The notes: generated from the letters alone by a model not told the origin. Counted from the stretch's first letter, positions 1 through 53,511 are shown. The stretch: 53,511 nt of DNA from a bacterium (GCA_040752695.1 JBFMGO010000030.1:1-53511); one strand, 5' to 3'. Translations and numbers: made by a program.

Positions 1-1
1 C

Positions 2-540
2 CTCTTGCTCTTCAGGCAAGGCGGTTTGATCATCTGGTTGAATCTCTTGCTCTTCAGGCAAGAGGGGTTGGGCCTCTCTTTGGGCCTCTTGCTCTTCAGG
101 CAAGAGAGTTTGAACCGCTTCTGCTGCTGCCTCCGCTGAAGGAATTTCAATCTCTTCTGTTTCTACAGAGGGAGTGATTTGGGTCTGTGCTGCTGCCTCC
201 AGTGCCTCCAGTGAAGCGGGTTGCACCTCTAGCAGGGCCTCTTGCTCTTCAGGCAAGGGGAGGGGGACCTCTGGTGCCTCCTCAAAAGTGGTTAGGAGAA
301 CCTCTTCTGTTTCCACAGAGGGAGTGATTTGGGTCTGTGCTGCTGCCTCCAGTGCCTCCAGTGAAGCGGGTTGCACCTTTATTTGGGCCTCTTGCTCTTC
401 AGGCAAGGCGGGTTGAACCTCTAGGACTTCTTGTTCTTCAGGCAAGAGAATTCGGGCCTCCATTTGGGCCTCTTCCTCTTCAGGCGAGGGGATTTGGACC
501 GCTTCTGCTGCTGCCTCCGCTGAGGAAATTTCAACCAGCC
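2..540 (-). repeat. Coding repeat: ~7 copies of CTCTTGCTCTTCAGGCAAG (LPEEQE) plus a ~100-bp near-exact duplication (about 158-259 vs 308-408)
   Basis: Directly visible; the copies are in frame with the FHA gene. Confidence 0.85.
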
Positions 541-1180
541 CCGTTTCGCGATATGAAATTTCAGAATTCTGGCATTCGCTGTCATGAGAAATTGGGTCAG
601 GCGCGTTTTCCTGATGCCGGTTTTCAGAATGCGAAACTTGCAGAACATCAGTACAGCTTTCAACTTCCTTTAGTGGATCTTCCACATCTTTCTTCTCCTC
701 CATCCACTTAGCATCCTTCTTATCTTTCAAACCTTCAGACAACAGGGGATTAACTTCGGAAATCTGCCTGGTATCTTGATCCAGCTTAATTTTGAGAGTA
801 AAGGGCCCTATGAGTACAGAATCCGAGGGAGTCAACACACGGGTGGAGATAAACCTGCCATTTACCATAATCCCACTACCAAGGTTTCCATCAGATACGG
901 ATATTTGGTCACCATGTACGTAGAAAAAAGCGTGGATGTTAGAAATATTTCGACCCTGTAAGACAAGATCTGCCTCCTCACTTTTACCTACGATGACTTT
1001 TTCTTTATAAAAATGCTCGTTCTTGATCAGATTATTCCCTTCAAAGATGGAAAATTGTAAAACTTTTCCATCCTCCAGGTGAGTTTCTGGCTTCTCATCT
1101 TGCCAGGCGGGTTTACAGAGATCGGTCGCAGTGATTTCAATTGAAGATATGTTTTTATAAGATTCCATGTTCAACTTCAT
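2..1180 (-). CDS. FHA-domain protein with E/P/Q-rich repeat linker; 3' end runs off the left edge (possible GltG/AgmX-PglI-like TonB-type protein)
   Basis: Missing from the ORF track because it has no stop in the window. Manual translation from ATG 1180 or 1168 gives MESYKNISS...KEKVIVGKSEEADLVLQGRNISNIHAFFYVHGDQISVSDGNLGSGIMVNGRFISTRVLTPSDSVLIGPFTLKIKL (FHA-like G-K/S-x-x-H/NG pattern), then repeated LPEEQEA units. The frame stays open to position 2. Confidence 0.75.
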   Translation of the reverse strand, partial: MKLNMESYKNISSIEITATDLCKPAWQDEKPETHLEDGKVLQFSIFEGNNLIKNEHFYKEKVIVGKSEEADLVLQGRNISNIHAFFYVHGDQISVSDGNLGSGIMVNGRFISTRVLTPSDSVLIGPFTLKIKLDQDTRQISEVNPLLSEGLKDKKDAKWMEEKKDVEDPLKEVESCTDVLQVSHSENRHQENAPDPISHDSECQNSEISYRETGLVEISSAEAAAEAVQIPSPEEEEAQMEARILLPEEQEVLEVQPALPEEQEAQIKVQPASLEALEAAAQTQITPSVETEEVLLTTFEEAPEVPLPLPEEQEALLEVQPASLEALEAAAQTQITPSVETEEIEIPSAEAAAEAVQTLLPEEQEAQREAQPLLPEEQEIQPDDQTALPEEQE

Positions 1181-1257
1181 CCTCTTTCTTTTATTAGGTG
1201 CGTAAGATGATTTTTAACCTGTGAACCTTTCCTAAAATAGAGCCCCCGGTGTTTAAA

Positions 1258-1291
1258 CTCCCCCCTCCCCCTTTAGAAAAAGGGGGAGGAG
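1258..1291. terminator. C-rich/G-rich hairpin (CTCCCCCTTT-AGAA-AAAGGGGGAG), REP-like or terminator
   Basis: Inverted repeat between the ExbB-like and FHA genes; a degenerate relative lies at ~49558-49591. Confidence 0.5.
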
Positions 1292-1353
1292 GCATTTTGG
1301 CATAGGCTCGTTAAAATGGGTTGAAGTCACTGCTTATTATCAGAAAACTTTCA

Positions 1354-1968
1354 TCAGGCATTGCTTCTCAAGGTAGAAAGAGTATTAAAGAGACTGAGGG
1401 CTTTCTCTTTCAACTGAGCAATGATGTAGTTTCCTCGGTTATTGAGAATGAAGTATCCTATCAGGCAGGGGATAGCTACTACCAAGCCAAATGCGATGCT
1501 GACCATAGCCTGAGAGATCCCCCTCATGATCATCTCCGTGCCGGTGACCTGGCTCATTTCGCTTAATGAATTGATTAAGCTCACTACGGTCCCGAGGAAC
1601 CCAAGAAGAATTGAGATAATGGCAAACATGCCCATATAGTTTATTCCAGCCTTGATGACAGGGGCCTCTCTCAAAATTTTTTCTTCCATGGCACGCTCAA
1701 TATCTTTATCTTTTTTATTGAATTTGAGCAGTCCTGCCTTGAGTGTTCGACCGAGAGGGTGATTCTCAATCTTGACACACTCTTCTATCGCCCCCCGATA
1801 ATTCATTCTTTCCATCAAGAGGACAATTCTCTGAAGGGTATCATCAGTATTTAAGTTCAAGCGAAAATAGAGGAAAGCGACGCGGTTACAGAATAAGCCC
1901 AAAGCAACGACCGACAGTAATAAAATGCCGTACGTGAATACAGTCCCGTTGTGGAAAACAGTAATCAT
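1354..1968 (-). CDS. MotA/TolQ/ExbB proton-channel family protein (AglR-like)
   Basis: N-terminal TM, HPLGRTLKAGL, LLGFLGTV and GISQAMVSIAFGLVVAIP motifs; GGAGGGAG RBS. Confidence 0.9.
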   Translation of the reverse strand: MITVFHNGTVFTYGILLLSVVALGLFCNRVAFLYFRLNLNTDDTLQRIVLLMERMNYRGAIEECVKIENHPLGRTLKAGLLKFNKKDKDIERAMEEKILREAPVIKAGINYMGMFAIISILLGFLGTVVSLINSLSEMSQVTGTEMIMRGISQAMVSIAFGLVVAIPCLIGYFILNNRGNYIIAQLKEKALSLFNTLSTLRSNA

Positions 1969-2015
1969 TGGTTTCTCCCTCCATGGTTTGTGTTTTTGCT
2001 CCTGGAATTTTTCCT

Positions 2016-2031
2016 AGCAAACCTCATACCA
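2016..2031 (-). promoter_or_regulatory. sigma54 (-24/-12) promoter for the ExbB-like/FHA genes
   Basis: Minus strand TGGTATGAGGTTTGCT = GG-N10-GC with TTGC, ~48 nt upstream of the ATG. Confidence 0.7.
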
Positions 2032-2429
2032 TTCGAGGAAAGATGAAGAATTTTCGTAGGTTAGGGGGAGGCTCTTATTTCGTGCCACAGTACCACTGAC
2101 AATACTGTTATAGCTAAAAGGTGGTTAATTCATTGATATGTATAATATTTGAAAGAAAATGACCATTTTCCATTATTACGAAATGGTAATTGGAAATAAC
2201 AATTTTGTAAATCCAAAGGTGATTTCTGTAAACCATAAAATACAACCTGCCATACTGTAAACCAGAGAATACACCCTGCGATAAATAAGCTTGACTACTG
2301 CCTGCCACTGCCGGATAATAACAAAAAGTTACATAACGCTAAAAGATCAGGATGATAATCGACAGAATTACAGAACGATAGTCCACAGGATAAACGGTAC
2401 GGCTATCTATAACATAAACATAAGAAGCC

Positions 2430-2882
2430 ATGGCAGAAAAAGACAAACTGGAGCCAGGTAAATTCAGGCAGACTGAATGTAACCCAATTGGATGCATGCC
2501 GGGTGAGTGTAACCCAGGTGAATGCAAGCCAGGTGAAGAATACAGTCCAGATGAATGCAATCCCCTCGAATGTGATCCCCCTGAATGTAATCAAAATGGA
2601 TGCAGCCGGGATGCATGTAATCCAGTGCAAATTCCAATTGAGGATTTCCTGGATCTTCACACCTTCCGTCCGAAGGAAATCCCCTCACTTCTACAGGATT
2701 ACATCGAAGCCTGTCGGGAAAAGCAGATCTATCAGGTTCGGATCATTCATGGCAAGGGAACTGGCGTACTGAGGAAAAAAGTACACAGTTTCCTGAAGTC
2801 CTCTCCCCTGGTGGAATCTTTTTCTCTGGCTCCGCCCCAGGCAGGATTTTGGGGAGCCACTATCGTTGTCCTCAAACGGTAA
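2430..2882 (+). CDS. Smr/MutS2 C-terminal domain protein with an N-terminal Cys-rich pentapeptide repeat
   Basis: LDLHTF...VRIIHGKGTGVLR...WGATIVVL is an Smr domain; the N-terminus has ECNP(G)-like repeats. Confidence 0.9.
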   Translation: MAEKDKLEPGKFRQTECNPIGCMPGECNPGECKPGEEYSPDECNPLECDPPECNQNGCSRDACNPVQIPIEDFLDLHTFRPKEIPSLLQDYIEACREKQIYQVRIIHGKGTGVLRKKVHSFLKSSPLVESFSLAPPQAGFWGATIVVLKR

Positions 2883-3125
2883 GAACTTTGGAGCTTTGGG
2901 GTCACATCTTCATAGTACAGGCCGCGGGAAATACGCGTCCGGTTCTTCCTGACCTTTTAAGGGATCATTACATGATCCATCAATTGGAACTTGACAGGGT
3001 ACCAGCCCGCCGACCGCTTTATATGCCGGCGTAAGGGATCGCTTTATATCCCAGCTTCCGCACCCTCTTTATGAAATTAAATATTTATGTGATCCGATGA
3101 ATTTTGAACTAACGTCCTTGCTAGC

Positions 3126-3153
3126 CGTCATTCCCGCCTTCGCGGGAATGACG
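3126..3153. repeat. REP-like palindrome CGTCATTCCCGC-CTTC-GCGGGAATGACG
   Basis: Perfect 12-bp stem with a 4-nt loop between convergent smr and ykgJ-like genes. Confidence 0.8.
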
Positions 3154-3367
3154 AAAAAATGCTCCATACTGCCGGATATACTCCTCATGCCCCTCCTCCC
3201 CTCACTATAGAGACAGAAAACCCGTGTGGTGCGAAAGGAGCGTGTCCACCGCTTTCGAGGAAAATCTGCAAAAAGGAAAAATCTACAAATTATCCATATG
3301 GGTGCAGAAGATCGGATAGAAGATTAAGATTTTCTTTTATCAAGGCACAAAAGCCTCTCAAAGTATT

Positions 3368-3757
3368 TTACGGGCACTGTTTTTTGGTTATGATGCCGGG
3401 ACACTCTTTGACTACCTGGTCGGTATGTTCCTTAAAATACTCCCAGAATGGATACTGCCGGCATTGAAATGGCCTGACCGGATAAATCGAACATCGCTTC
3501 CTGTCGTCTTCAAAAAAGATGCAATCAAAGCCCTGCCCGGTAAACCGCTCTTTGATAGAGAACCTATGGTCAACACGGTTGAGGCAGGTCCGAATAAAAT
3601 CGATCACAGGTATATTTAAAAAGGAACAGATCTGGAGCATCTCACCCTGGTTTACCCAGATATGGCCTGATTCACCACGGCAGCAGGAGCCTGGACAGTC
3701 CTTGCATCTATCGGAATCAAAGCTGAAATCGAAGCCATCTCTTTCTATAATGCTCAT
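3368..3757 (-). CDS. YkgJ/FliB-family cysteine-cluster (CxxCxxxCC) protein
   Basis: CKDCPGSCC, DCIFF, CSIYPVRPFQCRQYPFW, ECPG. Confidence 0.9.
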   Translation of the reverse strand: MSIIERDGFDFSFDSDRCKDCPGSCCRGESGHIWVNQGEMLQICSFLNIPVIDFIRTCLNRVDHRFSIKERFTGQGFDCIFFEDDRKRCSIYPVRPFQCRQYPFWEYFKEHTDQVVKECPGIITKKQCP

Positions 3758-3965
3758 AGGTCTACCGCTTCTCCCCCTCTTTATGGCTGGCCCTGCAAAT
3801 GATTTATTAAGACACTATACAACACTATAAAATCAGCTATTATTGATCAAGTAAAAAAATCCTAAAACTATTATCATGGGTGCGGAATCATGGTTATATG
3901 CCTTATATGCCGGAGTAAGGGAGAGGGATAGGCAGACTGCATCACGGGAGAGGGAACTGAGTGAA

Positions 3966-6365
3966 TCAGGAAGTGACTTTTTGCAGGGTTTTGGCCAGTT
4001 CTCCGATGTCGAAGGGTTTGGCCAGGGAGGCCTTGAATCCGTGGCGGCTATAGTTGGCCAAAATGGGATCATTGGAATAGCCGCTCGAGACGATGGCTTT
4101 TACTTCGGGGTCTATTTCTTGCAGCTTTTGCAGGGTTTCTCTTCCATCAATACCTCCCTGGATGACCAGGTCGAGAATTACCATGCTATAGGACCTGCCG
4201 GATTCCAGTGCTTGTTTATAAAGCCGAATGGCCTCATCGGCGTTCCAGGCCAGGTCGCACTCGTAGCCCAGATGATTGAGCAGTTGGCCAGTGATGTTCC
4301 TGACGGTCGCATCATCTTCCATGACCAGAATCCTCTCCCGCTCAATAGCGGCTTGCAACTGTGCTGCTTTTCCCGGCAGCGCCTTTCCTTCGGCTTCCCC
4401 GGCCCCGGCCCTCGTTGAGACAGGAATGGCGGGAAGATAAAAGGAGAAGGTTGTGCCGGCTTCCACCTCGGAGTCTACCGTAATATAGCCCTCGTGTCTT
4501 CTGATAATGGAAAAGACAGTGGCCAGCCCCAGTCCGCTGCCCTGATCCCTGGTGGTAAAGTAGGGATCGAAGATCTTGCCGATGTTCTCCTCTGGTATGC
4601 CCACTCCTTCATCATGCACCGACACCCTGACATAGTTTCCTCCGCCGAGAGGCAGTCCCTTGGGAGGCTGCCCCTTAAGAGTCCTCCAGCCTTCATAAGC
4701 CTGCCCTTCATGATGCTGCTCCTCGGAAGGCTGCCCTTCCTCCTGGCCGATGGTTATATTTTCGGCCCTTATGGTAATGGTGCCCCCTTTTGGCATGGCC
4801 TGGCTGGCATTGAGGATCAGATTGTTGAGCACCTGACTTATCTGGCCGGGATCGATCTCGACCAGCCAGAGGTCTTCCGGCAGAATAAGCTGGCTGCGGC
4901 TATTCGAGCCCTTCAGGGTAAAGTCTACCGTAGACCTCACAAGTTCCTGAAAAGAGGTGATTTTCTTGATCGGTGCACCGCCCCTGGCGAAGGTCAAGAG
5001 TTGCTCGGATAAGTCTTTAGCCCGCGTAGCTCCTCTCTCGATCGTGTCGAGGATTTCCGTAATCCTGCTTTCCCCCCTGACATAGAATTTGGCCAGGGAA
5101 ACGCCGCCCGTAATGGAGGTGAGGATGTTGCGAAAATCATGGGCAATGCCTCCGGCCAGGACTCCGAGAGATTCGAGCCTCTGGATCTTCCGAATCTCAT
5201 CCTCTGTCCTTTTTCGCTCGGTAATATCGCGGACAATAGCCATGGATGCACGCTTTCCATCATAGTGAATCAGGCCGGCAGATATTTCGACCTCCCTTTT
5301 GGCTCCACTCTTATCCTGTAGTCTGGCTTCATAGAAGGAGGGGACACGCTCGCCTGCCTGACGCGCCCTGTTTCTTTCGATAACCATGTCTCTCGATTCA
5401 GGGGCCACAAGGTCCGCCAAAGTCTTGCCGACCATCTCTTCGACCGAATAGCCGAGCATTCCGGCTGCGGCCTCGTTGGCAAACCTGCACACTCCATCCT
5501 GGGCAACCACCACTCCATCCATGGCCTGCTCGACCAGAGCCGAATACCTGGCCTCGGACTCCCTCAGGGCATTCACGGTCCTGTCGAGCGCAGCCACCGT
5601 ATCCTCAAGACGATCGCGCTGATTTTGCAGCTCCTGCTGGGCAGCTTTTCGTTCGGTAATATCGCTGAGTGCAGTCCGGAAACAGGTGTACCGAGTCTCC
5701 AAGGAGGCACACTGGCCCTCCTTATCAGTTGCGGCTATGCTCTTGAGCTCTGCATAAAATTCCCGGCCATCCTCATTTTTCATCCTGAGCTCACAGGTCT
5801 GATCCACCAGTGTCTCCATAACGTCACGCGTGTGAATAAAAAAGATATCCTGACTGTCCTGGTCAATAAATTGGCTAAGCGGCCTTCCGATCAGCTTTTC
5901 TCTCGCTACGCCTAACAGCCCGGCACCGGTAAGATTGGCCCCGATGATCAGCCCTGTAACATATTCTATGGTAAAATAGCCGACAGGCGCAAAGTCGTAA
6001 AGGTCCCTGTATGTGTCGGCAAGGTCTTTGTACCTGTTGGTCATGTTTAAAAGCTCGGCCTGTTTTTGGCGAAGCTCGTCATTTTGCATCTCGATCTCGA
6101 TCTGATGCACGCCAAGCTCGTGAATGAGCACCTCGATGTCCTTGGCTGCAAGCTTTCTCAAGGCTTCAGGCTCCATTTTCAGAATCGCTTCGGCCTTCGC
6201 TCGAAGGTTCTCAATCCGAAGCACATTTTCCGCACCCTGCTCTTTTGCCTGCTGTCCGGGCTGCTCTTCCTGCTGTCGCGCTTTTGGCTGATGCTCTTTT
6301 TGTTTTTTTTTCTCCTGCTGGTCCTTTCGGTTTTCCGGATTCAGGTTTGCATGTTCACCCTTCAT
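3966..6365 (-). CDS. PAS-PAS hybrid sensor histidine kinase/response regulator
   Basis: IHELGVHQIEIEMQNDEL coil, two PAS domains, H-box GGIAHDF, N-box NLILNA, G-boxes DEGVGI and GSGLGL, C-terminal REC (ILVMEDD, VILDL, KPF). Confidence 0.95.
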   Translation of the reverse strand: MKGEHANLNPENRKDQQEKKKQKEHQPKARQQEEQPGQQAKEQGAENVLRIENLRAKAEAILKMEPEALRKLAAKDIEVLIHELGVHQIEIEMQNDELRQKQAELLNMTNRYKDLADTYRDLYDFAPVGYFTIEYVTGLIIGANLTGAGLLGVAREKLIGRPLSQFIDQDSQDIFFIHTRDVMETLVDQTCELRMKNEDGREFYAELKSIAATDKEGQCASLETRYTCFRTALSDITERKAAQQELQNQRDRLEDTVAALDRTVNALRESEARYSALVEQAMDGVVVAQDGVCRFANEAAAGMLGYSVEEMVGKTLADLVAPESRDMVIERNRARQAGERVPSFYEARLQDKSGAKREVEISAGLIHYDGKRASMAIVRDITERKRTEDEIRKIQRLESLGVLAGGIAHDFRNILTSITGGVSLAKFYVRGESRITEILDTIERGATRAKDLSEQLLTFARGGAPIKKITSFQELVRSTVDFTLKGSNSRSQLILPEDLWLVEIDPGQISQVLNNLILNASQAMPKGGTITIRAENITIGQEEGQPSEEQHHEGQAYEGWRTLKGQPPKGLPLGGGNYVRVSVHDEGVGIPEENIGKIFDPYFTTRDQGSGLGLATVFSIIRRHEGYITVDSEVEAGTTFSFYLPAIPVSTRAGAGEAEGKALPGKAAQLQAAIERERILVMEDDATVRNITGQLLNHLGYECDLAWNADEAIRLYKQALESGRSYSMVILDLVIQGGIDGRETLQKLQEIDPEVKAIVSSGYSNDPILANYSRHGFKASLAKPFDIGELAKTLQKVTS

Positions 6366-6413
6366 TTTTTCACCCCCTTTCAGGATTTAACATTCTTTGG
6401 TTTTTTCATCCTG

Positions 6414-9400
6414 TTACTTCATTTCCTTATTTTTATCAATTTCCTTACTCGCATCCTTTTCCTTACCTTCATCCTTATTCATACTGTCAGTCAATTCCCC
6501 GGCCTCAGGCATTTCCCCTGCTTTATATATTTCCCTGTATTTAGCTACTTCCCTGCGTTTCTTTTCGGTAATATCCTCAAGGGCAAGGAGGATACGCTGC
6601 GGCTTGCCAATCTCCTGATGTATGGCGCGGGCGTTGAGCAGCAGGGTCATCCGGTTGGTATCAGGCCCGGTGAAGGTTATCTCGAAGTCATTAAAGGGCT
6701 GATTGTCATTGACGACTTTATCGAGAAGCCCCTTCAGCTTTTGCATATCAGACTGCTCTCCTGCAAAATCGAAGATGCTCGCTCCCTCGATCCGTTGAGG
6801 ATAGGTCTTCATGATCCGGTAAAAAGCCTGATTAGCCGAAACTATCTTAAAATCTTCATCCAGGATCACCAGAAGCTCACGCACGGCATTCACGATACTC
6901 TCGGCGTATCCCTTGGATGCCTGGGCTACATGCTCCGATTTTTTCATTTCGGTGATATCCACAAAGGAGAGCACCACCCCGTCAATGACGTTATCCATAG
7001 TCCGATAGGGCCGGATGCGTATGGAAAACCAATTGCCATTCTCGGTTTGCTCCTGTTTCTCCATATGTTGCAGGGATCTGAGTACCTCTTTGGCACTCTG
7101 GGCAATATCGAAGGATGAAATTCTTGAGGTGATATCACTTATGGGCCGTCCGATATCACCCGTGATGAGATTGAAAATTTCGGTCATAGCCGGGGTAAAC
7201 CGCCTGATTCTCAACTCCTTATCGAGAAACATGGTGGCGATATCGGTACTGGCCAGGAGGTTATTGATATCGTCGCTGGCCTTCGACAATTCGTTCACCT
7301 TATTCTGAAGCTCGGTATTGACTGTAGCCAGCTCTTCGTTGGTCGATTGCAGTTCTTCCCGCGATGTCTCGAGCTCTTCGTTGGTGCTCTGCGCCTCCTC
7401 GTTAGAGGACTGCAACTCCTCGTTGGCGGATTTGAGCTCCTCGTTGGAAGTTTCAAGCTCCTCGATGGTAGACTGCAATTCCTCTCTGGTGGTGCGGAGC
7501 TTCTCCTCGAGGGCAATCATCCGCGGATCGGCCTCTTCGGCCTTGCGGCCCCTTTTCCCCTTTGGGGGCTTGCACACAGCCGCAGATTCGACAGGTTTAT
7601 CGATAAAGACTACCATGAAAAGTCTTTTGATTTCGGCCGCGTCCGAAATATTTCTTACCACCAGGTCGATCTTCCGGTATTCACCATCATCTTTCACATG
7701 AATTCCCTCGCTCGTCACAGGGTCGTTCTGCCTGACGGCTTTTATGATCATATTCTTGAGATGATGGCTCAATCCCAGACGCGCCATATTCAGAATATTG
7801 AGGTTCGGTTCGCCTACCGGCAGTGTCAGGTACCGGTCAGTCGAACCCTGAAAGTAGAGAATATTGAAATCCTCGTCGATAATGACCGAAGGCGGGGCAT
7901 ACTCTTTGAGGGTAATCCGCTCGATCAGGTCACGAAGACTCGGCTTTCTGATGATCCCCTTCTCTTTCCCGTTTCTGTTGATCTCCCGGTAAACAGGCAT
8001 AGAGATACTGAAGGGTGGATAATCGGCAACATTCACCGCACCATTGCCCCTGTGCTGATAAATCTTCCACTTTTTATCGACCTGTTTAAAAAGGTCATGG
8101 GACTCTCCTATGCTCTCCGAAGTGCCCAGGAAAAGGTAGCCATCCGGATTTAAAGCGTAATGAAAAAGAGGAAGGATCTTTTTTTGCAGTGAAGACTCCA
8201 TGTAAATGAGCAGGTTGCGGCAACTGATCAGATCGAGCTTGGTAAAAGGCGGATCGGTCAGGACATTTTGAACGGCAAAGACAACCATCTGGCGGATCTG
8301 TTTCTTTATTTTGTACATGCCGTCATCTTTCAGGAAGAACCGCTTGAGCCGGCTTTCGGAGACATCGGCCGTAATATTGTCCGGATAGCGGGCAGCACGG
8401 CCCTGGTCGATGGCCTCCTTGTCGATGTCTGAGGCAAAGATCTGAACAGGCCACTCTTTTTTTAGCTCTTCCATCTCCTCGATGAAGAGCATGGCCAGAG
8501 AGTAGGCTTCCTCGCCGCTGGCACATCCCGGAACCCAGACGCGAATTGCGGTCTGATCCCTCTTTTCTTCCAACAGGGTATGGATAACGCGTTCGCTGAG
8601 AGTCTCGAAGGCATCGGCATCCCTGAAGAAACTCGTCACTTTGATCAAAAGATCCTTGAAGAGGTTCTGTACTTCATCTGAATCCTCATGAAGAAGACGC
8701 ACGTAATTTCTTATTTCTACGATCTTGTGAACAGCCATGCGCCGTTCTATTCTGCGGCGGATGGTATTTTGCTTATAATTGCTGAAATCATGCCCGGTCC
8801 TGCTCCGGATAATCATGAAAATCTTCTGAAGATGGTCCTCGAACTGCTTCTCCTCTTCGGCTTCTATCGCCTGAGGACTTTTTACGTAAGGATGCTTCAG
8901 GTACTGGAGGAGTTCCTGCGGCATTTTTTCGACTGGCAGAATAAAATCCACAATGCCCGTACTTATCGCACTATGCGGCATACCGCTGTATTGAGCCTGG
9001 CCCGGGTCCTGAGTCATGACCATCCCGGCCGATCCCTTTATGGCTTTGAGACCGATCGTACCATCCGTTCCGGTTCCCGAAAGGATGATGCCCACACTCC
9101 GCTCACCGCAGTCCTTGGCCAGGGAGCGGAAAAAGTGATCGATCGGCAGGTGGACACCGGAGCCACCCATCGATTTAGGCATATCTATCAATTGAACCCT
9201 GCCATGAAACAGATCCACCAGCTTGTCCGGAGGCCCCAGATAGATAATGCCGGGCTTGATCGTCACTCCATCTTCCACCTCCATCACCCGCATTCCTGTG
9301 TACTTCTGGATGAGGTCGCTCATGTAACTTTTATGCTTCGGATCGAGGTGCTGAATAACGACAAAGGCAATCTTCTCATGAGAAGGCATCTGGCTGAAAA

Positions 9401-10067
9401 ACACCTTCAGAGGATCCAGCCCGCCCGCTGACGCTCCGATCGCCACGATGGGGAAAGGGGGCTCTTCCGTCCCGGGCCAGTTCCGGTCATGCTCCTCTTC
9501 GACGGCTTCCTCATCCTCCTCATTCTCATACTTATTCTCATACTTATTCTCTGCTGCTGCATCTTTCTTTGCTGCAACTTCTTTCTCTGCCGATGGCTCT
9601 TTCTCTGGTGCAGTTCTTTCTGCTGCTCTCTCCTCTTCCACTGCTTCTACTCCTTCTACTTCTCTCTCTCCAGGGCGATCTTCCCCTGCGCCGGGCTGCT
9701 GCGCTTCACCCGGGCTGGATTGGGCTTTCTTCGTGTCAGCTCGAGTTTCCTTCCCGGCTCGACCCAGATCCTCTTTCGTTTGGGCTTCCTCCTCTTTGAC
9801 TCTTGCCTGCTCAGCTTTGGCCTGTTTCTGCTCCTTTTCGGCTCGTGCCTGCTCAGCTTTGGATCGAGCTTTCACCCTCTTGGCCCTATTCTGCAAGTCG
9901 TTAAGCAGAGCTTTATCCTCGTTGGACATTGCATTGCCGTCTGGTTGGCTTTCTGTTCCTGAATCTCTGTCTTCAGCTCTTTCTTCAGCTCTACCTTTTG
10001 CATTATTTTTAGCTTTTTCTCCGGCCTTTTTTTTATTATCCTTTTTATTATTATACTCTTTATCCAT
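6414..10067 (-). CDS. CheB methylesterase-CheR methyltransferase fusion with coiled coil and PAS domains; long charged N-terminal extension
   Basis: IGASAGG, VIQHLDP and LSGTGTDG (CheB); VWVPGCASGEEAYS and DLISCRNLLIY (CheR); EELQSTNEEL repeats. Confidence 0.95.
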   Translation of the reverse strand: MDKEYNNKKDNKKKAGEKAKNNAKGRAEERAEDRDSGTESQPDGNAMSNEDKALLNDLQNRAKRVKARSKAEQARAEKEQKQAKAEQARVKEEEAQTKEDLGRAGKETRADTKKAQSSPGEAQQPGAGEDRPGEREVEGVEAVEEERAAERTAPEKEPSAEKEVAAKKDAAAENKYENKYENEEDEEAVEEEHDRNWPGTEEPPFPIVAIGASAGGLDPLKVFFSQMPSHEKIAFVVIQHLDPKHKSYMSDLIQKYTGMRVMEVEDGVTIKPGIIYLGPPDKLVDLFHGRVQLIDMPKSMGGSGVHLPIDHFFRSLAKDCGERSVGIILSGTGTDGTIGLKAIKGSAGMVMTQDPGQAQYSGMPHSAISTGIVDFILPVEKMPQELLQYLKHPYVKSPQAIEAEEEKQFEDHLQKIFMIIRSRTGHDFSNYKQNTIRRRIERRMAVHKIVEIRNYVRLLHEDSDEVQNLFKDLLIKVTSFFRDADAFETLSERVIHTLLEEKRDQTAIRVWVPGCASGEEAYSLAMLFIEEMEELKKEWPVQIFASDIDKEAIDQGRAARYPDNITADVSESRLKRFFLKDDGMYKIKKQIRQMVVFAVQNVLTDPPFTKLDLISCRNLLIYMESSLQKKILPLFHYALNPDGYLFLGTSESIGESHDLFKQVDKKWKIYQHRGNGAVNVADYPPFSISMPVYREINRNGKEKGIIRKPSLRDLIERITLKEYAPPSVIIDEDFNILYFQGSTDRYLTLPVGEPNLNILNMARLGLSHHLKNMIIKAVRQNDPVTSEGIHVKDDGEYRKIDLVVRNISDAAEIKRLFMVVFIDKPVESAAVCKPPKGKRGRKAEEADPRMIALEEKLRTTREELQSTIEELETSNEELKSANEELQSSNEEAQSTNEELETSREELQSTNEELATVNTELQNKVNELSKASDDINNLLASTDIATMFLDKELRIRRFTPAMTEIFNLITGDIGRPISDITSRISSFDIAQSAKEVLRSLQHMEKQEQTENGNWFSIRIRPYRTMDNVIDGVVLSFVDITEMKKSEHVAQASKGYAESIVNAVRELLVILDEDFKIVSANQAFYRIMKTYPQRIEGASIFDFAGEQSDMQKLKGLLDKVVNDNQPFNDFEITFTGPDTNRMTLLLNARAIHQEIGKPQRILLALEDITEKKRREVAKYREIYKAGEMPEAGELTDSMNKDEGKEKDASKEIDKNKEMK

Positions 10068-10411
10068 TTAATTTACCTAACCTGTCAATTTCGGTGTAAG
10101 TATTTATATAATTTAATTTTAATTAATACGAATTCGTTTCTTTTTGGGACGAACATCTATATTTTATCATTTTTTTCACAAAATGCATAGCCTATCTCTT
10201 ATGAATATCAGAAATTTATTCTCCAAAATGAATATACCCTGCGGCCCGGGAGACTGTCCGATAATAAAAATTTTAAATTTTTGTATATAACTATAACTAT
10301 ACTTTCGCACTTCACTTTCGCACTTCTTGTCATTGTAAAACTATCAGCATTTCAAGCACTTAATAAAAAATGCAAAAGCATAGCAGTTAAATAAACCAAG
10401 ATGACGACTAA

Positions 10412-10717
10412 TATAATGAGCCCGAAGAGAAGCTGAGTGATAGCGATATCCGCAGATTCAGATGCACTATCGGCCACTCCTTCACTCTCCGCAACCTTTT
10501 GGCGAGTCAAGCCAATGGTGTCGAGCAGGCTCTTTGGTCCGCGTCCGCTGTACGCAGCATGGAAGAGAGGAGCAAGATATTCACCATGTTAGCTGACGAT
10601 GTGCGAGAGAAAAACGAAATGTCTACCCTGGCCAAGAAATACGAGGAAAGAGCCGCAAAATCCATGAAAGATGCCCAGATTATAAGAAACCTGCTGATGA
10701 GCGAACCTCCGGAGTAA
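10412..10717 (+). pseudogene. 5'-truncated remnant of the C-terminal extension of stand-alone CheB-type methylesterases
   Basis: Extending the 10499 ORF upstream gives DIRRFRCTIGHSFTLRNLLASQANGVEQALWSASAVRSMEER, matching the RFRC-x-x-GH...E-x-ALW tail. There is an in-frame TAA at 10409-10411, no ATG before the motif, and no methylesterase domain. Confidence 0.65.
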
Positions 10718-10845
10718 CAAACTGCCCTCATCTTCGGAATAACAGCCTGCCTTCTTCTCTGGAGTAATGGACTGGGCTCAGTTCTCCCCCAAATCTTTCG
10801 CTATGCCCTCCACTGCATCCCTCCCTTTTATTCTCCCCACTATCC

Positions 10846-11352
10846 TTAATCCTCCCCTGACCGTCCCATGGCCTCCATCACTGCATCCCGTATAATGGAC
10901 CGGGAGAATCCGTGCCGGGCGAGAAGATTGACGAGGCTCCGCATCAACTTATCTCTATCCTTGCTATGAGAGCGCCGTATCCTTTTGTGCGCAAGCTGGA
11001 GGGCAAGCTCCTTCTCCCTGCCCAAAGGGCTGTAGGTTTCCCGGATCACCTCTTCGACGATGTCAGCCGAAATCCCTTTATGCCGAAGCTCCTGGCTGAG
11101 CAGGATTCTGCCGTTTAACTTGCGGTTGGCAGAAAAATCGGCCCACTCCTGCGCAAAGGCGCGATCATCCAGATAGCGGCGCTCGGTCAGGTATTCAATC
11201 ACGCCAGCCGCCACCTCTTCGGAATACCCCTTTTGCCGCAGCCGGTCAAATACCTCTTTGCTGCTCCGGGCACGGTAAGAAAGGTAATTAAGGGCAAGAT
11301 CGCGGGCCTTCTGCTGGGCTTCTTCCTCTGTGGTCATGTCGTCATGTGCCAT
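10846..11352 (-). CDS. recX: Regulatory protein RecX
   Basis: ALNYLSYRARSSKEV, YLDDRAFA, QELRHKGI, LARHGF; lies downstream of recA. Start uncertain (ORF extends to 11406). Confidence 0.92.
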   Translation of the reverse strand: MAHDDMTTEEEAQQKARDLALNYLSYRARSSKEVFDRLRQKGYSEEVAAGVIEYLTERRYLDDRAFAQEWADFSANRKLNGRILLSQELRHKGISADIVEEVIRETYSPLGREKELALQLAHKRIRRSHSKDRDKLMRSLVNLLARHGFSRSIIRDAVMEAMGRSGED

Positions 11353-11556
11353 CAGCGATCCTTGTATCGCGGGGCAGAGAGGGTAAATTGAAGGGTAAAT
11401 TGACATGTAGAGCGGCAGGCGACGTTTGAAAGTGATGGTCGCCTTAACGTGAAAAGGCTATTAGTAGTACAACGAAACATTATCAGAACTCTCGCAGGGA
11501 TGCGGCCTTTCAAGTAAGACAAAAAGGCAATGACTAATGTCTCTTGTTGGACCGTT

Positions 11557-11603
11557 TGTCATTCTGAGCGAAGCAGGGGCACCCTGCTTCGCTCAGAATG
11601 ACA
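11557..11603. repeat. REP-like perfect palindrome, 22-bp stem (TGTCATTCTGAGCGAAGCAGGG-GCA-CCCTGCTTCGCTCAGAATGACA)
   Basis: Directly visible between recA and recX; shares GTCATTC...GAATGAC ends with the 3126 element. Confidence 0.85.
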
Positions 11604-11827
11604 TTTATGCAATGGCTGAATTATGATCAATCCCCGCTTCCTCGCTTCATAAACTTGGCTGTGAAGAGGGGAGCAGGTAGCAGTCAGAGTGATAAAATGA
11701 GAAATACAAATGAAAACACGCGGTCACAGCGGCCCAGAACACCCAAGGGCATGTCTGGGCTTTTCCAGCGATGTCTTGGTTTTTCCTGGTTTCCCTCCCT
11801 GGTTTCTCCTGGGTTCCCTGGACAATA

Positions 11828-12892
11828 TCAGTCTTCGGCGTCACTCCCGTCATCCGACTCAGCGTCGCCTTTTCCTGGCGTATATCCCGCTCCTCTTATC
11901 TTTTCAGCAAGTTCCTGGTAGATCTCAGGGTTATTTTTCAAAAAGAGCCGGGCATTCTCCCTGCCCTGACCAAGCTTTTCATTTCCGTAGCTGAACCAGG
12001 CGCCGCTTTTTTGAATCAGCTCTTTTTGCAGGGCCACATCCAGGAGCGCCCCTTCCTTGGAGATTCCCTCGCTGTAGAGGATATCGAACTCGGCGGTCCG
12101 AAACGGCGGGGCTACCTTATTTTTCACAACCTTCACCACGGCCCTGGTCCCGATTATCTCGTCGCCGATCTTGATCGAGCTCCCTTTACGGATTTCCATC
12201 CGGACTGAAGCATAAAATTTCAGGGCTCGCCCTCCGGTCGTTGTTTCCGGATTGCCGAACATGACACCGATTTTCTCCCGCACCTGATTGATAAAAATAA
12301 CGCAGGTCCTGGACTTGGAAATGGCACCGGTCAGCTTGCGCAGGGCCTGTGACATCAGGCGGGCCTGAACCCCCATATGAGAATCGCCCATGTCCCCGTC
12401 GAGCTCGGCCCTGGGAACCAAGGCAGCCACAGAATCGACCACGATGATATCAAGAGCCGTACTGCGAACCAGAGTCTCGGTAATCTCAAGGGCCTGCTCT
12501 CCGGTATCAGGCTGCGAGATCAACAAATCATCCGTATTGACCCCGAGCTTTTTGGCATAAACCGGGTCCATGGCATGCTCGGCATCGATGAAAGCGGCTA
12601 TTCCTCCCAACTTTTGGGCTTCAGCCACAATATGGAGGGCCAGAGTTGTTTTCCCTGAAGATTCCTGACCGTAGATTTCAATAACCCGGCCACGGGGGAC
12701 CCCATTTACACCCAGCGCCATGTCCAAAGTGAGCACTCCTGTCGGAATGACAGGAATATCCATGGCAAAATTCGATCCCAGCTTCATGATCGAGCCCTTG
12801 CCAAAGGATCGCTCAATCTGATGCATTGCCAAATCCAGAGCTTTAAACTTTTCTTTTTTAATATCTTCCATGTTGATTGATTTATCTTCCAT
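11828..12892 (-). CDS. recA: Recombinase RecA
   Basis: Walker [48 protein letters not shown]. Confidence 0.99.
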
Positions 12893-12977
12893 AATTGATG
12901 TTCTTCTCCTTGCAGTACTTATTTTCTCATCCTCCTGAATGTAAACAAGGCAGGCAAAATGTAAAATCAGGTATCAG

Positions 12978-13240
12978 ATAACCAATGGTCAGTAATCACT
13001 TAACCAATGGTCAATAATCACTAATCAATAATTAGTGATCGATAATCAGTGATCCCTGATCTGGCCTTAACCGCCAGTCCCCGGCCACCCAGCATCGAGT
13101 CATCAGCCACCCGGCCACTCTGCATCCAGCAGCCAGTAGCAATCGTCCAATCACCGGCCACGCAGCATCGAGTCATCAGTCACTCTGCATCCAGCAGCCA
13201 GCATCGATTCGTCCGCTGCCCGGCATCCGGCCGCCAGCAA
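12978..13240. repeat. Degenerate short tandem repeats (TAACCAATGGTCA.TAATCACT x2; ~7-nt CAGCATC/CAGCAGC/CGGCCAC units)
   Basis: Visible periodic low-complexity tract in the thpR-recA spacer. Confidence 0.7.
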
Positions 13241-13831
13241 TCAGGTAAGCGGAATCCGCCCCAGTTCCGTATAAACGGCACCGGTAGGACGAAGATCACT
13301 TTTCATAAGCCTGATATCCTGAATTATTGATCGGCTGAATACAGGGTGAGGGATCGTGGACAACACCTCACCTAAAGCGGCCGCACCTTCACTGGAGCGA
13401 ATCCTTCCCAAGGTAAGGTGGGGATTGAATTTTTTCTTTTCCCTCGGAAAACCCAGAGCCGCCAGTTCCTGTTCCACCCTTGGCTGCATAACTCTCAGGG
13501 ATTCTATCCCTTCCGAAATCCCGACCCAAATCACTCTGGGGTTCCGCTGGCTGGGGAAAACACCAAGCCCCTCGATTTGCAGAGCAAAAGCGCTGATCCC
13601 CTGTGCAGCCGTCTGAAGTGCATTCAAAATGGCCTTAACCTCGCTTAAGGGAATGTCACCCAGAAACTTTACGGTAAGGTGAATCGTCTCAGGTTTCACC
13701 CAACTCACCCGGCAAGCAGTCTTTTGAGCGGATTTTATCAATTGCTCCTGAACACAGCCAATCTCTTTCTGGATCTTGGCATCAATGGCAAGAGCTACAA
13801 AGGACCGAATATATTCTGTATACTCTTTCAT
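13241..13831 (-). CDS. thpR: RNA 2',3'-cyclic phosphodiesterase (2H family, LigT/ThpR)
   Basis: Two HxT motifs (IHLTVKFLG, PHLTLGR); RSFVAL N-terminus; position upstream of recA. Confidence 0.93.
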   Translation of the reverse strand: MKEYTEYIRSFVALAIDAKIQKEIGCVQEQLIKSAQKTACRVSWVKPETIHLTVKFLGDIPLSEVKAILNALQTAAQGISAFALQIEGLGVFPSQRNPRVIWVGISEGIESLRVMQPRVEQELAALGFPREKKKFNPHLTLGRIRSSEGAAALGEVLSTIPHPVFSRSIIQDIRLMKSDLRPTGAVYTELGRIPLT

Positions 13832-14029
13832 AGATAGTACCTTGATAATATCTTATAATAGCCCGTAATTACTTATGATATTAGATAATAATTCATGGCA
13901 GTGTATAAATATTCAGGGAATTCAGAGCACGGCAAACTGGCCGGGCAATTCCCTCGCTGTGTACTGAGAACCTAACCGAAAAATCCTGAAAGGCCGCATC
14001 GCTGTGAGTGCCGAGCCCGCTTTTCGGTA

Positions 14030-14551
14030 CTATCCCTGGGAATTCGATTGACAATCTCCCTGATAATACCTTCGAACCAGGTCCAAAGCGGATTGCGAAG
14101 CCTGGAACTTGATCTGTTTTCGCGAGCCCTGAAGCCGCAGTTCCTCCAGAAAGAAGCTGTACCCATCATACAGGCCGATGTAAACCAGCCCTACGGGCTC
14201 ATCGGCGCTTCCTCCACCCGGTCCTGCAATACCACTGATGGCCAGGGTCAGATCCGCTCCGCTTAACTTTCTGATGCCGGCGCACATTTCTCTGACCGTC
14301 TGTTCGCTGACTGCCCCGAAATCGCGCAAGGTTTCCTCTCTGACTCCGAGTAAGTTCTTCTTGGCCTGATTGCTGTACACGATAACACCCTCGAAGAAAT
14401 ATTCGGAACTACCAGGTACATCCGTGATCCTGCTGGCGATCAGGCCGCCGGTACAAGACTCTGCCGTGGCCAAAGTGTGGCCGTTTTGCCGCAAAAGATC
14501 CCCAACCACCTTCTCCATGCCGTCACTCATGCTATCCACCTTGCTGTTCAT
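14030..14551 (-). CDS. cinA: CinA C-terminal domain protein (NMN deamidase, PncC-like)
   Basis: ATAESCTGGLIA, VPGSS, GAVSE and SGIAGPGGG motifs. Start uncertain (ORF extends to 14587). Confidence 0.9.
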   Translation of the reverse strand: MNSKVDSMSDGMEKVVGDLLRQNGHTLATAESCTGGLIASRITDVPGSSEYFFEGVIVYSNQAKKNLLGVREETLRDFGAVSEQTVREMCAGIRKLSGADLTLAISGIAGPGGGSADEPVGLVYIGLYDGYSFFLEELRLQGSRKQIKFQASQSALDLVRRYYQGDCQSNSQG

Positions 14552-14581
14552 GCCATGTCCATCCTGTCGTCCACACTTACT

Positions 14582-14672
14582 GCTCATCGCGCTGTCTTGC
14601 GCTCATCGCACTGCCCTTTCACCTATCGCACTTCCCCTTCGCCATCGTGCTGTCTTGCTGGCTGCATTGCGG
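14582..14672. repeat. ~19-nt degenerate tandem repeat (CATCGC[AG]CT...), ~4 copies, in the cinA leader
   Basis: catcgcgctgtcttg / catcgcactgccctt / tatcgcacttcccct / catcgtgctgtcttg. Confidence 0.6.
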
Positions 14673-14761
14673 TCCGCCTTTACTATCAACTCCTCCCGTC
14701 GGGAAGAGGGTAAATACTCATCAAAAAATCTTGAAAAAACAATATCTACAGTGTGTTTCTC

Positions 14762-14790
14762 ATTATATAACCTTGCTTCCTTCCTGTCAA
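14762..14790 (-). promoter_or_regulatory. Consensus sigma70 promoter for cinA-thpR-recA-recX
   Basis: Minus strand TTGACA-17 nt-TATAAT, a perfect match. Confidence 0.85.
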
Positions 14791-14973
14791 CAAAGGTTCA
14801 ATCATTCTTGCCGGTAAAATATTTCATATAAACTTGCATTTTTCCGATCATAGATGTTGTTCTTTCCGAAAAGTGAATAAGCAACCATCGAAAATTCGTT
14901 AATTCGTTTAATTCTACTGGCTCATTAGAGTGCAGGATTAAAGTGGTGAAAATGAAATGGGTTAGGTATTTTT

Positions 14974-15050
14974 AGATTGGGAGATTGGGAGGAGGGAGAT
15001 TGAGAGGTTGACAAATTGAGAGATTAAGAGATTGGTAGATATTGATTGAG
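14974..15050. repeat. GAGATTG-type short tandem repeats upstream of glgA
   Basis: Repeated gagattgg/gagattga/gagattaa units. Confidence 0.55.
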
Positions 15051-15315
15051 AACAATTAACATACTTCTTGACTCGCCAAATTTTGGAGAATGACAGCCGA
15101 CCGACAGCCGCGAACCCTGAACCTGACAACCCGAAGGAACAACCTTTTTTGCTTGATTCAGTCTAGCATATTCATTTAAGATAGGAATGAAGTTTACTTT
15201 AATTATCATAAAGATTGCTATCTTAATCCGAAAAAGAACACAAAGATTATTATAACACGCTTTCAGGCAATCATAAGCCCCCACTTGGGGGGAGAAAGCA
15301 AAAGGAGGATTTCCC

Positions 15316-16788
15316 ATGTCAAAGAAACTCAAGATACTCGTGGCTTCCCCAGAAGTTGCCCCATTAGCGAAAACAGGTGGGCTGGCTGATGTCGCCGGAT
15401 CCCTGCCAAAGGCTCTAAAATCGTTAGGTCATGATGTCAGGGTGGTATTGCCCTTGTATGCCATGGTCAAACACCAGAATCCGAAGTTGAAAGAGGAATT
15501 ACCGGTCTTACAGGTTCCTGTCGGTGATCGTAAAGAGCAGGCCAGTGTTATGTCTACCCTCTTGGGGGACACCGTAACGACTTACCTGATCAAACATGAC
15601 CGCTACTATGACCGTGAATACCTTTACACCACTCCTCAGGGAGACTACTCGGACAACGCCGAGCGGTTTATTTTTTTCAGCCGGGCGATCCTGGAGATGC
15701 TGAAACAGATTAATTTTGCTCCTGATATCATTCATATCAATGATTGGCAAACCGGGCTGATCCCCACCTATCTCAAGACTCTTTACAGCCAGGACGATTT
15801 CTTCAAAAACACCGCCACGGTTTTTACCGTACACAACCTGGGCTATCAGGGAAAATTCTGGGCCCTGGATATGCCTATGACCAACCTTCCCTGGGATGTC
15901 TTTTCCATCAACGGGATAGAATACTATGGAGATATCAGCTTCCTCAAAGCAGGGCTGATGTACTCCGATGTGATATCCACGGTCAGTAAGGGATATAGCA
16001 GAGAAATCCAGACGCCGGAGTACGGCATCGGTATGGAAGGTGTGCTGCAATACCGAAGCCAGGATCTCTATGGAATTGTCAATGGAGTCGATTATGACGA
16101 ATGGAGCCCTGAAAAGGATAAACTCATCAAGAGTCACTATGACGTCAATGACCTGGAAGGGAAAAAAGCTGACCGCGAAGACCTGCTGAAGGAATTCGGG
16201 TTGAAGGTTACAGCGGATACACCCATTATCGGCATGATTACCCGGCTTGCTGACCAGAAAGGATTTGACATCCTCTCCGAGGCCATGCCGAAATTGATGA
16301 AACTGAATGTGGCCATGGTGGTCCTGGGAACCGGAGAGCAAAAATACCATGACCTTTTCAATACCCTGCACAAGGAGTATCCACAAAAGCTGGGCGTGCT
16401 TATTGCATTCAATAATACGATTGCTCATAAGATCGAGGCAGGCAGTGACATGTTTTTGATGCCCTCCAAATATGAGCCCTGCGGCCTTAATCAGATGTAC
16501 AGCCTCAAGTATGGTACGGTACCTGTTGTCAGGGCTACCGGTGGATTAGACGACACTATTCAGGATTATGATCCCAAAACCGGCAGGGGAAATGGTTTCA
16601 AATTTATTGAATATTCAGCCCAGGCACTGCTTGAGACCGTAAAGAGGGCCATCAGTGCTTTTGAAGATAAGCAGAAATGGCTGAAGCTTATGAAAAATGG
16701 CATGAACGAAGACCGTTCATGGAAAGCTTCGGCCAAAGAGTATGTTAATCTTTACGAAACTGCTCTGAAAAAGCACGCTTCTTTATAA
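15316..16788 (+). CDS. glgA: Glycogen synthase (GT5)
   Basis: KTGGLADV, HINDWQTG, TVHNLGYQG, EPCGLNQ, RATGGLDDT; AAGGAGG RBS. Confidence 0.97.
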   Translation: MSKKLKILVASPEVAPLAKTGGLADVAGSLPKALKSLGHDVRVVLPLYAMVKHQNPKLKEELPVLQVPVGDRKEQASVMSTLLGDTVTTYLIKHDRYYDREYLYTTPQGDYSDNAERFIFFSRAILEMLKQINFAPDIIHINDWQTGLIPTYLKTLYSQDDFFKNTATVFTVHNLGYQGKFWALDMPMTNLPWDVFSINGIEYYGDISFLKAGLMYSDVISTVSKGYSREIQTPEYGIGMEGVLQYRSQDLYGIVNGVDYDEWSPEKDKLIKSHYDVNDLEGKKADREDLLKEFGLKVTADTPIIGMITRLADQKGFDILSEAMPKLMKLNVAMVVLGTGEQKYHDLFNTLHKEYPQKLGVLIAFNNTIAHKIEAGSDMFLMPSKYEPCGLNQMYSLKYGTVPVVRATGGLDDTIQDYDPKTGRGNGFKFIEYSAQALLETVKRAISAFEDKQKWLKLMKNGMNEDRSWKASAKEYVNLYETALKKHASL

Positions 16789-16828
16789 ATTCCGGATCTG
16801 CCTTTTGATCGATTCCACAAAAACCACG

Positions 16829-16863
16829 CCCCTTTGCCTCTACCAAAAGAAGAGGCAAAGGGG
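16829..16863 (+). terminator. Hairpin after glgA (CCCCTTTGCCTCT...AGAGGCAAAGGGG)
   Basis: 13-bp inverted repeat 40 nt after the stop; no clear U-tract. Confidence 0.6.
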
Positions 16864-16886
16864 TGATGCCGTGCCATGAACCCATC

Positions 16887-16915
16887 TTGACATTCGGCAG
16901 GGAAAATGCCATAAT
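16887..16915 (+). promoter_or_regulatory. sigma70 promoter upstream of rplC
   Basis: TTGACA-17 nt-CATAAT with extended -10 TG. Confidence 0.75.
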
Positions 16916-17286
16916 CAAAACCTCATCTTAGACTAAGCCTTAATTCAAGATTGATAAATAGAGGATTGATAGTTCTCAAGGTGATCAATAATAATTATTA
17001 ATAATAATTATTGATAATAATAAAGCTTAATAGTTATAAGATTAATTAATAATTATAAAAATAATCAATCACTTAGGCAATCATTAATCAATCACCTAAG
17101 TAATTGATTGTTAATTAATCATAAGATAAATGACGAGATAGTAATGAGAATGAGATAGAAACCAGACAGTAACGAGATAGCGACCAGGGACTGACTGAGG
17201 TAGTGACCAGATACCGACCAGATAAATAAAAAAAATTATCAATAAATAGAAATAAATGAATTGCCGGTAGAATAAGGAGAGTAAAT

Positions 17287-17952
17287 ATGCCGATGGGTCT
17301 TATAGGGAAAAAAATTGGAATGACGCAGGTTTTAAGAGAAAGCGGAGAAGTGGTTCCGGTAACCGTAATCCAGGTGGGCCCCTGCACGGTAGTGCAAAAA
17401 AAGGTAAAGGGGACCGATCATTACAACGCCCTTCAATTGGGATTTTTGGATAAAAGAGAGTCCCGGACAAACAAACCATTGCAAGGACATTTTAAAAAAG
17501 CTGGCCTCAGTCCGAAAAAATTTCTCAAGGAAATTCGGCTGGATGACTCGGAAATTGACCAGTATGAAGTAGGCCAGGAAATCAAGGCCGATTTTTTCAG
17601 TGCAGGAGATTACATCGATGTTGTGGGAACCTCAAAGGGCCGGGGATTTGCCGGCGTTATCAAACGGCATGGATTCCGCGGCGCACCGGGGTCACACGGA
17701 ACCCACGATTACAGCCGGCACGGAGGGTCGGTTGGCAGTAACACCTATCCGGGCCGTGTATTTAAAGGCTTGCGAATGGCCGGTCACATGGGAAATTCGA
17801 GGGTAACGATACAGAACCTGAAAATTGAGGACGTCCGTCCGGAACAAAACCTGGTTTTAATAAAAGGAGCTGTTCCAGGAGCTAATAACGGAGTGGTGGT
17901 AATTAGAAAGGCGGTTAAAAAAGCCGCCAAAAAGGAAACCTCAAAGAGGTAA
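17287..17952 (+). CDS. rplC: 50S ribosomal protein L3 (outside an S10 operon)
   Basis: GLIGKKIGMTQ, VPVTVI, GTSKGRGFAGVIKRHGF, PGRVFKGLRMAGHMG, IKGAVPG. Confidence 0.97.
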   Translation: MPMGLIGKKIGMTQVLRESGEVVPVTVIQVGPCTVVQKKVKGTDHYNALQLGFLDKRESRTNKPLQGHFKKAGLSPKKFLKEIRLDDSEIDQYEVGQEIKADFFSAGDYIDVVGTSKGRGFAGVIKRHGFRGAPGSHGTHDYSRHGGSVGSNTYPGRVFKGLRMAGHMGNSRVTIQNLKIEDVRPEQNLVLIKGAVPGANNGVVVIRKAVKKAAKKETSKR

Positions 17953-17960
17953 TACTCAAC

Positions 17961-18090
17961 GGATCAATGTCCAAGGGGTTGATATTCAGAGGTCAATGCC
18001 TAAAGGATGAATGCCCGGGCGGTCATTGTCCGCTGGATCAATATCCAAGGAGTTAATATCCAAGGGGTCAATATCCAAAGGGATCAATAA
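17961..18090. repeat. Degenerate ~15-nt tandem repeat (consensus ~GGRTCAATRTCCAAG), ~9 units
   Basis: Fills most of the rplC-acd spacer. Confidence 0.8.
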
Positions 18091-18099
18091 GGGTAAGAA

Positions 18100-20199
18100 A
18101 TGCTCGAAAAATTTTTCTCTCCACAGTCAGTAGCTATCGTGGGTGCCTCGCGTGAACAGGGGAAGGTTGGCCATGAAATTGTCAAAAATCTCCTTCTCGG
18201 TGGATTTTCAGGACGAATCTATCCTATCAATCCAAAAGCTACGTGCATTCTGGGGAAGAAAGTTTATGCCAGAATCGCGGATCTCCCGGATGGCCAGGTA
18301 GACCTGGCTATCATTGTCATTCCGGCCCAATATGTCCAGGGAGCGCTCGTTGAGTGCGCCCAGAAGGGGATCAGGTCAATCATTATCATCTCTGCGGGTT
18401 TCAAGGAGTCCGGAAAGGAAGGCGCTCAGAGGGAACGGGAAGTCCTCCAGACTGCTCAGGAGCTTGGAATAAGGATTCTGGGGCCGAATTGTCTCGGACT
18501 CATCAATACTTCCACCAGCCTGAATGCATCGTTCTCCAGCGAAATGCCCGTAAGAGGAAATATCGCTTTTTTCTCACAGTCGGGTGCACTCGGCACAGCT
18601 ATCCTCGACTGGGCTGTCGGTCAAAAAATCGGGTTTTCCAAATTCATCAGTATGGGCAATAAAGCCGACCTTGCCGAGAGCGATACCATGGAAGCTCTGT
18701 GCCAGGATCCTGATTCCAAGGTCATTTTAGGATACCTGGAAGGAATCGAGCGGGGTCAGGAGTTCATGCACAAAGCGGGGGAAGTGAGCAAGGTCAAACC
18801 GATCGTTATTACCAAGTCGGGGAGCACCTCCGCCGGCACGCGGGCAGCATCATCGCACACCGGCAGTCTTACCGGTGCGGATGTAGCCTTCGAAGCTGCC
18901 TTCAAGCAGTCAGGCGTCATTCGGGCCAGGACTATCGAGGAGCTCTTTAACTATGCACTGGCCTTTGCCTACCAGCCGCTGCCTCAGGGGCCGAACCTGG
19001 CTATCATCACCAATGCAGGGGGACCTGGCATTCTAGCGGCCGATGCAGCGGAAAAAAACAATATTAACCTCTTCTTTTTGAGTAAAGAAACAACCGACAA
19101 ACTGACCGCAGTGCTTCCTCACGCGGCCGGGGTCTATAATCCCGTGGATATCCTGGGAGATGCCAGAGCGGATAGATACCAGAAAACCCTGGAGGTGGTG
19201 CTGGAAGATCCACGAGTGAACGGAATCCTGGTGATTCTCACGCCGCAGGCCATGACTGAAATTCCTCAAACCGCAGAGATCATTGGCGAGGTTTCCATGA
19301 CTACGGAAAAACCGATTCTGGCCTCGTTCATGGGGGAGTATGCCGTCAGGGAAGGAATCGAGAGACTGGCCAAGTACAAAATTCCCAATTACAGCTATCC
19401 AGAGCATGCCATAGAGTCTTTTCACACCATGTGGGAATACCGGCGATGGCAGGAGCAGCCCCCTTTAACACACGTTTCCTTTGAAGCGGATAAGGCCAGG
19501 GTCCGTCAGATCATTAACCAGGTTCGAAACTCAGGGCACCTTGAAATCGGTGACCTGAAAGCGCGGGAGATCCTTGCAGCTTACCAGTTCGAAGTTCCGG
19601 TCTCCAGGGTTGCGGAAGACTCCGATATGGCCGTGGCACTGGCTGATGCGATCGGCTATCCGGTAGTCATGAAAATCGTTTCTCCGGATATCCTTCACAA
19701 ATCCGATGTAGGAGGTGTGCGGGTAGGACTGAACAGCCCGGATGAGGTTCACACCGCCTTTCTTGGAATCATGTCCAAGGTGCAAAAGTTTATGCCTCAG
19801 GCGATCATTCAGGGCGTATCCATCCAAAAAATGTATGAAGGGAACAGGGAAGTCATTCTGGGCATGGCCAGGGATCCCCAATTTGGTCCTCTTATCATGT
19901 TCGGACTTGGCGGAATCTACGTCGAAGTTCTCAAAGATGTATCTTTCCGCATTGCCCCGATCAGCTCAGAGGACGCTCAGGCCATGATCACCGAAATTAA
20001 ATCCTACCCCATGCTCAAAGGGGTACGGGGGCAAAAATCCGTGGACATCAATGCCATCGTAGATGCCCTTTTGCGCCTCTCACAACTGGCTGTTGATTTT
20101 CCTGAAATTCTGGAAGCGGATGTTAATCCGCTTATTATGAAAGAATCCGGTCAGGGGGCCGTGGCCGTAGATGCTCGATTTACCATCAGCCCAAACTAA
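18100..20199 (+). CDS. Acetate/acyl-CoA ligase (ADP-forming), fused alpha-beta subunits
   Basis: VAIVGAS, ILGPNCLG, SQSGALG, catalytic ASSHTGSL, NPVDILGDA, ATP-grasp ILHKSDVGGV and EADVNPL; no GNAT domain. Confidence 0.93.
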   Translation: MLEKFFSPQSVAIVGASREQGKVGHEIVKNLLLGGFSGRIYPINPKATCILGKKVYARIADLPDGQVDLAIIVIPAQYVQGALVECAQKGIRSIIIISAGFKESGKEGAQREREVLQTAQELGIRILGPNCLGLINTSTSLNASFSSEMPVRGNIAFFSQSGALGTAILDWAVGQKIGFSKFISMGNKADLAESDTMEALCQDPDSKVILGYLEGIERGQEFMHKAGEVSKVKPIVITKSGSTSAGTRAASSHTGSLTGADVAFEAAFKQSGVIRARTIEELFNYALAFAYQPLPQGPNLAIITNAGGPGILAADAAEKNNINLFFLSKETTDKLTAVLPHAAGVYNPVDILGDARADRYQKTLEVVLEDPRVNGILVILTPQAMTEIPQTAEIIGEVSMTTEKPILASFMGEYAVREGIERLAKYKIPNYSYPEHAIESFHTMWEYRRWQEQPPLTHVSFEADKARVRQIINQVRNSGHLEIGDLKAREILAAYQFEVPVSRVAEDSDMAVALADAIGYPVVMKIVSPDILHKSDVGGVRVGLNSPDEVHTAFLGIMSKVQKFMPQAIIQGVSIQKMYEGNREVILGMARDPQFGPLIMFGLGGIYVEVLKDVSFRIAPISSEDAQAMITEIKSYPMLKGVRGQKSVDINAIVDALLRLSQLAVDFPEILEADVNPLIMKESGQGAVAVDARFTISPN

Positions 20200-20237
20200 A
20201 AGTATCCTGACCTCTTTGCTCTGGAGGAAAAAAAATA

Positions 20238-21305
20238 ATGATTTCCTTATATATTGGTTCAACGGGTGGGTATTCGGGAAAGAGTCTTGTCAGTCTGGGA
20301 TTTGGGACCCGGTTTGCCAGGGATGGTTTTCGTTTCAGCTACATGAAACCTATCGGTAAACCCACTGCCCAGGTAGGTGAGAGCCTCACGGACGAGGACG
20401 CTATCTTTATCGCCAGGGCTCTCTCCCTCAGTGAACCCCTTGAAACCATCTGCCCCATTGTCGTTACGCAGGACATGGTCGTGCAGGCCTATCGAAACAA
20501 AGCAGAGGGGCTGGAGCAGAAACTCCTTGAAGCCCATCGGAAATTATCGGAAGATCGCGATATCGTACTGATCGGAGGAGGCAGCGACCTGTATGAGGGC
20601 GCATTCCTGGGCCTGTCAGGCTTATACATTGTCAAGGAACTCCTTGATACCAAAGTGGTCCTGATCGATCGTTTTACCAACGAAGTCTGCGTGGATTGTA
20701 TCCTCGGGGTGAAGGAATCCCTGGGCGATCGCCTTTTGGGTGTTATCCTGAACCGGGTGGCACCGGAGAGAATCGAGTATGTCCAGCGCAGAATCATGCC
20801 ATTTTTGAGTTCTAAAGGAATCGATACCTTCGGCATTATCCCCTATGACCAGCTTCTGAATGCGGTTACCGTTAAGGAATTAAGCGCTGCGCTGAATGCT
20901 GAAGTCCTCTGCTGCAATGAAAGGCTGGACGAACTGGTGGAAAACTATACCGTCGGCGCAATGAGCGTTGATAAGGCTCTGAAATATTTCCGGCAAAAAA
21001 AGAATAAAGCGGTCATTACCGGTGGAGATCGTCCGGAAATACAACTGGCAGCATTGGAGACATCTACCAAATGCATTGTCTTGAGCGGTAATATGTACCC
21101 CAGCGAGATAATTTTAGCCCAGGCAGAAGAACACCACGTACCAATCCTGGTGGCTAAGGATGATACCCTGGCTACAGTAGAACAGGTAGAGAGGATATTC
21201 GGCCGGATCCGGGTTCGGGACAAACGAAAAGTGTCCCGTGCCATTGAACTCATTGATCAGCATATTGACTTTCCTGCTCTCTATAGAAAGACCGGGCTGG
21301 CTTAA
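20238..21305 (+). CDS. Phosphotransacetylase N-terminal-like (BioD/AAA_26 + DRTGG) protein
   Basis: GSTGGYSGKSLVSLG, YMKPIG, VITGGDRPEIQLAALE; adjacent to the ADP-forming ligase. Confidence 0.9.
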   Translation: MISLYIGSTGGYSGKSLVSLGFGTRFARDGFRFSYMKPIGKPTAQVGESLTDEDAIFIARALSLSEPLETICPIVVTQDMVVQAYRNKAEGLEQKLLEAHRKLSEDRDIVLIGGGSDLYEGAFLGLSGLYIVKELLDTKVVLIDRFTNEVCVDCILGVKESLGDRLLGVILNRVAPERIEYVQRRIMPFLSSKGIDTFGIIPYDQLLNAVTVKELSAALNAEVLCCNERLDELVENYTVGAMSVDKALKYFRQKKNKAVITGGDRPEIQLAALETSTKCIVLSGNMYPSEIILAQAEEHHVPILVAKDDTLATVEQVERIFGRIRVRDKRKVSRAIELIDQHIDFPALYRKTGLA

Positions 21306-21495
21306 GGCTTTTTAAGACACAAGAAGCGAAGTAACCCTGACCTTCGAGCGCCGGGGGGGGCTTGCAGAGACCGAAAGCCAGGAGAAATACAGATTTAATT
21401 CCAGCCGGTAACTGGAATAGGCACTTAAAAACGCAAAATCCGTACTGTCACCGTGTATAAAAATCTTATTGTATGAGGGAGAGAATAAACAAGCT

Positions 21496-22446
21496 ATGTC
21501 TTTGACCATAGGATGGTTTACCACTGCTGAGGATACGAAGGCCCATGACCTCTTCACCGCTACCTATAGCACAATCCAGAATTTGGGCCTTGACGTACAT
21601 TTTGCTTACATTTTTTGCAATCGTCGAAAAGGAGAAGATCCAAAAAGTGATCAGTTCTTCTCATCTGTCCAGGATTTCGGGATCAACCTTATTACACACT
21701 CTTCTCGTGAATTTCAGGGAAGTCAGCATGCTCAAACGGGTGAAACCGGCAACCTATCCGATTGGCAGGAGGAATACCACAACCAGGTAATCGAAAAAAT
21801 TTCCAGCTACCCGATAGATATCGCCTTATTAGTGGGTTACACGCCCGCAGTTACGGTTGAATTCATTAAACGGCATACGACTGTCCGGTTTCGATCCGCT
21901 CTCCCGGACGGACCTTCCGGAAATTGGCCGACAGTCATCTGGCAATTAATTGGAACCAGGAGCGCTGTATCCGGTGCCACTCTCTATCTTCTGACTGAAG
22001 AGGATACCGAATGGGGCGTTCCTATCGCCTATTGCCATTACCCCATCAGGAAAAGAGAATTTTCATCCTATTGGCATGATCTTGACAGGAAGATGAAAAA
22101 TCAATCCCTGGCCCAACTCATTGCCACTGAAGGAGAAGACCTTCCCCTGTTCAAAGCCATCAAAGAAGCTGGCGAGGATCTGGAAAGCCCTCTGCTCATC
22201 CTTACGATCAAGGATATCTTGAGAGGTATCCTCAAGCTGGAAGATCAAAAGGTCATACGGGATGACCAACCCCAATCATCCGGGGGCTGCCTGACTCATG
22301 AGATTGAAGATTTCCTCATCGAACAGGAAGATGATGATGAAGAGGATGAACAGGACCAACAAGATGAAGAAGAAACAGGAGATGGGTCAAAAGAAGAAGG
22401 GGAAGAAGAGGGGGAACTTGCCGAAGAGGAATTAGAAACCATTTAG
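21496..22446 (+). CDS. Divergent PurN-like formyltransferase-fold protein with an acidic tail; probably inactive
   Basis: IGWFTT...IFCNRRKGE...ALPDGPSGNWPTVIWQLI resembles an atypical PurN-like family, but N-x-H-P is replaced by RFRS. ORF extends to 21469. Confidence 0.65.
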   Translation: MSLTIGWFTTAEDTKAHDLFTATYSTIQNLGLDVHFAYIFCNRRKGEDPKSDQFFSSVQDFGINLITHSSREFQGSQHAQTGETGNLSDWQEEYHNQVIEKISSYPIDIALLVGYTPAVTVEFIKRHTTVRFRSALPDGPSGNWPTVIWQLIGTRSAVSGATLYLLTEEDTEWGVPIAYCHYPIRKREFSSYWHDLDRKMKNQSLAQLIATEGEDLPLFKAIKEAGEDLESPLLILTIKDILRGILKLEDQKVIRDDQPQSSGGCLTHEIEDFLIEQEDDDEEDEQDQQDEEETGDGSKEEGEEEGELAEEELETI

Positions 22447-22470
22447 ACATTTTTTTTGCTTTCTTCAGGA

Positions 22471-23571
22471 ATGCAGGTGAAAACAGAACATTTCCGACGG
22501 CAGGTCAATCTGGCCTGCCAAGGTTTAATTACTTGGAATAACAATGCGTTGGAGCTCGCTCACTATTTTATCCCGCAGGGAAACCTCCTTCTTTCGCATC
22601 TGCGAAGGTACGCATACTCTTTCGGTGAATCACAGCAAGGGCAGGAGTGCAGAGCCGGTGCCTACCTTTTGTATCTCCTGCCCTTTCTTAAGGCCTTTGG
22701 AGCTACTGATCAGCGAATAGAAGAATATTCTACCGTCAGTATCTCCCTTATGCCCGGGGCCAGAAATTTCCTTGACCGGGCTTCTCAAACCGCCATCCCA
22801 TATTTCCTGATCAGCTCTGGCTATCGACCCTTTGTCCAGTCTCTGGGTTATCTGCTCGGCTTTCAGGAGTCTGAAATCTATTATACGCCACTCGACCTGG
22901 ACCACTTTTCCATTGATGAATCGGAAAAAGAGACCTTGAAAGATCTGGCAGATGAAATCGTTAAAATGCCCTTGCCGGCGCAGGAAGAGGCTCACCCCCC
23001 GACAGAAATCCTATCGGAGCACATTCCCTATTATCAAAGACTCAAGATTATCTTTGAAGAAGAGATTGCCAGCATGCAGATAGGAGACATTATGACGCGG
23101 GCTCCCGCCCTTTGGGGGGATGAAAAAGTAAAAGCCGTTATCGACAGCCTTGAAAAAACGGGGAACTCCGCTCAAAATATTCTCTACTTAGGCTGTAGCG
23201 TCCTTGACGCGGCAGCCCTTACCTGGGTAAGAGAAGCCGGAGGTATGGCTGTTTCTTTCAATGGCGATCAAACTGCGATTCGATCCGCCGAGGTCGCTGT
23301 CAGGTCAGGCTCCTGTGCGATACTGGCTGTACTCTGTGATACTTTCTCTCGACAGGGAAAAGAAGGCATAGTGGAATTAGTCAAAACGTGGGACATTCAT
23401 AAGATTCAAACTGAAAAACTCAAGATCGACCCATCCTTAATAAACGAATTATTTTCCCATGAACCCGAGTCTTTCCCGCAGCTTGAACTGGTCACCAGTT
23501 CCAATCTCGAAAGACTCATTGGCGACCCCACTGCTGCTGCTGCCGGATGGACCTTGGGGGAACGACACTAA
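22471..23571 (+). CDS. EhaR-like HAD-fold protein; probably inactive
   Basis: NNALELAHYFIPQG, LLPFLKAFGAT, LMPGA and VREAGGMAVSFNG resemble the EhaR-like family; motif I reads ACQG and motif IV reads GCSVLD. Start uncertain (22456, 22471 or 22477). Confidence 0.65.
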   Translation: MQVKTEHFRRQVNLACQGLITWNNNALELAHYFIPQGNLLLSHLRRYAYSFGESQQGQECRAGAYLLYLLPFLKAFGATDQRIEEYSTVSISLMPGARNFLDRASQTAIPYFLISSGYRPFVQSLGYLLGFQESEIYYTPLDLDHFSIDESEKETLKDLADEIVKMPLPAQEEAHPPTEILSEHIPYYQRLKIIFEEEIASMQIGDIMTRAPALWGDEKVKAVIDSLEKTGNSAQNILYLGCSVLDAAALTWVREAGGMAVSFNGDQTAIRSAEVAVRSGSCAILAVLCDTFSRQGKEGIVELVKTWDIHKIQTEKLKIDPSLINELFSHEPESFPQLELVTSSNLERLIGDPTAAAAGWTLGERH

Positions 23572-23583
23572 GGAGTTATAAGC

Positions 23584-24933
23584 ATGGCTGAAATTAAACC
23601 TTTTCAAGGTATTATCTATAATCAAGAGCGTATCCAGAATCTGTCTTCCGTTATCGCGCCTCCGTATGATGTTATTTCCGATGAGGCCAGAGAAAAGCTT
23701 TATCAAAACAGCGAGTACAATATCATACGACTTATTAAAGGAAAAACCGAATCGCAGGATTGCGCAACATCGAACCAATATACGCGTGCACATCTTTTTT
23801 TGAAATCCTGGCTTAAGGAAGAGATCCTGCAAAAAGACCATGAACCTTGCATCTACATTATGGAAGATGAATATACCATTCCGGACAGCACCATGAAACT
23901 GGTCCGAAAAGGATTCACAGCTCTCATTAAACTGGAGGAATTCGGTTCCGGAAAGATTCTTCCTCATGAAAAAACATTATCCAAGCCAAAAGAAGACCGA
24001 TTAAAACTGATTCAAGCCTGTAAAACCAATCTCAGCCCGATCTTTGCCTTCTATTCCGACCCCAGTTACATAACCAATGATCTTTTTAATGAAGCCAAAT
24101 CTGAAACAAAACCATTTATCGATATCGTATCCCAAGAACGGGTTGTCCATCGGGTCTGGAGAGCGGTAAACCGCCGAATCATACAGGGAATCATAGAGGA
24201 AATGGGACCAAAACCCGTGCTTATCGCCGACGGGCACCACAGATATGAAACCGCTCTCAATTTTTGCCGGCAAATGTGCTCTTCGCTGCCTGCATCCGCT
24301 GCCGCAACCCGGGAGGAATGCTCTTACGTGATGATGTATTTTTCGAATATGGATGACCCAGGACTGACGATTCTCCCCTACCACCGGCTGCTCAAAATCT
24401 CTGAAAATTTCCAGAGCTGGAAATCGGTTGCTCAGCAATGCTTCAGGGTGGAAAGATTTTCCTTTGACGGCATTATCACTACCGAAGGGCAGGCCCGTGA
24501 AAGAATGTTCTTTCACCTGTCCGAAAAAGGAAGAAACGCAGTGCCTGCCTACGGCCTGTATATGGGAGATAAGAACTACTACCTGCTCTCTTTAGAGCCT
24601 GGGATAGATTTAGACCGGGAAATACCGGGAAGCCTGCCATTCGTCTGTAAACAATTGGATGTGACCATTCTGGATCACCTTTTCGTTAACCGGATTCTGG
24701 GCCAAAATGCAATCGAAAACAAGGAGGCATACCTGGGATTTTCCCATGACCCCAATGAAGCTGTCAGGGCGGTGAATAGCGATGAATACCAGATGGCTCT
24801 GTTTTTAAACCCGACCCCAATTCAGATGGTAAGCAAGATCGCTTCAATTGGACTAAAGATGCCCCAAAAATCAACCTTCTTCTACCCGAAATTGCCCACC
24901 GGCCTGGTGCTGAGGAAAATCACTGAAGATTAG
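23584..24933 (+). CDS. DUF1015 family protein
   Basis: MAEIKPFQG, APPYDVI, ILPHEKT, IADGHHRYETA, MPQKSTFFYPKLPTGL. Confidence 0.93.
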   Translation: MAEIKPFQGIIYNQERIQNLSSVIAPPYDVISDEAREKLYQNSEYNIIRLIKGKTESQDCATSNQYTRAHLFLKSWLKEEILQKDHEPCIYIMEDEYTIPDSTMKLVRKGFTALIKLEEFGSGKILPHEKTLSKPKEDRLKLIQACKTNLSPIFAFYSDPSYITNDLFNEAKSETKPFIDIVSQERVVHRVWRAVNRRIIQGIIEEMGPKPVLIADGHHRYETALNFCRQMCSSLPASAAATREECSYVMMYFSNMDDPGLTILPYHRLLKISENFQSWKSVAQQCFRVERFSFDGIITTEGQARERMFFHLSEKGRNAVPAYGLYMGDKNYYLLSLEPGIDLDREIPGSLPFVCKQLDVTILDHLFVNRILGQNAIENKEAYLGFSHDPNEAVRAVNSDEYQMALFLNPTPIQMVSKIASIGLKMPQKSTFFYPKLPTGLVLRKITED

Positions 24934-25099
24934 AAGCGAAGGAGAAATGATAATTGGAAGAAGATAGAGATACCGATCAAACCGCAAAGGCGGAATGATA
25001 ACGACGAAGCGATAACGATGGAGCGACAATGATGGCCGGTCCCCTGATCAGACAATACGGATGACAATCTTTGTATTACCTGACCTGTCCAACATGACA

Positions 25100-27547
25100 T
25101 TACCTGTCCACATTAAATTTCAGCAGTCTGCCTAACTGACGCAGCTCTTCGGTTCTTTCATGAGTCAGAGCCGAAATTTCGCCTCGCAGCACTCCGTGAT
25201 AGTTTTGCAGAAGATTTTGAAAATGGTTTTGCATCTGCCACAGGTTAAGCGTCAGCCGAAGTTTGTCAGCTATGGAAAAAAGCAGTTGAATAGTCGCAAA
25301 ATCATCTGTAGATGGCTTTTGTGAGAGCAGATGGAGCCTTTTTTCCAGTTGGTGACGGGTCAAAAGTTCCACTTCCTGAGTCGAGAGCTTCACCTGCCAG
25401 TGTTCGGCCTGCTGGATAATGCTCAAAAGGCGATTCCTGCTGTCATCGCCCGCTGGCATAGATAGGGTTTTTAATTCATTGATAAATTCATCATACAGAA
25501 AATATTCTGCTGCCACCATGAATCCCTTGGGGACCGGGACCTCCAATTCCCGGAGATATTCCATCATCTGGTAATGTTCACGGTAAAGGTTACGGTAGGT
25601 ATCGGTGAAGTGTTTGAGGATATGATTACTGATCTGAGAGGTAATCTTGATGCGCTCCTCCAGAAACAATTCACCCAGACTCAAGGGGGCTGTCCCAAAG
25701 TTTTCAGCGATGATCCGGTTGACTACCTCGATATCCGCGGTGGCGAAGCTTCTCATTAAAATATCTTTGACTTTCTGATAGTGCATCTCTTTTTCTGACT
25801 CAGTGAGAACGTAGGAGCGGATATCGAGACCAACAGGGTGGAAAACGAAAAGAGCAGCATCATACGTTTCCTGAGTGATCAGGCTTAAAACCTTGACTTC
25901 ACCGATAGCCAGATGACTGGAGTTGGCCTCTGCTTTTTCAAAATCCCTCTTTATTACCCGATAGCTGTAAATCTCCTGCTGGGTGCCGTAATCCTCATAG
26001 AGCGAGCTGATGGCATAGTGAGCCAGAACCCTGCGAAAATCAACCTGGGAAGGAAGAACCACTTTTCTGTAAATGTCCACTCCCGTTCCCATCTCAGGGC
26101 GATTGCTTCTGGCTTCGGCTAACTTGTCGAGAAGCACCTTTTCGATGTCCGGTGTCGATGGCGATCCGGCGACTTCCTTGGCCAATTGAATGGCTCTGGC
26201 CGCGTATTTCATAATCTGAACCGTCTCGATTCCTGAAATATCATCAAAAAACCAGCCGCAACTGGTGAACATAAGCTGGCCGCAGCGCTGCATCTCCATA
26301 AGCTTCAGAACCAGCACCCGCTCCTGCGCTTCAAGGCTCCTTTGCTGATGAGCAGCCAGAAATCGCTCGACATTTTCCTGGTTCCGGTTGAGAATAACGT
26401 CAATATAGGCATTTCTGGCTTCCCAGGGATCACTCAGATAACGCACGCCTTCCCTCTCAAAGATCTCATCCAGCATCACCTTCAGTCGATCCAGGCCCTC
26501 ACGCAAAGGCTGCCTCCATTGCTGGTTCCAGCCATAATACCTTCCGGAATTGCACCCGCAATTGGCGCGCCATCTCTGGATTCCATGAGCGCAACTCCAG
26601 GATGAATTTTCAAAGATTTCAACCTGAAACTTGGGAGGGTGCTTCTCCAGATACTCGCCATAGTTGGTCAGCCTGGCAATATTATTCCTTTCAATATAAT
26701 CGAGTGCATAAGTCAGAGCCATCTCACCAAATTTAAAATGATGACCGTAGGATTCCCCATCCGTGGCCAGATTGAGAATCTGAGGCCAGACCCGGCCATC
26801 GTTAAACCCTTTCATGATTCTCTGGACAAAATAATCCCCGCTTTCGAGCACCCGGTCGAAAGCAATGGAAAAAGAGATGGGAGCATCATAAAAAAAGAGA
26901 ACAATCGACCGGCCATCCTTAAGGAAGCATTTGTAAGCCAGAGTCGGATCGATGTTCCCCTGGCCGGTATCCATCCACTCTTCAGCCCCGATCTTGCGGA
27001 TCCTCCGTGCCTGATGAGGAGCCAGAATGGTAAACTGAATACCCTCCTCACTCAAGGTCTGTAATACCTCAAGATTGACCGCTGCTTCGGGCAGCCATAT
27101 GCCTTCAGGCTTTCTCTGAAAATGATACTCAAAATCCCTGATTGCCCAAATGACCTGGGTTTTTTGATCCCTTTTCGAAGCAAGTGGCATAATGAGATGA
27201 TTGTAGCCCTGAGCGATCGCGTTCCCATGTCCTGATCTTTCCTGCCGGCTGATTCGATCCGCATCAATGATCCGGCTATAGGTTTCCGGCACATACTTTT
27301 TCAACCAGGAAAGAAGTGTAGGGCCGAAATTAAAACTCATCTTTTTGTAGTTGTTGATAATCTTGAGAATTTGATTCTTGCCGTCCATAATGCGAGAGGC
27401 GGAATTGGGGGAGTAACACTCAGCAGCTATTTTATCATTCCAATCATGATAGGGGCTGGCTGTGGGTTGAACCTCAATTTCCTCTAGCCATGGATTTTCC
27501 CGAGGAGGCTGGTAGAAGTGCCCGTGAATACAAAAATATTTTTCCAC
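25100..27547 (-). CDS. Glycoside hydrolase family 57 / DUF3536 protein
   Basis: IHGHFYQPPRENPW, SFNFGPTLL, GIWLPE, ATDGESYGHH, SWSCAHG, MFTSCGWFFDD. Confidence 0.93.
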   Translation of the reverse strand: MEKYFCIHGHFYQPPRENPWLEEIEVQPTASPYHDWNDKIAAECYSPNSASRIMDGKNQILKIINNYKKMSFNFGPTLLSWLKKYVPETYSRIIDADRISRQERSGHGNAIAQGYNHLIMPLASKRDQKTQVIWAIRDFEYHFQRKPEGIWLPEAAVNLEVLQTLSEEGIQFTILAPHQARRIRKIGAEEWMDTGQGNIDPTLAYKCFLKDGRSIVLFFYDAPISFSIAFDRVLESGDYFVQRIMKGFNDGRVWPQILNLATDGESYGHHFKFGEMALTYALDYIERNNIARLTNYGEYLEKHPPKFQVEIFENSSWSCAHGIQRWRANCGCNSGRYYGWNQQWRQPLREGLDRLKVMLDEIFEREGVRYLSDPWEARNAYIDVILNRNQENVERFLAAHQQRSLEAQERVLVLKLMEMQRCGQLMFTSCGWFFDDISGIETVQIMKYAARAIQLAKEVAGSPSTPDIEKVLLDKLAEARSNRPEMGTGVDIYRKVVLPSQVDFRRVLAHYAISSLYEDYGTQQEIYSYRVIKRDFEKAEANSSHLAIGEVKVLSLITQETYDAALFVFHPVGLDIRSYVLTESEKEMHYQKVKDILMRSFATADIEVVNRIIAENFGTAPLSLGELFLEERIKITSQISNHILKHFTDTYRNLYREHYQMMEYLRELEVPVPKGFMVAAEYFLYDEFINELKTLSMPAGDDSRNRLLSIIQQAEHWQVKLSTQEVELLTRHQLEKRLHLLSQKPSTDDFATIQLLFSIADKLRLTLNLWQMQNHFQNLLQNYHGVLRGEISALTHERTEELRQLGRLLKFNVDR

Positions 27548-28093
27548 TTTAAATCACGCAATCACTTGTGAATTGAGAATTTTTGCTCTCATGTAGGTTA
27601 TTTAGATAGTATTTCTTTGTGAACTTCTATGGTTAAACCGTTTCCTGTACATAATGGGAATTGTTACCTTTAAGTAATAACACCTTTTACTCGCCCTGTC
27701 AACTGGAGCAGGTAAAAGCCTACTCTTTTTAATGCGTATCTCCGCAGAAAACACACGTTAAAGCAATTAGATGCTCTTATGGTACATAAAGTTGCAGTAC
27801 AAATCAAGCTTATTTTTATGATACAAACCATAGCCACCCCAGTGAAATGAACTGTACACCATGCTCTACAATACAACGAACAGATAATCATACATGCTCT
27901 TGTAATCGTGCACCACCTGAAAGAGTAATTTTTATTCAGGAATACCGACTTACAAAAGAGAGCAGAATTTTTCTCAAAAAAAAACAGGTGAAACTGACCG
28001 AGATTGAACTTTTCACTTGAACCTTTCGTCAAGAACTGCTATTTAATTTAATAGGGGAATTTTGGATTAGGTTCAAAATAAGGAAACTAAAAA

Positions 28094-29071
28094 ATGAAAG
28101 AGATCATCGACCCTATCAAGCAAAATAATTTAATTCGTATTAATCAGCACCACTTTTCTGCCAGATCTCATTATTCGGAAATCTATGACATCCTGACTAT
28201 CAACTTCGAAAGCCTTATCAATGCTTCCTCTCCGCTTGCCGAGAGAAAGGCTGTCCTGATGAAGACTCTTCTCAAAGAGCTTATTTCACAACTTCCTTCG
28301 GATTATCACGAGATTCTTAAGCTTACTCTTGTCAAAAACCAAAAAAAATTCCTCCTTCACAACTCTATTAACGTTTGCATTCTCTCCCTGCTGATAGGCC
28401 GGGCTTTAAACTACTCCGACGACGAACTCCTCGAACTGGGATTTGCTGCTTTAATGCACGATATCGGGATGTTCGCTCTAGAAGGTATGATTTATTCAGC
28501 CGAAACCTTCACCAAAGAGCATCGGGACAATATCTTTTTGCATCCCAATAACGGGCTTCTTCTTCTCGATCGATTTACCCGCGTTACCGAGGATCTGGAA
28601 AAAGCGGTTATTCAGGAGCATGAACGAGAAGATGGAAGCGGCTACCCTGAAGGCATCAAAGGAAAAAACATTCATGAGTTTGCTAAAATTATCGCCCTGG
28701 CTGACTGTTACGAAGCCCTCACCCATTTTCGCCCTTACCGAAAATGTACACACCCCTATGATGCTATACAGATGATTCTTCATCTTTCCAAAAGTCAACT
28801 CGACCGAATCGTTGCCAATGGTCTGGTCAATTCACTCTCTATATACCCCCCTGGAACCTGCGTACGGCTTGCCAGCGGTGAAATTGGCATTGTAATAATG
28901 ATAAACGAAGGGGCTCCTTTAAGCCCTGTAGTTTCTTTATGCTACGATCGTGACGGATTTGATTTTAAAGAAAGTAAAACCGTTGACCTTCTCAAAGAGA
29001 AGGAGAATTATATCATACGGATTATTGATCTTGATTTATCATCTCAGCCTGAGCCCCTTTTGGCTAGCTGA
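28094..29071 (+). CDS. HD-GYP domain phosphodiesterase (c-di-GMP)
   Basis: HSINV, MHDIG, HEREDGSGYPEG, ADCYEALT..RPYR, YPPGTCVRLASGE. Confidence 0.92.
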   Translation: MKEIIDPIKQNNLIRINQHHFSARSHYSEIYDILTINFESLINASSPLAERKAVLMKTLLKELISQLPSDYHEILKLTLVKNQKKFLLHNSINVCILSLLIGRALNYSDDELLELGFAALMHDIGMFALEGMIYSAETFTKEHRDNIFLHPNNGLLLLDRFTRVTEDLEKAVIQEHEREDGSGYPEGIKGKNIHEFAKIIALADCYEALTHFRPYRKCTHPYDAIQMILHLSKSQLDRIVANGLVNSLSIYPPGTCVRLASGEIGIVIMINEGAPLSPVVSLCYDRDGFDFKESKTVDLLKEKENYIIRIIDLDLSSQPEPLLAS

Positions 29072-29236
29072 TAAAAACCGGACCATTATTCTCCTTAAAA
29101 AACTTTACCTGAAATACATTATTATTATAGTTGTTATTTAAGATATGCGCCCCCGATTTTGTCGGTGACAGGATAGATGCTACAGGTGCGCCAACTCGCC
29201 GACGCCTCTAAGGTTATCTGACCAGGTTATACTTTG

Positions 29237-29265
29237 TTGACAAACAGTTGATTTAATGTTACTCT
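29237..29265 (+). promoter_or_regulatory. sigma70 promoter for the GT-C-like/GT2 pair
   Basis: TTGACA-17 nt-TACTCT with extended -10 TG. Confidence 0.6.
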
Positions 29266-29358
29266 AGCCACGATATCTGACACTGCTATCATGTTATTAT
29301 TCCACTATTACTACACTTTTTGCCCATGGCTTTACTTTAAAAAAGGAACCCAACGGCC

Positions 29359-31458
29359 ATGCCATTGAAAGAAAAAACTAAAAAATTCATCCTGAACAAT
29401 TACGGGAAATTTTCTATACTTCATCTCGCCCACGAATACGGTTGCCCTATCCGTGAAGTCGAAGACTACGTTTTAGAGGAATTGGAGCCTAAGACTATAC
29501 TTGGAGAAAAGAATACACGGTTGGCTGAAATAGAGAACAAACCCGAATTTAAAAAATTTCTGCCAGTCGATAAAGCCCTCGTTATCGGCCTGTTTATCTG
29601 CCTTCTAACCCTTGCACTCGCTCTTAATATTTCGCAAATGTCTAATAATGACATCTGGATGCACTTGAAAAACGGAGAGCTTATCCTTAAAGGCCGCCAC
29701 TTTCTCTATACTGATACCTACTCATTTAGAACTATCGGCATGCCCTGGGTTAATCATGAATGGCTGGCCGGCGTTATTTATTACCTGCTTTTTCAGATTG
29801 GCGCAGTCAACGCCCTTATCTTTTTCAAAGCCTTCATGGTCATGATATTGACGGTATTCATGGTCGCTACCTGCCGGCTAACCAAAGACCGATGGTCGGT
29901 TTTATATCCTATAATAGTTTTTACTCTTTTTAATGCAGCAGTCCGCTTTTTGAGCCGTCCACACATGTTTACCGAAATGTTTGTCCCTATTTTCTTTTAC
30001 ATTCTCTTTGCCTATAAATACCGCCACAAGGATTACCTATGGTGGTTACCGGTTCTCTCACTTCTTTGGGTTAACATTCATGGGGGATTTGTAGTCGGCA
30101 TGGGAATCATTACCCTCTTTGCCTTTTTCGAAACGAGCAGGACGATCGTGAATCGACATTGGTCTTTCGTTCAAAGCGATATCCTTTCCATATCCAGGCT
30201 GAAAAAACTCTGGATCATCTGGCTGATTTCAGGCATGGTTCTTTCGATCAATCCACATGGTATCAATATTTATACCTACCCTTTCGAGCTGACCACCAAA
30301 AAAATCTTTATGTCACAAATATATGAATGGCAGCCGCCTTTCAAGAGTCAAACCTTTATGGCATCCTATGCCTTTGTTTATTTCATTATCTGGATGGCCC
30401 TATTGGGCATTTCATTCCTGCTTGATTGGAAACACTTCGACATCACGAATGCAGCACTTAGTGCACTCTTTCTTACCATGTCTCTTAAAATGCACCGGAA
30501 TATAACTACATTTGCCCTGGCCACGGCTCCGATTATGTGCCTTAATTTCGATCGGTTCATCGATTTCGTTCTTAACAAAAAGGGAATGATCAAAACAGAC
30601 ATTCTCTGTAAGGTTATCATTCTTATTATTGCTATCGGACTTACTGCCATGACCTTCCAATACGGATACTTTTATCGAAAAGGAAGTCGAAAGGCTTTCG
30701 GTCTTGGGGTCGCTTCCAACATGCCGGTAGAGGCAGTTCGATACATCAAGAAAAATCACATTAAGGGAAATTGTTTTAACCCATATACCTACGGAACTTA
30801 CATCGTTCACGAACTCTATCCCGAAACCAGAGTGGTCATGGATTCTCGCGACCTCCCATATGGAGAAAACCTTTACCTCGAACATCAGCGAGCTATGGTA
30901 AGCGTCCAAGCCTTCGATGAACTCTTCCACAAATACCATATCGATTACATTATTCTTAACTATCAACAGGATAATCTTATCGATCATTTTAAGTATCTTC
31001 AGAAAACCGGAGAATGGGTCCTGGTTTACTTCGATGACCGTAATGTTGTTTATATCAGGAACTTGCCCGAAAATCAAAAACTCATTCAAAGAGATGGATA
31101 TTTTCACCTGCATCCGGTACTCACCTTCGAAAATGAAGGAATTCAATCTCAGGATATCCCAGCCTTTATTAAAGAATGTAACCGGAGCATTAAAAATAAT
31201 TCCAAACTCATCTTTCCCAGACTTATTCTCCAGAATATTTACCTGGCCACTGGAGAATTTCAAAAAGCTGTCGATGATGGAAAGGAACTCATAAATCTTG
31301 AACCGCAAAACCCCCGCTGGTATATGCTCCTCGGAGAAACCTACCGGCGAATGGGAGATAGAAAACAGGCTAGGGAGCTGTACCTGAAAGCTGCCGAAAT
31401 TAACCCTGAATCCAGGCCCGCGATCATGAAAAAACTGAATCAGCTTTCTCAAGATTAG
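29359..31458 (+). CDS. Polytopic membrane protein with C-terminal TPR; putative GT-C-fold glycosyltransferase
   Basis: DIWMHLKNGELI...DTYS...WVNHEWL loop after TM1, RPHMFT, LWVNIHGGF, INPHG, EWQP, about 10 or more TM segments, TPR-like C-terminus. Confidence 0.65.
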   Translation: MPLKEKTKKFILNNYGKFSILHLAHEYGCPIREVEDYVLEELEPKTILGEKNTRLAEIENKPEFKKFLPVDKALVIGLFICLLTLALALNISQMSNNDIWMHLKNGELILKGRHFLYTDTYSFRTIGMPWVNHEWLAGVIYYLLFQIGAVNALIFFKAFMVMILTVFMVATCRLTKDRWSVLYPIIVFTLFNAAVRFLSRPHMFTEMFVPIFFYILFAYKYRHKDYLWWLPVLSLLWVNIHGGFVVGMGIITLFAFFETSRTIVNRHWSFVQSDILSISRLKKLWIIWLISGMVLSINPHGINIYTYPFELTTKKIFMSQIYEWQPPFKSQTFMASYAFVYFIIWMALLGISFLLDWKHFDITNAALSALFLTMSLKMHRNITTFALATAPIMCLNFDRFIDFVLNKKGMIKTDILCKVIILIIAIGLTAMTFQYGYFYRKGSRKAFGLGVASNMPVEAVRYIKKNHIKGNCFNPYTYGTYIVHELYPETRVVMDSRDLPYGENLYLEHQRAMVSVQAFDELFHKYHIDYIILNYQQDNLIDHFKYLQKTGEWVLVYFDDRNVVYIRNLPENQKLIQRDGYFHLHPVLTFENEGIQSQDIPAFIKECNRSIKNNSKLIFPRLILQNIYLATGEFQKAVDDGKELINLEPQNPRWYMLLGETYRRMGDRKQARELYLKAAEINPESRPAIMKKLNQLSQD

Positions 31459-31511
31459 TTCAAGGAAACAAAAAAATTTAACTTAAGACCTTAGGCCAAA
31501 ATACATTAATC

Positions 31512-32483
31512 ATGGATAAATCTGAATATCAAAAACCTTATCTTTCGATTATTATTCCTGCTTACAATGAAGAACAAAATGTGTATCCACTTTTTCAGGA
31601 AATAACCCTGGCCCTTCATTCCTATTCTCGACCCTACGAGATCATATTCGTGGATGATGGGAGCACTGACCGCACTTGTCAGGTACTCAAAAGCATCTGT
31701 CAGGAAGATTCTCATGTAAAGAGCATTATCTTTCGCAGTAATTTCGGGCAGACCGCTGCCCTGAGCGCCGGATTCGATATAGCCAGAGGTGAGGTGATCG
31801 TATCAATGGATGGCGACAGGCAGAACGATCCTGCCGACATCCTTATGCTTGTGGATATGGTAGAAAATCAAGACTACGATGTTGTCTGTGGCTGGCGAAG
31901 GAAACGGAAAGATGCCTTTCTCATGAGAAAGCTCCCATCTCTTATCGCCAATCGGCTTATTGCGTTTGTGACCAGGGTATTTGTCCACGATTATGGCTGT
32001 ACCTTGAAAGTATATAAAAGAGAAATTATTAAAAATATCAGATTATACGGTGAAATGCACCGCTTTATCCCAGCCTATGCATCCTGGTTAGGAGCAAGGG
32101 TCACAGAAGCTGAAGTCAATCACCGCCCGCGCACCGCTGGAACCTCCAAATATAGTATTCTACGAATTACAAAAGTTATTCTCGATCTGATTACAGTAAA
32201 ATTCCTCTGTGATTATTCGACCAGCCCTATTTACTTTTTCGGAACCTTTGGTATGATCCTGGCTGGATCAGGATTCCTGACTGGTCTCGTGACTCTGATC
32301 GAGAAGTATTATCAAGGGATCTGGGTACACAAAAATCCCCTTATTTTGCTGGCTATTCTTTTATGTATTCTTGGCGTGCAATTTATAATGATTGGGCTCT
32401 TAGCCGAAATTTTAATTCGCACATACCATGAATCGCAGGATAAAAAGACCTATATCGTAAAAGAAATTGTCAATCGTTCTTGA
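31512..32483 (+). CDS. GT2 polyprenol-phosphate glycosyltransferase (DPM synthase/ArnC-like) with two C-terminal TMs
   Basis: IIIPAYNEE, VDDGSTD, NFGQTAA, MDGDRQNDP, HDYGCTLK, GEMHRFIP. Confidence 0.93.
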   Translation: MDKSEYQKPYLSIIIPAYNEEQNVYPLFQEITLALHSYSRPYEIIFVDDGSTDRTCQVLKSICQEDSHVKSIIFRSNFGQTAALSAGFDIARGEVIVSMDGDRQNDPADILMLVDMVENQDYDVVCGWRRKRKDAFLMRKLPSLIANRLIAFVTRVFVHDYGCTLKVYKREIIKNIRLYGEMHRFIPAYASWLGARVTEAEVNHRPRTAGTSKYSILRITKVILDLITVKFLCDYSTSPIYFFGTFGMILAGSGFLTGLVTLIEKYYQGIWVHKNPLILLAILLCILGVQFIMIGLLAEILIRTYHESQDKKTYIVKEIVNRS

Positions 32484-32615
32484 CTGATTCATCAGCGGTC
32501 TGATTATCAAAAGAGGGGAGTGGGCCCTTCTCCCTCTCTTATTTATGAGGGAAAAGGGTCCACGGAAATGAAAGCAGTAAAATAAATCAATTCAAAACTG
32601 TTAAACTCTTAGTTA

Positions 32616-33830
32616 TCAATCCAGGCAATTTGTTGTACCCAGATATTTTCTGAACAGGCAAAGTGCATCAGATGGAGTGACTAAACCATCTTTATTTACA
32701 TCTGCGCAGGGAGAGCAGGCACCAGATCCCAGGTAGCACTTGAAAGCAGCCAGCGCATCTGCGGGAGTGATAAGCTTATCTCCATTAAGATCACCGTTAC
32801 ATAAACCTTCATCAACTTCGCCATCACAATCATTGTCCAGGCCATCGGAGAGCTCATCTGCTCCCGGATATATCTGTGCATTCAAGTCATTGCAGTCTTT
32901 ATCCTCCTTGCTGTATCCTGATGGAGGAGTAAGTCTGAAAAAAAGCGAATAATCCATACTTCCGAACCCATCGTGATCTTCATCTCTATAATAGAAATTT
33001 GCAATCCTTGGCTGCGGGATAACCTTTGGCCCATAAGAGGTTGTTATTTTAGACTCCTGTGGGATATCCGCCATAAATTTTACCTCTCTGTTCACCTGGT
33101 TCTGTGCCTCATTTACATAGATTATCTCAGCTTTCTCACCGCCGTTTAGTTCAAGAGGTAATTTATTTTGATTAAAAAGATTGTTTAAATTTATACAAGC
33201 ATAATTTTCTTCAGGAAGAATGCACGAGCCTGCCCAGGCTGATAATGAATAATCATTCATTCGATTGTTCTGGCTATCGAGAATATTGACAAGAATTACC
33301 GATGAGCCGATGAGAGAATTATCACCTGCATGAAAAGACGGAAGTATCAACGTATCGTTGGTTACGATATTCCCTTCGTTCAGATATCCGGCTCCGTTCA
33401 ACTTTTCAGTTGTAACCATGTAATCCTCCCCGTAATAAGTAGGATTGTCCGGCGGAATAGAAGCCACGCCATCAGAGGTAAGTTGATAAAAATAGCTTGT
33501 GTTCTCTTCCAGCCCCTTTACCGTGAATCTGATAACCTCATTGAGCATAGACTCATGTGGTGCAGCGTGTGCTGGGGCAGGATCATTTTCTATTGTTACT
33601 CCAGCCTGCTGTATCAGGCTTCCCATACTATCATAAACCCGTAGATTAAACATTCCTTGGCCATGTTCTGATAAGCTATAAATGACGCTAAATGATTTGG
33701 TACACACATCGGTAACGTAAACCTGCTGTGACGCATGTACAGTTGCAGGATTTATATAGGGAATATTTAACCCGTTAATAATAGAAATGCTTAACAATAA
33801 TCCCAGGGATAAACAAATTTTTGCTTTCAC
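32616..33830 (-). CDS. Secreted protein: FN3-like N-domain, MopE-like metal-binding motif, C-terminal dockerin
   Basis: Signal peptide; VKGLEENTSYFYQL; DCNDLNAQIYPGADELSDGLDNDCDGEVDEG; duplicated F-hand loops GDLNGDKLITPADAL and ADVNKDGLVTPSDAL. Confidence 0.85.
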   Translation of the reverse strand: MKAKICLSLGLLLSISIINGLNIPYINPATVHASQQVYVTDVCTKSFSVIYSLSEHGQGMFNLRVYDSMGSLIQQAGVTIENDPAPAHAAPHESMLNEVIRFTVKGLEENTSYFYQLTSDGVASIPPDNPTYYGEDYMVTTEKLNGAGYLNEGNIVTNDTLILPSFHAGDNSLIGSSVILVNILDSQNNRMNDYSLSAWAGSCILPEENYACINLNNLFNQNKLPLELNGGEKAEIIYVNEAQNQVNREVKFMADIPQESKITTSYGPKVIPQPRIANFYYRDEDHDGFGSMDYSLFFRLTPPSGYSKEDKDCNDLNAQIYPGADELSDGLDNDCDGEVDEGLCNGDLNGDKLITPADALAAFKCYLGSGACSPCADVNKDGLVTPSDALCLFRKYLGTTNCLD

Positions 33831-34066
33831 AACTAAACCCCTCTCCTCATTCTTTTTTAATGGCTTTTATAACCGTATCAGAATCAGAAGTAACTAAGCT
33901 GATCTTAGCTTACTGCTCCTTCTATCCGTTTCTCTTTTTTCCACCTCTTCTTTCCTTGGGCTTGTTGTCCCTCAAAACTTATTGGCTTTCTAAGAGAAAT
34001 GTGTAGCCTTCTTTTATACCGTAAGCGCTCCCTTTGAATGGACTTCTTATACTGGTTTAATTTAGG

Positions 34067-34090
34067 AAGGCGGGGCTTACACCCCGCCTT
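34067..34090 (-). terminator. Hairpin after the two-cohesin gene (AAGGCGGGG...CCCCGCCTT)
   Basis: 9-bp GC-rich stem ~60 nt downstream of the stop. Confidence 0.65.
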
Positions 34091-34152
34091 TCCTTCTTAT
34101 AACCTCTCCATTGGGAAAGCTACTAAAAATCAGTTTAATCGAGATACCCTAA

Positions 34153-37100
34153 CTAATATAAAGGCCATATTGGCTGCTGGTAACTCCATAATGGCTGCAG
34201 CACATTATTCCAAACCGGCTGATTATTTGACCAGTTCCAATTGAACGTTGTCGGTTGTTGGTTGAGATTCCATGACTGTAGCTGGAAGTTGTACAGTTGC
34301 TGATTGAAATTTGAAAAAAGATCGCCAGATGATTGATAGGAGGTATAACTACTCCAGGGGCTTCCGCTCCAGTGTGCAGCGCCCCAGAGGTCTCCGCCAA
34401 GGTTACCGCCTAAAAATCCCGTAGAGGAGGCAATCTGCTTAACTGTTATCGTAGCTACACAGCTTGCCGGATTTCCACTCGCATCCATGCAACTGAATGA
34501 TACAACGGTATCGCCGAGACCGAATTTGGCAGGAGCATTATTCGTAACGTCTACCGAACCGCTCACGGTATCGTTGGCAGTAGCACCTTTTAAGAAAGCC
34601 TGGATTTTAGCATCACTGGCCAGTACACCATCTGCACTGTATGTTTCTACGGTAATATTAGCAGGGCAATTAATAGTCGGAGCTGTGAGATCAACGACAC
34701 TTACTGTAGCAATGCAGGTAGATGGATTTCCGGTGCTATCGACAGCACTGAATGTTACATCAGTATCACCGCCGAGACCAAACAAATCTGGAGCATTGTT
34801 CGTAACACTCGCTAAACCACTGACAGCATCGTTTGCTGTGGCACTATTCAGGAAAGCCTGAACTTCGGAATTGTTCACCGATACGCCGCTTGGTCCTTCT
34901 GCTTCTACCGTAATACCAACAGGACAGATGATAGCAGGACCCTGGGTATCGACAACACTTACAATTGCAGAGCAGCTATTCGTGTTGAAGGCCGTATCTG
35001 TAGCAGCAAAAAATACCTCTGTATTTCCGATACCGAACTGGGCAGGAGCATTATTGGTAACGCTTACCGAAACATCAACAATATCGCTCGCCGTTGCATT
35101 GTTCAGGAAAGCCTGTATTGCAGCATCCGAGCTTGATACACCATTGGGCCCTACTGCTTCCACCGTAATACCTGCAGGGCAATTGATATCAGGACGGGTT
35201 GTATCGACAACGTTTACTGTAGCTGTGCACGTAGCTGAATTTCCGGCGCTGTCCATTGCAGTAAAGGTCACTGATGTAGCACCAAGGCCAAATGAGGCAG
35301 GAGCGTCATTGGTGATACTCACTGTACCATCAATTGCATCAACGGCCGTAGCACCATTCAAGAGAGCCTGGATTGCGGCGCTGTTACCTGGCACGCCATT
35401 GGGCCCTTCTGCTTCGACCGTAATATCACCTGGACAGGTGATGTCAGGAGCGGTTTTATCAACAACGCTTACAATAGCAGTACATGTAGCTGGATTTCCA
35501 GCGCTGTCGGCTGCAGTGAAGGTAACGACCGTATCGCCAAGACCAAACATGGCAGGAGCAGTAGCGTTCACATTTACGACACCATCCACTGCATCGATAG
35601 CAACGGCTGCATTTATAAAAGCGAGAATTGCTGCTCTATCACCCGGTACACCATTTGGCCCTTCTGCTTCTATCGTGATATTTCCAGGGCAGGAAATATC
35701 GGGAGCCTTAAGATCAGCAACAGTCAATGTAGCTGTACAACTGCTGGTATTTCCTGCTGCATCCGTTGCAGTGAACGTTACATTCTGGGCACCTAAAGCG
35801 ATGACAGCAGGAGCGTCATTGATAATATCCACGACGCCAACGGTATCAATAGCCTGAACTGCATTCAAGAATGCTTGTACTGCAGAGTTGCTGCTCGATA
35901 CACCATTTGCACCCTCGGCCGCTACCGTAACATCTGCAGGACAAGTGATGACAGGAATAATGGTATCAACAACACTCACCGTAGCTGAGCATGTTGCTTT
36001 ATTTCCGGCACTGTCCATTGCATCGAAGGTTATGATGGTATCACCAAGACCACAAACGGCAGGTGCATTATTTATGACACTCACTGAACCATCGATATTA
36101 TCCACAGCAGAGGCACTATTCAGGAAAGCCTGAATATTTGCATTGCTGGTAGATGTACCATTTGCTCCCTCAGCCTCTACCGAAATACTGGCCGGACAGG
36201 TAATAATTGGAGCAACGGTATCACCGACCTCTACGATAGCTGTGCAATCTGATGTATTTCCAGCTTTATCAGTAGCGCTGAAGGCTACTGCCGTGGTTCC
36301 TATACTGAACTGCGCAGGAGCGTTGTTTATGACCGTTACCGGACCATCGTTAAGATCCGTTGCTACAGCAGAATCCAGGAAGGTCTGAATTGCAGCATTA
36401 CTGCTCGGTGTACCATTGGCATCATCCGCCATTACCGTAATATTTCCCGGGCAGGTGATGACTGGAGGATCAGTATCAGGAGCGAAAACGAGTTGTCCTC
36501 CCATAGTTGACCAGCCGAATACATCGTCAATCATGTTAACCAGGCTAAGGTCAGATATTTCACAGCTCTTAACCGTAAAAACCAGTTTAAGGATTGAGCC
36601 GCTATTTCCCAGCTCAATTTTCTGTGAACCGCCTACGGCTCCAGCCCTCAAGGTATTTGGTTTTGATGAAGGTTTACTGACATCGAGAAGCATGAATCCT
36701 TGAGTTAAATCACCCTTAGCGAAACTTTTATATTCAAGAATATTCTCATCATAGCTGATTTCAAAACCAAAGGCACTTGCAGCAGCAGGAGCGCTATCCA
36801 CTGAGATAGTAAAGGTTACTTCTTCCCCGGCGCCAACGCAACTCTGACTGTCAATGTTCATATTTGCAAGAACTACTGCGATCGTAAAGGTTTCTGAATC
36901 ACTTCTACCGGTAGAGTCCGTCGCCGTAATCGTTGCTGAATACATACCAACCTGAGCTAAGGTCGGTATCCAGACCAGGGTCGCGGTTGATGGATCGAAT
37001 GAAGAACCATCCGGTAATGATGTAGCTGAATAGATTATAGCGTCCCCATCCATATCATCGGCATGCGCCGTGAGATTAAGGGTACCCTCTGCCGTCACGG

Positions 37101-37875
37101 TTTGAGGGCCAATTGCCTGCAAGACCGGGGCATGAGGTTCCTGAACCGTAATCTGAAAGGTCTTTGAGTCGGTCCTGCCGGTACTATCCATTGCAGTAAT
37201 CGTTACAGCATAACTACCCGCCTGGCCCGGATTCGGTGTCCAGTCGAATTCTCCGCTCTGTGAGCCAAGATAGGCACCACTCGGCAAATCAGGGGATGAG
37301 TAGGTAATGGCTTCTCCGTCTTCATCCGTAGCTATGGCAGTAAAAGATATACTGTCACCAAGCCAAATAGACTGGTCACCTATGGCCTGCAAAACAGGGT
37401 TGTGCAGAATAGGTGCTGTAAGTCCTCCAGCTTGAGCTGGCCAGCCAGCCATCTCATCGACGAGATCGGTCAGCGTGATGGCAGCCGGTTCACAGCTTTT
37501 TACATTGAAAGTCAACGTTGCCATAGTCCCGTTTGCACCTTTGGCAATACCGGCACCAAGGTCCATTCCGCCAAATGTTAGAGTATTGGCACCGGCAGGG
37601 CTCAGGTCGCAGAATGTAAAAGCTGAAACAAGAGTGCCCTTTTCAAATTTAACATACTCCAGTACATTCCCATCATAATTGATCTTTAATCCAAAACTTC
37701 CTACGCTCGTAGGTGCATTAGTTACTGAAATCGTAAAGACCACTTCTCCACCGGCTGCTGTACACTGTTGACTATCTACTGTCAACCCATCCGCAGCGGA
37801 GGCCATTGGAGCATAGATGAGGGCCATTAACATTAATACCAAAAAAGCAATGCTTTTCTTGCAATTCTTACTCAT
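34153..37875 (-). CDS. Secreted scaffoldin-like protein: cohesin, 2x Ig-like (He_PIG), cohesin, 8x HYR-like, W/N/Q-rich tail
   Basis: Signal peptide (ASA); cohesins GSFGLKINYDGNVLEY...ATLTFNVK and AFGFEISYDENILEY...LKLVFTVK; LPSGA/LPDGS...WTP/WIP Ig repeats; eight D..P.I.CP..I.V units of ~85 aa. Confidence 0.85.
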   Translation of the reverse strand: MSKNCKKSIAFLVLMLMALIYAPMASAADGLTVDSQQCTAAGGEVVFTISVTNAPTSVGSFGLKINYDGNVLEYVKFEKGTLVSAFTFCDLSPAGANTLTFGGMDLGAGIAKGANGTMATLTFNVKSCEPAAITLTDLVDEMAGWPAQAGGLTAPILHNPVLQAIGDQSIWLGDSISFTAIATDEDGEAITYSSPDLPSGAYLGSQSGEFDWTPNPGQAGSYAVTITAMDSTGRTDSKTFQITVQEPHAPVLQAIGPQTVTAEGTLNLTAHADDMDGDAIIYSATSLPDGSSFDPSTATLVWIPTLAQVGMYSATITATDSTGRSDSETFTIAVVLANMNIDSQSCVGAGEEVTFTISVDSAPAAASAFGFEISYDENILEYKSFAKGDLTQGFMLLDVSKPSSKPNTLRAGAVGGSQKIELGNSGSILKLVFTVKSCEISDLSLVNMIDDVFGWSTMGGQLVFAPDTDPPVITCPGNITVMADDANGTPSSNAAIQTFLDSAVATDLNDGPVTVINNAPAQFSIGTTAVAFSATDKAGNTSDCTAIVEVGDTVAPIITCPASISVEAEGANGTSTSNANIQAFLNSASAVDNIDGSVSVINNAPAVCGLGDTIITFDAMDSAGNKATCSATVSVVDTIIPVITCPADVTVAAEGANGVSSSNSAVQAFLNAVQAIDTVGVVDIINDAPAVIALGAQNVTFTATDAAGNTSSCTATLTVADLKAPDISCPGNITIEAEGPNGVPGDRAAILAFINAAVAIDAVDGVVNVNATAPAMFGLGDTVVTFTAADSAGNPATCTAIVSVVDKTAPDITCPGDITVEAEGPNGVPGNSAAIQALLNGATAVDAIDGTVSITNDAPASFGLGATSVTFTAMDSAGNSATCTATVNVVDTTRPDINCPAGITVEAVGPNGVSSSDAAIQAFLNNATASDIVDVSVSVTNNAPAQFGIGNTEVFFAATDTAFNTNSCSAIVSVVDTQGPAIICPVGITVEAEGPSGVSVNNSEVQAFLNSATANDAVSGLASVTNNAPDLFGLGGDTDVTFSAVDSTGNPSTCIATVSVVDLTAPTINCPANITVETYSADGVLASDAKIQAFLKGATANDTVSGSVDVTNNAPAKFGLGDTVVSFSCMDASGNPASCVATITVKQIASSTGFLGGNLGGDLWGAAHWSGSPWSSYTSYQSSGDLFSNFNQQLYNFQLQSWNLNQQPTTFNWNWSNNQPVWNNVLQPLWSYQQPIWPLY
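34438..36477 (-). repeat. 8 tandem ~255-nt HYR-like coding repeats
   Basis: Each unit has ITCP...IQAFL..A.A.D..DG...NNAP..F.LG.T.V.F.A.D..GN...C. Confidence 0.9.
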
Positions 37876-37951
37876 AACGTAAACTCCCTATCTCCTAATA
37901 TCGTGAATGACCTACCTAACCCTAGAAACACTTTTTAAAAAACGATAAAGG

Positions 37952-40777
37952 CTAGTTACTTACACTACCGCACGTATTATCTAGACAAGATGGTTTCTCT
38001 AGATATCTATTCAAGACACATTCTGCATCCCGCAGAGTAACGTTTCCATCTCCATTTACATCATAGTAGTCGTTGCACTCGCCTGTTCCGAGATAGCAGT
38101 TTAGGATCGCCTGAGCATCAGCCAGAGACAGTTTTCCGTCTAGATTTACATCTCCGCAGCATTTCATCTCTACGGTTACCGTGGCTTCGCATTCTGCAAG
38201 GTTTCCAGCTTGATCTATTGCCTTAAAGGTAACGACTGTGGCACCAAGGGCAAATTCTGCTGGAGCATTATTAACGACCGTTATCGTGTCATCTGCAATA
38301 TCATTTGCTTGGGCACTGCTCAAGAAGGACTGGATTTCAGTATCGCCAATCGCTACGCCCTTCATACTCAGTGTTTTTACGGTAATACCTGCCGGGCAAG
38401 TGATGAGGGGAGCTGTTGTATCTACTACGCTTACAGTAGCAGTACAACTTACTGAATTTCCAGCTTTGTCGATAACCATAAAGGTTACAACCGTGTCGCC
38501 AAGGCCACATGCGGAAGGTGCATCATTAGCGACCTCCATTGAACCATCGACGATATCTTCCGCGACTGCACCCTTCAGGAAATCCTGAATTGCGCTATTG
38601 TCGGCAGATACTCCATTTGGCCCCTCTGCTTCAATCGCGATATTTGCCGGACACGTAATGACTGGAGCAGTTTTATCAACGACACTCACTGTGGCTGTAC
38701 AACTTGCCGGATTACCGGCTTTATCAATAGCCGTAAAGGTTACAACCGTATCGCCAAGACCTAATACGGAAGGTGCATCATTTGTGACCTCTACTAAACC
38801 ATCGACGAGATCTTCCGCGACCGCACCAGTTAAGAATGCCTGAATTTCCGTATTGCTGGCAGATGTCCCCTCAGGCCCCTCGGCCTCAACAATGATGTTA
38901 GATGGACAGGTAATAGCAGGAACGGTTGTATCGATAACACTCACCACAGCCGTGCAACTTGCAGCATTTCCTGCTTTGTCGGTAGCTGTAAAAGTTACAT
39001 CCGTATCACCGAGTGGTAATATTGCTGGAGCATTATTGATAATGCTCTCAACCGGATTATCGATATTATCAATTACTACTGCGTCCTCCAGAAATGCCTG
39101 AATGGCAGGATTTTCGACTGCTACTCCATCCGGACCCTCGGCTTCAACAGAAATATTTTCAGGGCAGGTAACTGCAGGAGGTGTAACATCGACAACAGTA
39201 ATAGTAATATTTTGCTGTGCCGTATTACCATACGTATCAGTAGCTTTTACCGTTAATATATTTTCACCTAGGACAAGAGCAATTTCACTATTGGGATCAA
39301 GTGCAGCTCCTTCTGAATCTTCAATGCTCCACTTCGGAAGGAATCCATCGTCATCCCTCAGCTCGGCCATGAGAATTTCACCGCAATAAATTTCTCCATA
39401 TTCCCCGGATAAACTTGGAATACCTTTAAATTTAGCAATCGTAGTCTGAGCATCTCCTGCTCCTACTGAGATTGAATCTGATACCAGAGTAATAACCGGT
39501 GCTACATAATCGCACCCTACTTTGCCTGCATCCGGTCCGCCATAAGCACCCATGTCATTAGCGGTAGTATCTCTATCAGCAAAGGTAACATCTGGATTCC
39601 CTGCATCAATGCAGTCGCTGCCAGCTTCCAAGCGATAGTCTTCAGTGAACTCAGGTGGCTGGCTAATATTCCCAGTTCCATTCTTAAATGCTGGGATAAT
39701 ACCAGTACCGGTGAAAATGTCAGAATATGTTACTTCGATCTCAGACAGTGGGAACCCTCGGGTTGCGAATGATTCCATATAGGATAGTTTACACCAGATA
39801 ATGCAATTAGTAATGGTTGGCAGAGCATTGCTGCAGAACAGATCATAATAGTTACCAGCCTGGGATAAATTCCTGGCGATGGTATTATTGGTCAGCACAG
39901 GACTACAATTGGATAAATAAATCCCGGCACCGCTTGTTCCTGATACATTTTCTACTACTTTGTTATTCGAAATGGCTGGATTACTGGAATCAACCAGGCA
40001 TAGCCCAGCACCTGAACCAATTGTTGCGCTGTTTTCATAGACAAGGTTATTCTGAAAGGTTAAATCCCTGCCCCAAAATTCTCCATAAACGCCGGCACCA
40101 TCTTTGCCTGAGATATTTTGTATGATTTCGTTATTCTGAATCGTGCCTTCTCCGCAGGAGCAGTAAATACCCCCGCCCAATTCATCGGAAGTATTGTTTT
40201 GAATAATACAATTACGAATTTCCGGTATACAATTAGAGAGGTATAATCCTCCGCCATATCTTGACGTATTGTTTTCAATAGTACAATTTAATATGGCGAT
40301 CGTATAACTATCAGGCTCCAGGGATTCACAAAAAACACCGCCGCCTCTTTGTGACTTGCCATTTCTGATTGTGAACCCATCAATGAGCACACCATTTGCA
40401 CCAACCAATGCTGATGTTGCATTTCCGCCGTCTATGACGGTTTTATTTTTCAGGAAGTCCCTTTCCTCTCTTTTTGTTTCAATCCCTGCAAACCCGCCAT
40501 AGAGATGAATATTAGAGCTGAGTTGAACTTTTCCTTTATAAGTGCCTCTGGCTACCCATATTTCATTATATCCCAAATCATTGGCCAGATTTATTCCTGC
40601 TGTGATGCTCGGCACTGCATCATCCCAGGAGAGGCCGCTCACGCCTTGACTCGCTTGATCAACATAGATGCATTGAGCCTTTACTATTCTCGATCCCAGA
40701 ACGAGAGAGAAAATGAGGCTCAAAAAAACTAATAATGCATTTTTACCAAATGCATTCTTTCTTTTGTGATTTTTCAT
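37952..40777 (-). CDS. Secreted right-handed beta-helix (pectin-lyase-like fold) protein with 4-5 HYR-like repeats and a C-terminal dockerin
   Basis: IYVD..., EIWVARGTY, LYGGFAG, IDGFTIRNG and GGGLY/GAGIY repeats, SDCIDAGNP...DMGAYGG; loops GDVNLDGKLSLADAQ and DVNGDGNVTLRDAE. Confidence 0.85.
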   Translation of the reverse strand: MKNHKRKNAFGKNALLVFLSLIFSLVLGSRIVKAQCIYVDQASQGVSGLSWDDAVPSITAGINLANDLGYNEIWVARGTYKGKVQLSSNIHLYGGFAGIETKREERDFLKNKTVIDGGNATSALVGANGVLIDGFTIRNGKSQRGGGVFCESLEPDSYTIAILNCTIENNTSRYGGGLYLSNCIPEIRNCIIQNNTSDELGGGIYCSCGEGTIQNNEIIQNISGKDGAGVYGEFWGRDLTFQNNLVYENSATIGSGAGLCLVDSSNPAISNNKVVENVSGTSGAGIYLSNCSPVLTNNTIARNLSQAGNYYDLFCSNALPTITNCIIWCKLSYMESFATRGFPLSEIEVTYSDIFTGTGIIPAFKNGTGNISQPPEFTEDYRLEAGSDCIDAGNPDVTFADRDTTANDMGAYGGPDAGKVGCDYVAPVITLVSDSISVGAGDAQTTIAKFKGIPSLSGEYGEIYCGEILMAELRDDDGFLPKWSIEDSEGAALDPNSEIALVLGENILTVKATDTYGNTAQQNITITVVDVTPPAVTCPENISVEAEGPDGVAVENPAIQAFLEDAVVIDNIDNPVESIINNAPAILPLGDTDVTFTATDKAGNAASCTAVVSVIDTTVPAITCPSNIIVEAEGPEGTSASNTEIQAFLTGAVAEDLVDGLVEVTNDAPSVLGLGDTVVTFTAIDKAGNPASCTATVSVVDKTAPVITCPANIAIEAEGPNGVSADNSAIQDFLKGAVAEDIVDGSMEVANDAPSACGLGDTVVTFMVIDKAGNSVSCTATVSVVDTTAPLITCPAGITVKTLSMKGVAIGDTEIQSFLSSAQANDIADDTITVVNNAPAEFALGATVVTFKAIDQAGNLAECEATVTVEMKCCGDVNLDGKLSLADAQAILNCYLGTGECNDYYDVNGDGNVTLRDAECVLNRYLEKPSCLDNTCGSVSN
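38165..39190 (-). repeat. 4 tandem ~255-nt HYR-like coding repeats homologous to those at 34438-36477
   Basis: Same consensus as in the neighbouring gene. Confidence 0.88.
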
Positions 40778-40997
40778 ATGTACACCCCTATAACCTTTTT
40801 ATACAGTGCGGTAAAAAGTTATGAATAAAGAGCACCCTGAGTATAAATGTTCTCCTTGAGTAAAACACCTCCTTTTTGCTTTTGGAATCTAAAAATCTGC
40901 CGGTTTTTCAAACCTTAAAAACCACCTCCTTATATCTTTACATCTTCTATCTTTACTTGATCTTTTCATATTTTTCATATTTCATTTTTTATTTTTC

Positions 40998-43082
40998 TTA
41001 TGGAAGAAAGGCGAGTTTGTCCTTTTTCATATAAATGATGTAACTTTCGTCTTTATAAATTGGGAAATTATCCCCTGCTGGTTTCCCGGACTGGCAAAAA
41101 GCTATATACCACCGGCCACTCGTCTTTTCATGTCTTTGAATCGCCACGACTTCTACCTGCCTGTCCAGCATTTCCTGAAGCAAATCGAAGGATGTAAATG
41201 ATGCGCTCGGAACACTAAAGGATACTAAATTAATCCCTTGATAGAGATTGGTTTCAAAAGAAGCATTCATTCCGGGGAAAACGAGATCCTGGTGCACCTT
41301 GGAATACACTAAATATCCGTCCCCATTATTAATGGTGAATATGTCCCCTGCAGGAGATTGGCCATTCCAGTAAGCCACTTGCCATTGTTCGCTCTGATTA
41401 TCATAATGCCACAGGCTTTGAAGAGATTGAGGGGTAAAATACTGGGTTAAAAAATCATAGGAAATATATGATGAAGGGACAGTTACTGGATAGCATATCA
41501 AATTTAATCCACGAGTCAGGCTAACTCTTTCCTCGGGTCCTAACTGAATCGTAAACCCCTTCGGCAAAGATCCTGTAGTTCCACCTGCTGTTACCGCAAG
41601 ATCATAGATTCCAACTTGCAGAAAGTCAGCAGGGACAATAGCTCTCAATGTGGTCGTATTAACAAAACTTACCTGGGTTAACTCCTGTGATCCGATTGTA
41701 ACCTTCGATTCAGAAGAAAAGCTCTTTCCCGTGATAGTAATTTCCTGGCTTTGGTTGTTAAAGCATTTATTCGGATCAACCCCTGTAACTGATACTGGAG
41801 CCGAGCGCACCGTATAAGCATCAGGAAGCACTCCTACCAAGCCTGCTGAAGTAGTAACAGTTATCGGATAAGATCCGGCACTTAATCCTGCCGGTATTTC
41901 AGCGTAAATAATGACATCACCGGAATAACCGGTAACCTTCAGGGGAGTGGTACCGAGGGTTACCTGCGAGCCCGAAAAAAGATTAGAGCCGATGATCCAG
42001 ACAAGAACCACTTGTTCGTTTGAACCATTATCGGGCGTAAGTTTAGCAGGTCGAGGTGTAGCGGAAGGTAATACCTTAAAGCCATTAGGCACTGTTGTGC
42101 TGGTACTTCCAATGATCACGGTTAAATCATAAGTCCCCACTGATAAATACTGAGCTGGTACAGTTACCTTTAAGGTAGCCGTATTAATGTAATTTACCTG
42201 AGTCAGTTCGAGGGTCCCGATTTTGACAATCGCCCCTGCTGCGAAACCGCTTCCCGTGATGGTGATCTCACGTGTAAGATCGGAATAATTCTCATTTGGC
42301 TCAATCTTGGTTACAGAAACTGGAGCAGGGAGCACCTTATAACCATTCGGCAACGTCCCTGATCTCTCTCCTACGATTACCGTAACGTCATACGTTCCAA
42401 CAGGGAGAAGCCGTGCCGGAACAGTAGCTTTCAGGGTAGTCCCATTTATGTAAGATACCTGCGACAGTTCTGTCGAACCAATCCTTACCCTCGCTCCTGC
42501 GGCATAATTTGTTCCGGTGATGGTTATTTCCTGGCTTCGATCGGCATAATTCTCATTCGGTTCAACCTTAGTAACCATTACAAGTGAATTATAGCTTATG
42601 TCAACTCTCCATGGCTCATCGTCATTATGTTTCCATGTGAGGCGACCTGAAGCGTCCTTCACCGTTGAACTCAAAATGGAAACCTGAAAGCCACTGGTCA
42701 ACTCTATCCCCTTCTTAGCATCCCATAACCTTATTTCCAGAGCATTCCCGATCCGGGGACCTTTATTATTGATAATAGCGTTATAATTAAAAATATTTAT
42801 AAGAAAACTTCCATCAAATCTATCTATACATGTCGCTCCACATAAGAAGCCCTGATAGAAGACTCCTATTTCATCACCTGTCCGAACCTGTTGATCAATG
42901 GTTAGAGTTCCCGTAATATCCATGATATCAGCAGAGCCGGGACTTGGCATCCACTCAGGATTCATATTCGGTCTAAGATCAAAGTGCATTTGATCACAAG
43001 CCCCTCGAGCAGATAAACCGCTTATATGCAGCACCATAATAACAATCATAAAAGCGAAAATTTTCTTATATTTATTAGACAT
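40998..43082 (-). CDS. Secreted protein with 4 IPT/TIG domains, an N-terminal uncharacterised beta domain and a duplicated C-terminal 'L..G.NL...GY' domain
   Basis: Signal peptide; four V..V.P...ITITG..F/Y..G..V.IG-type units. The alternative GTG start at 43103 overlaps the upstream stop. Confidence 0.85.
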   Translation of the reverse strand: MSNKYKKIFAFMIVIMVLHISGLSARGACDQMHFDLRPNMNPEWMPSPGSADIMDITGTLTIDQQVRTGDEIGVFYQGFLCGATCIDRFDGSFLINIFNYNAIINNKGPRIGNALEIRLWDAKKGIELTSGFQVSILSSTVKDASGRLTWKHNDDEPWRVDISYNSLVMVTKVEPNENYADRSQEITITGTNYAAGARVRIGSTELSQVSYINGTTLKATVPARLLPVGTYDVTVIVGERSGTLPNGYKVLPAPVSVTKIEPNENYSDLTREITITGSGFAAGAIVKIGTLELTQVNYINTATLKVTVPAQYLSVGTYDLTVIIGSTSTTVPNGFKVLPSATPRPAKLTPDNGSNEQVVLVWIIGSNLFSGSQVTLGTTPLKVTGYSGDVIIYAEIPAGLSAGSYPITVTTSAGLVGVLPDAYTVRSAPVSVTGVDPNKCFNNQSQEITITGKSFSSESKVTIGSQELTQVSFVNTTTLRAIVPADFLQVGIYDLAVTAGGTTGSLPKGFTIQLGPEERVSLTRGLNLICYPVTVPSSYISYDFLTQYFTPQSLQSLWHYDNQSEQWQVAYWNGQSPAGDIFTINNGDGYLVYSKVHQDLVFPGMNASFETNLYQGINLVSFSVPSASFTSFDLLQEMLDRQVEVVAIQRHEKTSGRWYIAFCQSGKPAGDNFPIYKDESYIIYMKKDKLAFLP

Positions 43083-43099
43083 TGATCTATTTAACCTCC

Positions 43100-44092
43100 T
43101 CACGATTCAGTGCCCGAGACAACCAGTAAGTCAACCCGCTTTAATTCGTTTGCTCCCTGACACACAGCCTGTTCCGGGTTATCGGGGGTAGCAACCATCC
43201 CGTCAACCTTAAAAGTAATAGACTCTCCAGGATATATTCCTTCTTTTTCTGTGGTCTCAATATCATCCATGTAAATATGGATTACTCCATAGAGCCCATC
43301 TTTTTTCACTAAAGACCTTCCACATTCCTTCCCACCAGAGTCATAGGCATATACCCAGGAGCCTTCCTTTGCATTTACATAACCATAAATCTCGTTACTC
43401 CAGGGAGTTGGTGTAGGCGATTCCTCCTCTGGCTTTTTTACCGGTTCTCCCGGTTCTTTTTCTTGATCCTCGATAAGCCAGGATTGAGATTCATCAGGCC
43501 TTACAGAGTTCGGAGGTGTCTTTTGAGGCGCGTGATTCTTCGAGACACCACCGCTCTGAGCCACCGCAGTTCCTCCCGACGATGAAGAATCCTGGTTCAA
43601 GTGTATAAAGGCTCCAGTTCTTTGAATGTCTGATCCTCCATTTTTTTCAGATCGCTTATCATCTCTTTGCCGATCTTTTCTGTCCTGATCTTTCTTGAGC
43701 TCTCGGGTGGTCTCGGGCATATTCTGCCTTCCTGACTCAAGGCCAAGCAGACTGATCCTGAAATCCTGTCTGCTCTTATTCCCCGGTTCCTGATCAGTAC
43801 CAGTTCTCTGATTTGCTGATGACGATAAACCTTCTTTACTGGGATATACTTTTGAGTGGAAAAATCCCCCTTCTTCAATCGTATTTGTCTTTTTTCCTTC
43901 TGTCGATTTCTCCAACAGACTTTCTATTTTATTCAACAAGAGGGCGGTCTCCTTGCCACTTAACAAGGTACGTTCCTCCTGCCCTTTTTTTTCTCTTGTA
44001 TGAGACAACCAGGTATATTTCCGACTGAGAAAGAAAGCAGTACAAATGCCGATAATTATAACGATTATAATCGACTTTTTTCTATCCGGCAT
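43100..44092 (-). CDS. Membrane-anchored protein: N-terminal TM, long disordered linker, C-terminal uncharacterised beta domain
   Basis: KKSIIIVIIIGICTAFFL signal-anchor; charged/Pro linker; GSWVYAYDSGGKECG...DGLYGVIHIYMDD...PGESITFKVDG. Confidence 0.8.
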   Translation of the reverse strand: MPDRKKSIIIVIIIGICTAFFLSRKYTWLSHTREKKGQEERTLLSGKETALLLNKIESLLEKSTEGKKTNTIEEGGFFHSKVYPSKEGLSSSANQRTGTDQEPGNKSRQDFRISLLGLESGRQNMPETTRELKKDQDRKDRQRDDKRSEKNGGSDIQRTGAFIHLNQDSSSSGGTAVAQSGGVSKNHAPQKTPPNSVRPDESQSWLIEDQEKEPGEPVKKPEEESPTPTPWSNEIYGYVNAKEGSWVYAYDSGGKECGRSLVKKDGLYGVIHIYMDDIETTEKEGIYPGESITFKVDGMVATPDNPEQAVCQGANELKRVDLLVVSGTES

Positions 44093-44153
44093 AAAAACAC
44101 TTCCTCTCTACTGGCCTCAAATGCTTTTCAAGCAATTTCTTATAGGAGTGTGG

Positions 44154-44186
44154 GTGGGAAGCCCCCCTAAAGGGGGGCTTCACCAC
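44154..44186 (-). terminator. Strong hairpin after the 1421-aa gene (GAAGCCCCCC-TAAA-GGGGGGCTTC)
   Basis: 10-bp GC-rich core stem ~50 nt after the stop. Confidence 0.7.
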
Positions 44187-44238
44187 AATTAACAAGATCC
44201 TTGATGTCCATTTAAGGAGCATCAATCCTCAACTGATA

Positions 44239-47200
44239 CTAAGGCCATGAGATGTTGCAATCACCCTTAACCCTCATCATATAACCGAATCCAGGTCCTA
44301 CGCACTTAAGATCGGTAAGACCACGAAGGATTGTATAGTTAATATCAGTTACAGGAGGATTATACCAGCACTTGGTACCTTTATAGGAGGTCTTGATGCG
44401 ATCTACTGATGATTTGAAGGAATCGAAAGCATAATCAATGCTATCTACGAGCACAGCACTCCCGGTAGCACTCGAGAAGAGATTCGCCATTTCTTCAGGC
44501 ATATCTCTATAGTAGATATTACCACCCCAATAACCAACCATGTTCCATCCGGTCCCTTTTACGGGCAGACGATATTTTGGAGTGTTATCCTCTACTATGT
44601 TACCGAGAACTACCAGCTTGGCATTTTCAACCTCTGGAATGTAAATCCAGTATCCATTTCCAATAGAGAAATATTCTACCTTCTTGACATCCTTGGTGCT
44701 GCCAGCCTTTGTTTGTCTGATAGCGTCACCAGCGGGTTTTGAACCATCATAGAAGTAAATTCTTTCCCACTGGCCACTCAAAGATGAAAGAACGTTATCG
44801 ATAGAGGGTACGTTCACGACAGGGCAAACACTCTGACCAACAGGGATGCCTGTAGCATCATCAACCAACGCAGTTCCCGGATTCGGTGTAGTGCTGCCAT
44901 CGTTAACGACGTATCTCTTTAAAGTAGAGAAGGAAACAAAATTCCAGCCCTTGTAAAGAGACTTGCTCTCATAGCTGCCAAGGTCTATATCGTGTACCTG
45001 GACATCATCATTTTTCCAGGCAAGATAATAACCTTGATCATCTTTACAGTTATTGGTTACCAAATACTGTTTCGGTGTCGCATCGTTACTCTCAACTACC
45101 AGGAAGATGGAATCCCCTTCTTTGAAACCAGGAGTCGTGAATTCACCATAAGCATGCATGGCATAACTGCCATCTTCTCCGATGATAGCGCACGATCCAT
45201 AGCAAACACCATTCTTGCTTTTTCCTGGTGCCAAGACAGCGTTGATAGAAACAACGTTAGGATCTCTTGCCACTTTATCAAGGTATTTGGTTTCCTGTCT
45301 GCCGCTGTTGTACTGATATACGTGTGCATAGCGATAGAGGTTATTCAGGCTGTATGCATACACTCTCCAGCCAGCAGGAACAGCCTCTCCGTCAGCATCG
45401 GTAATGGTTCCGGTAATCGTCATTGAATATGCAGAAGGTTCCGGTTCATGGTCAGCTATTGGATCTGTCGCAGATTCAGGCGTCTTCACGACAGCTTTTT
45501 GTGGTACGATATCTCCTGTACCTGAACCACCTGCCGTAAACACTTGGGCAAAATTACCGGCCTTATCAAAAATACCATCTTCTGTGTACACGATACCGTC
45601 GGCTGGAACAGTGTCCGTCGCGGGTCCGAAGTAGAGATTATTAATAATACCGGTTCTCGTTGCAGCATCTGCACCAATTATATCTGCCGTAAACTGTACA
45701 ACTTTTCCGTAGCAACCGTTCAAATTATAATCAAGGATATCAACTTCCGTATCGGCATAGACGCGATCAAGGCGATACTGTTCATCGGTCACTACCGTTA
45801 CGGTACGATAAGCGGTAAAGTCTTTTGCTGCAGAAATCTTGTCTGGTACGTCTGCGATATCAACATCCGGGTTCCAGACATTCGGATCGATCTCTTCGGA
45901 ATACTGGACCCTGATTGTGTAGGTATCCCTGTCAGTGCCATTGCTCTTTATCTGATAGGTAACCGCAACCGGATAAGGATTGGCAGCATCCGTGATACCG
46001 CTTGCAAGCACTCCGATCGGTGAGCTTACCTTGTGATAGGTCGTTAACGTATCGTCTTCTGGATCGGGGAATGCGACATCACACCTCACATAATTGTCTG
46101 CATCAAGATAAAGGGTAAAGCCAGGTTTTGCACCTGTATCGAAAGCATCCTTCTCTTCCAGATAAATGGTCATCTCATCGTTCGTGATGCTTATTGGAGA
46201 TGATGTATCGGTGCTCAGGCTGTAACCGTCTACCGTGGTTTTGGATGCGACCAGTGCCGGGCTGTAGAAAGCCGGGACGATTGGCTCATTCCAGGTCAAC
46301 AGCAATGCATCGATGTGACCATCGGCATCTTCATCCATCGTGGACGCTTCGGTAATCCAGGGGACGGTTGCATCAAAAACCGTTACTCCCGGATTGTATT
46401 CAGCAGAATAGCCATTTATATCTTTGATCATATCCAGATCATTGATCATTACCGCTGTTCCGTTCGGGATCTCATCTTCACCCATCTGGATTTCGATCGT
46501 ACTGGTTGATCCTACCGACTGCAAGATCTTGGAACTATATCCGAACTCGAGCGTTCCGGGAAGGGCAAAAATACTATCGAGAGAAACCAACAACATGGTG
46601 CTGTTGACCTGTACCGCTTCGCTGAAGGTAAGGGTCAGCACATGATTTTCAGATTCATCCGCCATTGGCTGTGTGCTAGAAGGATGCTTGTCATACGATG
46701 CAGAGGTAATATAGGGACCTATTCTGTCAAGGGTGGCAACGCCTGCATTGTTACTGATCAACAATCCTCTGGTAGGACTGGTGCCCTTAATGTTGGCCAT
46801 ACCATCTTCAGTAATCTTCACTTTCGGAAGTCCGCTGGCGCTGGTATCTGAAATTGCGGCATCAATGGTCAGCGTGACATATTTGCCATCCGCACTCTGC
46901 ACGGCTGAATCCACCACAACTCCCTGGCTTGCATCGTCCTCGTCAACAAGCACATCCTCCAACCCTGGTACCATTTCAACCCAATAGTACGATTCGTCCT
47001 CTACCTCAGGTCCCATTACGTCATTGAAGTGGACCTGGATATTGGTTTGACCGGCAACGATATTTCTTACTTCGACACGAGCCACCTTGCTGCCAAGCTT
47101 GCTCAGTACCTCACACACAGGAGCCTTATTACCCTCTTTGTCCTTGATCTTGGTAAACTCGCCAACCTGTACAGAGGTATTCACTTTCAACGCCCTGCCA

Positions 47201-48504
47201 AGAACGATCATGCGATCATTGTCCGTGGAGTATGAGGCTGCTATCGAAGTATTTTTCTCGCCAGCTATGATAAGAGAATTCGGATCGAGAGAAGCTAATT
47301 TGTCGAGGGGATCACTGAAGAGCAGGAAGGTCTTACTTCCGCTGTCGTCTACCAGAGATTCCAACAGTACAGGCCCGACCTCGTCTCTAATGTCACTAAC
47401 ACCCATATAGACCATTCTGGCACCATTATTTGCGCCAACGGTCATCTTTTCGAGCGTTGTCCATGAAGTAATCCAGGTACTGAAATCCGGGTTACTGACA
47501 TCCATTGTATCAATGGTGAAGACGTTCCATGATTCTTCCGGAGTGGAGGTACGACCGGAAATATCCGTTACCTCGCCATCCTTATAGTACACAAGGGTAC
47601 TGGGAGTAGCTGGTATTTGAGCACTGGCAGGTATGTAAAGACTGACAGTAGCTGTAGGTGAGGCATAGGTTACCTTGACATATGCATCCAGGTTATTGCT
47701 GATCCCTGCATGCTGCCGGTAGTTAATACCGGTAATGGCGGCAAATGGATTAACAAGGGTATTACCGCTCTTATCCTTGCACTCAATCAGAATATCGAAG
47801 GGGTTGGCTATATTGCCGACCTTCATAAATGACGCTGAGTCCAGAATAAGAGTTGCAGGATTGTCAAACTGTGAAGATTGTGCCATGTTGACGCGATCTG
47901 CGGTTGTACCGTCTACTCTTCCTTTAGCCCAGAGAAATACATCCTCATCCTCATCGGTAGCTGTTACGCTTGCAGTAAAGAAGTTACGAATTTCACTGCC
48001 AGGCACAGGCAAGAAGGAAGCAGCAACGTCAGGCTGAACATAATCGACATCAAATGACTTGAGACCACTTAAGCCTCTAATGCTGACATCAATTCTATCG
48101 ACGGGAACGCCATTGACCGTCAGATCAGATGCCAAGATCACAAAGGACCCTCTCAAATCACCACTGCTGCTGCACGTACATTTGTTAGTAGTAGTGACTG
48201 GAGGGATGGAAATGTACTTTACCGCATCATATTCGGGCTCATCGACTGTACCGGTATTCACGAGGCAGGTGACATTGATATCTCCGGCGCCTAATACACC
48301 TGTATAGCCTTTCCCTTCATAATAGATTGTCCGATTTGTAGCGGAGAGCTTATCATACGGAGCCTGGGTAGGATCGCTCTTATCGTAAGCCCTGATATCT
48401 TCCGGGTTCATAGTCGGTGCTGCCCAAGCGCTGCTTCCCGCAAGGGCTACACAGGCTAAAATCAATAAAGTTGCTATAAAAGTAAATCCTTTTTTCATAG
48501 ACAT
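44239..48504 (-). CDS. Large acidic secreted protein, S-layer-like (Ig-like beta repeats)
   Basis: Signal peptide (AWA); D/T/V-rich; repeated L.F/YSE/D...D..GN motifs; strong AGGAGG RBS, long leader and its own terminator. S-layer role is inferred. Confidence 0.7.
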   Translation of the reverse strand: MSMKKGFTFIATLLILACVALAGSSAWAAPTMNPEDIRAYDKSDPTQAPYDKLSATNRTIYYEGKGYTGVLGAGDINVTCLVNTGTVDEPEYDAVKYISIPPVTTTNKCTCSSSGDLRGSFVILASDLTVNGVPVDRIDVSIRGLSGLKSFDVDYVQPDVAASFLPVPGSEIRNFFTASVTATDEDEDVFLWAKGRVDGTTADRVNMAQSSQFDNPATLILDSASFMKVGNIANPFDILIECKDKSGNTLVNPFAAITGINYRQHAGISNNLDAYVKVTYASPTATVSLYIPASAQIPATPSTLVYYKDGEVTDISGRTSTPEESWNVFTIDTMDVSNPDFSTWITSWTTLEKMTVGANNGARMVYMGVSDIRDEVGPVLLESLVDDSGSKTFLLFSDPLDKLASLDPNSLIIAGEKNTSIAASYSTDNDRMIVLGRALKVNTSVQVGEFTKIKDKEGNKAPVCEVLSKLGSKVARVEVRNIVAGQTNIQVHFNDVMGPEVEDESYYWVEMVPGLEDVLVDEDDASQGVVVDSAVQSADGKYVTLTIDAAISDTSASGLPKVKITEDGMANIKGTSPTRGLLISNNAGVATLDRIGPYITSASYDKHPSSTQPMADESENHVLTLTFSEAVQVNSTMLLVSLDSIFALPGTLEFGYSSKILQSVGSTSTIEIQMGEDEIPNGTAVMINDLDMIKDINGYSAEYNPGVTVFDATVPWITEASTMDEDADGHIDALLLTWNEPIVPAFYSPALVASKTTVDGYSLSTDTSSPISITNDEMTIYLEEKDAFDTGAKPGFTLYLDADNYVRCDVAFPDPEDDTLTTYHKVSSPIGVLASGITDAANPYPVAVTYQIKSNGTDRDTYTIRVQYSEEIDPNVWNPDVDIADVPDKISAAKDFTAYRTVTVVTDEQYRLDRVYADTEVDILDYNLNGCYGKVVQFTADIIGADAATRTGIINNLYFGPATDTVPADGIVYTEDGIFDKAGNFAQVFTAGGSGTGDIVPQKAVVKTPESATDPIADHEPEPSAYSMTITGTITDADGEAVPAGWRVYAYSLNNLYRYAHVYQYNSGRQETKYLDKVARDPNVVSINAVLAPGKSKNGVCYGSCAIIGEDGSYAMHAYGEFTTPGFKEGDSIFLVVESNDATPKQYLVTNNCKDDQGYYLAWKNDDVQVHDIDLGSYESKSLYKGWNFVSFSTLKRYVVNDGSTTPNPGTALVDDATGIPVGQSVCPVVNVPSIDNVLSSLSGQWERIYFYDGSKPAGDAIRQTKAGSTKDVKKVEYFSIGNGYWIYIPEVENAKLVVLGNIVEDNTPKYRLPVKGTGWNMVGYWGGNIYYRDMPEEMANLFSSATGSAVLVDSIDYAFDSFKSSVDRIKTSYKGTKCWYNPPVTDINYTILRGLTDLKCVGPGFGYMMRVKGDCNISWP

Positions 48505-48936
48505 GTGAGAAAACCTCCTAACCGTTATACGAATTATTAAACTGACGCACTCTAACCTCGAACGATTGTATGAAAGTTTAAAGTGTATGTATTTTTTTTA
48601 CTACCTCACCTCCTTACAACTTTTACTCTATCTAGAATCTCCTAGACAATGATTCTATTCTCATCACCTCCTCTAAAAAGTCAGTTATTTCATGTAATCT
48701 TAATTCTGTTGGTATATGCGTTGTTTGGTTTTTCCATATTCCTGAACAGTCAGCCTTTGGTTAATCCATTGAGTGCTGATTGCATAATTGATTACCTGGT
48801 TTAAAGCCAGCATCTTCATTCCTTTAGAACGATATTTTGTGGTAGATTACAGCCATGAATTCCACCCGTCCTCTCTTTCTCATGGATCAAAAGCATATTC
48901 TAAGCCGCGCTGCCACTCTTAACCTTGCAGTAGCTT

Positions 48937-48953
48937 ATGCAAGTTTTGTACCT
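48937..48953 (-). promoter_or_regulatory. Putative sigma54 promoter for the S-layer-like gene
   Basis: Minus strand AGGTACAAAACTTGCAT = GG-N10-GC with TTGCA; a TGT-N10-ACA motif lies upstream at 49301-49316. Confidence 0.55.
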
Positions 48954-49878
48954 TACCTTCTCAACTTAATTCCCATCAATACCTTACAAATACTGCCACC
49001 TTCTGAATCCCGGCACCTTTTCCCATTCATAAATTTCTCCCTTCCGGTATGAAAATTATTATGCCAACCCTTTCTCTTTGCATCTTCAGCTTTGAAGCTA
49101 AGAAAAACATCAGCACTAACAACATGATATTATGGTTAACCTATTCATTCTTAATGGCATATTAACCTATTTTCCAAAAAGCCGATTACCGGAAGTCATA
49201 ATCCCGCTCTCAAGAGAGCCCCTCTGCCAAATGTGAAAAATAATTCATACTTCTCAACTTATTCGCTTATTTCCTCTTACTTTTTAATATATTAAGGATA
49301 TGTGTAAAACATTACATACCGAAGAATCCTTTTGCAGGAACTCATCGTTATATTTCCAGCCTCAAGAAAAATTTTCCTTGAATAAAAGAACATTCCTTTC
49401 CCTTTTGCTATCAAAAGAGAACTTCCTCTCTCTTTCTTAAAAGCAATGGATTTGATAAGAAATCCCGATTACATCACCCTACAGAAGGTATCCTTCTAAG
49501 GCAGTGAGAGAATACTTATCCTTACCTCAAAAATGTGGCTTTACTAAAGGGAGAGTAAATCCCCCCTTACGGTCACTCTTGAAAAAGGGGCCTTGGCAGC
49601 AAACATTGCCTGTGTTGTTGCCATTACCCCTCAACAGGCAAGGAAAATGTTCAGCCAATGGATTTATCAATAGTATAGAGCTAAGCATCATCCAGTCTTT
49701 CCAATCTCCGACCTGCCAGCTCTCACTGACGAAACAGTGAAATACATGTCTGGCTATTCTTCCTTACACTATGGACGATCCTACCTGACGATCACTTATG
49801 CATAATATGCATAATGTGTACAAACCATAAAATACAGAAAAAATTGAGCTCATCCTTCTCTTCCCTCCTTTGTGAACG

Positions 49879-52800
49879 CTATTGAACGAAATTTTCATCC
49901 AGGCATGAAGGAAGTCTCATATATTTTCTGAATAAGCATTGGGCATCAGCAGGTGTAACTGTCCCGTCCTCGTTGACATCACAACACCTTGGACACGGAC
50001 CGCTGCTCATGGAGCATCTGAAAGCGATCAAGGCATCGGACGGTGTTATACGGCCATCTTCATTCAAATCACCATCACAGGGGGGAGAAATCCTTATACA
50101 CCCACCTGACACGCTAAAGAGGGCAACGTCATCTACCTGTCCTTCCAGAATCAGGGGATAGTGACAATTTTCCAGGTCTGAGAGGATTTGGAATTTCAGA
50201 AAAACCAAGTCTCCCTGGCTATTTTGAACAATGCTATTGCTGTCCGGACTGCCATCAAATCCACCGATGCGTATGCGGCCGCCTCCCATATCATTGACAT
50301 TAAACATATCAAAAGATTGGCTCAAAGGACCTCTCTCATGGCCCAGATACATAAGAGCGCCGGAATCATAGACCACATCAAAGCCTATGCCCTCTACATC
50401 CTGTTCAGCCCTTTGAATGCGAATCGGAACCCGGACCTCATCGCCGGTTCTTCCGGCTGCATCTCCTATATCTATGGTTCCGTAATCACCTTCATCGCAC
50501 TGGCATCCTTCAGGTTCCGGTCCACCGGTTCCACTGATAACAGTAGTATATCCTGAAGGTAAACGATAGGAAATCTGGATATTCTGAAGGGTCTTGACCG
50601 AATCATCGACATTGATAACAGCCTGGCCGTCTCTGGAAAAGGACTGTCCCAGTATCTGGCCGTCTCTGATCAGGGAAACGAGGACGTTTTCTTCAGGCGT
50701 CGGAATGGTATATTGGGCGGTGACTGTTTGAAGGGGGCCTGGATCGGGAAGCGGTAGCTTTACGTATTGAATTTCCTTGTACAGCCGGGACCAGGGAAGA
50801 GTGATTATATGAGGATTTTTTGTCCAGAGTGTCACGGTAGGATCCCCCAGACAGTGAAAAAGTTCAAATTCTGTCTGGGCTGTACTGCCTGACCATCCGC
50901 CTTCCACATACATCTTGGCCGCATTCAGAACATCGCCAAGCCGTTTTGATGTGGTTGTACCTGAGGGCGCAAGATAGAAGTCAGGCCAGATATATTCAGT
51001 CAGGCCCCTGGTCAGATCGTCATTCGGATAGGTAGGTGAATTCCTGGTGGCCGCAATAACCGCCAGAGCGCCTCCATCCATGGTCAGAAGCTGCTCGGCA
51101 AAAGATTCAGTGGTCGTGTAAGCGTCTTGATCGGTCTCGTTGTCAAACCAGCCGGACTGACAGTTAATGCTGAAAACCACAGGGCTCAAGGCTCCTGTGT
51201 CCAGGCCTGAAAGATTGGAGGTAGTAAAGCCCGGGTGCGACCATCCGCTTCTGCCTGCATGGTCCCGGTGAGCCAAAAGAACTGCACCTGAATTGAGGCC
51301 GGTCACGATATCGGAGGCATTTCCATCCCAGGCAAATCCTGGCTTTTTAAGGTCTGACGGAATGGAACTGCCATCCTGATAATACTGAGGATTGCTGCCG
51401 CTGGAAACATACTCCCTCTGGACAGTGTAGCCATGGCCTGAGAAATAGCTGTATAATTCCTGGATGGTCTGGACATAATTCCTGTCATCCCGGCCGTTAT
51501 TGTCGCCATCCTGGAAGTATGCGGCAAGGATAACACGTTTATAGAAGGAGGAGTCAGTTGGCGGGTTTTTCTCGTACTCGATGGTGCGGTTTACCACTCT
51601 TTCGCTTTCAGTCTCGGAATTTACCGGCATGCGGCCAATGGCCAGGTCGGGAAAATATCCTGTTCCATCCATCTCTGCATAATAAAGATCCGTTGGCGTG
51701 CACGATACTCCTGACGGTGTCCGATAATGAGGAGGAATAAATTCTGCATCTCCCATGAGCAAGACATAATCAAGGCTATTATATGTATAGATATCTTTGA
51801 TATAGGCGCGGATATCCCCTGCCGTGGTCCCGCCCTGGCGGATCTGGATCTGGTCCAGAGTTCTAACCCAGGTTTTAAATCCTTTCTCCCTCTTCCATGT
51901 GGCCAGAGCTTCGGCCTGAGAGTAAAATTCTTCCGGTGTAATGATCAAAAGATCGCATACAGATTCGAAGATCGTATGTGCCTTAGCCAGAAGTTCAGCC
52001 TGGCTCAGTGGCTTGACCAGTGAATAATTAGCCAGGGTCGTGCTGAAGGTACTTTCAAAGTAAACAGACCGATTCTCTTCTGGAATATAGCCATCTTCTC
52101 CTCCGGTAAAGCTGACATTCAGCGTAAGATCCGGGTAAAGAAGGAGTTCCTGTGTGGCGGGATTATACCGTGCGCTCGTTACCTGAATAACGGCGACCTT
52201 ACATCCTCGAAGTATATCGTAACGGACGGAAGTGAGCGTTTCGGGCAAAAACCGATTCAGCCGATAATTGATTTTATCTATAAAAGGTGGGGTTGTTTCA
52301 AAGTTCTGGGATTCAGCCGATTGGTCTTCCGGCATCGGCTGGATCGGACAAACTCTGATGCCGCTCATGACCGTTGGTTCGCCTTCGACCACATCGATCT
52401 GCATCTTTGCACCAATCGGAACGGCCACGATTTTGGTAAATCCCGGCAATCCTGGTTGGCCTTGCTCTCCTCTGACTGAACCCTCAGGCCCTGTCAGTGC
52501 AAGTTTTTGATATTTCTGCTCATTGCCCACGATTTCCATCAGGTTAACCGTAGTGAGCTGGCTCTGGATTGCAAAATTCCTGGGATCCCTTTGTTGGGGA
52601 ATGATTTTAAAAAGTAAGGATTGACTGGTCTGAGGCCCGGCCAGGGATACCTCCCTCAAGGTAATAGCCAGGATTGACAAAGTGTCTGGAGATACTGGGG
52701 TTATTTTCGATACGTCGAGGCTTTTACTGCTGGTCAGGTCAATTGATTGAGGAGCCACTATCGATAGCGGGCTTTTTATCGCTACCGGAATAGTCGCTGC

Positions 52801-52923
52801 TGTAACCGCATGCGGAAAACATGAATTCATCAAGATACCAAGACCAAAAATAAAAAATAGAAACACTGCCGAAGCCGAAGAGGTGAAATATCCTGTCTCA
52901 ATGCTTTTTTTCTTCTTTACCAT
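49879..52923 (-). CDS. Gingipain-family (peptidase C25) cysteine protease with propeptide, C-terminal cohesin and dockerin
   Basis: GQPGLP...VAVP propeptide; LLIITP, WKREKGF, YVLLMGD, TDLYY, PDLAIGRMP, catalytic HRDHAG and FSINCQSGWFD, LGDP; cohesin GIGFDVVYDSGALMY...LVFLKFQI; dockerin GDLNEDGRITPSDAL and DVNEDGTVTPADAQ. Confidence 0.9.
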   Translation of the reverse strand: MVKKKKSIETGYFTSSASAVFLFFIFGLGILMNSCFPHAVTAATIPVAIKSPLSIVAPQSIDLTSSKSLDVSKITPVSPDTLSILAITLREVSLAGPQTSQSLLFKIIPQQRDPRNFAIQSQLTTVNLMEIVGNEQKYQKLALTGPEGSVRGEQGQPGLPGFTKIVAVPIGAKMQIDVVEGEPTVMSGIRVCPIQPMPEDQSAESQNFETTPPFIDKINYRLNRFLPETLTSVRYDILRGCKVAVIQVTSARYNPATQELLLYPDLTLNVSFTGGEDGYIPEENRSVYFESTFSTTLANYSLVKPLSQAELLAKAHTIFESVCDLLIITPEEFYSQAEALATWKREKGFKTWVRTLDQIQIRQGGTTAGDIRAYIKDIYTYNSLDYVLLMGDAEFIPPHYRTPSGVSCTPTDLYYAEMDGTGYFPDLAIGRMPVNSETESERVVNRTIEYEKNPPTDSSFYKRVILAAYFQDGDNNGRDDRNYVQTIQELYSYFSGHGYTVQREYVSSGSNPQYYQDGSSIPSDLKKPGFAWDGNASDIVTGLNSGAVLLAHRDHAGRSGWSHPGFTTSNLSGLDTGALSPVVFSINCQSGWFDNETDQDAYTTTESFAEQLLTMDGGALAVIAATRNSPTYPNDDLTRGLTEYIWPDFYLAPSGTTTSKRLGDVLNAAKMYVEGGWSGSTAQTEFELFHCLGDPTVTLWTKNPHIITLPWSRLYKEIQYVKLPLPDPGPLQTVTAQYTIPTPEENVLVSLIRDGQILGQSFSRDGQAVINVDDSVKTLQNIQISYRLPSGYTTVISGTGGPEPEGCQCDEGDYGTIDIGDAAGRTGDEVRVPIRIQRAEQDVEGIGFDVVYDSGALMYLGHERGPLSQSFDMFNVNDMGGGRIRIGGFDGSPDSNSIVQNSQGDLVFLKFQILSDLENCHYPLILEGQVDDVALFSVSGGCIRISPPCDGDLNEDGRITPSDALIAFRCSMSSGPCPRCCDVNEDGTVTPADAQCLFRKYMRLPSCLDENFVQ

Positions 52924-53511
52924 GATCTGGCTACCTCCACAAAATAACTTTTGATTGCCAAAACCTTAAGCTGAGTTATAATAAGTGTTCATTCCAGCGT
53001 GCCCCCCCCGACGGTTTTAACAGCAGTTTATATTCAATGAGAGATACCCCCCGTTATCCCTCCAGTAGATCAACCGACATCCCTGTTCTTTCAGGGTTTC
53101 TTCCCTTGCTTGCTTTTGTCAGGATCATGAAGATAAAAGGAAATTATCATATATTTGAGGAATTGTTCAAAAATGAAAAAAGTAGCATGAAGATATGCAC
53201 CTGTTCTCCTGCCTTATCCCTCATGCGGTGCCTGCACCATCGACAAGATTCCTATGCCTGATCAATGGAAAAATAATTCCATAGGTCTTGGAATTACAAT
53301 GAAAATTATAACTAACTAAAACATCTAATGTCAATAGTAATCATACATCAGAATTATTTCGCAAATTGTAGGAATCTAATCCGTGGCGTTTTCACTAAAT
53401 CCAAAAAGGATAAGGCCTTTGTTTTTCCGATTTCCCATCCTTTTTTGTTCGATAAAAAAACCAAGTACAGGTTTTCATTCCATCGAAAGCAAAGGCTATT
53501 AACAACCCATG

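Follow-up and report, generated by a model that had tools for sequence, protein, structure and literature searches.

The window, that is the whole stretch of bacterial DNA analysed here, comprises 53,511 nucleotides (GCA_040752695.1 JBFMGO010000030.1:1-53511). Positions 32616..52923 hold seven ORFs, labelled A to G and all on the minus strand, as the original prediction from the sequence had placed them (Table 1). Genes B and C, which have HYR repeats in common, lie 76 bases apart, and G is separated from F by 1,374 bases.

Table 1. Genes, modules and other features of the locus
Feature	Position	Strand	Description
Gene A	32616..33830	-	404 aa; signal peptide, unnamed beta-rich domains, MopE-type Asp/Cys motif, C-terminal dockerin
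Dockerin of A	32619..32804	-	Family-consensus type; Pro at position 10 of both repeats
Gene B	34153..37875	-	1240 aa; two cohesins, two Ig domains, eight HYR repeats, aromatic/polar low-complexity tail; no dockerin
Cohesin 1 of B	37408..37791	-	Anchor-class clade; 45.1 bits
Cohesin 2 of B	36478..36864	-	Anchor-class clade; 39.2 bits
C-terminal tail of B	34156..34425	-	Rich in Trp/Tyr/Ser/Gln/Asn, nearly without charge; candidate surface tether
Gene C	37952..40777	-	941 aa; right-handed beta-helix, four HYR repeats, C-terminal dockerin
Dockerin of C	37979-38164	-	Divergent; no Pro10
Gene D	40998..43103	-	701 aa; unnamed N-terminal domain, four TIG domains, unnamed C-terminal domain
C-terminal domain of D	41001-41537	-	Unnamed, two repeats; also on other exported proteins
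Gene E	43100..44092	-	330 aa; N-terminal membrane segment, long charged linker, small C-terminal domain
Gene F	44239..48504	-	1421 aa; large acidic exported protein
Conserved non-coding block	48929..48952	-	GG-N10-GC spacing; ~430 bases upstream of F
Gene G	49879..52923	-	1014 aa; gingipain-like C25 protease with propeptide, then cohesin-dockerin cassette
Fused cassette of G	49897..50487	-	Cohesin 50083-50487 joined directly to dockerin 49897-50082

The three dockerins predicted for the locus score above the Pfam cut-off for Dockerin_1 (22.9 bits) in A (26.7 bits), C (33.8 bits) and G (26.8 bits). The three predicted cohesins, one in G (34.1 bits) and two in B, likewise exceed the Cohesin cut-off (24.1 bits); the scores for B come from a six-frame family search, and whole-protein hmmscan listed no Cohesin for this protein. 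Neither module was found in D, E or F by the domain scan of the seven proteins and the genome-wide family search, and the view of the seven genes as one module-bearing set holds for A, B, C and G only. As proposed, the domain scan gave no match to cellulase, CBM3 or SLH in the seven proteins, and no LPxTG occurs in their last 60 residues. Export of all seven has to be qualified for E, whose N-terminus, read by eye, looks less like a cleaved signal peptide than like a membrane anchor that stays uncleaved, and the designation of A as a metal-binding protein comes down to one short PF11617 motif.

The cohesins of B were identified by Pfam and profile, that of G also by a fold model (pLDDT 93.7). 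The model predicts a type I-like cohesin jelly-roll for G: its best matches are type I cohesins (Z 17-19; Foldseek E 2e-12), the top one with Z 19.0 and an rmsd of 1.9 over 133 residues, and the closest Foldseek match is an Archaeoglobus cohesin. This preference for type I cohesins argues that the fused module of G is not an unrelated spacer. In the cassette model about six residues separate the last cohesin strand from the first calcium loop of the dockerin. A two-copy complex prediction of the cassette, run without control complexes, scored 0.16 and 0.14 (mark, 0.42).

The C25 catalytic dyad is kept in G, His555 and Cys588 aligning with His211 and Cys244 of RgpB; Asp480 lies at the position of RgpB Asp163, and a Propeptide_C25 domain scores 57 bits. 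Judged by its sequence, G is probably an active protease, with predicted cleavage after basic residues. It shares the propeptide, the His-Cys dyad, the S1 Asp and a following Ig-like domain with the gingipains RgpB and Kgp (PDB 1cvr, 4rbm), but has low overall identity to them, derives from an environmental organism and carries cohesin-dockerin at its end, where those have a type IX secretion tail. The type IX C-terminal sorting domain had no match in the genome, nor in the control genomes. A PorU-type sortase role for G was rejected (NCBIfam NF033707, 104 bits against a cut-off of 420). G displays the Amy4-type order of catalytic domain, cohesin and C-terminal dockerin, as does a papain-family protease at G000:C25, and three C25 proteases end in three different tags.

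Less can be said about D, E and F. The C-terminal domain of D is confidently modelled (pLDDT 94.5); its best structural relative has Z 4.5, no Foldseek match was obtained at E 0.001, and an Atlas search returned unnamed clusters only. The small C-terminal domain of E is weakly related to domains in D and F, and the tail of F is weakly similar to the C-terminal domain of D (hhalign 2.3% and 21%). The last ~410 aa of F are common to another exported protein of the genome. F is probably Ig-like; it matches no named family except Big_5, weakly, and an Atlas search gave no usable match. Word-limited homologue searches with residues 480-1020 of F and 229-330 of E yielded the query itself and one weak match. 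F ranks 1896th of 2856 in codon bias, which is weak in this genome. The proposed tie to an S-layer-like protein finds no footing here, F having neither cohesin or dockerin nor a named family beyond the weak Big_5 match. The non-coding block upstream of F recurs in both other genomes of the genus (G001, G002), and we take its spacing to be sigma-54-like. Promoter and terminator scans stayed at chance level (36 versus 36.2 and 15 versus 14.7), and Rfam gave a chance lncRNA match only.

All three genomes of the genus have the seven genes in the same order, which is the outcome of the synteny comparison suggested at the outset. Orthologues of A show 50% (G001) and 43% (G002) identity, and B has orthologues in both genomes. 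The G orthologue of G001 carries an in-frame stop, and the other six genes are open. Outside the genus, G007 and G012 have the orthologue of the protease at a site apart from F, E and D, and an F-E-D-C-like block is present in G008, where this dockerin family has no match.

Genome-wide, 32 ORFs encode a total of 41 cohesins, and 44 ORFs a total of 45 dockerins. Altogether 50 ORFs are involved, 26 with both modules, 18 with dockerin only and six with cohesin only; 48 of them were covered by the domain scan. No protein of this genome holds more than three cohesins; B holds two. Cohesin is joined directly to dockerin in 25 cassettes, distributed over 24 proteins, and the spacing seen in G is kept within one residue in 24 of the 25; G001 and G002 have 13 and 14 full cassettes, and ten distant proteins also bear the cassette. 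Close relatives of the fused cohesin also occur as tandem copies that do not adjoin a dockerin. The cysteine-rich dockerin family is found on proteases, an alpha-2-macroglobulin, beta-helices, a Tat-signal CO dehydrogenase and a 23-heme cytochrome; further proteins of the cohesin-dockerin set bear CARDB, vWA, CotH kinase or HYR stalks, and one client has 3,948 residues. A paralogue of the 23-heme cytochrome without dockerin is encoded in the same genome, and among the matches listed in a relative none spans both the heme region and the dockerin of this cytochrome.

The dockerins have two calcium loop-helix repeats. In both repeats, calcium positions 1 and 12 are Asp in all 44 aligned dockerins. 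Pro10 occurs in 42 and 38, Leu14 in 37 and 39 and Phe17 in 38 and 40 of the 44 (first and second repeat, respectively). Because positions 11 and 18 are variable, the family may conceal several specificities. The dockerin of C lacks Pro10, Leu14 and Phe17, and its orthologues in G001 and G002 lack Pro10 as well; on this sequence evidence it may have a private partner, perhaps B.

Six cohesins of four dockerin-free proteins, including the HYR-stalked B, form one clade (support 98/93 in a tree whose bootstrap had not settled), and two other dockerin-free cohesins fall outside it. These anchor-class cohesins differ from the fused ones in sequence and disulfide and, because of this, may not share clients with them; Gly35, Gly75-Gly76 and Asp119-Asp120 are common to both classes. 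A two-cohesin lipoprotein keeps its cysteine in all three genomes of the genus. The aromatic low-complexity tail of B is a candidate surface tether, and B is a candidate stalked anchor scaffold. Ten ORFs of the genome pass the tail filter that B passes, and B-like tails occur on other dockerin-free cohesin proteins in G000 (this genome), G001, G002 and G007. As to export, Omp85 is present, two GspD secretins exceed the cut-off, and type II secretion system secretins are found in all three genomes of the genus.

The system is non-cellulosomal, as had been proposed: GH5, GH9, CBM3, SLH and sortase have no match in the 96.6% complete genome, and the positive controls matched. A true cellulosome was rejected, as there is no many-cohesin CBM3 scaffoldin, no GH5 or GH9 and no SLH or sortase anchor. 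No glycoside hydrolase catalytic family was seen in the 48 scanned ORFs; GH48 matched none of the three genomes, nor any control genome. A planctosome-type anchor (lamin-tail, P-domains and cohesin) or M12B/M14 clients were likewise not found in the 48 of 50 ORFs at E 1e-6 or looser; the lamin-tail (LTD) protein of this genome combines dockerin and CotH, without cohesin. A planctosome-type adaptor of dockerin, HYR and cohesin is present (G000:C6:51774-53873; three cohesins, two HYR and one dockerin).

Similar but simpler systems are already described, and C25 with dockerin, HYR adaptors, large module counts and self-binding fusions each have a precedent. According to the accessible parts of the reports, the Ruminococcus bromii amylosome contains Amy4/Sca1, an enzyme with cohesin and then C-terminal dockerin, whose cohesin binds its own dockerin and which can multimerise, and has peptidases among its dockerin clients (PMC4611034, PMC12663171). 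That bacterium is a Gram-positive starch degrader with sortase anchors and one Amy4-type enzyme among 26-27 dockerin proteins; here the cell is Gram-negative, no sortase was found, cassettes number 25 in 24 proteins, and no GH13 was seen in the 48 of 50 proteins scanned. The 'planctosome' of Nemodlikiaceae, as outlined, is a hypothetical non-cellulosomal peptide-degrading complex of a diderm cell with HYR, cohesin, dockerin and lamin-tail domains, but with few components, M12B/M14 peptidases and an LTD-P-domain anchor (PMC6461901), compared with 50 components and C25 and C1 proteases here. In Ca. Stygibacter (Cloacimonadota), also an uncultured anaerobe, the text available describes a gingipain-like C25 peptidase that bears a dockerin and is proposed to attach to a cohesin scaffold; there, one 3,755-aa scaffoldin carries CBM2/3 and a C-terminal attachment domain, and clients are GH18/GH57 (PMC8542988), whereas our genome has no large scaffoldin and no CBM3. 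ANME archaea and their partner sulfate reducers resemble it, in the passages at hand, in having dozens to >100 dockerins/cohesins per genome without cellulolysis, proteins with one dockerin and several cohesins and, in ANME-2c, C25 domains in the cohesin list; their common clients differ, being ABC binding proteins and S-layer domains. Attachment of multiheme cytochromes has been hypothesised for ANME, and these passages contain no direct dockerin fusion to CO dehydrogenase or multiheme cytochrome (PMC9012536, PMC5244752, PMC10553843); of the 20 'cytochrom' rows in the ANME supplement, the nine examined show no multiheme domain. ScaH, ScaF and ScaI of R. flavefaciens are also cohesin-dockerin proteins, and the ScaH dockerin is reported in the available text to recognise its own cohesin, but they are few non-catalytic adaptors with several specificities in a true cellulosome (PMC5301203). 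The portions seen of PMC13487519, PMC12484212 and 10.1101/2023.11.21.568195 added nothing decisive. Within a literature search mostly limited to papers outside subscription, we found no description of this lineage's system and no dockerin fused to CO dehydrogenase or multiheme cytochrome.

On balance we favour a model in which the genus-conserved cluster feeds a genome-wide, anchor-rooted display network of an uncultured Gram-negative anaerobe, with G as a chain-extending client. The proteins would enter the periplasm, form disulfides and exit folded via the type II secretion system. Dockerin-free proteins of the distinct cohesin clade would root the network on the cell, namely the two-cohesin lipoprotein and a group whose tails are aromatic and of low complexity. 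B belongs to this group, and its eight HYR repeats would hold the two cohesins away from the cell surface. Clients would plug into these sockets through one symmetric calcium-loop dockerin family. Each docked protein with a cohesin of its own would offer a new socket, and chains would result, with the 24 proteins that end their domain run in a fused cohesin-dockerin, G among them, as links. Two or three cohesins per dockerin would give branches, and dockerin-only proteins such as A, a terminal client by its sequence, and C would give caps. G would be one interchangeable client and not the core, and F, E and D co-located surface proteins using other terminal modules. Since half of the ~50 proteins bear both modules, the bacterium may chain proteases, adhesins and redox enzymes on its surface. 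Such a network would probably serve to display proteins at the surface in a general way, for the scavenging of protein, for adhesion and for redox chemistry outside the cell. Further points count against this model, besides the variable dockerin positions, the divergent dockerin of C, the differences between the two cohesin classes and the dockerin-free cohesins outside the anchor clade: the Tat-signal CO dehydrogenase and the inner-membrane-like E also fit a periplasmic site, and unrestricted chain growth needs control during export, for which no mechanism was found. A further-reaching version, which is tentative and somewhat unlikely, would be a self-extending branched mesh without master scaffoldin and with one dockerin specificity, the 25 cassettes extending it, multi-cohesin proteins branching and dockerin-only proteins capping it. 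Proteases, a protease trap, adhesins, CO dehydrogenase and multiheme cytochromes would then share one digesting and electron-moving outer matrix, and F, E and D might form a second, hitherto undescribed plug-and-socket pair, bridged to the first by a dockerin protein bearing E's domain.

Display might also be two-tiered and free of polymer, if only the anchor-class cohesins (B, the lipoprotein and the tailed proteins) bind dockerins and the fused cohesin stabilises the dockerin to which it is joined, much as the X module does in X-dockerin pairs, or else recruits a small special client set. This would explain the fixed cassette spacing and the separate clustering of the anchor class, and ~8 dockerin-free cohesin domains for 45 dockerins would be enough for simple display. 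We nevertheless regard it as rather unlikely, given that the fused module is a complete cohesin, type I-like and with the conserved Gly/Asp positions of the anchor class, that its close relatives occur in tandem away from dockerins, and that 18 dockerin-only proteins imply that the dockerin needs no partner module for folding. The complex first envisaged, a dedicated, locus-encoded and protease-centred stalked assembly of A, C and G on B, tied to F as S-layer protein, appears improbable. It draws on the gene order conserved in the genus, the proximity of B and C with their HYR repeats and the possible private partnership of these two. The dockerins of A and G are, however, ordinary members of the 45-member family, promoter-like conserved blocks lie in the 1,374-base gap between G and F, orthologues of G are found elsewhere in G007 and G012 or interrupted in G001, and F, E and D lack both modules. 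The locus has only three of the 41 cohesins and three of the 45 dockerins, and G would be one client and not the centre; what survives of the original prediction is a non-cellulosomal cohesin-dockerin system of exported proteins with B as HYR-stalked scaffold, at a scale larger than the locus.

Bacterial alpha-2-macroglobulins are usually periplasmic, and this, the lipoprotein anchor and the Tat-signal CO dehydrogenase and c-type cytochromes as clients would suit a network rooted on the lipoprotein that organises proteases, alpha-2-macroglobulin and redox enzymes between the membranes. HYR stalks, CARDB, vWA, beta-helices, CotH kinase and a 3,948-residue client are instead typical of outer surfaces, and together with the type II secretins they render such a location quite improbable. 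That the modules do not bind each other at all, but serve as calcium-stabilised spacers or as export tags that domain shuffling has spread, is very improbable. Dockerins have indeed been swapped on and off cargo, as in the 23-heme cytochrome and its paralogue; yet both modules expanded together in the same genomes, the recognition-helix residues are conserved in both dockerin repeats, and the nearest Foldseek match is from Archaeoglobus, archaeal pairs being reported to bind in the part of the source available (PMC9012536).

The role of non-cellulosomal cohesin-dockerin systems is, in the passages available, an open question in the literature (PMC9012536, PMC10553843). This genus offers a clean test case: its modules are small and suited to expression in E. 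coli, and they fall into a single dockerin family and two cohesin classes. Designer scaffolds could also gain an orthogonal tool from a pair that is rich in disulfides and has new recognition residues. Should the fused cassette prove to bind in trans, self-extension in the manner of Amy4 would organise a whole cell surface and would carry redox enzymes in addition to hydrolases.

The seven co-oriented genes behind the original prediction (A to G) are genuine open reading frames (ORFs) in the same orientation, and their modules are present as proposed. The dockerins of A, C and G and the cohesin of the C25 protease G exceed the Pfam cut-offs; the two cohesins of B, the HYR-stalk gene, were overlooked by whole-protein hmmscan and recovered by a six-frame search (45.1 and 39.2 bits). 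HYR repeats number eight in B and four in C. Neither cohesin nor dockerin was found in D, E or F with Pfam and the genome-wide profiles. The cohesin-dockerin unit of G was modelled with a pLDDT of 93.7; in the predicted structure the cohesin resembles those of type I (Z 17-19), and its top Foldseek match is an Archaeoglobus cohesin. His555 and Cys588 of G occupy the RgpB dyad positions and Asp480 that of RgpB Asp163. Because these residues are kept, G is probably an active protease that would cleave after basic residues. Identity with PorU was ruled out by NCBIfam comparison.

Coordinates of the features discussed (window positions unless a locus is named; genes A to G on the minus strand)
Feature	Position	Description
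A	32616-33830	dockerin
B	34153-37875	HYR-stalk gene
C	37952-40777	dockerin
D	40998-43103	
D C-terminal domain	41001-41537	unnamed; two-repeat, 180 residues
E	43100-44092	
F	44239-48504	
G	49879-52923	C25 protease
Non-coding blocks upstream of F	48505-49345	GG-N10-GC block; leader with repeated AGGAG motifs and small hairpin
Hairpin between B and A	34065-34092	11 pairs, GC-rich
Membrane protein and glycosyltransferase genes	29359-32483	TPR-bearing multi-pass membrane protein; family 2 glycosyltransferase
Dockerin protein related to E	L013:1-1476 (G000:C27:6565-8040)	dockerin, then close relative of E C-terminal domain
CO dehydrogenase-dockerin protein	L017:1-2289 (G000:C47:20670-22958)	Tat motif, one CXXCH, C-terminal dockerin
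Cytochrome-dockerin protein	L028:1-3975 (G000:C83:13746-17720)	23 CXXCH motifs and dockerin
Lone 173-residue cohesin gene and papain-family protease	L086:5995-9169 (G000:C25)	protease ends in cohesin-dockerin
G orthologue of G001	L077:5057-8158 (G001:C122)	in-frame stop
Genes upstream of G orthologues	L077:245-2671 (G001); L080:13671-17215 (G002)	prepilin-like N-termini (by eye)

Profiles built from the window's own cohesin and dockerin domains detect 32 ORFs with a total of 41 cohesins, and 44 ORFs with a total of 45 dockerins, in the genome holding the window (G000; 6.05 Mb, 96.6% complete, the window being its entire contig C30). Both modules occur in 26 of these 50 ORFs, a dockerin alone in 18 and cohesins alone in 6. 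Pfam models alone give 40 cohesin and 47 dockerin matches. The window locus is therefore a small sample of the system. A Pfam scan of 48 of the 50 ORFs shows that the dockerin-bearing proteins (clients) related to proteolysis include two C25 proteases, one papain-family protease and one alpha-2-macroglobulin. Further clients include a CotH kinase with lamin-tail domains, PQQ-type propellers, vWA proteins and beta-helices, the last of which could be polysaccharide lyases. Three clients are redox proteins: an anaerobic CO dehydrogenase with a Tat signal (583 bits, cut-off 478), a 23-CXXCH cytochrome and a diheme protein. The CO dehydrogenase fusion has a full-length, 91% identical copy in G002, one of the other two genomes of the genus. 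The cytochrome fusion looks recent, because G000 holds a paralogous cluster without dockerin on contig C50. All three genomes of the genus have a multiheme cytochrome cluster within about 9-12 kb of a gene that combines a dockerin with two cohesin matches (G000:C50, G001:C88, G002:C22).

The dockerins form one family (median identity 60%) with both calcium loops intact. Among 44 aligned dockerins the recognition pattern is the same in both repeats: Pro10 is found in 42 and 38, Leu14 in 37 and 39 and Phe17 in 38 and 40. In the alignment, Pro10 takes the place of the Ser in the Ser-Thr pair of C. thermocellum; positions 11 and 18 are variable. Judged from these alignments, a single specificity across the family is likely. 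Two of six common cysteine positions covary (both present in 33, neither in 6, one alone in 5 and the other in 0), which suggests disulfides. In each of the three genomes of the genus, the dockerin of C stands apart from the rest.

A full cohesin followed immediately by a dockerin, as in G, occurs 25 times in 24 proteins of G000. The spacing of G is matched to within one residue in 24 of these 25 cassettes, which speaks for constancy of spacing only, the profile boundaries having been seeded from G. In the G model the link measures about six residues, and binding in cis across it seems unlikely. Six cohesins of four dockerin-free proteins form one clade (support 98/93 in a tree of 39 cohesins whose bootstrap has not settled). 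These proteins, a putative anchor class, are B, a two-cohesin lipoprotein-type protein whose lipoprotein-type cysteine is kept in all three genomes of the genus, a protein with a B-like aromatic low-complexity tail, and a lone 173-residue cohesin. Terminal aromatic or polar uncharged low-complexity tails like that of B were also seen in nine more ORFs, on G000 contigs C4, C5, C13, C47, C50, C54, C63, C96 and C150. Gly35, Gly75-76 and Asp119-120 are common to both cohesin classes; mapped by alignment, they lie on strands that make up the dockerin-binding face of clostridial cohesins.

The phylum is represented by 20 genomes in the collection. Dockerin-profile matches number 21 in G001 and 32 in G002, the other members of the genus, 8 in G007 and 5 in G013; the other 15 genomes have 0-2 each, and none was found in 11 genomes outside the phylum. 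Among the matches listed, full cassettes number 13 in G001, 14 in G002, 3 in G007 and one each in G003, G004 and G005. In these last three the cassette adjoins a lone cohesin gene, as does the papain-family gene of G000. Because the three genomes hold few other modules, this pair may represent the most ancient element of the system. A wider protein library gave 410 representatives at E 1e-30 or better; 154 library proteins included 63 cohesin-dockerin proteins from outside G000 and 18 cohesin-cohesin-dockerin proteins.

Evidence on whether the locus encodes a dedicated protease-centred complex, as originally predicted, is divided. The seven-gene order is retained in G001 and G002, which supports a functional neighbourhood. 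However, none of F, E and D adjoins the G orthologue in G007 or in G012. The three C25 proteases of G000 carry three different tags: cohesin-dockerin, HYR-dockerin and the D C-terminal domain. The G012 orthologue has no cassette. An F-E-D-C-like block occurs in G008, a genome without any match to the dockerin family, on a contig that stops short of the G position. The G001 orthologue of G contains an in-frame stop, possibly an assembly error, near codon 134 in the N-terminal region; the other six cluster genes are open. G and F are separated by 1,374 bases with conserved promoter-like blocks inside. Together, the three tags, the displaced orthologues and this gap point to protease G being an exchangeable client and not the centre of the locus, and we consider a dedicated complex improbable. 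Several non-coding blocks upstream of F are conserved in three genomes, and no Rfam family was found for them. The hairpin between B and A is a possible transcription break. Facing the cluster, and syntenic in G001 and G002, are the membrane protein and glycosyltransferase genes, whose products possibly glycosylate surface proteins. Prepilin-like N-termini were seen in genes upstream of the G orthologues of G001 and G002; the window stops before the equivalent position.

The proposed tie to an S-layer-like protein, F, found no support: F has neither cohesin nor dockerin, and no test supports an S-layer role. Its last 410 residues are common to another exported protein, and hhalign relates small domains of E, D and F weakly to one another (46-79%). 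The D C-terminal domain is found in 18 ORFs of G000 (11 of them the training set of its profile), at most 10 residues from the end in 16 of 18, and is a candidate second sorting or docking tag. It is borne, usually at the C-terminus, by large exported proteins, one of them the third C25 protease; look-alikes from the Atlas occur in other bacteria and archaea. These domains of F, E and D look like further terminal tags; that they form a second plug-and-socket pair is speculation. One dockerin protein contains a close relative of the E C-terminal domain (E 5e-29) and could thereby link F, E and D to the dockerin network.

The original interpretation is thus upheld in part: the non-cellulosomal cohesin-dockerin system stands, a protease-centred complex is improbable, and the tie to an S-layer protein is unsupported. 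None of GH5, GH9, CBM3, SLH and sortase was found in G000, whereas control genomes gave matches, and the cellulosome reading was rejected. GH48 had no match in three genomes, the control genomes likewise giving none. Precedents have been described. Amy4 of R. bromii is an enzyme-cohesin-dockerin protein, the cohesin of which recognises the protein's own dockerin (PMC4611034, PMC12663171), and the dockerin of ScaH is likewise bound by its own cohesin (PMC5301203). Two peptide-degrading versions have been proposed, the planctosome (PMC6461901) and the system of Ca. Stygibacter, with a dockerin tag on C25 (PMC8542988). ANME genomes hold as many as 149 dockerins and 80 cohesins (PMC5244752), and a cohesin list for ANME-2c includes C25 domains (PMC9012536, supplement S4). 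On these precedents, the system of G000 would work in the same way as those described; it is not a cellulosome. A fused cassette as majority architecture was not found in the literature searched, nor was a direct dockerin tag on CO dehydrogenase or multiheme cytochrome; further supplements and subscription papers may hold cases of either.

Omp85 proteins are present in G000 and two GspD secretins exceed the cut-off in all three genomes of the genus, which indicates a Gram-negative host that possesses type II secretion. For the network to be a periplasmic scaffold is slightly less probable still than a dedicated complex, and least probable is that cohesins and dockerins do not bind each other at all. 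A two-tier display, in which only anchor-class cohesins bind dockerins and chains are not formed, is rather unlikely. We favour, at somewhat better than even probability, a genome-wide surface network rooted by the anchors, in which the protease would be one chain-extending client. Its module grammar would consist of roots, extenders, branchers and caps. A less likely reading is that the network forms a self-extending mesh loaded with redox proteins.
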